Origin: Okamejei kenojei
Taxonomy: Eukaryota
Direction: 5' to 3'
NCBI GenBank assembly: GCA_035221665.1
Contig: CM069143.1
Coordinates: 42,780,001 to 42,843,855 of the forward strand
Length of the DNA stretch: 63,855 nucleotides
Below are positions 1 through 63,855 of the stretch, piece by piece (position 1 is the first letter of the stretch; the number at the start of each line of letters is the position of its first letter). The position numbers and the translations under genes were made by a program. The notes beneath the pieces were generated by a model. It was not told the origin of the DNA. It ran no database searches and was given only the letters and a program-made list of their open reading frames with translations.

Positions 1-1085
1 ATTAAGTCAAATACGCAAGACTATAATAGAAAACCAGGATTATTAGATGAATTGTTTAATAAACACCCAAATACAGAAAAATAAATAGCGTATATATACA
101 ATACTATCTTGGATAGGGAAATCCCAACCGGAAATATATCGACAAACATGGGAAAATGAAATAGGTTTATCTATAACGAAGGAAACTTGGGAAGAAAGCC
201 TACGATGTATACATCGTTGCTCATTAAATGCTAGACATATATTCATAAAATTTAAGGTATTACACAGATTACATTATTCAAAAACGAAATTAAATCGAAT
301 TTATCCTAACATTTCTTCTATTGTGATAAATGTCAGAACTTGGAAGCTAATTTAACGCATAGTTTTGTAACGTATAAAACTCAACTATTATTGGACAGAA
401 ATCTTTAGAGTTATGTCTGAAGTTCTTAAAATTAAACTGGACCGAGATCCAAAATTAATAATATTAGGCATTCCGGATTCAAATCTAATATTACCGGTAA
501 ACCAAAGAAATTTCTTGGATTACAGTTTGATAATAGGGAAAAAATTAATATTGAAATTTTGGAAGGGAACATTATCCCCCACAATTAAAATGTGGACAGT
601 GGAAATGTTGGAGACGTTGCATTTGGAAAGAATCAGATTTGTCCTAATGGACAAATACGAACTCTTTGAACAGATATGGTCTCCATATACAGAATATTTG
701 AAGGGGTAGCTGTTCTTGGCATCACAACTCAATGGGTACCCGGCAGTATTAGAGAAAATAATTCTTTTTTTGTTTGGATTTGTATGCATGTCTCTATTGA
801 TATCGTTATTTGAAATTGTGTTATTCACTATTAAGATGTATGCTATAATCTTTTTTTTTCTCTCTTCTCTTTCTCTCTCTATATAATCAAAATTATTATT
901 TAATCACTATACTTATTGATTAAAATCTATTCTTTTATTTTTCTACTTTCTAAAAAATAGAAATGTATAAGAATTATTTGTAACATCTGTATACTTATTG
1001 AAAAAAGTTGGTTGTGTATTTGAAAATTTGTTAAACCGTTGTTATGATGGATTACTTCTAATAAAAATATTATTAAAAAAAAAAA
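1..1085 (+). mobile_element. L1-clade LINE, 3' part (degenerate ORF2 C-terminus, 3' UTR, poly-A)
   Basis: Frameshifted ORF2 C-terminal text (WEESLRCIHRCSLNARH..FKVLHRLHYSKTKL; KKLILKFWK..PTIKMW..EMLETLHLE). AATAAA at 1060-1065, then an A-tail. Same family as 55085-58270. Confidence 0.8.
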
Positions 1086-2347
1086 GATTTTACATTACAC
1101 AAAAAGAATTGATATATATTTTCCCAGCATAGATTACTGCCCTGACTAATAACCGTTTCCACATATAATTCTTTGATCTTGTATCAACTTACATGATAAT
1201 TGTTTTCATGGATCAGAACAACAAATCTTGAGAAAGGTAATGATCAAACCTTTGCTGGAGAGATCAGACTCTCTTGTAATGAAAGGGGAAGGAAGGAATC
1301 ATTGGATTGCTAAATGTTTTCCAAGTGGCCACAAAGGAAATTGTGATATCAGATAGATCGAACATGTCCATAGCATCAGGCAATCTGATGAGAATGTTCC
1401 CGAGAACATAAACAGGTTCATGCAGCACGCAAACACATCAGATATTTGGTTGTGGTTTAACCTAATAGATTGGTGCAACATCCCAGCATTCTAAGGAACT
1501 GTTCGAAACATCTTGCTGAACTCAAGTTACATGACTCACTATTAGAGGGAATTGGGACCTTTTTTCACATTTTGATTGTCAGACAAAGACCATTAGAGTA
1601 TTTTAATTAATTATGTTCTATTTCACTTCCTGAGTTAATTAGAAGGGAAGCAACCTTTTCATTCAGTTCAGGCCTCATTGTGATTCAGTCTGCCTTCAAT
1701 GCAAGTGAGGTATGTTGATAAATGATATGCCCCAAACAAATATATTGCTTCTGAATTCTGCTTTATTGCAGTATGAATCAATTCTCACGAGAATTCTCAT
1801 AAGATGCTCACAAAACCAAAATAATTACTTGTGGCATATCAAATAAACAGGATTGTTGACACTTACAGATCGTAGCAAAATAAAGATTCTGGCAGCATGG
1901 GGAAGGGGAATCTTTTTGATGTTTTTTGGCTGGGTTGGTTAGGTGCGGATCACATGGGCAATCTGCTAAGTAAGAAAGTATTTAGGGACCAAAGTGCTGG
2001 CTACCTGCTCAGCTAAGAACAAATGCCAAAACATACATTATGGATTCACATCCATAATGGAAATATAGAACTGAGCCAAATTTTTTTTTCAGATTCAGTG
2101 AATAAGCTAACCAGAAAATTAGAAATTTAGATTACTGAAGAGTATTGGAGAAGGTATTAGAGATCAGTTTACAATGAACAAAAAATGTTTTGATCGGTAA
2201 ATGCGTCCAGCAGCAGAGACAACTAATCTTAAATTTTGAGCAGAAGGATAAAGGAAGAACTTCTTTAATCCAAGAATAATTATCAGAAGTTCATTGCCTG
2301 TTAAGAGTGATGGAAACAGAATGAATTAGTTTATTTGGTAGTGAATT

Positions 2348-2719
2348 AACCATATAACCATATAACCATATAACAATTACAGCACGAAAACAGGCCCTCT
2401 CGGCCCTTCCAGTCCGTGCCGACCATTTGTTTTCCCCTAGTCCCATCTACCTGCACTCAGACCATACCCCTCCATTCCCTTCACGTCCATATACCTATCC
2501 ACTTTACTTTTAAATGTTAAAATCGATCCTGCCTCCACCACTTCTGCTGGAAGCTGATTCCACACAGCCACCACCCTCTGAGTAAAGAAGTTCCCCCTCA
2601 CGTTACCCCTAAACTTCTGTCCCTTAATTCTCATGTCTAAACTTCTGTCCCTTAATTCTCACGTTACCCCTAAACTTCTGTCCCTTAATTCTCATGTCTA
2701 AACTTCTGTCCCTTAATTC
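2348..2719 (-). mobile_element. Young 5'-truncated CR1 LINE 3' end, nested in an older + strand CR1 remnant
   Basis: (CCATATAA)n tail; ORF end ...GNFFTQRVV..WN..GRWD; about 98% identical to 25610-25890; AATTA on both flanks. Confidence 0.9.
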
Positions 2720-2829
2720 CATGTAAATTAGATAATACTTGAGAGCAAATTATGATTCAGATTTTCTCAGTGTCCTATTTCTACTTTGAAATGATGCATT
2801 TATACATAAATATATATACCTCCACAAAG

Positions 2830-3000
2830 TATCCTCCAGGGAAAATAGTCCCAGCCTACCCAGCCTCTCTATGTAACTAAACCCTCAAGTCATGGTGACA
2901 ACCTAGTGGATCTTTTCTGTATCCTTTCCAGCTTAATGATATTCTTCCTATAACAGTGCATCCAGAAATACAACGCTCCAAATGTCATTTCATCAATGTC
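2830..3000 (-). mobile_element. Old CR1 LINE fragment
   Basis: Degenerate match to the RT C-terminal region of the other CR1 copies in the window. Confidence 0.55.
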
Positions 3001-3089
3001 ATGTTATTGAATGAACAAATGCTTCGTTCATCCTCAGCTTCGGAACACTTGGTCTCCAGTCCATGAGGCATAGTATTAACAGCAGAGAT

Positions 3090-3730
3090 AACCTTTCTTT
3101 TGATCTGCTGCCACATTCCTGTTCATCTTCCTTTTCCCCATCTTCCTTCTGCTGCTACTGTTTCTGCATCTGTTACAGTCAGCTGGCAAGTGCTCTATGT
3201 TTGAAATATCCAGGTTGTGCACCATATCTCAAATAAATGGACACTCATGAGCCCATTTGTTCTCTGACATTGGAATCTCCTCTTGAGAACTCAAATAGCA
3301 GTCTGCAGCAGGCACCAGTGTCTCCATGGCTTTGCATGTACCTGGGGTCTGAATAGGGGCAAGAAGCCATGAAAGATGAGCCCTGATCTTGATCTTGATG
3401 TTCCAGCAGCTGATGTACAGTATGCACTGTGATTTACGTGAGGATGGTGGTACTCATGCAAGCTTCCTTGGTGCATTGACCATATGCATGTTCATATAAT
3501 CACAAGGGTTATACACTTAGCGATAGCCTTTACAATTCCTATCTAGCTCCCAGTTAATCTCAGGAACCTTTAGTTCTACATGAGTACATGACTGAACATC
3601 TGGGAAATTAATAATGATGGCAAATCCAAATGTCTGCTGGTTTCACCAAAGGGAGAAAGAGATGAGGTCTTCTTTCCTGGAGTGGTGGGCATCACTGGTG
3701 GCCTTAATGTGATTGCATGTTGCAAACTGA
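3090..3730 (-). pseudogene. Fossil PIF/Harbinger (HARBI1-like) DDE transposase
   Basis: Minus-strand motifs in the expected order across frameshifts: FGFAIIINFPDVQ..CTHVELKVP..RNCKGY; QGSLHE; SWLLAPIQTP; YMQSH; VLKRRFQC; MVHNL; then an acidic tail. Confidence 0.65.
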
Positions 3731-4164
3731 GAAGTGTGGCCTAGATTTGTTACTGAGGTCTAGCATGAACTGCATGCTAAGACATTTGAAGGGACTTTGT
3801 TCCTTACTTATCTAGGCAGAGCACTGCAGACAAGGGTGCTTACTTAGTATCACTGTTACACAGCAAAACTTGCATTAAGAGTCTCCTGTCCCGAAAAACA
3901 ACCAAGCTACTCAGTTCCTGATTCTCCAGTAAAGTCACAACTGATCGATTGTTCCTTTAATTCATGCAATTGCATATGGAATTTCAATGTTCCATTGTCA
4001 GACTAAATGACAATGAAATACTCTTGACTCATCATATACTCCAGTGAGCTGCACTCAGTAAGTTTATATAATTCTTTAGTTGACCTTCCAGAGATTACTT
4101 TTGAATTGTTTTGCCTATATTCTAGTTTATTCAGTCAGGTTTCACACATTATACAACTGACCTT

Positions 4165-4578
4165 ATGTAGGAAGGAACTGCAAATGCCGATTTAAACCAA
4201 AGATAGACGCAAAAAGCTAGAGTATCTCAACGGGTCAGACCACATCGCTGGAGAAAAGGGAATAGGTGACGTATCGGAACAAGACCCTTCTTCAGACTAA
4301 GAGTCAGGGGAAAGGGAAACAAGAGATATAGACAGTGATATAGAACAAATGAATGAAAGATTTGCAAAAAAGTAACGATGATGAAGGAAACAGGCCATTG
4401 TTAACTGTGGCCTCGGTGGAAACAAGTATAGATAATGAAACTCAACAAGGTGACTGAAGCTGGTATGACTTGGGTGGTGGAGGGATGTAGAGAGGAGGGG
4501 ATGCAAGGGTTATTTGAAGTTAGAGACATTAATTAATAACACTGGGCTGTAAGCTGCACAAGCAAAATATGAGATGCA
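4165..4578 (-). mobile_element. Penelope-like element (PLE) 3' end
   Basis: GIY-YIG C-terminal remnant plus the 3' UTR shared with 47572-47935; degenerate hammerhead core at about 4268-4296. Confidence 0.8.
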
Positions 4579-4831
4579 ATAGAAAAAATAATTTACTCCA
4601 CATTTTTATCGGAATTTTATGTTGAACAAAATGAAGAATGCTGGTAGTTCGACTCCAAACTAATTTGACATGAAATGCCAAATATTTTGGGAAACTTTCC
4701 CACTCAATTTTTCTTGCATTATTAAAATCAGCAAGACTTGGAGTTTATGACAAAAATTCTATTGGATGATTTGTCTCTTGTGCCCAAATTGCTGATGAGC
4801 ATTTCAGGCAGATTATGCTCCATGGTGGTGT

Positions 4832-5105
4832 TAGAAACATAGACAATAGGTGCAGGAATAGGCCATTTGGCCCTTCGAGCCAGCACTGCCATTCAATATG
4901 ATCATGGCTGATCATCCAAAATCAGTACCCCGTTCCTGCTTTCTCCCCATATACCTTGATTCCTTTAGCCTGAAGAACTAAATAACTCTTGAAAATATCC
5001 AGTGAATCAGCCTCCACTGCCTTCTGTGGCAGAGAATTCCACAGATTCACAACTCTCTGTGTGAAAAAAAAATCCTCATCTCAGTCCTAAATGGCCTACC
5101 CCTTA
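4832..5105 (-). mobile_element. CR1/HER1-type LINE 3' end
   Basis: TAGAAACA/TAGACAA tail followed by ataggtgcagga..ggccatt..cccttcgagcc, as in the other copies. Confidence 0.85.
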
Positions 5106-5573
5106 TGTTTATGTAACATTGTTCACCATCAGCACAAACAGGTTATTACTTTTCTTAGAAACAGGACTTACCTGCAAGATGATTTTGATGGATCCATGAA
5201 GAGTCCATAACGCAGTGCATATGTCAATGGCCAGTGCTTGTGGCCTGGCAATGACTATTACTTCTAAACCAAGCTGTATATCTTTTATGGACGGCATTCC
5301 AATTGGAGTATTTCAGGTGCCATCCGGGTAACATGTATTCAAGGGGCCTCGGAATAATCTTACAAATATTTTTGGAGTTATTGGATTAATTATAAAAGGC
5401 ATTTTGTATATTACTTTTAAAGTGTTTTGTTTTCTAAAAGCACCTGCACCAATCGATAAAGCTACTGAATTGGTTTAAAATATCCTCTACGCTGTTAACG
5501 TACATCCTATTAAAATAAATATTGGGTTGTTCTATTTCCAGTTTGTAATTTTTTATTCCTGTGGATAATGCAG

Positions 5574-5721
5574 CTTTGAGAAACTATGGCAGGATGAACT
5601 AAAGCAACATGGACGAGAGAAAGCCTCTCTGGGGCGAGTAGCTTGCCGGTTTTGTCAAACAAGGGCTTTCATCTCTGTTGGCTGCCTGATGATTACAATG
5701 ATTGCCAGCTTTGTTGGACCT
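5574..5721 (+). CDS. ABCC5: ABCC5/MRP5-like transporter, internal exon (148 nt)
   Basis: cag|...|gtgagt; FEKLWQDELKQHGREKASLGRVACRFCQTRAFISVGCLMITMIASFVGP, matching the ABCC5 lasso/TM1 region. Confidence 0.9.
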
Positions 5722-5966
5722 GTGAGTAATAGTTCCATTCATAAACTCTCTTATTGAGTGATTTATTTGCATAAATTGCAGCAAAGCAGAATTCAGCAAA
5801 AGACAACATAACATATTCAGCCACTAGAGAGAATTTTTTTTTGAAAATTGGCACATTATTAATTGGAGAATAACTATAAACTCTACCATTGCTTATAATC
5901 TTTTCACTGAAATGTTGCCATGAATTAGAGTAGAATAATATTCAACATTTGTTTTTTTTCCAACAG

Positions 5967-6200
5967 GCCATTGTCATCAGGAGACTGCTGGAATATGCGC
6001 AGGCTCCAGAGTCAAACCTTCAATATGGCCTGCTGTTGGTTTTGGGCATTTTCATGGCTGAGTTAGTGCGTTCATGGTCATTTGCACTGACTTGGGCTTT
6101 AAACTATCGCACTGGAACTCGGCTCCGGGGTGCATTACTTACCCTGGCTTTTGAAAAAATTCTGAAGCTACGAAATATGAAAGATGTCACAATTGGAGAA
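5967..6200 (+). CDS. ABCC5: ABCC5-like exon (234 nt), TMD1
   Basis: cag|...|gtaagt; AIVIRRLLEYAQAPESNLQYGLLLVLG..RSWSFALTWALNYRTGTRLRGA..IGE. Confidence 0.95.
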
Positions 6201-6699
6201 GTAAGTATTTTTTTGTTGTGCAGTACTTGAAAAATATGCTTACCTCTTTAATTAAATATATCTATTTTAATACTATGAAATAAAAATCAGGTTTGGAATT
6301 AAATATTCCAAGGTACTTACTTCTTTTTGTAGAATAGAAGGGCAAAATGAAAACATTTTAAAGATTTTCATGAAGGCGATAGATGGAATAGATTTTGGTA
6401 TGAAAAATCAAGAGCAGAATAATTTTAAGTGTAGCAAACTAATGACAAGAGAGAAAATCTTTAGTTGTAGGTAGGTGGTCAAAATAGGGCATTGTATAAC
6501 TTGAGAGATTGGAGGTTCATGAAATAATGCTAATACAAACGTCAAGGAACTTTAGTGCAGATGAGCACTGGGTGAATCAAGTTTAGTTGCAATCATATGG
6601 AAGATGAGTTTCTGGAGCACATTTGGTTTTCTAGATCAACATGATGAAGAACCAGTAATGGAACATATATTATTATATATATTATAGACATATATTATA

Positions 6700-8715
6700 G
6701 ACATATTTAGACAATAGACAATAGGTGCAAGAGTAGGCCATTCGGCCCTTTGAGCCAGCACCGCCATTCAATGTGATCATGCTGATCATCCCCAATCAGT
6801 ATACCGTTCCTGCCTTCTCCCCATATCCCCTGACTCCACTAGTTTTAAGAGCACTGTCTAGCTCTCTCTTGAAAGCATCCAGAGAACCTGCCTTCACCGT
6901 CCTCTGAGGCAGAGAATTCCACAGACTCACCACTCTCTGTGAGAAAAAGTGTTTCCTCGTCTCCGTTCTAAATGGCTTACTCCTTATTCTTAAACTGTGG
7001 CTCCTGGTTCTGGACTCCCCCCAACATTGGGAACATGTTTCCTGCCTCTAGCGTGTCCAAACCCTTAATAATCTTATATGTTTCAATGAGATCCCCTTTC
7101 ATCCTTCTAAACTCCAGAGTGTACAAGCCCAGCTGCTCCATTCTCTCAGCATATGACAGTCCCACCATCCTGGGAATTAACCTTGTAAACCTACGCTGCA
7201 CTCCCTCAATAGCAAGAATGTCCTTCCTCAAATTAGGGGACCAAAACGGCACACAATACTCCAGGTGTGGTCTCACTAGGGTTCTGAAGAACTGCAGAAG
7301 GACCTCTTTGCGCCTATATTCGATTCCTCTTGTTATAAAGGCCAACATGCCATTCGCTTTCTTCACTGCCTGCTGTACCTGCATGCTTACTTTCACAGAC
7401 TGATGTAAAAGGACCCACAGATCCTGTTGTACTTCCCCTTTTCCCAACTTGATGCCATTTAGATAGTAAGCTACCTTCCTGTTTTTGCTACCAAAGTGGA
7501 TAACCTCACATTTATCCGCATTAAACTTCATCTACCATGCATCTGCCCACTTCCCCAACCTGTCCAAGTCACCCTGCATTCTCATAGCATCCTCCTCACA
7601 GTTCACACTGCCACCCAGCTTTGTGTCATCTGCAAATTTGCTAATGTTACTTTGAATCCCTTCATCCAAATTATTGATGTTTATCGTAAATAGCTGCGGT
7701 CCCGCTGTTGTTCTTTAAACATTACCCAATCCTCTTGCTTCCCGCTCGTCTTTGCTACATTGTACTTCTTTGTTTTAATTTTTATACTGTCCCTGACGTC
7801 CCTTGTCAGCCATAGTCGTCCCTTTCTCCCCTTGGAATCTTTCTTCCTCCTAGGAATGAACAGATCCTGCACCTTCTGTATTATTCCTAGAAATACCTGC
7901 CATTTTTGTTCCACTGTCATCCCTGCTAGTGTATCCTTCCAGTCAACTTTGGCCAGCTCCTCTCTCATGGCCCCATAGTCCCCTTTATTCAACTGCAACA
8001 CTGACACCTCCGATCTACCCTTCGCCCTTTCCAATTGTAGATTAAACCCGACCATGTTATGGTCACTACCTCCTAATGGTTCATTAACCTCGAGGTCCTT
8101 TATCAAATCAGGTTCATTAGTTAACACTAAATCCAGAATTGCCTTCTCCCTGGTAGGCTCCAATACAAGCTGTTCTAAGAATCCATCACGAAGGCACTCT
8201 ACAAAGTCCCTTTCTTGGGGTCCAGTACCAACCTGATTTTCCCAGTCTACCTGCATGTTGAAATCTCCCTAAACAACCACAGCATTACTTTTGCTACATG
8301 CCAATTTTAACTCCTGATTCAACTTGCGACCTTTGTCCAGAGGCGACTGTTTGGGGGCCTGTAGATTAGTCCCATTAGGGTCTTTTTACCCTTACAATTC
8401 CTTAGTTCTATCCATACTGACTCCACATCTCCTGTTTCAATGTCACTCTGCCCACCTGTCTGTCTTTTCGATAGAAGGTATACCCTTGGATATTCAGTTC
8501 CCGGCCCTGGCCCTCTTGCAGCCATGTCTTAGTAATTCCCACAACATCATACTTGCCAGTTTCTAACTGAGCCTCAAGCTCGTCCACTTTATTCCTTATA
8601 CTTCGCGCATTCATATAGAGCACTTTGACCTCCGTATTCACTTTCCCCCTCGCACCGCTCGCAATTGGCCCTGACCTTACTCTGTTGTCCATTCTCGAGC
8701 TTTCCTTCCCATTTA
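6700..8715 (-). mobile_element. CR1 LINE with internal deletions (EN domain plus RT C-terminus)
   Basis: ORFs 8408-8719 (NARSIRNK) and 7681-8256 (LDLVLTN..GSDH) for APE; 6977-7531 (KFNADKC..RPHLEYC) for RT. Most of the RT core is deleted at about 7703. Confidence 0.9.
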
Positions 8716-8985
8716 TCATGATATTATGATAAAGAAACAGGCCATTGTTAGCTGTTTGTAGGGTGAAAACGAGAAGCTAGTGCGACTTGGGTGGGACAGG
8801 GATAAGGAGAGAGGGAAGGCTGGGGCTACCTGAAGTGAGAAATCAATATTCATACCACTGAGCTGTAATCTGCCCAAACAAAATATGATATGCTGTTCCT
8901 CCAATTTTCATTTAGCCTCACTCTGACAATGGAGAAGGTCTAGTATAGAAAGGTCGATGTAGGAATGGGAAGAATAATTAAGTTT
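8716..8985 (-). mobile_element. PLE fragment (GIY-YIG C-terminus and UTR)
   Basis: MEEQHIIFCLGRLQLSGMNIDF matches the PLE endonuclease C-terminus. Confidence 0.8.
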
Positions 8986-9182
8986 GAAAATGGCAGAACA
9001 GACAGAAAGAGTAAGTTTAAATGCATATAGTATCTTGAGCTTTATAAATAGAGGCACAGAATAAACGATTAATTGGTCCAAGCTGAGTGTTATGTCCAAC
9101 TCCGGATGCCAAACTGAGAATGATGTATAAGCCTTTGAGAGGATACAGAAGAGATTCCAGGGATGAAGGACTTCAGTTATAA

Positions 9183-9787
9183 GTTCATGTTCATACGTGA
9201 AATGAGCAGAATTAGGCCATTTGGACCATCAAGTCTACTCTGCCATCCAATCATGGCTGATCTATGTTTCCCTCCGAACCCCATTCTCCTGCCTTCTCCC
9301 ATAACCTCTGACATCCATACTAATCAAGAATCTATCTATCTCTGCCCTAAATATATCCACTGACTTGGCCTCCACAGCCTTTTGTGGCAAAGAATTCCAC
9401 AGATTCACCACCCTCTGACTAAATTAATTCCTCCTCATCTCCTTCCTAAAAAAAATCCTTTAATTCTGAGACTATGACCTCTAATCCTAGACTCTCCCAC
9501 TAGTGGAAACATCCTCTCCACATCCACTCTATCCAAGCCTTTCACTGTTCTGTATGTTTCAATGAGGTACCCCATCATTCTTCTGGGCCTGTACTCCAGC
9601 GAGTACTGGCCCAGTGCCATCAAATGTTCATCATGTGTCAACCTACTCATTCCTGGGATCATTATTGTAAACCTCCTCTGGACCCTCTCCATAGCCAGCA
9701 CATCCTTCCTCAGATATGGTACCCAAAACTACTCACAATATTCCAAATGTGGCCTGATCAACACATAGAGCCTCAGTATTACATCCC
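9183..9787 (-). mobile_element. CR1 LINE 3' end inserted in an older + strand CR1 (about 9010-9180 and 9788-9910)
   Basis: MERVQRRFT..LIETY..MFPLVGESR; the flanks rejoin as one CR1 sequence. Confidence 0.8.
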
Positions 9788-10016
9788 TTATGTGGTTAGT
9801 TAGAAAAGCTGGGGTTGTTCTCCTCAAGGGGTTGCAAGAAGATATGGTAGATGTTTTTAAATAATGAGTGGATTTGGCAGTGTAGATAAAATGTTCCCTT
9901 CGGACAGGGCTCAAACAAAATGCAAATGGAAATCAATGACATATGACAAGTAATATAAAATATATTATTTTTCTTCTTACGTCTGCCATATATGCACATG
10001 CACACACATACAAAAC

Positions 10017-11666
10017 CAGGGCCAGATTTACGTATGCTTCACAAGCTTAACCTTAGGGCCTCGAGATTTAGGGGGGCCTCGGCAGGGCCGGATTTACCTA
10101 TAGACTTCATAGGCTGAAGCCTAGGGCCTCAAAATCTAGGGGGCCTCCGGCCAAGGTGTTTTTTTCCCAGAGTAAAAAAGATTCTGAGATTTAAAAAATT
10201 GGAGCACTATCAGCATTTCCACTTTGACGGAAATTACCCGAAATTCTGGTTCCGGCCCGCTGGAATTTTTATGGGAAAAAATTGCGACCATTAGTGCCTG
10301 CGCAGTTGGGGGAAGCCGGTGATGCAGTAGCGGCGCAAAATGATGCTGTCTCTCCGTGCGTGCGCAGTGGGCCCGGGCGGGTTCAGATCTCCATTTGCAC
10401 TCCACACAATCACCTCAATGACTCGTGTCTACCAAAGATCCTAGGTGTCTACTCCAGGTAAGTAGTGGAATATTGCGTGGCGGGAGTGCCCATTTCGCCG
10501 GGCCAGGGGGGGGGTGGGGGCTGCGGTGTCTGAGGCGCGGTCGGAGGTGCGGAGAGAGAGGAAGGGAGTGAGAGGGGGACAGGGGGGGTTGAGACAGAGG
10601 AGGAAGAGAGAGAGAGAGGGGAGGGGAAATAGATAGAGGGGAAGGGGGGGGGGGGGGAGAGAGATGGGGAGGGAGAGAGAGGTGGAATGAGAGGGAGGGA
10701 GAAGGAGGAGGGGGGAGAGGGAAAGGGGGATTATCTTTAGTGAGATTGCAAAATTAAGGTAGGTTTTAGAGCAATTATATTTTCTCCTCCATATGAATAA
10801 TATCAAACAATTGGAACTGCTATCTTTTTCTCGATAACAATACTGAAAAATATGTATTCCATACTTTGCGACTTTCATTTTGCATCATATTTTTAATGTG
10901 CACACACTAACACAGTCGAACAGTAACAGGCAATCAAAACAACACACAAAACATTTTCTAAAAAAGTTTTTTATTTACTGCAAAAACTTTTATTTGCAAT
11001 GTTTGTATGCTCCTTTATAACATTTCACATAACATTTTATAGTACAACTTGATTATTAAAACAAGGGCAGCTTCAATTCTTTATTTAAAAAAAATACATA
11101 AAACAATGATCCCAATCATCCCATTTCAACCACTCATTACTCTTGACTCAACCAAAGTTATTACTGAAATAAATGGTCATAGATTTGGTGCAAAAATGCT
11201 CCAAAATAAGGCTCAGAATGCACCAGAGCATCTAAAACCCCAGACCCTGGCCGCAAGAGTCTTTGAACTTCGCGCTTGTGATATGCGCTGTGTGCACGTA
11301 TTTCACATTAAAGTTTTGTAAAAGCTTCATATGGGCCTGGTGTATAATATTTTTGACACTGTCATAGGCCTTTCTTACATATGCTGTCACAACGCACTGT
11401 AGTCTCTAAACAACACTTCAGTAATTTTCCTTGCCCTCCATTTCAGAATAATAGTGTTTTAAGCCAATAACTCGACACTAGCGCTGGCAATAAATAAAAA
11501 GCGCAGCTTTCCTGCCCTAATCTCATTGGCCACGCTCGGCTGCACATCGGTGTCAATCTGGTGGACTCTTCCATCTTCCTCTCGTCGTGGGGGTGGGGGT
11601 GGGGGAATGGGAGGGGCCTCACAAGTGGAATAGCCTTGGGCCTCTCTTCATCTAAATCCAGCCCTG
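10017..11666. mobile_element. Non-autonomous hAT DNA transposon
   Basis: TIRs CAGGGCCAGATTTA / TAAATCCAGCCCTG (12 of 14 match); exact 8-bp TSD TACAAAAC at 10009-10016 and 11667-11674; no transposase ORF. Confidence 0.85.
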
Positions 11667-11877
11667 TACAAAACACATTCTGTTTGGAGTTTTAGCCTGA
11701 ACCCTTGGAGACTAACAATTTACAGATCCTTCCTATCCACTGGTAAATGGAATAGAAATTGATTTTCAAAAGAACCAAATGATGTGAGAATTTATTTTGC
11801 ACACACACATTCTGGAATGGACTGTCAGCATTTATTTTTTGATAGGCAGATGGTTGAAAAACTTCCAGAGAAGAAAA

Positions 11878-12210
11878 TACATAAGGTGTAAGATAAGGAC
11901 AGAGGAGCTGCGAATTGCGAAGTTAGAGGAAGGAATATCGGTGGAAGAGTAGGGGGAAAGGGGAGAAATGGGTATGAATCCAAAGGTGGGTGGGGGGGGG
12001 GGGGTGCGGAGGATTATTTGTAGGTTATTTGGAGAATTCAATGTTCATAACATTATGTTGTAAGCCACCCAAGTGGAATAAAGATGCTGTTTATGTGTGG
12101 CCTAACTCTGCCAATGGAGGAGGCCCAGAACAGAAAGGTCAGTATGGGAATGGGAGGAGGGGTTTATGTGGTTTGCAACAGGGAGATCCAGCAGTTTGCA
12201 TGTGGCCTCA
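11878..12210 (-). mobile_element. PLE fragment
   Basis: Homologous to the GIY-YIG 3' region (ggaggaggcccag..gaaaggtcagtatgggaatgg). Confidence 0.7.
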
Positions 12211-12213
12211 ATC

Positions 12214-12837
12214 ATTTTTTGTTTTTTATCTTTTATCAAAATAAACTATATTCAAGTTAAAAATATGTACAATATATGAACTATGCAAAGAATTCTTCCA
12301 ACACACTCGGAGGCTACACATAGTGTTTACACAAATCACACAATTTTACCCCACACCCTTGCCACTCTTGTGGCTCCCTGGCATGAAATCCTATCCCTTA
12401 TTTTGAGGGACGTCTCCACCTCACCCTCCCCCCTAATGTCCAGCAACGATGGACCCTAGACTGTTGCCCTCACCCACAGAGCCTTGGCGTTGGCTGCACC
12501 AAGATCCAGTGCGTTCCTCAACACGTCCTCCTGCAGTCTGAAGTGGGCCAGATGCAACATTCCCTGACGGACATCTTGCTCTGCTGGGAGGTCAGCAAAG
12601 TTTGGGCAGACCAAAGGGTGTCTCACTGAGTTGATCACCTTCCAGTAGCACTTGATGTCCATTTCTGAAGCATCTCTGGGAACAGTTCGTAAATCACAGA
12701 GTTCTCTGTTATGGAGCTGTTCAGAATAAACCGTTACAGGGGCCCTTGCAAACTTCTCCAGACTCTTTGCAAATCCACAATCTGTGAAGAGGTGGGCAAC
12801 CGTCTCCTCTCCATAGTAGCTGGCCCGAGGGCATGCA
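12214..12837 (-). mobile_element. L1/Tx1-clade LINE 3' end inserted into a PLE
   Basis: CCHC knuckle CPRASYYGEETVAHLFTDC; poly-T (antisense poly-A) at 12215-12230; GTGG(C/T)CTCA on both sides. Confidence 0.7.
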
Positions 12838-13480
12838 CGTGGTCTCACTCTGGCACTGGAAGAGGCCCAGGACAAGATGGTCAATATGGGAATGGAAGAG
12901 GAGTTAAAATGGTTATGATTTTGAGATTGAGACAACCATGAGATCCAGTTGGTCTTGGCTGACCAAGCGCAAGTGTTCAGCAAAAGTGTCACTAAGTCTA
13001 TACTTGATCTCACCAATGTACAGGAGGCCACATCGGGAACACTGAATGCAGTAGATGAGGTTAGAGGTGCACATGAACATATGTCTCACCAGGATGGACA
13101 GTTGGGTCTGTCCGTGGATGAATGTGAGGGAGGGGGTTGCATATTCTATACTTGCAGGGAAAAGTACCTTGGGAGGGGTGGTTTGTGTGGGAAGGGATGA
13201 GTAAACCAAGGAGTCACAAAGGGAGTGGTCATTGTGCGAGGCGGTTGTGGGATGCGGATGGGAAGATGTGACTGGTGGTGGGATCCCGTTGAAGCTGGCG
13301 GAAATGTCAGAGAATGATGTGTCAGATGCGTAGGCTGGTGAGGTGAAAGGTCAGGACTAGGGTTCTCAATCCTTGTTCCATCCAGAGGGATAGGGAGCGA
13401 GAGCAGAATTACGGGACTGATAGGCGGGTTTGTGGGATCTATCCATGAGAGCAGGGGCGATACCGCATTTACTAAAGAAA
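12838..13480 (-). mobile_element. PLE fragment with GIY-YIG endonuclease
   Basis: TSNLIYCIQCSRCGLLYIGEIKYRLSDTFAEHLR. Confidence 0.85.
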
Positions 13481-13603
13481 ACTAAAGGCTTAGTGGGTTG
13501 ACTGGCATCTTTTTCTGCCGTAACTGTTACGAATTTATTTGATTCAATATATTTTTATTTAGACATTACAGAATTTAACATTTACCTTCTCATTCTCTTT
13601 TAG

Positions 13604-13777
13604 TTGGTGAACATTTGCTCAAATGACGGACAGCGTCTCTTTGAAGCGGCTTCTGTGGGTTCCATGTTGACAGGAGGTCCTCTTGTCGCCATGCTAGGAA
13701 TTATCTATACAGCTTTGTTTCTCGGCCCTACTGCTCTGCTGGGATCTGCTGTTTTCATTCTTATCTATCCATTACTG
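13604..13777 (+). CDS. ABCC5: ABCC5-like exon (174 nt), TMD1
   Basis: tag|...|gtaagc; LVNICSNDGQRLFEAASVGSMLTGGPLVAMLGIIY..LGSAVFILIYPLL. Confidence 0.95.
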
Positions 13778-14063
13778 GTAAGCATTGAATCCTTTCAAAA
13801 CATAATTTGAATGACATCCAATGTCCCCACTCTTTAACTTGAAGGTGCATTTGGCATTAAAGGCATGTTGACATTTACAGTTGTTTAGCAAAAATATTGA
13901 AACATTTTGGCTAAGCGACAGAGTAAATATGTGATACTGAAAACATGATGGGAATGACTATTTCCTCCTAATTATGCACCATTACTTCAATAGAAAAGAA
14001 CACTGTAAATTTCATTTATGTTGTTTTTTTCAACTTTTGGTGCTCGTCCTTCTAAATCGTCGT

Positions 14064-14350
14064 GGGGCAGCACAATGGCGCAGTGGTTGAGTTTACAGCG
14101 CTAAATTCCCGGGTTGATCCTGACTACGGGTACTGTCTGCACAGAGTTTGTACGTTCTCCTTGTGACTGCATGGGTTTTCTCCAGGTTTTCGGGTTTCCT
14201 CCCACAGTCCAAAGACGTACAGGTTTGTAAATTGTAAATTGTCCCGAGTGTGTAGGATGGTGCAGGTGATCGCCGTTCGGTGTGGACTCAGTGGGCCGAA
14301 AGGCCTATTTCCGGCGCTGTTTCTCTAAAGTGTAAAGTCTAAAGTCTAAA
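14064..14350 (+). mobile_element. HE1-type tRNA-derived V-SINE
   Basis: A-box-like TGGCGCAGTGG, V-core (gagtttgtacgttctcc..tgggttttctcc..ctcccacagtccaaagac), CR1-like tail gggccgaaaggcct and (TCTAAAG)n. Confidence 0.8.
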
Positions 14351-15286
14351 TGGGAGAGCATCCTTCCCTATTATCATATAATGATGTTGGATATTTTTAA
14401 TTATGGATAATGAGATATACACCAGCAGACCTAATGCATGTAATTGATTATTAAATCTGGGCTCAAATTATTTGTTCCTATTTACTTGAATATTTCTTCC
14501 ACTAATACAGAAACAGGTCAGTACATTTGTATTAGATGTCTGTTTGGTTTGAGAGCACTCACTCTGTGGTCCATTGTTGCCTGTCACAAACACCACAGGT
14601 TCCCTCTCAGCCTTAATAGGTTAGACCTGGGTTGTGTCATGCACAAATGGGGGAGGAAATCAGAGGTAGGAGCTACAGAGGTAACTTGGAGAAAAGTAGA
14701 GAGGATCGGAAATAGAGGATGTTCAATGGGCTGAGATCAGTAGGTGGACTAGATGGGGTAAATGTTTGGCTGCTCGGGATTTTGGAGTGAGGGGGTCGTA
14801 CAGGGGCTTTCTTTATTGGGAGCTTTATTGTTCTTGTGTCATTAGTTTAGGCTCTGTAGTCAGGTTGGAAAGTATGTTTTGTTTGACACGCCACTTTGTT
14901 GTCTCTATTAGAATGTGAGAATTTTGGTACTCAGGGAATAATCAGTAATTGGAGGAAGTTTGGATCACCAGATTAGCGGATGGATGGATTTGTAAATTGT
15001 TCGTCTCTGAGGATTCAGGCTAGAGCTCCAAGCAGAAAGTACATACGTACACGTGTGTCGCACATAAGAAGAAAGGAAAATTATAAATATTATGTAACTT
15101 GCAAAATGTAATTGATTTTGATTAGCATTTTTTAAATTGGCACACGAACATTTGTTATTATGTGACCATTTTTTGCCATGCAGATTACAAAGACTCCTAC
15201 AAACAGGAACCAGTTCACTGTTTCAGGCATTGAGTTCCAGACTTTTATGACCCTGTGGGTGAAAAATATATGCTTCCCCATTTTAG

Positions 15287-15620
15287 TGGGTGGCACAATG
15301 GAATAGCTGGTTGAGCTGCTGCCTCACAACCCCAGAAACCCTGATTCTATCCTGACCTTGGGTACTGTCTGTGTAGAGTGTGCACTTTCTCCCTGTGACC
15401 ACGTGGGTTTCCTCCGGGTGCTCCTATTTCCTCCAACATCTGAAAGACATGCCAGTCTGCAAGTTAATTGGTATCTGTATAATTGCCCCTAATGTGTAGA
15501 GAGCGGATGTGGAAATGGGATTACGTAGAAATGGTGTGAACGTTTGATTGATGGTCAGCATGATCTCAGTGGGCCGAACGATCTGTTTCCATGCTGGATC
15601 TTTAAACTAAACTAAACTAA
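15287..15620 (+). mobile_element. HE1-type V-SINE nested in an old minus-strand CR1 (about 15200-16030)
   Basis: Same architecture as 14064-14350; (CTAAA)n tail. Confidence 0.8.
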
Positions 15621-16221
15621 TCCTTTTACCAACTATTTAAATCTGCACATCCTGGTTTTTGGTCTGCTAACCTAGTGAAATACATCTTTTCCATTTACTC
15701 TATCCAGGCCTGTCATCGTTTTAATTATCTCAATTAAGTCTATCTGACTATTACTTGTTTTAAAGAAAACAACCTGACCTTTTCCAAAAAACAAAATGTG
15801 TTAGAGAAAGTTCAACTCACTTTTTGCTCAGATTCCAGCACCTACAGTCTATTCTGTCTGAATGTTTCCAATCTTCAGCTACAATTTCCCAATCCTGGTA
15901 TGATGTTTGTAATTCACCTCTAAATCCTGTCCAAAGCATTCACATCTTTCCTGTGATGTGGTTTCAGTCCTGACAAAGTACTCAGGCTGTGGCCTTGCTA
16001 ATGTTACTCACACTTCCAGCATCACTGAATTTACATTCTATGAAGATTTTGAATAATCTTTAAAGATTGTTGAGCTATGTTCTATGTTGCTTTGATCCTC
16101 CACATCACTCAATATAATCCTGTTTATTTGTATTCTTACTTTATTACATTTTCTCAAATTCATCAAAACATATGTGGGTTAAATCTCATTTTTCTACTGA
16201 GCTAACTACACCAATGGCCAA

Positions 16222-16342
16222 TTTGAAGAAAGGTCCCGACCCGAAACATCACCCATCCTTTTTCTCCAGAGATGCTGCCTGAATTACCCGAACACTTTGT
16301 GTCTATTTTTGGTATAAACCTGCATCTGCAGTTCCTTTCTAC
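16222..16342 (+). mobile_element. PLE 3' tail with degenerate hammerhead core
   Basis: TTGAAGA..ggtcccgaccc GAAAC atc, followed by gatgctgcctga..gcatctgcagttcc. Confidence 0.75.
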
Positions 16343-17069
16343 AAATCATCGGTATATCTTTATTCTGAAGAATTTCTCCTCTTCATTAACTACAAAGCCA
16401 TTTAAAAAAAAAACATCTGCAAACTTCTTTATCATGCCCCTTACATTTTAGTCTGAATCATGAATATATATTACAATAACCAAGGGAAGGAGTATGCTGT
16501 GTAAGAAGGAACTGCAGATGCTGGTTTAATCCAGATTCTGGACTATACAGCCTTGTGAGATCCCGCTCAAAACAGTCTTCCAATCACAATGTATCCATCA
16601 AACATTACCCTTTATTTTCTGCAGCTAACCAAATTTTGTCTCCAATTTATCACTTTTCCTTTAGTATTTTATTAAAATACTTGTTCACTCGATTTTTTTC
16701 AGTTCTGTATAAATCCTGATCACAAACATTAACTTGTATTTTCTTGTCTCAGATACAGGCAGACTTATTATTCATCAGCATTTTCTTTTTTTTTTCATAC
16801 TTCACTTTCATTATTCACTTGTCACATATTGTTTGAGGAATAATCTTTTTGCGACAGATGACATGGATAATTCTAAACTTGTGATTACCTCTCCTATCCA
16901 CCGATGCTTTTGTTGCAACAATCTTGGTCAATGGTGTTAATTAAGCCTGTGAAGAGAACGTATGGTTGGAAAAAGATACGCACAATGATTGATTGCATTG
17001 AATTCATCATTTTTGCTCACTTCTAGATGTAACGTTGACAGGCAATGTATCTTTCTCTTGTTTTCTTAG

Positions 17070-17217
17070 ATGTTTATGTCCAGGTTGACAACTTATTTCA
17101 GGAAGCAATGTATTGCAGTCACAGACAGACGTGTGCGGCTGATGAATGAAATTCTAAACTGCATGAAGTTCATTAAGATGTACACCTGGGAAAAACTGTT
17201 TGCCGAGAAGGTTCACT
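17070..17217 (+). CDS. ABCC5: ABCC5-like exon (148 nt), TMD1
   Basis: tag|...|gtaagt; MFMSRLTTYFRKQCIAVTDRRVRLMNEILNCMKFIKMYTWEKLFAEKVH. Confidence 0.95.
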
Positions 17218-17428
17218 GTAAGTTTAATGTGGTACCCAATAATCTTAGTGGGAAGGTTTCCTGTGGGAAGGTTGCCCAGTTATTAATGGTTTCCAGCTGT
17301 CTTATATAAAGGAGTGGCATGCTAGACCATTATACATTTCAATTATAAGGCAATGTGGTGTTATTGTGGGGCTGAATCACGTCTTTTTCAAACAACATAA
17401 ATTAACCTGTTGGGTTTTATTTTTCAAC

Positions 17429-18334
17429 TTTCGCTAATATCTTAATATTAGATTTTTTAATTTAATCCAAATTCTCATTATGTCATCATGGGATTTTGGA
17501 TCTCAGTTCCTGGGTTATAAATCGCTGTCCGTGGAGGCCTAAATTCCATAGATAGTCAGTATAGTAACACATGTATGCAATGCATCAATTCTGTAAAACG
17601 ATTTTTGATTCATGATATTTAGCTTTAACAGGTTTAATTTAAAAATGTCTGGCTTAGCTGCGTATAATGCTGTATTTATTGGTATAATAGGCTTCATTGA
17701 TTTAATAACTGACAGATCGGCTCAGTCATTTGGTTCACTTATGCCTGGATTACCCCTCTGGCCTTTGTCAATTTGCACCTGCAATCCTTTCTCTGGCTTC
17801 ATAATTTGTAACTCAAACCTTTTGTCTTTTCATCTCAGGCCTTTGTCCAAACATCTGCCTATCAATACCCCCCCGCCCTTTACCTGTGTCTGCCTATTAC
17901 TCACCAAAATTTATCGTGCCCCTCCTTTCCATCTTTCTCCACTCCCACCACCACAATCATTCTGAAGACCGGTCCCGACTTGTAACGCTACCTATTTTAA
18001 AAATTATTTTCAGCAATGATGCTGCCTGACCTGCCGTGTTATTCCAACAGTTTGTGTCTTTTTTTGAAACCAAATACATCAATATGTTCCACAAAGCCAG
18101 ACATTTCTACTTATAAATTAAAGTCAAACCTGTTAAACCTGAATATTATTAATCAATTTTTTTTTACAGAATTAATACATATGATACAAATGTGTATGTA
18201 CTGACAATCTATGGAGTTTAGTAATCCACAAACGACGACTAATAACCCAGAAATTTAGATCCAATTCCCATGATGACATAATGAGAATTTGGATTGTATG
18301 TTAAAAATCTAATATTAAGATGACATTAGTGAAA
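17429..18334. repeat. Long imperfect inverted repeat (arms 17429-17655 and 18094-18334)
   Basis: The arms align by eye over about 230 nt; e.g. AATCCAAATTCTCATTATGTCATCATGGGA is exact between them. The spacer holds a PLE tail. Confidence 0.85.
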
Positions 18335-18871
18335 TTTTACAAATCTTGCATCTGCAGTTCCTTATATCTCCTCTCAACTATGCTATTTGGTATATACTTA
18401 AGAGGATGGCATTTTAATTCATTTCAAGATCTTTATCAATTCTCTTTCACATTTTGTTATAAAAATACAGAAGAATTTGATGGTTTGATTACTGTTTTTG
18501 GTTTTCACAGAAAATTGAACAGCAATATGTCTGATTGCAGTTGTAAAATAGTTAAGAGAGAAAACAATGCCTGCTCATGTAAAAATTATGGTATTTTAGG
18601 ACAATAAGGACAACATTATTCAACATCTGCCTCTTTTTAAATGTTTATATGTACCTTTCACTGTATCCCTCCCATTAAATTAATTCATATTCCATTTACT
18701 CCATTTCCAGATGTCTATTATATTTGATGTAAAACAAATTTTGACTATACTTCCCTTTCAGTCTTAACTTCATAACTTTATACCTTTTCCTTGATGTTCA
18801 AAAGCCTCACGATTTAAACAGTTTTTGTCGATCATGTTGAAAACCATGATAATATTCATTTCTCCTTGCAG

Positions 18872-19020
18872 TGATCAGAAGCAGAGAGAGACACTTTTTG
18901 GAAAAAGCAGGTTATGTGCAGAGTATCACAGTTGGAGTTGCTCCAATTGTGGTTGTTGTATCCAGTAGCTGCACATTCACACTCCACATGGCAATGGGAT
19001 ATGATTTAAATGCAGCTCAG
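18872..19020 (+). CDS. ABCC5: ABCC5-like exon (149 nt), TMD1
   Basis: cag|...|gtaaac; IRSRERHFLEKAGYVQSITVGVAPIVVVV..DLNAAQ. Confidence 0.95.
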
Positions 19021-19510
19021 GTAAACACAATCATAGTTCTATTAAACGGAGATACTGTAACATGAAAGCATTTCAGATGCATGGTTAAGGCTGATAGATT
19101 CACCATGGGATATGAGGGCTTGGCCTAAATGCTAATATATTGGTGAAGCATTGTGTTCTTGGAATAGAAGACCATGAGATGTCATGGACACATGAATTGT
19201 ATTGCATAACATAATGTTTATGTACCTAATATGATCAAATGTGACTGTATTCTGCAGTCCGCTGAAAAATCGCCTAACTGGGACAGGCCCATTATGCACA
19301 TGCACAGCATCCTAGCAAATACCTGGATGCCACTACCATAATTTTCATGCACTGCTGGTGTGGGCCACTTACACAGAAGCAGCCTTTCATTGCACGTGAA
19401 AGCCATATTGTGGAACTACATAAAGGAGGGCTGTTTGAACAATTTTTGGCCTTGGGGTTTGGCACTGGAAATTCACTTCAGCTGAGACTTTCTGTTAGTC
19501 TATAATTTCT

Positions 19511-20335
19511 GGAAGTGGCGGTGCTGCCCTGCAGCTGCGGCTCGCCTGCAGTCCGTTTGTCTTTTTTTTCGGTTTTCTTTTGTCCTGTTGTTTTAGTTTA
19601 TTCAGTTTATTTTAGGTGTGTATGTGTGGGGGGGGGCTGGGAGAAACATGTTTTTGACTCTTCCCTCGGGGGGGGGGGATGCAACCTTTTCTTGTCGTAT
19701 CCCCCGTCTCCATCTCCGTCTGCGCTGAGGCCTAATCGCGGAGCTGGCGGCCTCCAACTGGGACCAGGTCGGTGCTCCGGAGGCAGAACCAGGACTTACC
19801 TACGCGGGGCTGGCCGACTTCAGAGCTGTGGTGGCGTTGAGGCGGCGGCAACCCGATTTTGGAGCCTCGGAGGCTCGGCCACGATCCCAGTGGACTCGGC
19901 CACGGGCCCAGTGGACGACAACATCGGGAGCTCGCAGGTCCCAGGTTGATGACCGGTTCTCCGGAGCTCCCGGAACAACAGCTTTGTCCGCTGGTCTGGA
20001 GGGTGGCAGCTTCGTCCGCACCGAGCCGCGGGGTTTGAACCGGCCCGTTCGCGGAGCTCAGATTCGGCCGCGGGATTTACCATTATCCGACGGGGTCACA
20101 ACATCGGAAGCCTGGATCGCCTCAACGCAGAGGGAGAACAAGGAGGGAAGAGACAAGGACTTTAAGACTTTTGCCTTCCATCACAGTGAGGAGGTGCCTG
20201 GTAGACTAACTGTGGTGGATGTTAAATCTGTGTTAATTGTGTGTTTTGTTATTTTATTCTATGATATGTCTGCAAGGCACGAAATTTCGTTCAGACTGAA
20301 AAGTCTGAATGACAATAAAGGATACTTTGACTTAC
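19511..20335 (+). mobile_element. GC-rich non-coding composite retroposon, copy 1
   Basis: GC head, T-rich and G-run block, GC-rich body, TCCATCACAGT/ACTGTGGTGGA hairpin, tail stem-loop then TGACAATAAA. Architecture shared with 41478-42517 and 50745-50990. Confidence 0.7.
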
Positions 20336-20579
20336 TTTTTAAATGCATAGCCCTGTTAGCAGTTCCTCATTGGGCTTCCCGATCTCTCCCTCATCTACTC
20401 CCTTCCCAAGCGCCAATCTGTTGGCCTTCCACAATTCAATCACATCCCTGAACCCCTCACAAGAGCAGCTGATCAAAACTTTCCCTTCTACCCTTAAGAT
20501 TCCTGTCAAGTTTTCCTTTATTGTGAAATGAACAAAGGGAGGGTCTTTTTCTTGATTGATTATGCAAGATTAGAGACAC

Positions 20580-20830
20580 AGGAGGAGCCTGGTCAGGATT
20601 CACCGCACAGAGCCCAGTCCCTCCACGCATTAGAGTCTCCCAAACCCTGCAGAGTAGTTATTAAGATGGTTGATCCATGGGCGGTTCCTGCTGGGGCACA
20701 AGTCGTGGGCCTGATCAACCCCGGCTGGGTTGGCTGGGCGAGGGTGTCTGATGTTGTGGGACCCTAAACACTGGATGACCCCAGGTCACATCACTGAGGA
20801 TGCGTCCCAGCGCATCTAGAAGATGTATAT
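20580..20830 (+). mobile_element. Probable Hero/R2-like (RLE) LINE 3' end
   Basis: Remnant RWL..DPW..AGAQV then a structured UTR (ctgatcaaccc..gagggtgtctgatgtt..gacc..acatcactga.gatg). Family recalled from fish elements, not searched. Confidence 0.4.
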
Positions 20831-21447
20831 TATTCACATCGAGAATTCCTGATTATAGAAAACATGCATTATATCATTTTGAAGCGGCATTGGTTTGCCA
20901 TGCTCTTAATGTTAACTTAATCCACCATTCCTCATGATAAAGAATTTAGTGTGTTCACTGAAAATCATCTAATATGTAATTGCTGCTACAATACTGCACA
21001 AATTGTATTCAACATTGTAATTAACTTTAAATTGATATCACATATACAGTATAACATTGTGTTGTTCCACACTCATGTTATGAGTGTTTCATGTAGGTTA
21101 TTGCTTCACTTGTTATTTCATTTTATGTTCACAAATAAAGCAATCCCTCTCTTCCAGATTACAGATCCACCTATCATTTTGAGTATTTACCAGTAGTACA
21201 TTTTGAACATTGTTTTTTAGGGCAAGTAAATGATTTATAAAAGATTTACCAATGTTTATTTTGTGATTAAAAGTTATAATCAATTTGAATATTAAGTCTT
21301 TAATCTAGGTTAATTCTAATTGTTCAAATTAAATTTCTATCTAAAATATCAATAGGTTTTGCTTTTTTGGATACTGTGTGATTACTCCACATTCCAGCAT
21401 TTTCTATTTTTTTTATCATTCTAATTTTGTTTTCTTTACATATGTAG

Positions 21448-21555
21448 GCATTTACAGTTGTTGCAATCTTTAATGCAATGACCTTTGCCTTGAAAATTAC
21501 ACCCATATCTGTGAAAGCCCTGTCAGAGGCATCCGTTGCTGTGGGCAGATTTAAG
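21448..21555 (+). CDS. ABCC5: ABCC5-like exon (108 nt), TM6
   Basis: tag|...|gtataa; AFTVVAIFNAMTFALKITPISVKALSEASVAVGRFK. Confidence 0.95.
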
Positions 21556-21799
21556 GTATAATTTTTGAACTTCAATGAAATACTCATTTACCTTGCAAGT
21601 GTTGTAGTATATTTAAGACACCGAAAACAGGTGTTCAGATAGTACATTGATATTTATTGATAATGTTGATTATCCCTGAATCTATTAGTCACATCTAGTT
21701 ATGTTAACCTAAAGGACTGTTCAAGAGTCAAAAGGACCGCACTATGCCTTTGTAGCATTATTTGGTAGGAAATGTATGCTTGTAAGCAGGGACACATGA

Positions 21800-21957
21800 A
21801 GTTTGCTGTTACTTCTGAAATGAGATGCGTCCAACAGCATAGCACACCCACAGTATTGAACCAAAATGTCAGCCTTGTATTTATACTTAAATTGCTGGAA
21901 TAAGATCTAATTGTGACTGACGATTTGAGTGCTACTCACTGAGCCACAGCTGATACA
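21800..21957 (-). mobile_element. Ancient Deu-domain SINE (SacSINE1-like)
   Basis: ccaacagcatagcacacccacagtattg..tgtcagcct..gagtgctactcactgagccacagctga resembles the reverse of the Deu-SINE head and core. Confidence 0.55.
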
Positions 21958-22255
21958 TCTCCAACTGTAGTGCAAATGACAGATTAAAGATTGTGATTGA
22001 GGATACCCAGCATGCCCCTCAAATATATCGTAGAACTCAATCTATAACGTTAATGGGTTGTTTTAATTCTCCAAATGTAGGTGTATTTATAATATGCCTT
22101 TTGAGAAAGGAGAATCTCCAACAAAACAATACAAAGTGTGTTTAATTCACTTATTTTGCCGCAACTATTTATTCAGCTGTTTGCTTTCCCCTGAGAATAA
22201 TTGATTTTTTTAAACTGATTATGTGTTTACTCAATCTTCCTGCTCTGACTTGTAA

Positions 22256-22546
22256 AGGCCTGTCCCGCTGTACGATGTAATTCAAGAGGTCTCCCGAGTT
22301 TAAAAAAAAACCAAACTCGTGGTAAGTACGTAGAATGTACAGAGCTCGGGACGTCTCTTAACAGCTCGTAACGCTAACGGCAGGTACTCGGGAAACGCGG
22401 TAAGCTCGTGAAGACTTTTCAACATGTTGAAAAATATCCACGAGAGCCCCGAGTACCTACGAGCGGCTATTACCGTAATTCTCCGAGTTCGAATCAGGGG
22501 AACTCGGGAGAACTCTTGAATTACCTCGTACAGTGGGACAGGCCCT
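22256..22546. mobile_element. PIF/Harbinger-type MITE
   Basis: TIRs of about 45 bp (AGGCCTGTCCC.CTGTACGA.GTAATTCAAGAG.TCTCCCGAGTT); TAA TSD at 22253-22255 and 22547-22549. Confidence 0.85.
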
Positions 22547-24261
22547 TAAAAAGGTATCTTAACATTTTTAATGCCTTTTTGTGGCTTTGCTGCTAGATGA
22601 TAACAAAAAGCAGTTGAATTTTTTAATGCTTATTTTAAATACTTTTCTTTACTGAATGGTGGAAAGTGTTTGCTAATTAAAGATTCCAGTCTAAATACCA
22701 TTTACCGATTGAAACGAAGGCAATTTCTACAAACATTAATGAATTTGACTAAAACAGTATTTGTTGACTAAAACAGCTGTAGTTGTGCCTATTCAGCAGT
22801 TGCTATTAAACCATATGTTTTGCCCAGCAAAACCAGCACTGCCAAGATCTTGTCTGAATTTGAAGAATTGCCAAGCTTGCAAATCAGAATTTTGTAAATG
22901 CATGAACAAATTTGTCCATTAACTTCAAATTAAGTTATTTTTTTCTTGTCCATTTGAAGTCCTCATAATTCCTCTTAAAATTAACATTTTGGTTTAAATA
23001 TGTAAGATTTAAATCTTCAACCCAATCATGAATTCGTCTACAAATTCCTCTGTAATTTGCACCATCTGTTGGGTATTCTGTGCCACAGAAAATAACATGG
23101 AGCTCTCATTTGGGTTGAACTCACTATTATACATTACAATGGCATTATGCTGAATAATACAATAAAAATAGCAATTCCGTGCCAAATTAGACTTATTTGC
23201 AGTATTTATATGCTTACACAAGCTTCTTTCATTCCACTTGACTCAGCTATCATCGACCTGTAATTTATTTTAAATGCTATCATATTCAGTGTCCCATACC
23301 ATTTTATTTAATGTAGTTTCCTTTTGAAAGATGCTAAATTATTTTCCTCAGCTTCCTTAGCTAGAAAGTTCTGCACTCTGACCACGAGGAATTAAGACAT
23401 TTCACCTTATTTTCAAGATAGATTTATCTGCAATGATCTTGAATTTTTAGCCTTGAGTTTTGGATTGCAACTCAAGTGGAAACATTTCAATTCCATCCTA
23501 CATAACCCATTAATAATTTTAAAGACCTCAGTTAAGTTAGTTTCATGTTTTCTCATGTACGGGGAAAAGACTCCAATCTTTTCAATATTTCCTGATATCA
23601 ATAATCTCTTCTTTCTGGTCCTAACATTGTAACTTTTCATTTTATAACTCTTCCAGTATTTCTGTATCTTTTTCGTAGTATGGGCACAGGCATGTACTCA
23701 GTACAATATATCCAGTTTGTCCTGTTCTACTTTTTAATTCAGTAGCTTTGGAAATCAATCCCAGTGTTTCATTGGAAGGGAAATAGCAAATTGGCAACCT
23801 GCACCTGAATCTATTTTGTATACCTATTTCTATTTATGTTGCATTTGAAGGAAATGTCAAATATGCTGCACTTTAACTCTGGAAATAATCTTCTAGAACA
23901 AAACTTTCACGAGAGAAAAATTAAGGAGGAATTAATTGAATTTAAAATTCAATAGATTTCAATAAATTACCACATATGAAGATGAAGGTGCTTTCAGTTC
24001 GCAGAGATGTGAGGAATTACCAAATGAAATAAAATTGGCAACTTTTCATCCATCTCAAAATCAAGGCAATTGCAATTAGTAACTGATGTCACATCTTTAT
24101 CTTTGAAACGTGCCCATCTAAATCTAAATCAGGTGAAATTTCTTGCAAAATTAAAATCTTTGTGTATTCCTCGAGTACTAAATTCAGAAGGTTGATAATA
24201 TTTTAGCAAGATTGCAAGAAGAGCTTTGATCAAAATGTATTCCCTCTTCTCAATTCTATAG

Positions 24262-24627
24262 CATTTACTTTTAATGGAAGAACTAGAAGTTGTAAGAAAA
24301 CAGCCCATTAGCTCACATAATGACATAGAATTTTGTGATGCTACCTTGGCATGGGACAGCAGCAGTACTTCTTCTTTTGAGAGAAAAGCAGATTCAAACA
24401 AGGATGATGTGAAGAAGATTAAAAAAAGAACGGCGAGAGGGATGGAGAAGAAAAAGTTGAATCTTTATGTTCAAGCTGACTCAGAAAATTCACTTGTCAA
24501 ACAAAATGATCATCTGTTGCATGGCAATAAATTGCAATTTGATCACGACAACCTACACGTTAACTTATCATCTCCAAAGCCCAGATTCCAGGCAACCCTG
24601 CACCACATCAACTTAAATGTCAAACAG
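24262..24627 (+). CDS. ABCC5: ABCC5-like exon (366 nt), TMD1-NBD1 linker and regulatory insertion
   Basis: tag|...|gtatga; HLLLMEELEVVRKQP..IEFCDATLAWDSS..RFQATLHHINLNVKQ. Confidence 0.93.
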
Positions 24628-24654
24628 GTATGAGAATGTATAAGGCATGATCAG

Positions 24655-25535
24655 AAAGTTTGCAGATGGTACCATAGACATTGAAAATGGTTATCAAGAA
24701 ATATAGCAGGATTTTAAGCAAAACACAAGTATGAGGGAACTTAGTGGGTCACGCAACATCTGGGGAGGACACGAACAGGTGATGTTTCGGTCAGGACCCC
24801 TGCTGAGATCCTCCAATACATTGTGTTATGCTCAAGATTCCAGCATCTGCAGTCTCTAGTGTTTACAGATCGATCTTGATCAGCTGAGGAAATGGGTTAA
24901 GGAATGGCAAATGGAGTTTTGTAACTGTGGAGTGTTGCATTTTGGAAAGTCAAACCAAGGCAGAACATTCACAGTGAATGATAGGACACTGGGGAATATT
25001 GAAGAACAGAGGGATTCAGGAGGATAGGGACATAGTCCTCTGAAAGTGTTCACTTTTGGTCATCCTCCTATAGGAAAGATACCATTACACTGAAAAGAGC
25101 GTAGAGAAGATTTGGGGGGGTGGGGGGTGGGGGGGGGGGGGTTGTGTGCTCAAGTGTCTCAGCTATAGGAAAAGATTTGGCAGACTAGGACTTTATTCTG
25201 GCTAAGGTGGCTAAGGTGTGATCTTATAAAGATGTATAAAATAATGAAGGGAATAGAAAGGGCGAATCACAGAATCATTTTCCCAAGGTAGTAGCGTCAA
25301 GAACTGCAGGGCATAGGTTAATTTGAGAAAGAAAAGATGGGAATCTAAGGGTCATCATTTTCATACAGTAACAATTTTTAAAATACATTTGTACACGTAA
25401 CTGGATAGAAGAGGTTCAGAGGGATATGGGTCAGGCAAATGCAAATGATACTAGCCTGGATCGTGCATTTTAATTGGCATGGACAAATTGGGGCAAAGGG
25501 CCTCTTCCCACGCCATATGACTGCATGACTCTTGG
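24655..25535 (+). mobile_element. Old CR1 LINE 3' part containing a PLE-tail insertion (about 24715-24868)
   Basis: Degenerate FAD..WQMEF..LHFGKSN RT text and CR1 3' UTR. Confidence 0.65.
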
Positions 25536-25609
25536 TATACATAAATAATATTTTCGAAATGTTACGTTTCAGGATTCCTACCCTGTTTTAATTTTTCATT
25601 TGGAACATA

Positions 25610-28600
25610 ACCATATAACCATATAACAATTACAGCACGGAAACAGGCCCTCTCGGCCCTTCCAGTCCGTGCCGACCATTTGTTTTCCCCTAGTCCCATC
25701 TACCTGCACTCAGACCATACCCCTCCATTCCCTTCACTTCCATATACCTATCCACTTTACTCTTAAATGTTAAAATCGATCCTGCCTCCACCACTTCTGC
25801 TGGAAGCTGATTCCACACAGCCACCACCCTCTGAGTAAAGAAGTTCCCCCTCACGTTACCCCGAAACCTCTGTCCCTTAATTCTCATGTCATGCCCTCTT
25901 GTTTGAAACTTCCCTACCCTCAATGGGAAAAACGTATCCACGTCAACTCTGTCTATCCCTTTCATCATTTTAAAGTCCTCAATCAAGTCCCCCCTTAACC
26001 TTCTGCGCTCCAAAGAATAAAGACCTAACTTGTTCAACCTTTCTTTGTAACATAGTTGCTGGAACCCTGGCAACATTCTAGTAAATCTCCTCTGTACTCT
26101 ATTTTGTTGACATCCTTCCTATAACTAGGCGACCAAAATTGTACACCATACTCCAGAATTGGTCTTACCAATGCCTTGTACAATTTTAACATTACTTCCC
26201 TACTCCTATATTCAATGCTCTGATTTATAAAGGCCAGCACACCAAAGGCTTTCTTTACCACCCTATCTACATGCGATTCAACCTTCAGGGAACTATGCAC
26301 AGTTATTCCTAGATCCCTCTGTTCCACAGCATTCCTTAATTCCCTACCATTTACCATGTACGTCCTATTTTGATTTGTCCTGCCAAGATGTAGCACTTCA
26401 CACTTATCAGCGTTAAACTCCATCTGCCATCTTTCAGCCCACTTTTCCAAATGGCCCAAATCTCTCTGTAGACTTTGAAAATCTATTTCATTATCCACAA
26501 CACCACCTATCTTAGTATCATCTGCATACTTACTTATCCAATTTTCCACCCCATCATCCAGATCATTGATGTACATGACAAACAACAGTGGACCCAACAC
26601 AGATCCCTGAGGCACCCCACTGGTCACCGGCTTCCAACCTGACAAACAGCCATCCACCATTACTCTCTGACATCTCCCATTCAGCCACTGTTGAATCCAT
26701 CTTGCTACTCCGCCATTAACACCCAAAGAATGAACCTTCTTAACCAACCTTCCATGGGGAACCTTGTCAAAGGCCTTACTGAAATCCATATAGACAACAT
26801 CCACTGCTTTACCCTCATCAATTTCCCTAGTTACCGCTTCAAAAAATTCAATAAGGTTTGTCAAACATGACCTTCCAGGCACAAATCCATGTTGACTGTT
26901 CCTGATCAGACCCTGTTTATCCAGATGCTTATATATATTATCTCTAAGTATCCTTTCCATTAATTTGCCCACCACTGACGTCAAACTAATAGGTCTATAA
27001 TTGCTAGGTTTATTCTTTGAACCCTTTTTAAACAATGGAACAACATGCGCAGTACGCCAATCCTCCGGCACTATTCCCGTTTCTAATGACATTTGAAATA
27101 TTTCTGTCATAGCTCCTGCTATTTCTACACTAACTTCCCTCAATGTCCTAGGGAATATCCTGTCAGGACCTGGAGACTTATCCACTTTTATATTTTTCAA
27201 AAGTGTCAGTACTTCCTCCTCTTTGAATCTCATAGTTTCCATAGCTACTCTACTCTTTCCCCTTAACTCACCGAGTTCAATATCCTTCTCCTTGGTGAAT
27301 ACCGAAGAAAAGAAATTGTTCAATATCTCCCCCATCTCTTTTGGCTCTGCAGATAGCTGTCCATTCTGGTTCTCTAATGGTCCAATTTTATCCCTTGTTA
27401 TCCTTTTGCTATTAATATAGCTGTAGAAACCCTTTGGGTTTACTTTCACCTTTCTTGCCAAAGGAACCTCATATCTTCTTTTAGCCTTCCTAATTTCTTT
27501 CTTAAGATTCTTTTTACATTCTTTATACTCCTCTAGCACCTCATTTACTCCATGCCTCCTATAATTATTGTAGATATCTCTCTTTTTTCGAAACAAGTGT
27601 CCAATTTCCCTTGAAAACCATGGCTCTTTCCAATTTTTACTATTTCCTTTCAACCTAACAGGGACATAAAGATTCTGTACTCTTACAATTTCCCCTTTAA
27701 AAGTCCTCCATTTCTCTTCTACATCCTTCCCATGAAACAAAGTGTCCCAATTCACTCCTTTAAAATCCTTACGCATTCCCTCAAAGTTAGCCTTTCTCCA
27801 ATCAAAAATCTCTACCCTAGGTCCAGTTCTGACTCTCTCCATAATTATATTGAAACTAATGGTATTGTGATCACTGGTCCCGAAGTGCTCACCAACGCAT
27901 ACCTCCGTCACCTGACCTGCCTCATTTCCTAACAGGAGGTCCAGCAGTGCCCCTTCTCTGGTCGATACCTCTATGTACTGCTGCAAAAAACTACCCTGCA
28001 CATATTTTACAAACTCCAAACCATCCAGCCCATTTACAGAATGTGTTTCCCAGTCTATTTTTGGAAAATTGAAATCTCCCACAATCACTACCTTGTGCTT
28101 ACTACTAATATCTGCTATCTCCTTACATATTTGCTCTTCCAATTCACGCTACCCATTTGGCAGTCTATAATACACCCCTAAAAGTGTTGCTACACCGTTC
28201 CCACTTCTCAGTTCCACCCAAATAGCCTCCCTAGACGAGCCCTCTAATCTATCCTGCCAATGCACTGCTGTAATATCTTCTCTGACAAGCAATGCAACAC
28301 CTCCCCCTCTGGTCCCTCCAATTCTATCACACCTGAAGCAACGAAATCCTGGAATATTTAGTTTCCAATCACAGCCCTCCTGCAACCATGTTTCACTGAT
28401 TGCCACAACATCATATTTCCAGGTGTCAATCCAGGCTCTAAGTTCGTCCACCTTACTTACAATGCTCCTAGCATTAAAATATGCACATTTTAGAAACCCA
28501 CCATCCCTTATTCTCGGTCTATTATCTTTTTCATCTTTCTCGCCTACATTTTGGATCCGAGTGCTTCCCTTCTCTGCCTCTTGCCCCACACCCTGACCCC

Positions 28601-28779
28601 TAGCCCCCTCTACCAGAGTCCCTCCCCCCAGCCTTTCTAGTTTAAAGTCTCCCCAGTAGCCTTTGCAAATCTCCCTGCCAGGATATTGGTCCCCCTCGGG
28701 CTCAAGTGCAACCCGTCCTTTGTGTACAGATCATGCCTTCCCCAAAAGAGGTCCCAGTGATCAAGAAACTTGAATCCCT
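25610..28779 (-). mobile_element. Young CR1 LINE: end of ORF1 esterase plus nearly intact ORF2 (APE-RT)
   Basis: ORF1 end FLDHWDLFWGR..DGLH; EN at 28149-28589; 702-aa ORF with DFSKAFD, GVPQGSVLGP, YADD; one TAG near 28150 and one frameshift near 26095; TSD AACATA at 25604-25609 and 28780-28785. Confidence 0.95.
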
Positions 28780-29049
28780 AACATAGAGACCTATTTTTGA
28801 AATTGAATTCAAAACTATTTAGCAAACATAAATAAAGTCTTTATTATATCATGGTAATGAAAGTCTGTGGTCGATGTGTCAGTAAGGAGGGAACAGTTAT
28901 TTAAATTCTGGTCAGATAGATCATGACTTTTAGTAATCTTTCAATAATATAGTTTAATCCCCAAAACCGTGTTCCTCTGTGTCAATCTGATTGGTATTGT
29001 CAGGAAAAAGGAAAAACCATTTTATCAATTTGTGTCAACAATCTTTAAT

Positions 29050-29102
29050 GATTATAATCTGATTAATTTATTGATAAACAATAAATTAATCAGATTATAA
29101 TC
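29050..29102. repeat. Perfect 24-bp AT-rich palindrome with 5-nt loop
   Basis: GATTATAATCTGATTAATTTATTG-ATAAA-CAATAAATTAATCAGATTATAATC. Confidence 0.95.
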
Positions 29103-29212
29103 CTTTGGTCAGAGAACATTGCAGATTAGAAAGCGCACTAAATTCCAGACTGTAGAAGAAGACAACCTCAATATTCAATGAATTGCTTTTTAAAAAAGAT
29201 AGTTTAAATTGC

Positions 29213-29345
29213 CGAGACACAAAGAATTGCAGATGCTGGAATCGTGTGCAATACACAAGGTATTGAAGGAACTCAGCGAGTCTGGCATCTGCGGATGAAA
29301 ATGGACAGATGACATGTAGGGTTGGATTCCTTCTTCAGACTGATT
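29213..29345 (-). mobile_element. PLE 3' tail
   Basis: gacacaaagaattgcagatgctggaatc..ccttcttcagact. Confidence 0.7.
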
Positions 29346-29351
29346 TGAGAA

Positions 29352-30955
29352 GAAACATAGAAACATAGAAAATAGGTGCAGGAGTAGGCCATTCGGCCCT
29401 TCGAGCCTGCACTGCCATTCAATATGATCATGGCTGATCATCCAACTCAGTATCCTGTACCTGCTTCTCTCCATACCCCCTAATCCCTTTAGCCAGAAGG
29501 GCCACATCTAACTCCCTCTTAAATACAGCCAATGAACTGGCCTCAACTACATTCTGTGGCAGAGAATTCCACAGATTCACCACTCTCTGTGTGAAAAATT
29601 ATTTTCTCATCTCGTTCCTAAAATACTTCCCTCTTATCCTTAAACTGTGACCCCTTGTTCTGGACTGCCCCAACATCAGGAACAATCTTCCTATATCTAG
29701 CCTGTCCAACCCCTTAAGAATTTTGTAAGTCTCTATAAGATCCCCCCTTCTAAATTCCAGCGAGTACAAGCCAAGTCTATTTAGTCTTTCATCATATGCA
29801 AGGCCTGTCATCCCAGGAATCAGTCTGGTGAACCTTCTCTGTACTCCCTCTATGGCAAGAATGTCTTACCTCAGATTAGGAGACCAAAACTGTACGCAAT
29901 ACTCCAGTTGTGGTCTCACCAAGACCCTGTACAACTACAGTAGAACCTCCCTGCTCTTGTACTCAAATCCTTTTGCTATGAATGCCAACATACCATTCAC
30001 TTTCTTCACTGCCTGCTGCACCTGCATGCCTACTTTCAATGACTGGTGTACCATGACACCCAGGTCTCGTTGCATCTCCCCTTTTCCTAATCGGCCACCA
30101 TACAGATAATAGTCTACTTTCCTGTTTTTGCCATCAAAGTGGATAACCTCACATTTATCCACATTATACTGCATCTGCCATGCATTTGCCCACTCACCAA
30201 ACCTATCCAAGTCACCTTGCAGCCTCCAAGCATCCTCCTCACAGCTAACACTGCCCCCCAGCTTCGTGTCACCCGCAAACTTGGAGATGTTGTATTCAAT
30301 TCCCTCATCCAGATCATTAATATATATTGTAAATAGCTGTGGTCCCAGCACTGAGCCTTGCGGTACCCCACTAGTCACTGCCTGCCATTTTGAAAAGGAC
30401 CCGTTTACTCCTACTCTTTGCTTCCTGTCTGCCAGCCAGTTCTCTATCCACATCAATACTGAACCCCCAATACCGTGTGCTTTAAGTTTGTATACTAATC
30501 TCTTATGTGGGACCTTGTCGAAAGCCTTCTGAAAGTCCAGATATAACACATCCGCTGGTTCTCCCTTATCCACTCTGCTAGTTACATCCTCGAAAAATTC
30601 AATATGATTCGTCAGACATAATTTACCTTTCATAAATCCATGCTGACTTTGTCCAATGATTTCACCACTTTCCAAATGTGCTGCCATCCCATCTTTAATA
30701 ACTGACTCTAGCAATTTTCCCACTACCGATGTTAGACTAACTGGTCTGTAATTCCCCGTTTTCTCTCTCCCTCCCTTTTTAAAAAGTGGCGTTACATTAG
30801 CTACCCTTCAATCCTCAGGAACTACTCCAGAATCTAAAGAGTTTTGAAAAATTATCACTAATGCATCCACTATTTCTGGGGCTACTTCCTTAAGTACTCT
30901 GGGACGCAGCCTATCTGGCCCTGGGGATTTATCGGCCTTTAATCCATTCAATGTA
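29352..30955 (-). mobile_element. CR1 LINE, 5'-truncated (RT)
   Basis: 262-aa RT ORF ([18 protein letters not shown]); (TAGAAACA)n tail; close relative of 43927-45705. Confidence 0.95.
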
Positions 30956-31139
30956 CCTCGGGGAGAGATGGGGAGAGAAATCTGGAAAAGAGAGGTAAGG
31001 GGAGGGGTGGTGATCAGCAGATGCGCGGAGTACGTGAGAATGGCTTGAGGTGAAAAGGAAGCAAATATGGACAGATAAAGAAAGAAGAAGAGGAGAGAAA
31101 TGTAAAGATGGAAGGTGTTGGGGGATGGGAAAGAGGCAG

Positions 31140-31910
31140 GGCAAAGTGTGTGGAGTCATGCAATTTGGTAGTAGGTATAAAGACAGACTATTTTCTAATT
31201 TAGAAATCAGAGATGCAAAGGGACTTAGGAGTGTTGGTTCAAGATTCCCAAAAAGTTAATTTGCAAGTCGCATCACTAATAAGGAAGGCAAATGCAATGC
31301 TAGCATTTATTTAGAGAGGACTAGAATATAAAAACAGAGATGTAATGCTGACATTTTATAAGGCATTGGTCAGGCCGCATGTGGAGTATTGTGAGCAGTT
31401 TTGGGCCCTAATTCTAAGGAAGGCTGTTCTGGCGTTGGAGTGGTCCAGAGGAGGTTTATGAGAATGATCCCAGGAATGATTGGGTTAGCGTATGAAGAGT
31501 GTTTGAGGCATTTGGCCCTGTACTCACTGGAGTTTAGAAGGATGAGGGGGGAACCTCATTGCAACTTACTGAATAGTGAAAGGCCTGAATAGAGTGAATG
31601 AGGAGTGGATACTTCAGCTAGTTGGAGAGTCTAGGCCATAGCCTCAAAATAAAAGCAAGTACCTTTAGAAAGGAGGTGAGGAAGAATTTCTTCAGTCAGA
31701 GGGTGGTGAATGTGGAATTCATTGCCACAAAGGTTATGGAGGCCAAATCAATGGATATTTTTAAGGCAGAAATTGACGAATATCTGATTATTAAAGGTGT
31801 CAAGGGTAATGGGGAGAAGGCAGAAGAATGGGGTTGAGAGGGAAAGATAGATCAGCCATGATTGAATGGTGGAGTTGACCTGTTGAGCCAAATGGCCTAA
31901 TTCTGCTCCG
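31140..31910 (+). mobile_element. CR1 LINE 3' part
   Basis: LVRPHVEYCEQF, VQRRFMRMIPG, NFFSQRVVN and CR1 3' UTR. Confidence 0.85.
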
Positions 31911-33106
31911 AGTTCTAAAAACTAGGACAGAATAAAGTGTTCTGGGGATTCTGATGCAGACACTTCTGATATCTTGCTGGACTGGACAAACCATTAAATC
32001 CAAGGATGTTCTGCAATTTATTAAGAAGAAGGACTGGATAGACTTTGTAAGTAGCATGATCCATTCATTTGAATGGGTTCACTGAACTTAATTTAAAAGA
32101 TACATTATTTAAAAATAGTGAGCGAGGCCTTTGACACCATTCACTTGAAACCTAGCTGCCCCATGTGGACTCTTCTGCTTGAGGCTATGTAACAGTGGCT
32201 GCAATATCATTGGCAGCCACAATGCCATGGTAGGTTGCTGTGGCCAGATGGCTGGAGTAGAGAAGGGTGAGTGCAGGCATGAGTTTATTGAATATGATCC
32301 AGCCCACTAATTCAGTTGCTCTCTCCACAGATGTTGCCTCACTTGTTTAGATTTCCAGCACCTGCAATATTTTGTTCATGGGCACACGTAACATTTAAGA
32401 TGTGAAATAGAAGTTGCAGTTTATCTTATGAAGTTTTAAAATATGTTTGTTGGGCAATTTCTAAATGGTGAAATGAGAAAGGATTATGTTTGATCCTGAG
32501 ATTAGTGATTTTCAAAAGAATAGTGTAATTTCTTGATATTAGTGGTTGGGAAAGGCCATCATTTGTGAGCATGTCTACTCTCTAGTAATGTTTTTATTTC
32601 TACTAATATACTAAAAGCCCCACAATTCAGTCTTTTCTCTTTACTTTATATGTCTCTTTCAGGTTGTCACTATGTTGTTGCTGCTTTAAAATTAATAGGG
32701 CCTCTTTAAATTTATGTAAGGATTTATACAGTATTGGGAAGTGTTCCACCTGCTCTTCTTAAATCTTTACTATTATATCTCCCACCATGTGAAGCAATTA
32801 TTCGGTAACAAATATATCTGTAAAGACATCTTTAGTGCAAAAGTAGAATTGGATACTGAGCCACTTAGGCCATTTGGCCCATCAAGTCTACTGGTTATGC
32901 TTTTTTGTCTACCACAGTTTAATTGTAAACCCCCCACCACTGGTTGATAAGGTCTACCTTTTCCCTTCTTCCAGATGGTCTGCTTGTTGCCATGACTGAA
33001 GTATTTTCCCACCACTGTCCATCCTACCATGCATGTATGTTATCTTTTCCTGTTAGCATCTTAAAAGTTCGGGATGCTTTGTAACTGTAGCTCATTTTAT
33101 GTTTAG

Positions 33107-33178
33107 GGTAATCTGGTAGGAATTTGTGGCAGTGTGGGAAGTGGAAAAAGTTCCCTGATATCTGCTATCCTGGGTCAG
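33107..33178 (+). CDS. ABCC5: ABCC5-like exon (72 nt), NBD1 Walker A
   Basis: tag|...|gtaaga; GNLVGICGSVGSGKSSLISAILGQ. Confidence 0.97.
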
Positions 33179-33349
33179 GTAAGACCTGCTTCGATTAGAA
33201 ATATTTTCTCACAATTCTGTATATTCAATTCCATTAAGCTTTGTTTTACGGAATAAATATTATAGATACACCTTTGATTTTATCTTTTTTTTTAAATTGC
33301 TGTTTTTTTTTCTCTTTTTTTCCTTCCACCCACAATATTCAATATGTAA

Positions 33350-33511
33350 AAGAATATGTGATTCAGTTCCATTCTGTTTGCAGTTTGTTTGGTTGTTTTT
33401 TTGTTTGTTTTTTTGCATAAAGTCTGTGAGCATTGCCACTTTTCATTTCATTGCACATCTCGTATGTGCATGTGACGAATAAACTTGACTGACTGACTGA
33501 CTGACTGACTG
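33350..33511 (+). mobile_element. Rex-Babar-type retroposon 3' tail
   Basis: TTTCAT-TGCACAT(ctcgt)ATGTGCA-TGTGACGAATAAA then (GACT)n. Confidence 0.55.
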
Positions 33512-33734
33512 ATGTTTCATGTAAAAAAATAAGTTATTTAAAATAATTTTAGTTCTGAAAAACATGAGGAGTTGGGAAAGAACCTTCAATATTGGAGAAC
33601 TTGGTCACTTGGATGGGAGGTAGCAATGAGGTTAGTAAACCAGAATAAAACAAAATGATTGCATTATTGCATTGGCTTATTGCATTTTAAATTTGTAAAA
33701 CAGTTTTTTTCAACATGTGTCAACAGTGATTCAG

Positions 33735-34050
33735 AGATATCACTCTCACATCTGAAGATTGAACGTTAATGTTCCACTTGAGAGACCTAAGCACAAAAAC
33801 ATAGGTTGATAACTTGCAGTGCAATTCTGAGAAACCATTGTATTCTCTCGGAGATGCTGCCTTTCAATGTGTTTGAGGCTCCAATTGCCTTCTTGAGTGA
33901 CTATAAAAATATCACAATGGATTTCAAAATGAGTAGGAAAATTAACTTCAATGTCCAAAATGAAAAATATTTCTCAAAATATATTAAAACAAATTACCCA
34001 TTCAAATCAGATTTTTAGATTTTGCTTTATGCAGTATGGCTGCTGTGTCT
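33735..34050 (+). mobile_element. Ancient Deu-domain SINE (SacSINE1-like); a tail-like piece lies at about 37800-37855
   Basis: gagacctaagcacaaaaacataggttga..cagtgcaattctgag..ggagatgctgcctttc; tail ggtcataaaaggtgctatatgaatg. Confidence 0.55.
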
Positions 34051-34142
34051 TGTGGATTAATTTTCAAAGTAGGATCTGTGTACCTTGGGTGCGTAAAGGG
34101 ATGACAAGGATGATGGGTGATAGGTTAAAGAATGAGTCTTAA

Positions 34143-37100
34143 TAGACAATAGAAAATAGGTGCAGGAGTTGGCCATTCAGCCCTTTGAGCCAGCACCGCC
34201 ATTCAATATGATCATGACCGATCATCCACAATCAGTACCCCATTCCTGCCTTCTCGCCATATCCCCTGACTCCGCTATCTTTAAGAGCTCTATCTAACTC
34301 TCTCTTGAAAGCATCTAGAGATTTGGCCTCCACTGCCTTCTGAGGCAAATAATTCCACAGATTCACAACTCTATTCGTGAAAATGTTTTTCCTCATCTCT
34401 GTTCTAAATGGCCTACCCTTTAATCTTAAACTGTGGCCCCTGGTTGTGGATTCCCCTAACATCAGAAACATGTTTCCTGCCTCTATCGTGTCCAATCCCT
34501 TAATAATCATATATGTTTCAATAAGATCCCCTCTCATCCTTCTAAATTCCAGAGTACACAAGCCCAGCCATTCCATTCTATCAACATATGACAGTCCCAC
34601 CATCCCTGGAATTAATCTTGTTAGCCTATGCTGCACTCCCTCAATAGCGAGAATGTCCTTCCTCAAATTTGGAGACCAAAACTGCACACAGTACTCCAGG
34701 TGTGGTCTCACTCGGGCTCTGTACAACTGCAGAAGGGCCTCTTTGCTCCTATACTCTTGTTATGAAGGCCAACATGCCATTAGCTTTTGTCACTGCCTGC
34801 TGTACCTGCATGCTTATTTTCAGTGACTGATGAACACGGAGTCCCAGATCTCATTGTAATTCCCCTTTCCACAACTTGACACCATTCAGATAATATTCTG
34901 CCTTCCTGTTTTTGCCACCAAAGTGGATAACCTCACATTTATCCACATTAAACAGCATCTGCCTTACATCTGCCACTCACCCAACCTGTCCAAGTCACCC
35001 TGCATCCTCATAGCATCCTCCTCACAGTTCACACTGCCACCCAACTGTCATCTGCAAATTTGCTAATGTTCCTTTTAATCCCTTCATCTAAATCATTAAT
35101 GTATGTTGTAAATAGCTGCGGTCCCAGCACTGAGCCGTGCGGTATCCCACTAGTCACTGCCTGCCATTCTGAAAGGGACTCGTTAATCCCTATTCTTTGT
35201 TTAGTGTCTGCCAACCAATTTTCTATCCATGTCAGTACCCTACCCCCAATACCATGTGCTCTAATTTTGCCCACTAATCTCCTGTGGGACCTTATCAAAT
35301 GCTTTCTGAAAGTCCAGGTACACTACATCCACTGGCTCTCCCTTGTCCATTTTCCTAGTTACATCCTGAAAATTTTCCAGAAGATTAGTTAGGCATGATT
35401 TCCCTTTGGTAAATCCATGCTGACTCGGACTGATCCAAATGTGCCACTATTTCATCTTTTATAATTGACTCCAGCATCTTCCAGCTATCTTCAGGCTAAC
35501 TGGTCTATAATTCCCTGTTTTCTCTCTCCCACCTTTCTTAAAAAGTGGGATAACATTAGCTACCCTCCAATCCACATGAACTGATCCTGAATCCATAGAA
35601 CATTGGAAAATGATTACCAATTCGTCCACGATTTCTAGAGCCACTTCCTTAAGTACCCTGGGATGCAGACCATCAGGCCCTGGGGATTTATCAGCCTTCA
35701 ATGCCATCAGTCTACCCAACACAATTTCCTGCCTAATGTAAATTTTCTTTAGTTCCTCCGTCACCTTAGATCCTCTGGCCACTAGTACATCAGGAGATTG
35801 TTTGTGTCTTCCTTTGTGAAGATTGGTCCAAAGTACCTGTTCAACTCGACTGCCATTTCCTTGCTCCCCATAATAAATTCATCTGTTTCAGTCTTCAAGG
35901 GTCCAACTTTGATCTTAACTAATTTTTTCCTCACATATCGAAATAAGCTTTTACTATCCTCCTTTATATTCTTGGCTAACTTACCTTCGTACCTCATCTT
36001 TTCCCCCTGTATTGCCTTGTTTAGTTATTTTCTGTTGCTCTTTAAAAGTTTCCCAATGCTCTGCTTCCCGCTCATCTTTGCTATGTTATACTTTTTTATT
36101 TTTATACTGTCCTTGACTTTCCTTGTCAGCCATGGTCACCCCTTACTCCCCTTGGAATCTTTCTTTCTCTTTGAAATGAGCTGATCCTGCATCTTCTGTA
36201 TTATTCCCAGAAATACCTGCCATTGTTGTTCCACTGTCATCCCTGCTAGGGTATCTTTCCAGTCAACTTTGGCCATCTCCTCCCTCATGGCTCCATAGTC
36301 CCCTTTGTTCAACTATAATACTGACAATTCCAATTTTCACTTCTTCCTCTCAAATTGTAGATTAAAACTTATCATATTACGGTCACTACTTCCTAATGGC
36401 TCCTTTACCTCAAGTTCCCTTATCAAATCCGGTTCATTACACAACACTAAATCCATAATTGCCTTCTCCGTGGTAAGCTCCAGTACAAGCTGCTCTAAGA
36501 ATCCATCACTAAGGATCTCTTATCCCTTCCTGAGCTTTTTGCCTGTTAATTCTGGTGTCTTTCTTAACTTTTCTTATACTCTCTTTCCCTTTAACTCCAT
36601 CCTTATATCTCCAGTTGGTCTCCTCCCCACCACTATTTAGTTTAAACCCACCCATGTAGCAGTGGCAAACCTGCCTGCCAGAATGCTGATCGGCCTGTTA
36701 AGGTGCAACCCATCCATTTAGTACCATTCACCCATCCCCCAAAACAGATCCAGTGGTCTAAGAATCTAAATCCCTGCCTCCCACACCAGCTCCCCAGCTG
36801 CACATTCAGATCCCCTATCTCTCTGTTCCTGCCCTCACCAGCACGAGGAAGCAAACCATAGAGAAACCCACCCTCGATGTTCTGCTTTTCAGTCTTCTTC
36901 TGAGTTCTCTGAAGTCACGCTGCAGAATGTCTTTCCTCTTCTTCCCGACGTCATTTGTGCTGACATGCACTACCGCTTCCGGCTGCTCACCTTCACCCTT
37001 GAGGATACCCTGCAATTGCTCCATGACGTCTTGGATCCTGGCACCAGGGAGGCAACACACCGTCATTGAATCCCGCCTGTTGCCACAGAAACCCCTGTCT

Positions 37101-37690
37101 GTACCTCTCACGATGAAGTCCCCGACTACCATGGCTCTGCCTGACGTCTGCATCTTCGGTTTTGCCTCAGCGCCATGTTTTGACTCGCAGACCTGTCCCC
37201 TGTCCCCCGCTCATCATGGCAGTGCCTCCTGTCCCGAAAGCTTCCAAGAGGAACAGAAGACACTGTCCCTCTTGGACTCCTGTACACGTCCCCCGTGGTC
37301 CCCTGTACTCCAAGCTTCCTTCCCTTCCCCATCGTCACCCACCTTCTCTATTCGGGTATCTTCGGTGTAACGATCTTACTGTAGGTCTTGTTCAGGAAAC
37401 TCTCGTTTTCCCGGATGATTCTGAGGTCATCACGTTGCTTCTCCAGTGCCCCGACACGGTCCTTCAGGAGCTGAACCTGGACACACTTACCACAGTTGTA
37501 GCAGCCAGACGCACCATCAGTGTCCCTGACCTCCCACATCCCGCAAGCCTCACACTGAATCAGCTTAACCTTCATATTTTCACCACGTCCCGTCCTCTCC
37601 AACTTTTGGCGTAGGCTCCTCTCAGCCTCGTCGCCGAAGACTCTCTGCTTCTTTAAATAAACACTTGCCCACAAACTGGGGAACATGTTA
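34143..37690 (-). mobile_element. Near full-length degenerate CR1 LINE: ORF1 zinc finger plus SGNH esterase; ORF2 with EN deletion
   Basis: CEACGMWE..CGKCVQ; VVGDFIVRG..CLPGAR..HVSTND; RT fragments; (TAGACAA) tail. Confidence 0.92.
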
Positions 37691-38504
37691 TTATTTAGTC
37701 ACTTTCAGTGACTGAAAATAGGTTACCTGATTAAATATTTGAAAATTATTAGTTTTGTATTAAAGAATAACACCACATCAGAATTACTAAAATAGTTGCA
37801 TGAAGTTTTAAGACATACTTTGGTCATAAAAGGTGCTATATGAATGGAACAGCTTTACCCAAGTTGCACATTTTCATGTACTTCAAATTTACTACAATGA
37901 ATAGCCATGCTTCAAATTAATATTATGTCATGTGAATTTCACAATGTAATGATTTTTGTATTGCTTGGTTACAAATGGATCATAATTGTTTGGAGAATAC
38001 TTCATTTGGATATTATTTTTATAATTACAATTTTATGTTTGGTAATTGAATCCTTGCTGGCATTGCAGGTAAATTAAATCCATTGCAAGAGTGGATTGAA
38101 CCATGCTGATTCTGATACAATCACTAAAGGCAGAGTGAAGGCATTTTCTTGCATTATTAAAGCAAAAGCGATGCAAAGCAATCTGCTGGATATGTCACAG
38201 CCACTCCAGGTCAATTGGAAAAAAAATACTTCATCCATGAAAACACATTTGCTTAATTAACTGGTATCCTTGAAGATGAACATATCTCTGCCCCTCAGCA
38301 TTATGCATAACTGTTCATTAAGTGATGTCATTCATAAAGTTTTAATGTAATGCAGTTACATTTAATAACTTGGGTGGGTAAATAAGCCTATGGTTTATTC
38401 AAGAATGAAATTATATAAACATTAAAGTGAGTTGAATTAGTTTAATAGTCTTTCCTAAATTAAATATTTCTGTAAAACTACTTTTGCGTCAAACACATTT
38501 GCTT

Positions 38505-39185
38505 ATAGGTACAGCAGGCAGTGAAGAAAACTAATGGCATGTTGGCCTTCATTGCGAGAGAATTTGAGTTTAGAAGGAAGGAGGTCCTACTGCAGTTGTA
38601 CAGGGCCCTGGTGAGACCACACCTGGAGTATAGTGTGCAATTTTGGTCTCCTAATTTGAGGAAGGACATTCTTGATATTGAGGGAGTGCAGCTTTGGTTC
38701 ACCAGGTTAATTCCCGGGATGGTGGGACTGACATATGATGAAAGAATGGGTCGAATGGGCTTGTATTCACTAGAATTTAGAAGGATGAGAGGGAATCTTA
38801 TTGAAACATATAAAATTCTTAAAGGATGGACAGGCTAGATGCAGGAAAAATGTTCCCGAGGTTGGGGAGTCAAGAACTAGGGGTTACAGTTTAAGAATAA
38901 GGGGTAGGCCATTTAGGACTGAGATGAGGAAAAACATTTTCACCCAAAGAGTTGTGAATCTGTGGAATTCTCTGTCACAGACGGCAGTGGAGGCCAATTC
39001 ACTGGGAGTTTTCAAGAGAGTTAGATTTCGTTTTTCGGGCTAAAGGAATCAAGGAATATGGGGAAAAAGCAGAAACAGGGTACTGATTTTAGATGATCAT
39101 CCATGATCATATTGAATGGCGATGCTGTCTCGAAGGGCCGAATGGCCTACTCCTGCACCTATTTTTCTATGTTTCTCTATGTTTC
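38505..39185 (+). mobile_element. CR1 LINE 3' part
   Basis: KKTNGMLAFIAR..RPHLEY..LEFRRMRG; (CTATGTTT) tail. Confidence 0.9.
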
Positions 39186-39566
39186 TTACACCAAAGTAAA
39201 TTATACCTTGATAAACTTTTCACTGTTTTCACTGCTACAATGCCATCAACATTGTCACTGTTGGGCTACCAATTAATCAGCCACCCGCACCTAAGGTTTA
39301 GTTTACATCAAGAGTGATGGAAACAGAATTAGTTAGCATAATACATCTTCTTCTCTAATTGTATTTGAAGTTAATTGACTTGAAATACAAATGGACTGAA
39401 TTACTTTTGAGGTTCCAGTATCTGTCAAAAGTTGATATGTTTGAAATACTGTATGGAATTTTGTTACTGCCTTCAAAAAGGCATTGATGTATAGATGAAG
39501 ATTTAGTTATAGCGTTTTGCATGATCCAGGATTTAATACTGGCTGCTGGAATTCCTCAGGTCATTG

Positions 39567-39586
39567 CCCTAACCCTAACCCTAACC
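39567..39586. repeat. Short interstitial telomere-like repeat (CCCTAA)3
   Basis: CCCTAACCCTAACCCTAACC. Confidence 0.7.
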
Positions 39587-39609
39587 AGCTTTCATTATTG
39601 ATATTGGTA

Positions 39610-40210
39610 TTGTTTTTTTTATTGACATGGTACCGAGACAGTGTTAAACTTTGTTTGCGTGCTATCCAGTCAAATTATGTTATGCATGCGTACAATCAGG
39701 TCATACACCAGCACAACGGGTAGTGCAAAGAGAAAAGTTGCAATTTGCAGAATATATATTGCAACAGTGTTATACGGTGAAAGCTACAGCAAGAGTGCAG
39801 GTAAAAAAAGGTGAAAGGGCCACCACGAGGTAGGTTGCACCCTTAGCTCACGAGAGGACTGTTCAGTAGTCCGATGACAGGGGGAAGATAGTATTGCTGA
39901 ATCTGTTCATGCTTTTAAGCTTTGTGCCTTCTGCCTGGAGAGGGAGAGGAGAAGAGGGATTGACCGGCGTGCAGATAGTCGATTATTTTGGCTGCATTCA
40001 CGAGATAAATTGATTCATGTGAAATGTAGATGGAGTGAATGGGGGGTGGTAAGCTGCTTTGTGTGGTGGACTGGTCTAAATCCACAACGTCTGCAATTGC
40101 TAATGGTCTAAGGCAGAGCTGTTGCCAAACCAAGTTGTGCACAAGGGTGCATCTTTAGAAGTTGATAAGAATCGCTGGAGACATGCCGAACTTTTAGTCT
40201 TCTGTGGAAG
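39610..40210 (-). mobile_element. Rex1/Babar LINE 3' fragment
   Basis: Degenerate ..SLPP.HSIY..AAKII..HAGQSLFS..GRRHK; tail hairpin plus TGTCAATAA. Confidence 0.6.
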
Positions 40211-41477
40211 GAGAGACAAATAATGAGGAAGATTTAGGACAAAAGAGATTTGCTGATTACTGGACTGTTTATTATTATTTCAAACCCTGAAAAAAAAAGA
40301 AGCAATCTCAAATGCAGCAAATCCAGCAAGATAACAGTTAGGCTTAGACTGTCTAGTGACAAGTAACATTTGCAAATGCCATTGTCAACTATACTAATTA
40401 TTTTGGTGTCATTGCAATTTTACTATATTGTTAACTATATTGTAATCCAGATTGTTAATGTACATATTAAACAGCAGCCGACTCCTGCCCCCTTGCAACA
40501 CTCAACCTGTTAAAGGCCTCCAACCAGATAAAAGACCTCTCCACAAATATCCTTTAACTCCGTCCTCCAGGTCAATTTTAAAATCAATTAGCTAGCTCAT
40601 CATGGATTCCATGTGATCTAACCTTCTAGACAAGCTTACCCTGTGAGACCTCGTCAAAGGCCTTGCTAAAGCCCATATTGATAATGTGCTCTGCCCTGTC
40701 CTCATCAATCTTCTTGGTGACCACTTCAAACATTTTGATCAGATTTGGGGGACACCATTTCCCATGCACAAAGCCATGCCGACAATCTCTAATCAGTCCG
40801 TGCCTATCCAAATGCTGGTAGATCCTGGCCCTAAGAATTCCTCCAACAACTTTCCCACCACTGACATCAGGCTCACCGACCTGTAATATCCCCTTGCTTG
40901 TCTTTGTATCCCTTTTTAAATGACAGAACAACATTAGCTACCTTCCCGTCTTCTGTAATTTCACCTCTGGCTGAAGATGATTCAGATATTCCTGCAAAGT
41001 CCTCTGCAATTTTTTCCCAAGCTTTCCACAAGGTCCAATTATGTGCTTGGTCTGCCCTTGGAGATTTATCGACCTTAATGAACTTTAAAACCACCAATAC
41101 ATCTTCTTTGTCAGTTTGTATATGATCACAGGACCTATGCCTCAATGTCAGCTTTCATGATCTTCTCCTCAGTGAAAATAGATGAGTATTCACTAAAGAT
41201 CTCTCCTAATTTTTATGGTTTCACACAAAGTTGGCCATGTTGATCTTTAAGAGGAGCAATTATTTACCTTTCCACCCTTTTACTTTTAATATACCTATCG
41301 AAATTCATGGGATTTTCCTTTACCTTGGTTGCCATCTCCATTTCATGTCTTCTATTTGCCCTCCGGATTGTCTTCTTAAGTATAATCATACACTTCTTAT
41401 ACTCACGGAGCGATTTGCTTGATCCGGACTGCCTAATTTGGATGCATCCCTCCTTTTTCCTGACCAGAGCCTCAATA

Positions 41478-42517
41478 AACAGTGGGCGAGCGCGACTGAC
41501 GTTGCAGCGGCCCCTACAGCCTGTCTGTCTTTTTTTGTTTTTTGTCTAGTTAAATGTAGTTGTTTGTGTTTTTTTTGTATTGTTTTCTAACTGTGTATAT
41601 GTGGGGGGTGGGGGGGGGGGAAGGGGGAAACATTTTTAATCTCTTCCCTGCACGGGAGACCTGACTTTTTCCCTGTCAGGTCTCCGTTGTCGTTGGGGCC
41701 TGGTGCCGTGGAGTGGCCTCCGACCGGGACGACCTGGGGGCTCCAGTCGCGGAGCTGAGAGCTTACCGTCGTGGGGCTGGCCGGCCTCGGAGCGTGGGGA
41801 GCGGTGGTGGGTGGCCGCTGCGGCCCGACTCCGGGCTCCAGTTCCGGCTGCTGCCCGACTCCGGGGCTTCGGCTCCGGCTCGACTCCGGCTCCGGCTCCG
41901 GCTCCGGTCCGACTCCGGGGCTCCAGCTCTGGCTCCGGCTCCGGCTCCGGCTCCAGCTCCGGCTCCAGCTCCGGCCTGACTCCGGGGCTCTGGCTCCGGC
42001 TCCAGCTGCAGATTGCTGACGGTGGACTGTCGGGATGTCGGGAGCTCGCGGGTCCGGGTGGGGGGCCGCTCTCCGGAGCTCCGCAACACAACTTCTCCAG
42101 CCCGTATCGCGGGGTTGGAACGCCCCGGAGCGGGGCCGAGTATCGCCCGGCGCGGCTTTAATGGCCGCGGGACATTCCAGCGCCCGCCGGGGGCTCCAAC
42201 TTTGTGACTTTGGGCCTGGAGCGGGGCCGTACATCGCCCGGCGCGGCCTCAATGGACATGGGACTTAACACCGCCCGCCTGGGGCTTCGACATCGGGAGA
42301 GAGATGGTGCGGGGGAGAGAGAAAAACTTTGCCTTCCATCACAGTGAGGAGGAGATCCACTGTGATGGATGTTTGTGTGAATTTAATTGTTTGCGTGTTT
42401 TTCTATGAATTGTTCTGTTTGTTTGTTTGTATGGCTTGTAGAAACGGAGTTTCGTTCGAGCCTCTTTGAGGTTCGAATGACAAGCAATAAAATCAAATCA
42501 AATCAAATCAAATCAAA
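41478..42517 (+). mobile_element. GC-rich non-coding composite retroposon, copy 2, with (CTCCGG)n VNTR
   Basis: Interrupts a CR1 with AATA on both sides; 12-bp hairpin at 42335-42369; tail stem at 42455-42477; (ATCAA)n tail. Confidence 0.75.
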
Positions 42518-42904
42518 TACTTTTGAAAGTATCACACTTGCCAGCCATCCTCTTACCTGCAAACAGACTTTCCCCATCAACCTCTGCAAATTCCCACCCC
42601 CTAATGCCTACAAATCTGCCTTAATCCAATTTAGGTCCTTGTCGAGCCAGTGCTATCCTTCTCCATAACTAAATTAAAACTAATAGAATTATGGTCACTA
42701 GTCCCAAATTGCTCCTTAATTGATAGTTCTGTCACTTGTTCTGTCTCATTCTTTAAGAAGAGGCCCAGCATTGTGCCCTCCCTAGTGGGGCCCTCTACAT
42801 ACTGATCACGGAAACTTTCTTGGACCACATTTACCAATTTCCACCCCATCCATGCTCTTTGCACTATGGGAGACGTGCTTGATATTAGGGAAGTTGAAAT
42901 CACC

Positions 42905-43215
42905 TACCTTAGGGTAGGGGAAACAAGAACCAGAGGTTTAAGGTGAGGGTGGGGGGGGGGGGGTGGGGGAGATTGAATAGGAACCTGAGGGGCAACCTTT
43001 TTACTCAAAGGGTGATAGCTATATTGAACAAGCTTCCAGAGAAGGTATTTGAGATAGGTACTATCACAATGTTTAAAAAACATTTGGACAGGTACATGAA
43101 TAGGATAGGTTTGGAAGGTTATGAACCAAATGCAGGCAGGTGGGGCGTGTCTGATTGGCATGGGGACGTTGGGCTGAAGGGCTTGTTTCCACACTGTATG
43201 ACTGTGACTATGATG
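42905..43215 (+). mobile_element. CR1 LINE 3' end
   Basis: NLRGNLFTQRVI..FKKHLDRYM..GRW. Confidence 0.8.
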
Positions 43216-43926
43216 CTATTATTTTTTACAGTATGCACTCTCCCACAGTTACTCCTCTAATTCAAGCTGCCTAGTTCCATCAAAGTGATTATTCCCTTCC
43301 TATTTCTAAGCTACCCACATAGCCTCACTGGAGGATATCCCAAGAACATGCTCCCTGCACATTATAGTTATGTCCTTCCTGATCCAAAGGGCAAGCCATC
43401 TCCTCTCTTACCAGCATTTCTATCAGTCCTGTAGCATCTATTCCCCAGGAACAATGTGATTACAGTCTTACCCTTTTCTCAGCATTATTTCTGCTGTGGC
43501 TATAATAAACTAGATGCCCAGAGTTCATGCACTCTATGACTGCAAGTCAATAGTCAGTACAAAACATTTCCCGCTGTAGGAGGGGAGAGCAGTGAATTAT
43601 GATGCCAGTTTCGTTGCGGTGGTAGTTGAAGCCAAAAGTTAGAAAGTAAAATGGAACTATCATATAGAGCCCAGTCCAATTGAGATCAATAACAGCCTGA
43701 TTGTTCCAGGAATGATTTCTCACTGAGCCATGGTCCAATTCTCCAGCAATTCTTTGAAAAAAACATTGACAAGAAATAATTCACTTGATGCATGCTTAAC
43801 TTATGAATTATTTTGATGCATGCTTGACTTAGGATGTACTCAGAAAACCTGGCGAATTTCTGGAGTGATGAAAATCGCTCTGGAAATGGTCTTTATTGCA
43901 TTCTTTCTGAGGAAATCTATTTATTT

Positions 43927-45705
43927 CATAGAAACGTAGAAACAGAGAAAATAGGTGCAGGAATAGGCCATTCAGCCCTTCGAGTCTGCACCGCCATTCA
44001 ATATGATCATGGCTGATCATCCTGCCTTCTCTCCATACCCCCTGATCCCCTTAGCCACAAGGGCCACATCTAACTCCCTCTTAAATATAGCCAATGAACT
44101 GGCCTCAACTACCTTCTGTGGCAGAGAATTCCAGAGATTCACCACTCTCTGTGTGAAAAATGTTTTTCACTTCTCCGTCCTAAAAGATTTCCCCCTTATC
44201 CTTAAACTGTGACCCCTTGTTCTGGACTTCCCCAACATCGGGAACAATCTTCCTGCATCTAGCCTGTCCAACCCCTTAAGAATGTTGTAAGTTTCTATAA
44301 GATCCCCCCTCAATCTTCTAAATCTAGTGAGTACATGCTGAGCCCATCCAGTCTTTTTTCATATGAAAGTCCTGACATCCCAGGAATCAGTCTGGTGAAC
44401 ATTCTCTGTACTCCCTCTATGGTAAGAATGTCTTTCCTCAGATTAGGAGACCAAAACTGTCCACAATACTCCAGGTGAGGTCTCACCAAGACCCTGTACA
44501 ACTACAGTAGAACTTCCCTGCTCCTATACTCAAATCCTTTTGCTATGAATGTTAACATACCATTCGCCTTCTTCACTGCCTGGTGCTCCTGCATGCCTAC
44601 TTTCAATGACTGGTGTACCATGACACCCAGGTCTCATTGCATCTCCCCTTTTCCTAATCGGCCACCATTCAAATAATAGTCTACTATCCTGTTTTTGCCA
44701 CCAAAGTGGATAACCTCACATTTATGCTCATTATACTGCATCTGCCATGCATTTGCATACTCACCCAACCTATCCAGGTCACCTCGCAGCCTCCTAGCAT
44801 CCTCCTCACAGCTAGCACTGCCCCCCAGCTTCGTGTCATCCGCAAACTTGGAGATGTTGCATTCAATTCCCTCGTCCAAATCATTAATATATATTGTAAA
44901 TAGCTGGGGTCCCTTGCGGTACCCCACTAGTCACTGCCTGCCATTCTGCAAAGGACCCGTTTACTCCTACTCTTTGCTTCCTGTCTGCCAGCCAGTTCTC
45001 TATCCACATCAATACTGAACCCCCAATACTGTGTGCTTTAGGTTTGCATTCTAATCTCTTATGTGGGACCATGTCGACAGCCTTCTGAAAGTCCAGATAT
45101 AACACATCCACTGTTCTCCCTTATCCACTCTACTAGTTACATCCTTGAAAAATTCTATATGATTCGTCAGACATGATTTACCTTTCATAAATCCATGCTG
45201 CCTTTGTCCAATGATTTCACCCCTTTCCAAATGTGTTGCTATTCCATCTTTAATAACTGACTCTAGCAGTTTCTCCACTACCAATGTTAGACTAACTGTT
45301 CTGTAATTCCCCGTTTTCTCTCTCCCTCCCTTTTTAAAAAGTGGGGTTACATTACCTATCCTCCAATCCTCAGGAACTACTCCAGAATCTAAATAATTTT
45401 GAGAAATTATCACTAATTAATCCACTATTTCTGGGGCTACTTCCTTAAGTACTCTGGGATGCAGCTTATCTGGCCCTGGGGATTTATCAGCCTTTAATCC
45501 ATTCAATTTACCTAACACCACTTCCCAGCTAACCTGGATTTCACTCAGTTCCTCCATCTCATTTGACCCCCGGTCCCCTACTATTTCGGCAGATTATTTA
45601 TGTCTTCCTTAGTGAAGACAGAACCAAAGTAGTTATTCAATTTGTCTGCCATGTCCTTGTTCTCCATGATCAATTCACCTGTTTCTGACTGCAAGGAATC
45701 TACAT
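43927..45705 (-). mobile_element. CR1 LINE, 5'-truncated (RT)
   Basis: RT fragments ([21 protein letters not shown]); TAGAAAC tail. Confidence 0.92.
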
Positions 45706-46474
45706 TTCACATAGTTCTGAACTAAGCAGTTCTGGGCAACCATTTCCACAATACATGCCATCAATTTACCACATCTTTAAAAATAAAGGTGTTTGAGAAT
45801 AAGGAGACATAGTAACATTGCTGATGAAATGCAGATGGTAAGAATAGACCTGTGGGTTCTTGTGTCCTACATAAATATGCGGAATGAAGTGCAAGATAAA
45901 ATACTTGACCACAGACTTTGGAAGAAACAACCATTATAGACCTCAATTATCTATTGTTTTTATTGTTAGAAGCAATAAATGAGTATTTATTTATTGTGTA
46001 TGTTCTTGTTATCCTAATTGCTATGGCAATCATTGTGTAGAGTTAATGGGCTGTAGGAGTGGCGTCGGCAGTTCCATTTGCTGTAACCAAAATCCATTAT
46101 AAAGGGGTCCATTAAAACGAGGGTTTACTGCACTGTATTTCATGTCTCAGTTACTCATTTAGTTTTCCCAGATGGTGTTTACTGATAAAAATCTAATCTA
46201 CATTTAAATTCATTCATACGAATCTATCATCTCCTCGAGGAGTTGTGTACATAGGTAGTCTATTTATTCATTGGAACAGGACAAGCCTATGCAATCATTC
46301 AAAGTTGTTCTGCAATTCAACTACTGCATGCAATTTGTACGTTTTTCCCTTATTATCTTGTGCAACTCTTGTTGTTCTTAGCAAAGAAAAATATTTTGAA
46401 ATATTGTTTTAATTGATTAGTTTTGAATTTAGCCAAGCAAGAAACGTTGTCATCTAGACTGGACAAGCTAGTCA

Positions 46475-46790
46475 TGGCATTCCCTCTATCTCTATCTCCC
46501 TCCCCCACCCTAGTCGCACTAGCTTCTCATTTTCAGACCACAAACAGCTTACAATGGCTTGTTCCCTTTATCATCGATACTTTTTTGCATATCTTTCATT
46601 CATTGTTCTTTATCTCTCCACATCACCGTCTATATCTCTTGTTTCCATGATCCCTGACCAGTCTGAAGAAGGGTCTCGACCCGAAACGTCGCCTATCTCC
46701 TTCGCTCCTTAGATGCTGCTGCACCCGCTGAGTTTCTCCAGCTTTTTGTGTACCCTCGATTCTCCAGCATCTGCAGCTTCTTCGTTAACA
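46475..46790 (+). mobile_element. PLE 3' UTR/pLTR copy, inverted partner of 47572-47887
   Basis: About 97% identical to the reverse complement of 47572-47887; CATCTA at 46451-46456 and 46791-46796. Confidence 0.9.
46660..46694 (+). ncRNA. Minimal type I hammerhead ribozyme core, PLE-borne, sense to the host pre-mRNA
   Basis: CTGAAGA (46663-46669), extra A, stem II GGGTCTCGACCC, GAAAC, GTC (predicted cut after 46690); palindromic ACGT at helix III; helix I pairing is weak. Confidence 0.7.
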
Positions 46791-47571
46791 CATCTATATT
46801 AATATTGGATTAGAATCCAAAATACGACACACACTTTAGTCATGATTAAATTTACAAGGAAGAGCATGCTCACTGTAGTTTATGACTCTCATTAATCCTG
46901 TAATTTTCTCTCATCAAATTATTCTGGTTGCTGTTTCCTATGTTCTTTCAATATCTGAAATGTCTAAGCCAATATTTAGTAGATTGTTGCTTCTGAGGAA
47001 TTATTTAATTCTGAAGAGCTCTTTCCCACCTGAAGTTCAAAATTGCAGTCAGCTGATTTTTAATGAAGGAAAGAGGGCAAGATCCCTTCTTCATTTCAAC
47101 TGCATACTAGCTCCCTGCTCATCTCCAGTTTCTTCCAAGGAAAAGCTAAAATCCGCTCCCAACTTTTCTACAACCAGCAGGTGGACAGTAATGAAATTCA
47201 AACCCCAGAATATATGGAAGAAATTATTGCCACAACTCAACTTGAAAGCATTGAAAGAAGTGTTGCCTCTTTTACACATGTTTAACAGACAAATACATCA
47301 TATTTTCAATCTTGTTGCCACAACCTTCTCTGCACCACTGTGCGCTAGATGAATTGACTTGTTTTGTTTTCCTACCAGGATTCCACTAATATCACAAAGC
47401 AGCTGGGTTCTTAATTCAAGCAAGTTACTTCCTGTTTGTAGGTATAGACATTATGTTGTGGAAAAATAACTGACATGAACATTTTGGATTAATCCCTGAC
47501 AAAAGTAATTAATTTCATCTGAATGGTCATGCCTTGGGTAATAAAATTATTTAAACAGAAGTAACTAGGAT

Positions 47572-49040
47572 TGTTAACGAAGAAACTGCAGATGCTGGAG
47601 AATCGAGGGTTACACAAAATGCTGGAGAAACTCAGCGGGTGCAGCAGCATCTAAGGAGCGAAGGAGATAGGCGACGTTTCGGGTCGAGACCCTTCTTCAG
47701 ACTGGTCAGGGATCAGGGAAACGAGAGATATAGATGGTGATGTGAGAGATAAAGAACAATGAATGAAAGATATGCAAAAAAGTATCGATGATAAAGGGAA
47801 CAAGCCATTGTAAGCTGTTTGTGGTGTGAAAATGAGAAGCTAGTGCGACTAGGGTGGGGGAGGGAGATAGAGATAGAGGGAATGCCAGGGCCCGAGGGCT
47901 GAGGGAGAGGTGGGAGGGGGAGGAGACAGCAGGGGTTAACAGAATTGAGAAAATTCAATGTTCAAGCCCAAAGGATGCAAACCCCCCAAGCGGAATATGA
48001 GGTGCTGTTCCTCCAACTTGCGGTGTTGCTCACTCTGGCCATGGAGGAGGCCCAGGACCGAGAGGTCGGATATGGAATGGGAGGGGGAGTTGAAGTGCTG
48101 AGCGACCGGGAGGTCGGGTTGGTTTTTGCGGACCGAGCGGAGGTGTTCGGCGAAACGATCGCCAAGCCTCCGCTTGGTCTCACCGATATAGATCATCTGG
48201 CATCTGGAGCAGCGGATGCAGTAGATGAGGTTGGAGGAGGTGCAGGTGAACCTCTGTCGGACCTGGAAGCACTGCTTGGGTCCCTGAAAGGAGTGGAGGG
48301 GGGAGGTGAAGGGACAAGTGTTGCATTTCTTGCGGTTGCAAGGGAAAGTGCCCGGGGAAGGAGTAGAGCGGGAGGGGAGGGAAGAATTAACAAGGGAGTT
48401 GCGGAGGGAGCAGTCTTTGCGGAAGGCAGACAGGGGGGGAGATGGGAAGATGTGGCGGGTGGAGGGGTCACGTTGGAGGTGGCGAAACTGGCGGAGGACT
48501 ATCTGTTGTATTTGCCGGCTGGTGGGGTGAAAGGTGAGGACCAGGGGGACTCTGCCCTGTTTGCGAGTGGGGGAATGGGGAGAGAGGGCAGTGTTGCGGG
48601 GTATGGAGGAGACCCTGGTGCGAGCCTCATCAATAGTGGGGGAGGGGAATCCCCGTTCACTGAAGAATGAGGCCATTTGTGATGACCTGGTGTGAAACGC
48701 CTCATCCTGGGAGCAGATGCGGCGTAGACGAAGGAATTGGGAATAGGGGATGGAGTCCTTACAGGAAGCGGGGTGGGAGGAAGAGTAGTCCAGGTAGCTG
48801 TGGGAGTCAGTGGGTTTGTAGTGGATGTCGGTCAGGAGTGTATCACCTGCAATAGAGATTGTGAGGTCAAGGAATGGTAGGGAAATGTTGGAAATGGTCC
48901 AAGTGTATTTGAGTGCCGGATGGAAGTTGGTGGTGAAATGAATGAAGTCAGTCAGTTGTGTGTGGGTGCAGGAGGTGACACCAAAGCAGTCGTCGATGTA
49001 ACGGAGGTAGAGGTCGGGGATGGGGCCCTGGTACGCCGAG
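47572..49040 (-). mobile_element. Young Neptune-type PLE (RT C-terminus, Zn linker, GIY-YIG, 3' UTR)
   Basis: YLRYIDDCFG; CNRKKCNTC linker; SSNLIYCIRCSRCQMIYIGETKRRLGDRFAEH; 14-bp TSD AACTAGGATTGTTA at 47563-47576 and 49041-49054. Confidence 0.93.
47669..47703 (-). ncRNA. Minimal hammerhead ribozyme core
   Basis: Reverse complement reads CTGAAGAAGGGTCTCGACCCGAAACGTC, identical to 46663-46690. Confidence 0.7.
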
Positions 49041-49055
49041 AACTAGGATTGTTAC

Positions 49056-50665
49056 TGTTTAAGAAGAAACTGCAGATGCTGGAAAATCAAAGATAGACAA
49101 AAATGCTGGAGAAACTCAGCAGGTGCAGCAGCATCTATGGAGCGAAGGAACTAGACAATGTTTCGGGCCGAAACCCTTCTTCAGACTGACGGTGAGGGTG
49201 GGTGGGGCGGGAATAAGAATGTAAGAGGAGGAGCCAGAAGGCTGGGGGAGAGCTGAGAAGGGGAGGAGACAGTATGAACTACCTGAAATTAGAGAAGTCA
49301 ATGTTCATACCACTGGGGTACAAACTGCCCAAGCGAAATATGAGGTGCTGCTCCTCCAATTTCCGGTACTCCTCGCTCTGGCTGTTGAGGAGGCCCAGGA
49401 TAGAAAGGTCGGATTTGGAATGGGAGGGGGAGTTGAAGTGCTGAGCCACCGGGCGATCAGGTTGGTTATTGCGAACCGAGCGGAGGTGTTCGGCGAAGCG
49501 ATCGCCAAGCCTACGCTTGGTCTCACCGATGTAGATCAGCTGACATCTAGAGCAGCGGATGCAATAGATGAGGTTGGAGGAGGTGCAGGTGAACCTCTGT
49601 CGCACCTGGAATGACTGCTTGGGTCCTTGAATGGAGTCAAGGGGGGGAGGTAAAGCGACAAGTGTAGCATTTCTTGCGGTTGCAAGGGAAAGTGCCCGGA
49701 GAGGGTGTGGTTTGGGTGGGAAGGGACGAATTGACCAGGGAGTTACGGAGGAAGCAGTCTCTGCGGAAAGCAGACAGGTGTGGAGATGAGAAGATGTGGC
49801 AAGTGGTGGTGTCACGTTGGAGGTGGCGAAAATGTCGGAGGATTATTTGTTGTACGTGATGGCTGGTAGGGTGGAAGGTGAGGACTAGGGGGACTCTGCT
49901 CTTGTTATGAGTGGGGAGATGAGGAGAGAGTGCAGTGTCACTGGGTATCAAAGAAACCCTGGTGAGAGCCTTATCTATGGTAGGAGAGGGGAACCCCCGT
50001 TCCCTGAAGAATGAGAACATCTCCGATGCCCTGGTATGGAACATCCTGGGAGCAGATGCGGTGTAGACAAAGGAATTGGGAGTTAGGGATGGAGTCCTTA
50101 CAGGAAGCAGGATGGGATAAGTGTAGTCCAGATAGCCATGGGAGTCAGAAGGTTTATAGTGGATGTCGGTCAGAAGTCTATCACCTGCGATGGAGATAGT
50201 GAGGTCTAGAAATGGTAAGGAAGTGTTGGAAATGGTCCAGGTATATTTGGGTGCCGGATGGAAGTTAGTGGTGAAATGGGTGAAGTCAGTGAGTTGTGTG
50301 TGGGTGCAGGAGGTAGCACCAATGCAGTCGGTAGCACCAATGCAGTCATTGATGTAGCAGAGGTAGAGGTCGGGGATGGGGCCCTAGTATGTCTCGAACA
50401 AGGATTGTTCGACATACCCTACAAAGAGGCAGGCATAGCTAGGGCCCATGTGCATGCCCATAGCTACGCCTTGTATTTGGAGGAAATGGGAGGAGTCAAA
50501 TGAAAAGTTATTTAGGGTAAGGACTAGCTCCGCTAGGCGGAGGAGAGTATCTGTAGATGGGGATTGGTTGGTTCTCCGGTTGAGGAAGAAACTGAAGGCT
50601 TTGAGACCCTCCTGGTGGGGGATGGAGGTATAGAGCGACTGGACGTCCAAGGTGAAGATGAGGGA
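49056..50665 (-). mobile_element. Neptune-type PLE (RT core through GIY-YIG), degenerate
   Basis: DVQSLYTSIP, QIQGVAMG..GPSYACLF, CNRKKCYTC, LIYCIRCSRC..YIGETKRR. Confidence 0.93.
49154..49187 (-). ncRNA. Hammerhead core variant
   Basis: Reverse complement reads CTGAAGA-A-GGGTTTCGGCCC-GAAAC-ATT. Confidence 0.55.
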
Positions 50666-50744
50666 TAATGTAAGTTTTTGTCAATTATGAGTTTAAAAAA
50701 ATCACAAATTGATTAATGTAACATGAAGTGTTAACTTGACCTGC

Positions 50745-50990
50745 TTGCCCCGACTGCAGATTGTTTGACTGCCTCGACCGCGGGAGAACAAGAGGAAGAA
50801 GATTGAACTTTATTTGCCTTCCATCACAGTGAGGAATGTGGAATCCACTGTGATGGATGTTTATGTTGACTTTTATGTGGTTGTGTGTCTTGTTGCTTTT
50901 CACTTAGTATGGCTGTATGGTAACTCAAATTTCACTGTACCTTAATTGGTACACGTGACAATAAACTGACCTTGAAACGTTGAAACCTTG
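50745..50990 (+). mobile_element. GC-rich composite retroposon, copy 3 (5'-truncated)
   Basis: Hairpin TCCATCACAGTG/CACTGTGATGGA at 50820-50857; tail stem TGTACC/GGTACA; TGACAATAAA; (CCTTGAAA)n-like tail. Confidence 0.7.
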
Positions 50991-51032
50991 TATGACTGTA
51001 TTTAATGGCTGTGTCTTCTCTCCAACCTTTAG

Positions 51033-51158
<126 letters not shown>

Positions 51159-51399
51159 TAAGAATTGTTTATGTTAATTATGTCTTCATTGATGTATTTT
51201 AGAGAGACAGTTCCGCAGGTGACTGAGGCTCTTAATTATATCATCCAGCAACAAACAAATGAGTGTAGTCACAGAATTTTGGCAGTCTTCAATGAAGCTT
51301 AAATGTGCACACATTCATTTTTCTATTTCAAATCATTTTTTTTGACAGAGCAAGATGTCATTTCCATGCTTTTCATCTGAAGTGCATTAAAATAAATCC

Positions 51400-51560
51400 T
51401 GCTGTGGATCTGGAAAATCAAAAAGCTATAGAATCTGGAAATTTGAAAGACATAGAAAGTGCTGGAAACATTCAGCAGCATTTGTGGAAAGAGAAACAGT
51501 TAACATTTCAGGTCTGAGCCCCTTCATCAGAGAAAATGTCAATTTTCAGTAGCGGGAAAG
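51400..51560 (-). mobile_element. Old PLE tail with hammerhead-like core
   Basis: Reverse complement reads CTGATGA-aggggctcagacct-GAAAT-GTT. Confidence 0.55.
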
Positions 51561-53031
51561 TGGGAGAACAAACTACAACATACTGAATATCTCTGAGAGG
51601 ATGCAACCAGATTACATTATGTAGTAGTTATAGTAACGGTTAGGATTAAATTATGCTTTGTAGTCCAGTATTTCCAGCATTTTCCTTTTATTTCCTATTG
51701 ATCTGGCTGGTAGTAAATGTGTAAGAGGAGTCATGGTTGAATTTTCAAGCATACTTTTGCCATAATATTCTGGGTGCAATTGACACCTCATTATGATGAA
51801 AAAATGCAGGCATTTAGCTGCTTCCATTTAGTATTTTGAGGAGGCTATATTAATTTGATGTTATTATAACAAAAAACACAGATTTCTATGAGTTCCTTTA
51901 TTCCTTGAAGAGACTTTTTAAAAATAAATATTCCAAGACAAATATTCTTGTAATTCATTATTACTTAAGTTGGTCATACACTTGCCTCTGGTTCAGTAGT
52001 TTGTGATCCCTTGCACTGCAACTTTGATGCCATCGTTTTTTTGGGCATGTGCATTCTCATTATTTCCCTTCACAGTGCTTTGCAATGCCATGGTAAATTA
52101 ATGCAGTACTCCCTAATGGATCCATTCTTATTCTGTTTGGCTTTTGAGTCAGTTTTTCGCCTTAACACTGTACTTGTTTAACATTCATCCAAACCAAAAT
52201 CATTTTCCACTGATGCTAAATCAATTGCGTAAAGGAACCACGCTTTACATTTTAAAAAAATCTTATTTTCAATTCTGCTAAGTTTTTTTCAGGAATTTAA
52301 TCAATTCTGTGAAACAGTATCTATATCACAATTTAAAGAGAGTGAGGTTCTTTATTTAACACAAGTTTTAGAGGATTAGTTGACATTTTCACAAAGTAAA
52401 TAATTGTGCTGTTTTCCTTTTTTAATAAAACTGTCAAGATTGAGATTGATAATTGAAGTATTTTTTATGGGAAACTTGTTTTAAACAACATTAAGGGTTG
52501 CTCGTGTACATTAATTCTTTATTAACTGTGGGGACCCAAAAAGCATCTACCATGTAGCTTGTTAAATCAATACCACATATTGTCTATACTATTACTAAAA
52601 GTCTCATCTTGATCACTACCGGCCTACGTTGTAAATAAATTTGAGCACCCTATATTGCTATGAATACTACCCTATATTGCTATGATTTTTTCGCCATCGT
52701 ACTCACTGTCCTCCTCTCGTCCAAGCGCCCCAAGGTTTTTTACGATCGGTGAAATAATAAAAAAGTTATGAAAGTATAAAAAATTGTGAGAGTAGCAGAT
52801 TGGTCCTCTCGCCTGTCATTCACCATGATGAAGGTAGCACCCCATCCGGGGGCCAGGAGAATAAAGCCCCAGAGGTTGGACATGAGTCAGTCACCCCGGA
52901 AGACCGTGAGTGAGAGTTGAGTCCAGAATTGTGAGTCTACGCCATGAGTGAACTGAACTGGTAGTCTGCGCTGTGAGTGAATAAAACTGTAATGCCCCTG
53001 TCCCACTTAGGAAACCTGAACGGAAACCTCT

Positions 53032-53182
53032 NNNNNNNNNNNNNNNNNNNNNNNNNNNNNNNNNNNNNNNNNNNNNNNNNNNNNNNNNNNNNNNNNNNNN
53101 NNNNNNNNNNNNNNNNNNNNNNNNNNNNNNNNNNNNNNNNNNNNNNNNNNNNNNNNNNNNNNNNNNNNNNNNNNNNNNNNNN
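53032..53182. other. Assembly gap (N run)
   Basis: Run of N. Confidence 1.
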
Positions 53183-53365
53183 TGTGATAGATGGAGGGTG
53201 TGTGTGTGAGAGATGGAGGGTGTGTGTGTGTGTGTGAGAGATGGAGGGTGTGTGTGTGTGTGTGAGAGATGGAGGGTGTGTGTGTGAGTGTGCGTGAGAG
53301 ATGGAGGGTGTGTGTGTGAGTGTGCGTGAGAGATGGAGGGTGTGTGAGTGTATGTGTGTGAGTGT
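53183..53365. repeat. Minisatellite GAGATGGAGG(GT)n
   Basis: About 6 units of variable length. Confidence 0.9.
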
Positions 53366-54072
53366 GTTGTGGTTCACTTATTCTTAAACAGATAAAAACA
53401 CAAATAAAATCAGTAATCAAACAGTCATCTTTATTTCACCAGGCGGGTGTGGTAAGGACTCTATAGTATGTAGATACAGACTATACAGAGCTCTGATCCC
53501 CACTCAAGGGGGCAGTTATTAAGTACATGTATTTATAATCCAATAATCAGTGATTCAGCAATACCTTATCTAAAGAGCATAGTACAGCGTCTTGCTTCTT
53601 AAGATTGACAGGTTCTTCCGAAAGAGGAAAGGTTAGCCATATATGGTTATATGATAAGGCTATTTTTCTGCAGATCAAGCATCTTGGTTTTTTTTTTTAC
53701 TAATGACGCACGTTATAATCTTATAGAGCAAGTGTAAGTGCCAAGAGTCTGAACATCCTCTAAATGTTTATATTATATAGGAGACATTCATGAAGCTGTG
53801 CTTGTTATCTCACTTATTGGATAAGGGTACATCAACATTTTGTTAGCCTTGTAAGTGTAATAATAGCAAGGGTTAGAGCTTCTGTTGGCTTTGCAATTTA
53901 ATAGGAGAAGGTGACAGCCTGTCTTAGATTCAGCCAAATCCATTTTTGTAAAGTTTAAATCTTATAAACTTCCACAAGTGTGTGTGAAGTAGTGTGTGAG
54001 TGATGAAGGGTGTGAGTGTGTGTTTATAGATATGGAGGGTGTGTGTGTGTGATAGAGGGAGTGTGTGTGTGA

Positions 54073-54650
54073 GCCCACCCGCCATGAGTGAGTGAACTGC
54101 CAGCCCACCAGCTGTGAGGGAGTCCACTGCCAGCCCACCAGCCCTGAGTGAGTCAACTGCCAGCCCACCAGCCGTGAGTGACTCAATTGCCAGCCCACCA
54201 GCCGTGAGTGAGTCAACTGTCAGCCCACTAGCTGCGAGTGAGTCAATTGCCAGCCCACTAGCTGCGAGTGAGTCAATTGCCAGCCCACTAGCCATGAGTG
54301 AGTGAACTGCCAGCCCACTAGCCATGAGTGAGTGAACTGCCAGCCCACCAGCCCTGAGTGGCTGAGTGAACTGCCAACCCAGCAGCCCTGACTTGGTGAA
54401 CTGCCAGCCCACCAGCCCTGAGTGACTGTGAACTGCCAGCCCACCAGGCCTGTGACTATGAACTGCCAGCCCACCAGCCTTCAGTGACTAAGTGAAATGC
54501 CAGCCCACCAGCCCTGAGTGACTGGGTGAACTGCCAGCCCACCAGTCCTGAGTGACTGAGAGAACTGCCAGCCTACCAGCCCTGAGTGAACTGCCAGCCT
54601 ACCAGCCCTGAGTGAACTGCCAGCCCATCAGCCCTGTGACTGAGTGAGCT
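54073..54650. repeat. Minisatellite of about 26-34 bp (GAGTGAACTGCCAGCCCACCAGCCCT-like unit)
   Basis: About 18 diverged tandem units. Confidence 0.92.
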
Positions 54651-55084
54651 GCGAGTCCAAGATTCCATTTGGCCCATTATGTCCATACTAGCCCTCTGTA
54701 TACCAGTTCCTTCAGCCCACAACACCCATACTAGCGCTCCAGAAAGCCCCTATTCAAATTGGAATTGGTGGAGAGGTGGAATATTGCGTTGGAGGACCGT
54801 GTGAACATGGGAACCAACGGGTCCCACTTGTTTGTCATAGTTTTGACTTTTTACTACAGCATTTAACCACAACAATCATAAACCATTGTTGGGCAGCCAT
54901 AAAGCAATGTAAAGGTTTTACAGAAACCAACATGGTCACATAATAATGTTGACAGATTATTGAAGCTCAAATTTTGATTTTAAAAGGAGAACATTGGAAA
55001 CGGTGTTTAGGTGTAATATAAATGAAAGTATATTTGATTTAGCATTCTAAGTCATCCTGGATTATTTTAAATGTAATTTATTAT

Positions 55085-58000
55085 TAATTGTTGCAATTTG
55101 TAACTATTTGAAGCTACAGATGAAAACATTTTTTGAGACAAACGACACCCCCGGTATTTCTCCATCTTTGCTGTGGGAAACTTTTAAAGCCTATGTTAGA
55201 GGCTGTATTATTGCATACCAAGCTTTTCAAAACAAGAAAAATAAGGCTGAACAATTGGAATTAGAAAAACAGATAAAACAGTTAGACCTCGACAACGCGG
55301 CTGACCCAACCATTGCAAAGCATAATAAGATAGCTGCATTAAAATTTAAATTAAATTAGATTCTCTCTGCAAAAATTATTAAGGTATTTCATTATACCAT
55401 GCAAAAAAAGCTACTAGCACGTCAACTCCGCAAATTAGAGAATGACCACAATATACAAAATTAGATCGGAAAAAGGAGATCTGCTTACATTTGCCTAAAG
55501 ATATTAATGAAAGATTCTTACAATTCTTCCAAACACTATGTTCATCAAAAACAACAGCCAATCCTGCAAAGATGAAAAGTTTTCTTGAGAATTACAATCT
55601 CCCATTCCTTAATGAGCAGGAATGGGATGAATTAGCAGAGATAACAACAAAAGACATCGTGGAGACTATTAAATCATTGAAAAGTGGCCCAAACGGGTTT
55701 AGTAACGAATTTTATAAAAAAATGTAATTACTTAATTTCTCCACGCTTATATTCAAGCATTTAAAGAACAGACTTTACCACAAACTCTTTCTGAATCAAC
55801 TATTCCATTAATTCCAAAAAAAGATACAAAATCTCGAGGAGCCTGGATCCTATAGGGCAATAGCCCTTTTAAATACGGATAAGAAGATCCTAGCTAAGAC
55901 TTTGGCTTGTAGATTAAGCTTGGTTATCTGTAACCTAATACATCCAGATCAAACTGGGTTTATACCTAAACGACATTCGTTTTATAATTTGAGACGTTTG
56001 TTTAACATAATATATTCACAGAGAATGCCAAATAAAGATCTAACAATTATTTCCCTAGATGCAGAAAAAGCTTTCGACCAAGTGGAATGGTCTTATCTTT
56101 ACACAGTGTTGGAAATATTTCAATTGGGAAAAAACTTTACTTTATGGGTGAAGCTTTTATACACTAATCCGACAGCTAGAATACTGACAAATCAAATGCT
56201 TTCACCTAAATTTTATTTATCTAGGGATTACAGACAAGGATGTGCCCTTTCTCCAATGTTATTTGCTTGAGCCATAGAACCTCTTGCCAAGAGTATCAGG
56301 TTACATTCAGGCATTTATAGATATAATACCAAATATACCACCAATAAAATCTCGTTATATGCAGATGATGTACTTCTATACATTACTAATCCCCAAGTTA
56401 GTATTCCAAATGTTATAAACATTATAGAACAATTTGGTTCTTTCTCTGGATACAGAATAAATTGGAATAAAAGTGAAATTATGCCAATAAAAGAACAAGA
56501 CCCTTCTCAACTCCAAAAATTACCTTTCAGAATTGTTACTGAAAAGTTCAGATATCTTGGAATTTACGTGACTAGAAAGTATTCCTCTCTGTTTAAAACA
56601 AACTTCCCACCATTAATCACTAAACTATATGCCTACATGTAGATTAAATGCCATAAAGATGATGTTCCTTCCCGCAATTTTTATATTAATTTCAATCAAT
56701 ACCGATATATCTCACAAAAAGTTTATTTTAAAAATTGATTCTATTGTCACTAACTATTTGGGACTACAAAACCCATAGAATACACAAAAGACATTTGTGC
56801 AAATCCAAAGAAAATGGAGGATTAGCGCTTCCTAATTTTCTTTTTTACTACTGGGCAACTAACAATAAAAATATAACCTTCTGGTTGGACGATACATGTC
56901 AACGTAAATTGGTTAAAAATGGAGAGGGACGATTGTTTGCCTTTTAGTATAGGCTCGATCCTCCTATCTCCAATACATTTGAATAAGTCAATGTATGAGC
57001 AAAATCCAATAATACATAGTACTATCCGTATCTGCAAACAGTTGAAATTCAGTCTTATATTGAGAAACATGTCTCTCCTTCTTCCTGTTGCAAACAATCC
57101 CTCATTTAAACCGTCTACTTTAGATATGGTGTTTGTTCAATGGAAGAACCTGGGAATTAATACTGTGGGAGACCTCTATAAGAAGGGGACTCTGTTCTCC
57201 CTAGTTTTCAAGAACTACAGGAGAAATATCACTTGAATGCCAACAATTTTTTTAGATACCTTCAAATGCGAGATTATGTGAAAACATATACACAAGACTG
57301 TTCTCTTATGGGTCCAGATATATTAGACGATTGTTTGAATAGACATGCCGGTACAAGTAAGTTTATATCTTACATTTATAACACTCTTCTAAATATTGAT
57401 ACCCCACCTTCTGAGATTTATAGGCGAGCATGGGAAGACAAGCTGGGTTTACCCATTTCAAAGATACATGGGAGGAAAGCCTATTATACCTATATTACTG
57501 TTCTTTAAATGCCAGGCATTGCCTGATACAATTCAAAGTATTGCATAGGTTATACTACTCAAAGACCAAATTGAACAAGATCTTCCCAACTGTCTCCCCT
57601 CTCTGCGATAAATGTCACTTCCTATTCTTTTGTATCCTGTATAAAAATTTCTGAATGGGAATATTCAATACCATTTCTAAAACACTCAAAATTCAATTGG
57701 AGTTAGATTCAAAATGAATAATAATAAGAATGTCAGAGGGCTGCCCTAAGTTAACAATATTCCAAAAACGCTTTCTTGACTACGGTTTAATAACTGCGAA
57801 AAAACGTATACTTAAATTCTGGAAAAAGATAACAGTTCCTACAGTGAAGATGTGGATCACAGAAATGACCGAGACACTACATTTAGAAAAAATAAGGCTT
57901 GTTTTGTCTGACAAATCAGATCAATTTTCCAAAATATGGTCTCCTATCATTGAATTTCTTCAACGTTCAATGGTTGAACACAAATTCAAAACCGACGCTA

Positions 58001-58270
58001 GGGTCGGGTGAGCGGGTGTAGGGAAGGGTAGTGGGATATACCTCCGCTTTTTTTTCACTTCTTTGTTAGTTCAGGGGTCTTTCTTCTTTCCTTTTCGAAA
58101 TTCTTTCTTTTCTTTTTCCTTTCTTCTTCCTTTCCCTTTCCTTTTTTCTTTTTTCCGATTCACTTATTAGTTTATAAAATGTTAAAACTGAAGCTGTACG
58201 AAAATTGTATAATTTTTATGTCGATTACTTTCTCCTTGTACAATTGCTTCTAATAAAATAAATATATATA
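55085..58270 (+). mobile_element. 5'-truncated L1-clade LINE (degenerate ORF2, 3' UTR, A-rich tail)
   Basis: LLWETFKAYVRG, IHPDQTGFIP, SLDAEKAFD, RQGCALSP, LYADDVLL, GGLALPN, NARHCLIQFKVLHR; AATAAA at 58252-58257. Confidence 0.93.
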
Positions 58271-58291
58271 TTTTTAATTAACTTTCTTTAG

Positions 58292-58364
58292 GTATCATAA
58301 CGTATTGGAGGCTTGCTGTCTTTATCCTGACATCGAAGTTTTACCGTCTGGAGACATGACTGAG
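58292..58364 (+). CDS. ABCC5: ABCC5-like exon (73 nt), NBD1
   Basis: tag|...|gtaaaa; YHNVLEACCLYPDIEVLPSGDMTE. Confidence 0.95.
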
Positions 58365-58487
58365 GTAAAAAGTAATGCAAAATTCTCTGACTACACATTA
58401 AATGCAGGTTAAATTACTATAGTGGAGGAAGAGGTCAGGAGCAATCAGGGCTAGCCACAAATTCACGTTTCGGTTTAGAATTTATAA

Positions 58488-59002
58488 CTGGTCTCTTTTC
58501 TCGCCTCCAGCTCTTCATCCACCCCCTACTTTCAGTCTGAAGAACGGTCTCAACCCGAAATGTGAACTAATTGGAACAGCACTTAATATTTCACTTGGTT
58601 AGCTTATAACCCAGCTGTATGAATGTTGAATTCTCTAATTTTAAGTATCCTACTTTCACTCCCCTTCTCTCCCCCTCCCCCCCTTGACCCCTTCCTCTAT
58701 CCTAGTCATTTAACCAGTTCCACAGTTCAGCACATTGTATCCCTCTTGAGATCACACCTTCCCTAGCCAACAACTTGAGGTCATTGGTAGCCAGCCCTAG
58801 TTGGTCCTGGTCTCTTTTCTCACCTCCAGCTCTTCAGACTACTTCAGACTACTTCAGCCTACTTTCAGTCTGAAGAAAGGTCCCAACCCGAAATGCCACC
58901 CATCCTTTATCTCCAGAGATGCTGCCTGACCCGCTGAGTTACTCCAGCACTTTGTGTCTATCTTTGGTGTAAACCAGCACTTGCAGTTCTTTGTTTCTAC
59001 AA
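58488..59002 (+). mobile_element. PLE partial tandem with two hammerhead-bearing UTR segments
   Basis: UTR segment repeated at 58488-58562 and about 58807-58900; GIY-YIG end (EQHLIFHL..MNVEFSNFK) between them. Confidence 0.8.
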
Positions 59003-59384
59003 TGAATATCATAAGTTCAGACATGGACAGAAGGCATAACTGAACTAGATTATTCTTTTCCCATTGATCTTAAAATATATTTACAAACATTGGTCATCAA
59101 TCGAGGTCAGGAATCCAGGCTGCATTATTTCACTGTTCATTGTCAGGGTCCTGGGCTAGTTGTGAAATACCTCTTAACATATTTGTTACTATTATGTCTG
59201 TTACCACTGATAGTTAAACTGCCAAATCAATAATGAAAGTAAACTCAAGCCTTTTTTAAAATAAATCTGTGTTGATCTGAGATATTTTTATCGTTTCTGT
59301 AGGTCATTCAAGTTCTAAAGTAATTATACTATGGGAGCTCAAAGCTGTTGTGAAAAGCTAAAGATTCCCATGCTACAGAACAAT

Positions 59385-59790
59385 GATTTTACATGTTGCT
59401 TGGATTAGGTGGTATTAGCTACAACGAGAGGCTGAGACAAACTGATATTGTTTGCTCTGTCAAGCCAGTGATTGAGGGGAGACCTGATATAAGTATACAA
59501 ATTACTGGAGCCGTAGATAGGGAAGACAGTCAGACCCTATTCCAGGTTTGAAATGTCAAAGTCTGGAGGGCATTGCATTAAGATGAGAGGGGCAAAGTTT
59601 AAAGAAGATGTGGGTATGTTTTTTTAAGTAGAGGCTATTGTATGCCTGTAAGTGCTGCCAGGGGTGCTAGTGGAGGCAGATATGATAGAGGCAGAAGAGA
59701 TTAGTTTTATATTGGCATTCTGTTTGGCATGGACATTGTGAATAAAATAACCTGTTCCAGTGCTGTACTTTTGTCTGTTCCATGTGAGAA
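59385..59790 (+). mobile_element. Old CR1 3' end
   Basis: Degenerate LRGDLI..RGAKF text and UTR. Confidence 0.65.
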
Positions 59791-60007
59791 TTATGTCTGG
59801 TAGTAGTCATTTATTTTTCATCTTTTGTATCCTCAGTTGATGGATTGCTAAGTTGTATTAAATAATATTTTTGTCAAGTGAAATGTATTGAATTCCTCTG
59901 CAAAATAAATGTATAGATCAACACTACTCAGCGTTCAAAGTCTTCACAGTTTTTGCATTTGAAAAGTTACTCTCAGATTGCCTAACATTTACAAATCTTC
60001 ACCATAG

Positions 60008-60223
<216 letters not shown>

Positions 60224-60346
60224 TAATTAAATCTAAAGGTATATAATGTTGGCAAGAGTTTAAAGAATAAATTACTTGTTAACTCTAATAAGTATAATCA
60301 GAAATGCAATTTTCATTTTGACGTGACCATGGAATCATATCATTTA

Positions 60347-60741
60347 TGTCCCATTTAGGCGATTTTTAGGCAACTACAGGTGACTAGGCTGTCGCCATAT
60401 GGTCACCGGTGGTCGCCGGGGTGTCGCCTGTATGGTCGTGCGTAGTCTCCTTAGTCGCCCAAAGAGTCATAGTGTCTTTCAGGTCGCCACTGGAGTTTCA
60501 ACATTTTGAAAGATTTTCGGCAACAGTGGCGACAATGAGCGTAGCTTGACATAGGTGCTGTCGTACGTTGTCGCAAGGTTAACGTAGGTTGAATTCGATT
60601 GTTGTATTCGCCGGCAGTTGCCTAAAAAATAGCCTCAGTGGGACAGGCCCATTAATCCAGTAGCTGGTTTTTCGGCGACCTGCTACGACTATGACAGTCG
60701 CCGGCACTCGTCTAAACATCGCCTAAGTGGGACAGGCCCAT
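60347..60741. mobile_element. Harbinger-type MITE(s) with two right termini
   Basis: Left end TGTCCCATTTAGGCG; right end GTGGGACAGGCCCAT-TAA occurs twice (ending near 60652 and 60741). Confidence 0.65.
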
Positions 60742-60944
60742 TAAAGCACAAAAGGGAAGTCCCTGTGTCACTGTATCGTTACAGCACAAAAATCAGACAT
60801 TCATTTTGAGGCTCTCTGTCTGATATTCCTGTAAATTGCTTTTTTTTTTTGTTTTAAGATCCTGATAACTTTTTTCATTATTGTATTATTTTCTCTATCA
60901 CCTAAACTAGTATTCTGGCATATGTGTTCTGTTTCAGTCTTTAG

Positions 60945-61225
60945 GCATTAGTCATTAGTCATTAGTTTATTGTCAGTTTAATACCGAGGAACTGTAAAAA
61001 TATTTTGTTGCATGCTAACCAGCCAGTAGAAAGGCAATACATGATTATAATCGAGCCATCCACATGATATAGGGAATATCGTGAATAACATTTAGTGCAA
61101 GATGAAGCCAGTAAAGTCTGATTAAAGGTAGTCTGAGGGTCTCCCATGAGGTAGATAGTAGTTCAGGACTGCTCTCTACTTGTTGGTAGGAGGGTTCAGT
61201 TACCTGATAACAGCTGGAAAGAACA
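60945..61225 (-). mobile_element. Rex-Babar-type 3' end
   Basis: (CATTAGT)n tail plus TTTATTGTCA; homologous to 39610-39900. Confidence 0.6.
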
Positions 61226-61346
61226 TGTATTTTCACTCAATTCTTGGATCCAAATTCTGGTATAAATTAAACTTAGATATTAATTTAAAATGCAAAGGTG
61301 GATGAACAAAGATATATATTTGAATTTGTGTGTTTTTCCATTATAG

Positions 61347-61472
61347 TATCTTGTAGACTGTGATGAAGTGCTGTTCATGCGGGATGGATGTATTGCTGAA
61401 CAAGGCACACATGAGGATCTAATGACTCTTAATGAAGACTATGCTGCGCTATTCAATAGCATGCAGCAAGCT
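61347..61472 (+). CDS. ABCC5: ABCC5-like exon (126 nt), end of NBD1
   Basis: tag|...|gtaagt; YLVDCDEVLFMRDGCIAEQGTHEDLMTLNEDYAALFNSMQQA. Confidence 0.94.
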
Positions 61473-61754
61473 GTAAGTGTAACACGGTGAGATGACACAT
61501 AAACATGATACCAACATGAAAAATCAATGGCAGAGTAGAGTAATTAATTCATCTACACCTTGTTATTGTGGAATCACAGTATAGGACAGAATAGACTTAT
61601 TGATTCTGTGCTTGGTCTTCTAAAGAACAATCCAGTTAGTTCCACCACTCGTCGCCATTCTCAAATTCGTTTAATTTATTTCTCTCAAATAATCATTCAA
61701 TAACCCTTAACAAACAACGGTTGCCTCTACATTCATTAGTCTTATCAGGCAACA

Positions 61755-63080
61755 TATTGCCCGAAGGTGAACAGCTGGAAGTTGTAATGCATGTTGGCAC
61801 AGACGATGTCGGAAAGAAGGGGATGAATATTCTGAAGTGTGACTTTAGAACTGGGAAAAGTGCTGAAAAGCAGGTCCTCCAGGTGGTTATCTCCGGTTTG
61901 CTTCCAGTTCCTCGTGCTGGCGAGAGCAGGAACAGGTAGATACAGGACCTGAACGTGTGGCTGAGGAACTGGTGCAGGGGGCAGGGATTAAAATTGGAGG
62001 ATAGCTAATGTTATCCCACTTTTCATGAAAGGAGCGAGAGAGAAAACAAGGAATTACAGACCAGTTAGCCTGACTTCGGTGGTGGTAAAGATGCTGGAGT
62101 CAATTATTGCAGAGGTACTAATGGGGCATTTGGTTAGCAGAAAAAGGATTAGTCCAAGTCAGCATGGATTTATGAAAGGAAAATCATGCTTGACTAATCT
62201 TCTGGAATTTTCTGAGGATGTGACAAGTAAAATGGATGAAGGGGAGCCAGTGGATGCAGTGTATCTAGAATTTCAGAAAGCCTTTGATAAGGTCCCGCAC
62301 AGGAGACTGGTGACTAAAATTAGAGCACATGGGCTTGGGTGTTGACGTGGATAGAAAATTGGTTGGCAGACAGGAAGCAAAGAGTAGGAGTGAACGGGTC
62401 CTTTTCAGAATGGCAGGGAGTGGCGAGTGGAGTGCTCGGTGTTGCGGCCGCAACTGTTTACCATATATATTAATGATTTGAAAGAGTGAATTAGGAGCAA
62501 CACTAGACGTTTGCAGATGACACAAAGCTCGGTGGCAGTGTGAACTGTGAAGAGGATGTTAGGCGGTTGCAGGGTGTCCTGGACAGGTTGAGTGAGTGGG
62601 CAGATGCGTGGCAGATGCAGTATAATATAGATAAATATGAGATTATCCACTTTGGTGGCAAAAACAAGGGGGCAAATTAATATCTCAATGGGGTTAGGTT
62701 AGGTAAGGGGGAGGTACAGCGAGACCTGGGTGTCCTTGTACACCGGTCACTGAAAGTTGGCGTGCAGGTACAGCGGGCAGTGAAGAAAGCTAATGGAATG
62801 TTGGCCTTCATAACAAGAGGATTTCAGTATAGGAGTAGAGAGGTTCTTCTGCAGTTGTATAGGGCTCTGGTGAGACCACATCTGGAATGTTGCGTACAGT
62901 TTTTGTCTCCTAATTTGAGGAAGGACATCCTTGTGAATGAGGCAGTGTAGGTTCACGAGATTGATCCCTGGGATGGTGGGACTGTCAAATGAGGAAAGAT
63001 TGAAAATACTAGGCTTGTATTCACAGGAGTTTAGAAGGATGAGGGGATATCTTATAGAAACATATAAATTATAAAAGGAC
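61755..63080 (+). mobile_element. CR1 LINE: ORF1 esterase fragment joined to RT by an internal deletion
   Basis: EGEQLEVVMHVGTDDVG..ISGLLPVPRA, junction near 61990, then [19 protein letters not shown]. Confidence 0.88.
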
Positions 63081-63540
63081 ATATTTTCATTTACTCCATC
63101 ATGATTTTAAAACACCTCTATTCTAGCCACCTTTGGTCTTTGAAGAACAACTCTTGTTTCTTCAGTCTGTCCACATAATGTAAAACTCTCGTTACTGAAG
63201 TCATTGTTTATCTCTAATGACTAATTTCCAAAATGTTCTCATGACTGCAAGTTCTCTAGACTGGAATCCATAATCCAGATACGACTGACTTCATGATAAA
63301 TGTAAGTTCAGTGTAATTCCCAGGCTATTTCCAGGGCTTCTATCAATCCCTGTCTACTTCCTTTTTTAAAGAAATCTGCCACATCACCTTCAATGATTTA
63401 TGATCAAACGCTTCTGGATACGTCCTACTCGAGCCTTCTTTATTATTGTCATTCTTGCTGTCAGTATACATTATTTAATATTTTTGTTGTATTGAATTTC
63501 TATTCCAAAGTATCCTTAACGTATCGTTTTTTAATAATAA

Positions 63541-63615
63541 CTAGACAAAGTGGGATCCGTTGGGTCCCAGCATCACACGGGGCTGGTCCCCCAATGCAAT
63601 ATTCCACCTTTCCAC
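63541..63615 (-). mobile_element. Helitron 3' terminus running into the gap
   Basis: Reverse complement reads GGGACCCAACGGATCCC hairpin, ACTTTGT, CTAG|T. Confidence 0.65.
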
Positions 63616-63851
63616 NNNNNNNNNNNNNNNNNNNNNNNNNNNNNNNNNNNNNNNNNNNNNNNNNNNNNNNNNNNNNNNNNNNNNNNNNNNNNNNNNNNNN
63701 NNNNNNNNNNNNNNNNNNNNNNNNNNNNNNNNNNNNNNNNNNNNNNNNNNNNNNNNNNNNNNNNNNNNNNNNNNNNNNNNNNNNNNNNNNNNNNNNNNNN
63801 NNNNNNNNNNNNNNNNNNNNNNNNNNNNNNNNNNNNNNNNNNNNNNNNNNN
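63616..63851. other. Assembly gap (N run)
   Basis: Run of N. Confidence 1.
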
Positions 63852-63855
63852 TTAC

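Follow-up and report, generated by a model that had tools for sequence, protein, structure and literature searches.

Three copies of one retroposon family

The window, that is the whole analysed stretch of 63,855 nucleotides from Okamejei kenojei, contains three copies of one dispersed, non-coding retroposon family, all in the same orientation:

19509..20339, + strand: copy 1, full length; lineage with ETS-like head (family CCGGAAGTGGCGGCGC), tail type A
19509..19555, + strand: copy 1, GC-rich head, predicted internal Pol II promoter (putative function)
19681..20130, + strand: copy 1, CpG-rich body with degenerate internal repeats and recurring GGACTTACC and ACATCG motifs; conserved ORF absent
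20131..20169, + strand: copy 1, purine-rich stretch 5' of the hairpin, found across lineages
20170..20223, + strand: copy 1, central conserved hairpin (arms 20177-20188 and 20208-20219)
20285..20319, + strand: copy 1, Rex1 type-A terminal stem-loop and TGACAATAAA
41482..42518, + strand: copy 2, full length; GTGGGCG head, tail type A
41817..42007, + strand: copy 2, VNTR (GCTCCG)n / (CTCCGG)n, seen only in the copy-2 lineage
42328..42373, + strand: copy 2, central hairpin (arms 42335-42346 and 42358-42369)
42450..42518, + strand: copy 2, type-A terminal stem-loop, AATAAA and (AAATC)n tail
50747..50990, + strand: copy 3, 5'-truncated; tail type C
50813..50861, + strand: copy 3, central hairpin (arms 50820-50831 and 50846-50857)
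50930..50965, + strand: copy 3, type-C terminal stem-loop, near-identical to the autonomous Rex1 end of the C lineage

The boundaries were refined to about 41482-42518 for copy 2, about 50747-50990 for copy 3 and about 19509-20339 for copy 1, with CCGGAAGTGG as the family start; the head of copy 1 is followed by a T-rich tract and G-runs up to about 19680, and a short (ACTTT)n-like tail closes the copy at about 20339. The 19-mer TTTGCCTTCCATCACAGTG of the central hairpin occurs three times in the window (20170, 42328 and 50813, all +; chance mean 0.05) and has 9,016 exact matches in the skate's own genome, with 0 for the control. Within the window, copies 1-3 are the sole matches to a profile derived from 90 copies in the genome, and the motifs and the three copies quoted in the first-pass annotation were all found where it had placed them.

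Full-length copies are about 0.75-1.2 kb long and have sharp 5' ends with unrelated flanks: the insertions are dispersed, high in copy number and defined at their ends. The copy-2 lineage is young (its matches are 87-97% identical), and copy 3 is 81-84% identical to full-length copies with a CTCF-type head. One contig assigned to another organism lacks the insertion at the site orthologous to copy 1, and in two others the copy-1 tail abuts the same flank. Target site duplications (TSDs) of at least 7 nt were found in five of 38 copies, compared to 1-2% in controls, thus a minority of copies do carry TSDs.

Coding capacity is absent: Pfam searches of six open frames over copies 1 and 2 returned only two low-complexity matches below the cut-off, and the longest ATG-ORF shifts in strand and start across 30 copies, with no ORF conserved. 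ARAGORN predicts no tRNA gene in the window and Rfam has nothing there at gathering score; five weak Rfam matches around copy 1 were dismissed, as all are far under that score. Our search, which covered published papers, found no description of this retroposon family, and the first-pass annotation had not recognised it as a described one.

The copies might be nothing but 5'-truncated remnants of the 3' UTR of some autonomous LINE, given that their tails are LINE tails and that no head was detected in 50 of the 90 copies. In the remaining 40 a defined head is present, separated from the hairpin downstream by about 530-1,200 nt. None of 90 consecutive copies has a reverse transcriptase running into the hairpin, and the four loci with upstream Rex1 protein matches are separate or nested insertions. 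Conversely, the hairpin is present in 0 of 77 Rex1 3' ends, the sole flagged case (L014) being a neighbouring copy on the opposite strand. The element is thus not a LINE 3' UTR, an explanation that we regard as largely refuted.

Tails shared with three Rex1 lineages

The final 30-45 nt of the element are of three types, A, B and C, and each type is common to a different autonomous Rex1 lineage. Autonomous Rex1 elements measure about 3.1 kb and encode Exo_endo_phos, RVT_1 and PF09004 domains, and the donor lineages lie on separate branches of the protein tree. Tail A has the form (A)TTTCGTT-stem-AATGACAATAAA, the same as in Rex1; it is the frame alone that is common, as no Rex1 was found whose A-type stem is identical to that of copy 1 or copy 2. 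Tail C has the form TTTCACTGTACC-loop-GGTACAYGTGACAATAAA, as at the Rex1 end. Of 30 loci with tail B, three are ends of Rex1 ORFs and 21 are this element. Full-length 5' ends of B- and C-type Rex1 were not recovered, and for the C type all 30 loci are truncated or interrupted. The element ends in microsatellites and a poly(A) tail is absent. The earlier reading of a retroposon that is non-coding and non-autonomous and has a tail of Rex1/Babar type is borne out by these matches to autonomous Rex1 ends, and the element likely borrows the Rex1 enzymes for its mobilisation.

When a tree was built from 53 aligned bodies with strict tail labels, tails B and C were interleaved, and supported branches force at least three and at least two changes; this interleaving indicates that tails were likely swapped. 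The element has likely exchanged tails among the three Rex1 lineages.

SVA elements have an L1-type poly(A) tail and TSDs, and SVA and LAVA are assembled from Alu-like, VNTR and ERV- or LINE-derived parts. The element described here resembles SVA (PMC2912911) in being long, GC-rich, non-coding and probably mobilised in trans, and it has a VNTR in one lineage; it differs by the absence of detected Alu- or ERV-derived parts, by a VNTR that is not family-wide and by its Rex1-type tail. The first-pass annotation had proposed an SVA-like composite with a shared layout but differing bodies. Its layout motifs and the (CTCCGG)n VNTR of copy 2 are indeed present, but the bodies are not unrelated modules: they are diverged homologues that align into one tree, and the composite is therefore just an analogy. 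An origin from unrelated modules (head, VNTR, hairpin and tail) taken from different repeats would account for this VNTR and for the exchangeable heads and tails, and a second repeat that ends in the CTCF-like 14-mer with which one branch of the family begins (five of 30 loci) could be the donor of this motif. We nevertheless consider such an origin improbable, with homologous bodies across lineages, a VNTR restricted to a single lineage, no donor repeat found for body or hairpin, poly(A) tails missing and TSDs lacking in most copies.

Terminal stem and central hairpin

The three terminal stems differ in sequence and all pair, as had been described; they fold with z scores of -4.3, -4.0 and -3.7 for copies 1, 2 and 3, respectively. 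The covariation set consisted of 45 distinct stems from 49 of the 90 copies. Positions 5-9 are paired in 92% of cases compared to a shuffle mean of 79% and a maximum of 86%, and 0 of 5,000 shuffles, a control that ignores relatedness, reached the observed pairing. The type-A terminal stem is thus kept by compensatory changes, and the covariation originally proposed for the terminal stem is supported.

The same does not apply to the central hairpin, which the first-pass annotation had regarded as a structurally selected RNA module. Individual hairpins fold with z scores of -1.7, -3.0 and -3.4 (copies 1, 2 and 3); their sequence is conserved and their loop variable. None of the 12 pairs has a two-sided change, the covariation score equals that of shuffled alignments (0.075 versus 0.074) and the stem shows only wobble-compatible changes. 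For 50 hairpins, RNAalifold predicted a short hairpin of seven pairs in place of the 12-bp stem; this alternative fits the alignment equally well and is likewise without covariation, and single sequences prefer the long stem (-20 to -26 versus -2.5 to -10 kcal/mol). A reading of CAGUGA as an iron-responsive element was compared by eye with the consensus of such elements and dropped because the upper stem is unpaired.

Heads and transcription

The 5' terminus differs by lineage and is YY1-like, ETS-like, GT-box-like or a CTCF core. A box or B box motifs, searched for as consensus patterns, are absent from the first 200 nt of all seven elements searched; the same 200 nt contain five to seven runs of at least four Ts in each of the seven, and the CpG observed/expected ratio of the tested elements is 0.78-0.98. 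The absence of tRNA boxes and of a credible ORF, as first noted, is thus confirmed by box search, ARAGORN, Pfam and ORF comparison. The SINE-like tail would fit a Pol III SINE whose small-RNA head has escaped recognition, and SINE2-5_NV is a known SINE with a tRNA head and Rex1 as its partner (PMC3747384). We rate this explanation as highly improbable: the boxes are missing, the T runs would terminate Pol III transcripts, and ARAGORN and Rfam are negative. The head composition is instead suggestive of Pol II transcription. In four presumed RNA runs, 69-551 contigs match the element; their strand and start are unreadable and they were not counted as evidence.

Three Rex1 families begin with AAGATGGC, which resembles the YY1 site of L1, CAAGATGGCCG (PMC2912911). 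A start of this type is found in two of 40 element heads (L058 and L383). When heads were compared with Rex1 5' ends, two of 21 comparisons reached P = 0.002 and four more had P values of 0.012-0.03; the likeness reaches clear significance in the YY1-type head alone. These data bear on a further explanation, namely that the element is an internally deleted, 'bipartite' Rex1 that retained the 5' and 3' ends of an old lineage, while its middle later expanded and its head motif drifted. Rex1 and the element indeed have a common layout (RTGGCG head, 30-40 GC-rich nucleotides, T-rich tract), L058 and one Rex1 have an exact 14-mer in common that starts at position 2 of both, and the YY1-like heads belong to two separate lineages. 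On the other hand, these are just two of 40 heads, the 14-mer, being a promoter motif, may have arisen by convergence, body and hairpin are dissimilar to three full-length Rex1 families and to B and C fragments, and the sources of such elements listed by Kojima 2018 are RTE, Ingi, Vingi and R2 only (PMC5786205). On balance we consider a bipartite Rex1 origin unlikely.

One branch of the family starts with a perfect match to the CTCF core motif: a 14-mer corresponding to positions 4-17 of the canonical motif (taken from PMC10589630), with G or T at one position. Exact 14-mers of this kind number 908, and 22 of the first 30 are heads of this element. The match suggests that these heads may be bound by CTCF.

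Comparison with known non-coding retroposons

Bipartite non-autonomous LINEs without ORF include RIME, NARTc, RTESINE, Vingi and R2 derivatives (Kojima 2018, PMC5786205). As described there, they are like the element in being non-coding, with a LINE tail, no small-RNA head and presumed Pol II transcription; here the partner is Rex1, which is outside the four clades given in that source. Furthermore, the 500-900 nt middle of the element matches no tested Rex1 (three full-length families), its 5' homology is confined to some 14 nt and to a minority of the copies, and its tails come from three LINE lineages.

Sadhu of Arabidopsis has a poly(A) tail, TSDs of 7-16 bp, 39 copies and an unknown partner (PMC2848041). 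It is likewise non-coding, lacks small-RNA homology and Pol III boxes, and has a pyrimidine-rich tract behind a short motif at its 5' end; the skate element differs by its stem-loop and microsatellite tail, its thousands of copies and its identifiable Rex1 donors. BuceSINE and ManaSINE2 are bird SINEs with GC-rich heads and bipartite AviRTE tails (PMC4844689): a GC-rich head of unknown origin, a putative protein-binding motif and a LINE-derived tail are shared with our element, which is set apart by tails of Rex1 type, a long CpG body, a central hairpin that is conserved and its several kinds of head motif.

The SINE superfamilies CORE, V and Deu combine a central domain that is conserved with LINE tails that have been exchanged (PMC5786205), and the element resembles them in a conserved core kept through tail exchange; with SINE2-5_NV it has the Rex1 partner in common (PMC3747384). 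The heads of these SINEs are of tRNA or 5S type and carry Pol III boxes, of which none were found in the element.

Proposed mechanism

We consider it probable that the family is a non-coding retroposon started by Pol II and mobilised by Rex1, with exchanged tails and heads and a retained hairpin. The head (a transcription factor-like motif at position 1, T tract, G-runs and CpG island) would start a Pol II transcript at its first base, and AATAAA would end it. The terminal 30-45 nt, which match autonomous Rex1 LINEs at their ends and in which the type-A stem is kept by compensation, would be bound by the Rex1 APE-RT protein, which would insert the copy by target-primed reverse transcription; such insertion would explain the microsatellite tail, the many 5'-truncated copies and the lack of a TSD in most of them. 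The pattern of tail exchange among the three Rex1 lineages probably arose by template switching, and the first ~15 nt appear to have been exchanged among YY1-, ETS-, GT-box- and CTCF-like motifs with body and central hairpin kept. In what is the weakest step, the sequence-invariant central hairpin would be an RNA protein-binding site that aids competition for the LINE enzyme.

Significance

Few non-coding retroposons are known that lack a Pol III head; the family is a further one, with Rex1 as a new LINE partner, and it offers SINE-style tail exchange in such a Pol III-headless element with the donors still in the genome: the RNA signals recognised by Rex1 are thus testable via natural tail swaps. 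The 5'-terminal motif, which changes between lineages, serves as a natural experiment on the way in which a retroelement defines its start site, and presence or absence of copies offers phylogenetic markers. If the CTCF-core heads are bound, the element would scatter CTCF sites genome-wide. In a bolder and less probable reading, the family would be a Pol II-driven 'SINE superfamily' in cartilaginous fishes with both ends swapped round a fixed RNA core (three Rex1 tails; a YY1, ETS, GT-box or CTCF motif at the first position), whose CTCF branch would start from its motif and would have supplied about three quarters of the perfect-consensus CTCF cores in the genome analysed here, seeding lineage-specific loop anchors. 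Skate TAD boundaries bear oriented CTCF sites (PMC10115646), and a retroposon headed by a CTCF core is therefore a testable source of lineage-specific boundaries.

Three copies of a dispersed, non-coding family

The first-pass annotation had placed three sense copies of one family in the window, and all three were borne out, with the sequence as described. Their refined limits and the other features of the window are:

2354-2637 and 25607-25890: 284-bp segment in duplicate, 98% identity
about 19509-20339, sense: copy 1
24262-24630 (+): ABCC5-like exon (E 6e-9); the gene has the orientation of copies 1-3
26034-28730 (-): APE-RT LINE
about 41482-42518, sense: copy 2
47890-50660 (-): GIY-YIG-bearing (Penelope-like) fragments, immediately 5' of copy 3
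about 50747-50990, sense: copy 3, 5'-truncated
54072-54659: tandem array, 30-bp unit, 19 copies
55812-56642 (+): additional RT fragment

The central hairpin, a conserved module of the element, begins with a 19-mer that has exactly three matches in the window, where chance would give a mean of 0.05, and a profile built from 90 genomic copies identified no fourth copy there. Copy 3 is 81-84% identical to copies with a CTCF-type head (the GC-rich 5' terminus) and a type C tail; tail types A, B and C are the last 30-45 nt of the element.

The family is dispersed: the hairpin 19-mer has 9,016 exact matches across the 2.76-Gb genome (control 0), the exact type C tail pattern has 1,181 and the type B pattern 5,037, the last figure including some autonomous LINEs. 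Up to AATAAA, full-length relatives measure 747-1,019 nt for copy 1 (n=24) and 931-1,203 nt for copy 2 (n=14), all with unrelated flanks. A script detected the head in 40, one doubtful, of the first 90 consecutive 19-mer matches on contig C1. In four public runs with four other organism labels, 6,982-12,455 contigs per run cover the element. One contig of run X6 joins the copy-1 flanks without the element, while in runs X11 and X12 the copy-1 tail is joined to the same 3' flank; this single-contig evidence of an empty versus an occupied site points to a lineage-limited insertion. Divergence is 14.2% at CpG sites and 6.3% elsewhere (30 copies), as expected of methylated copies; CpG o/e is 0.78-0.98 in seven representative elements.

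The element is non-coding, in agreement with the initial reading: Pfam gave no credible match to it, and in a set of 30 copies the longest ATG-ORF is inconsistent in both strand and start. The motif ACTTACC is present 34 times in element bodies (1.2 expected; the copies are homologous and the counts hence non-independent), in 27 of 58 GC-body copies, for example at window 19792-19800, and sense GTAAGT in none of the 58; the antisense of the motif is often ATG followed by GTAAGT, a 5' splice-donor consensus. The tRNA A and B boxes, also missing in the initial reading, are absent from all seven representative elements, ARAGORN and Rfam were negative for the element, and the first 200 nt of each representative contain 5-7 runs of at least four T. 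That the element is a Pol III SINE is very improbable; a tRNA SINE with a Rex1 partner is already known (PMC3747384).

Tails shared with Rex1 LINEs

Partner LINEs were searched with PF09004 (50,686 candidates, of which 150 were scored). Full-length ones are about 3.1 kb long, with Exo_endo_phos, RVT_1 and PF09004 domains, an anatomy from which we take them to be Rex1. Rex1 anatomy is covered in PMC6274825, and rays are reported to have the highest Rex1 coverage (PMC13343379).

The suggested comparison with autonomous Rex-Babar 3' ends gave matches for all three tails. For type A, the element and Rex1 ends have the frame TTTCGTT-stem-AATGACAATAAA in common; in type C (TTTCACTGTACC-loop-GGTACAYGTGACAATAAA) the Rex1 end and copy 3 are near letter-identical; type B follows Rex1 coding sequence at 3 of 30 loci and the central hairpin at 21. 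In a Rex1 protein tree (34 of the 77 fragments with a typed tail), the C-tailed LINEs group together with support 100 and the A-tailed ones with support 96, and two B-tailed LINEs make up a further branch (100). The remaining 'B' row is an A-tailed Rex1 sitting inside a B-tailed element. TSDs of at least 7 nt flank 3/24 copy-1 and 2/14 copy-2 relatives, compared with control rates of 1.8% and 1.1%; four full-length Rex1 showed none. Besides types A, B and C there is a fourth tail, shortened to GTTCCTAACGGA..AATAAAG and lacking the terminal stem (the stem-loop at the 3' end), in 4 of 90 copies (L035, L038 and L043 among them).

Rex1 protein matches lie upstream of the hairpin at four loci among 90 copies: at two, the element's own head sits between match and hairpin, one match is antisense, and at the fourth locus a truncated copy lies directly against a mid-RT fragment. 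The central hairpin is found at 0 of 77 Rex1 3' ends, the sole flag being an adjacent copy in the opposite orientation. The alternative raised in the first-pass annotation, that the copies are the 3' UTR of a LINE, therefore fails, and we give it next to no probability. At locus L134 (G000:C4:4203300-4210500, minus strand), an element with a CTCF-type head and a type B tail is interrupted, within the 3' arm of its central hairpin, by a Rex1 copy whose 5' junction shows a GTG overlap; the element was already present while that Rex1 lineage was active.

Terminal stem and central hairpin

In copies 1-3, folding gives z of about -4 for the terminal stem and -1.7 to -3.4 for the central hairpin. 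The terminal stems differ in sequence yet pair, as first noticed: positions 5-9 of the type-A stem are 92% paired versus 79% in shuffles (0/5,000; 45 distinct sequences from 49/90 copies, two stems possibly from neighbouring LINE tails, the shuffles ignoring relatedness), with compensating C-G/U-A and A-U/G-C exchanges at three positions.

The claim of a structurally selected central hairpin was not supported by covariation. In an alignment of 50 of the 100 copies, 43 of them distinct, the hairpin is 95.5% paired, but two-sided changes are absent and the score does not exceed that of shuffles. Across all 100 copies, 4 of 5 recurrent changes preserve pairing, compared with 12 of 63 rare changes; conservation of the inner unpaired flanks (GCCT, AGG, TGTT) is 89-99%, and the loop ranges from 7 to 24 nt; a rival short hairpin is compatible with the same conserved bases. 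The central hairpin is conserved in sequence and compatible with a stem, and the changes do not support selection for structure. Its arms contain TCACAGTG and CACTGTGA, which correspond to the 5' end of miR-128 and to the 8-mer target of that miRNA; this likeness is probably coincidence.

Heads of the element

The first ~15 nt vary by lineage around a common RTGGCG, with YY1-, ETS-, GT-box- or CTCF-like motifs (CCAAGATGGCGGCGC; CCGGAAGTGGCGGCGC; GTGGGCG or GGTGTGGCG; CCACCAGG(G/T)GGCGC). Three Rex1 families (L139, L305/L299, L282) begin with AAGATGGC and a T-rich tract, resembling the YY1 site at L1 nucleotides 12-22, which may direct initiation (PMC2912911). In L305 the ATG of this start begins a reading frame that continues into the endonuclease and whose first residues are hydrophobic. 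Among 21 head-to-Rex1 comparisons, P was 0.002 solely for the YY1-type head, twice, and element bodies matched none of the Rex1 families tested. A bipartite Rex1 origin, compatible with the same mechanism, is a possibility we hold at rather low probability; the bipartite LINEs named in section 23 of PMC5786205 are solely RTE, Ingi, Vingi and R2.

The CTCF-type motif is the element terminus, with flanks unrelated except for an A/T bias at -1, and the flank supplies the first three positions of the CTCF motif. Genome-wide, its 14-mer has 908 exact matches against 6 for the control, and 272 of the 908 lie within the strict head pattern. All of the first 30 matches, sampled on C1, appear repeat-associated: element heads number 22 by script and 24 by eye, and five (L345, L354, L358, L364, L367) belong to a second repeat that terminates in the same 14-mer followed by CAC or CTC. 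This repeat possibly represents an LTR end and is a candidate donor of the CTCF head. At L350 the 14-mer adjoins a tRNA-SINE-like head. Exact consensus matches are a minor fraction of real CTCF sites. The CTCF-type head is identical to positions 4-17 of the canonical motif as quoted in PMC10589630.

Exchange of ends and proposed mechanism

The bodies of 53 copies with a detected head could be aligned, head motif and tail omitted, and form three supported lineages: that of copy 1 (mostly ETS-like heads, tail A), that of copy 2 (GTGGG or GTGTG heads, tail A) and a CTCF-headed one (tails B and C). Tails B and C are interleaved, and supported branches force at least three and at least two changes (three C rows in all; midpoint rooting for drawing only), with the exchange point at the AAT|TTC junction. 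This is one family that has exchanged tails and head motifs; a true composite element is improbable.

The element resembles Sadhu (PMC2848041), GC-headed bird SINEs (PMC4844689) and bipartite LINEs (PMC5786205) in how it works, and it swaps tails in the manner of core-domain SINEs; it differs from each of these in a defining respect. The literature searched, Repbase and Dfam not covered, yielded no published description of the family, which de novo repeat libraries likely hold unnamed.

We consider it probable that the element is a non-coding retroposon mobilised by Rex1 protein, with its ends exchanged. Pol II would initiate at the head and transcripts would be polyadenylated at AATAAA; the central hairpin would serve protein binding, Rex1 protein would insert copies by a target-primed route, and template switching would be the origin of the exchanged ends.
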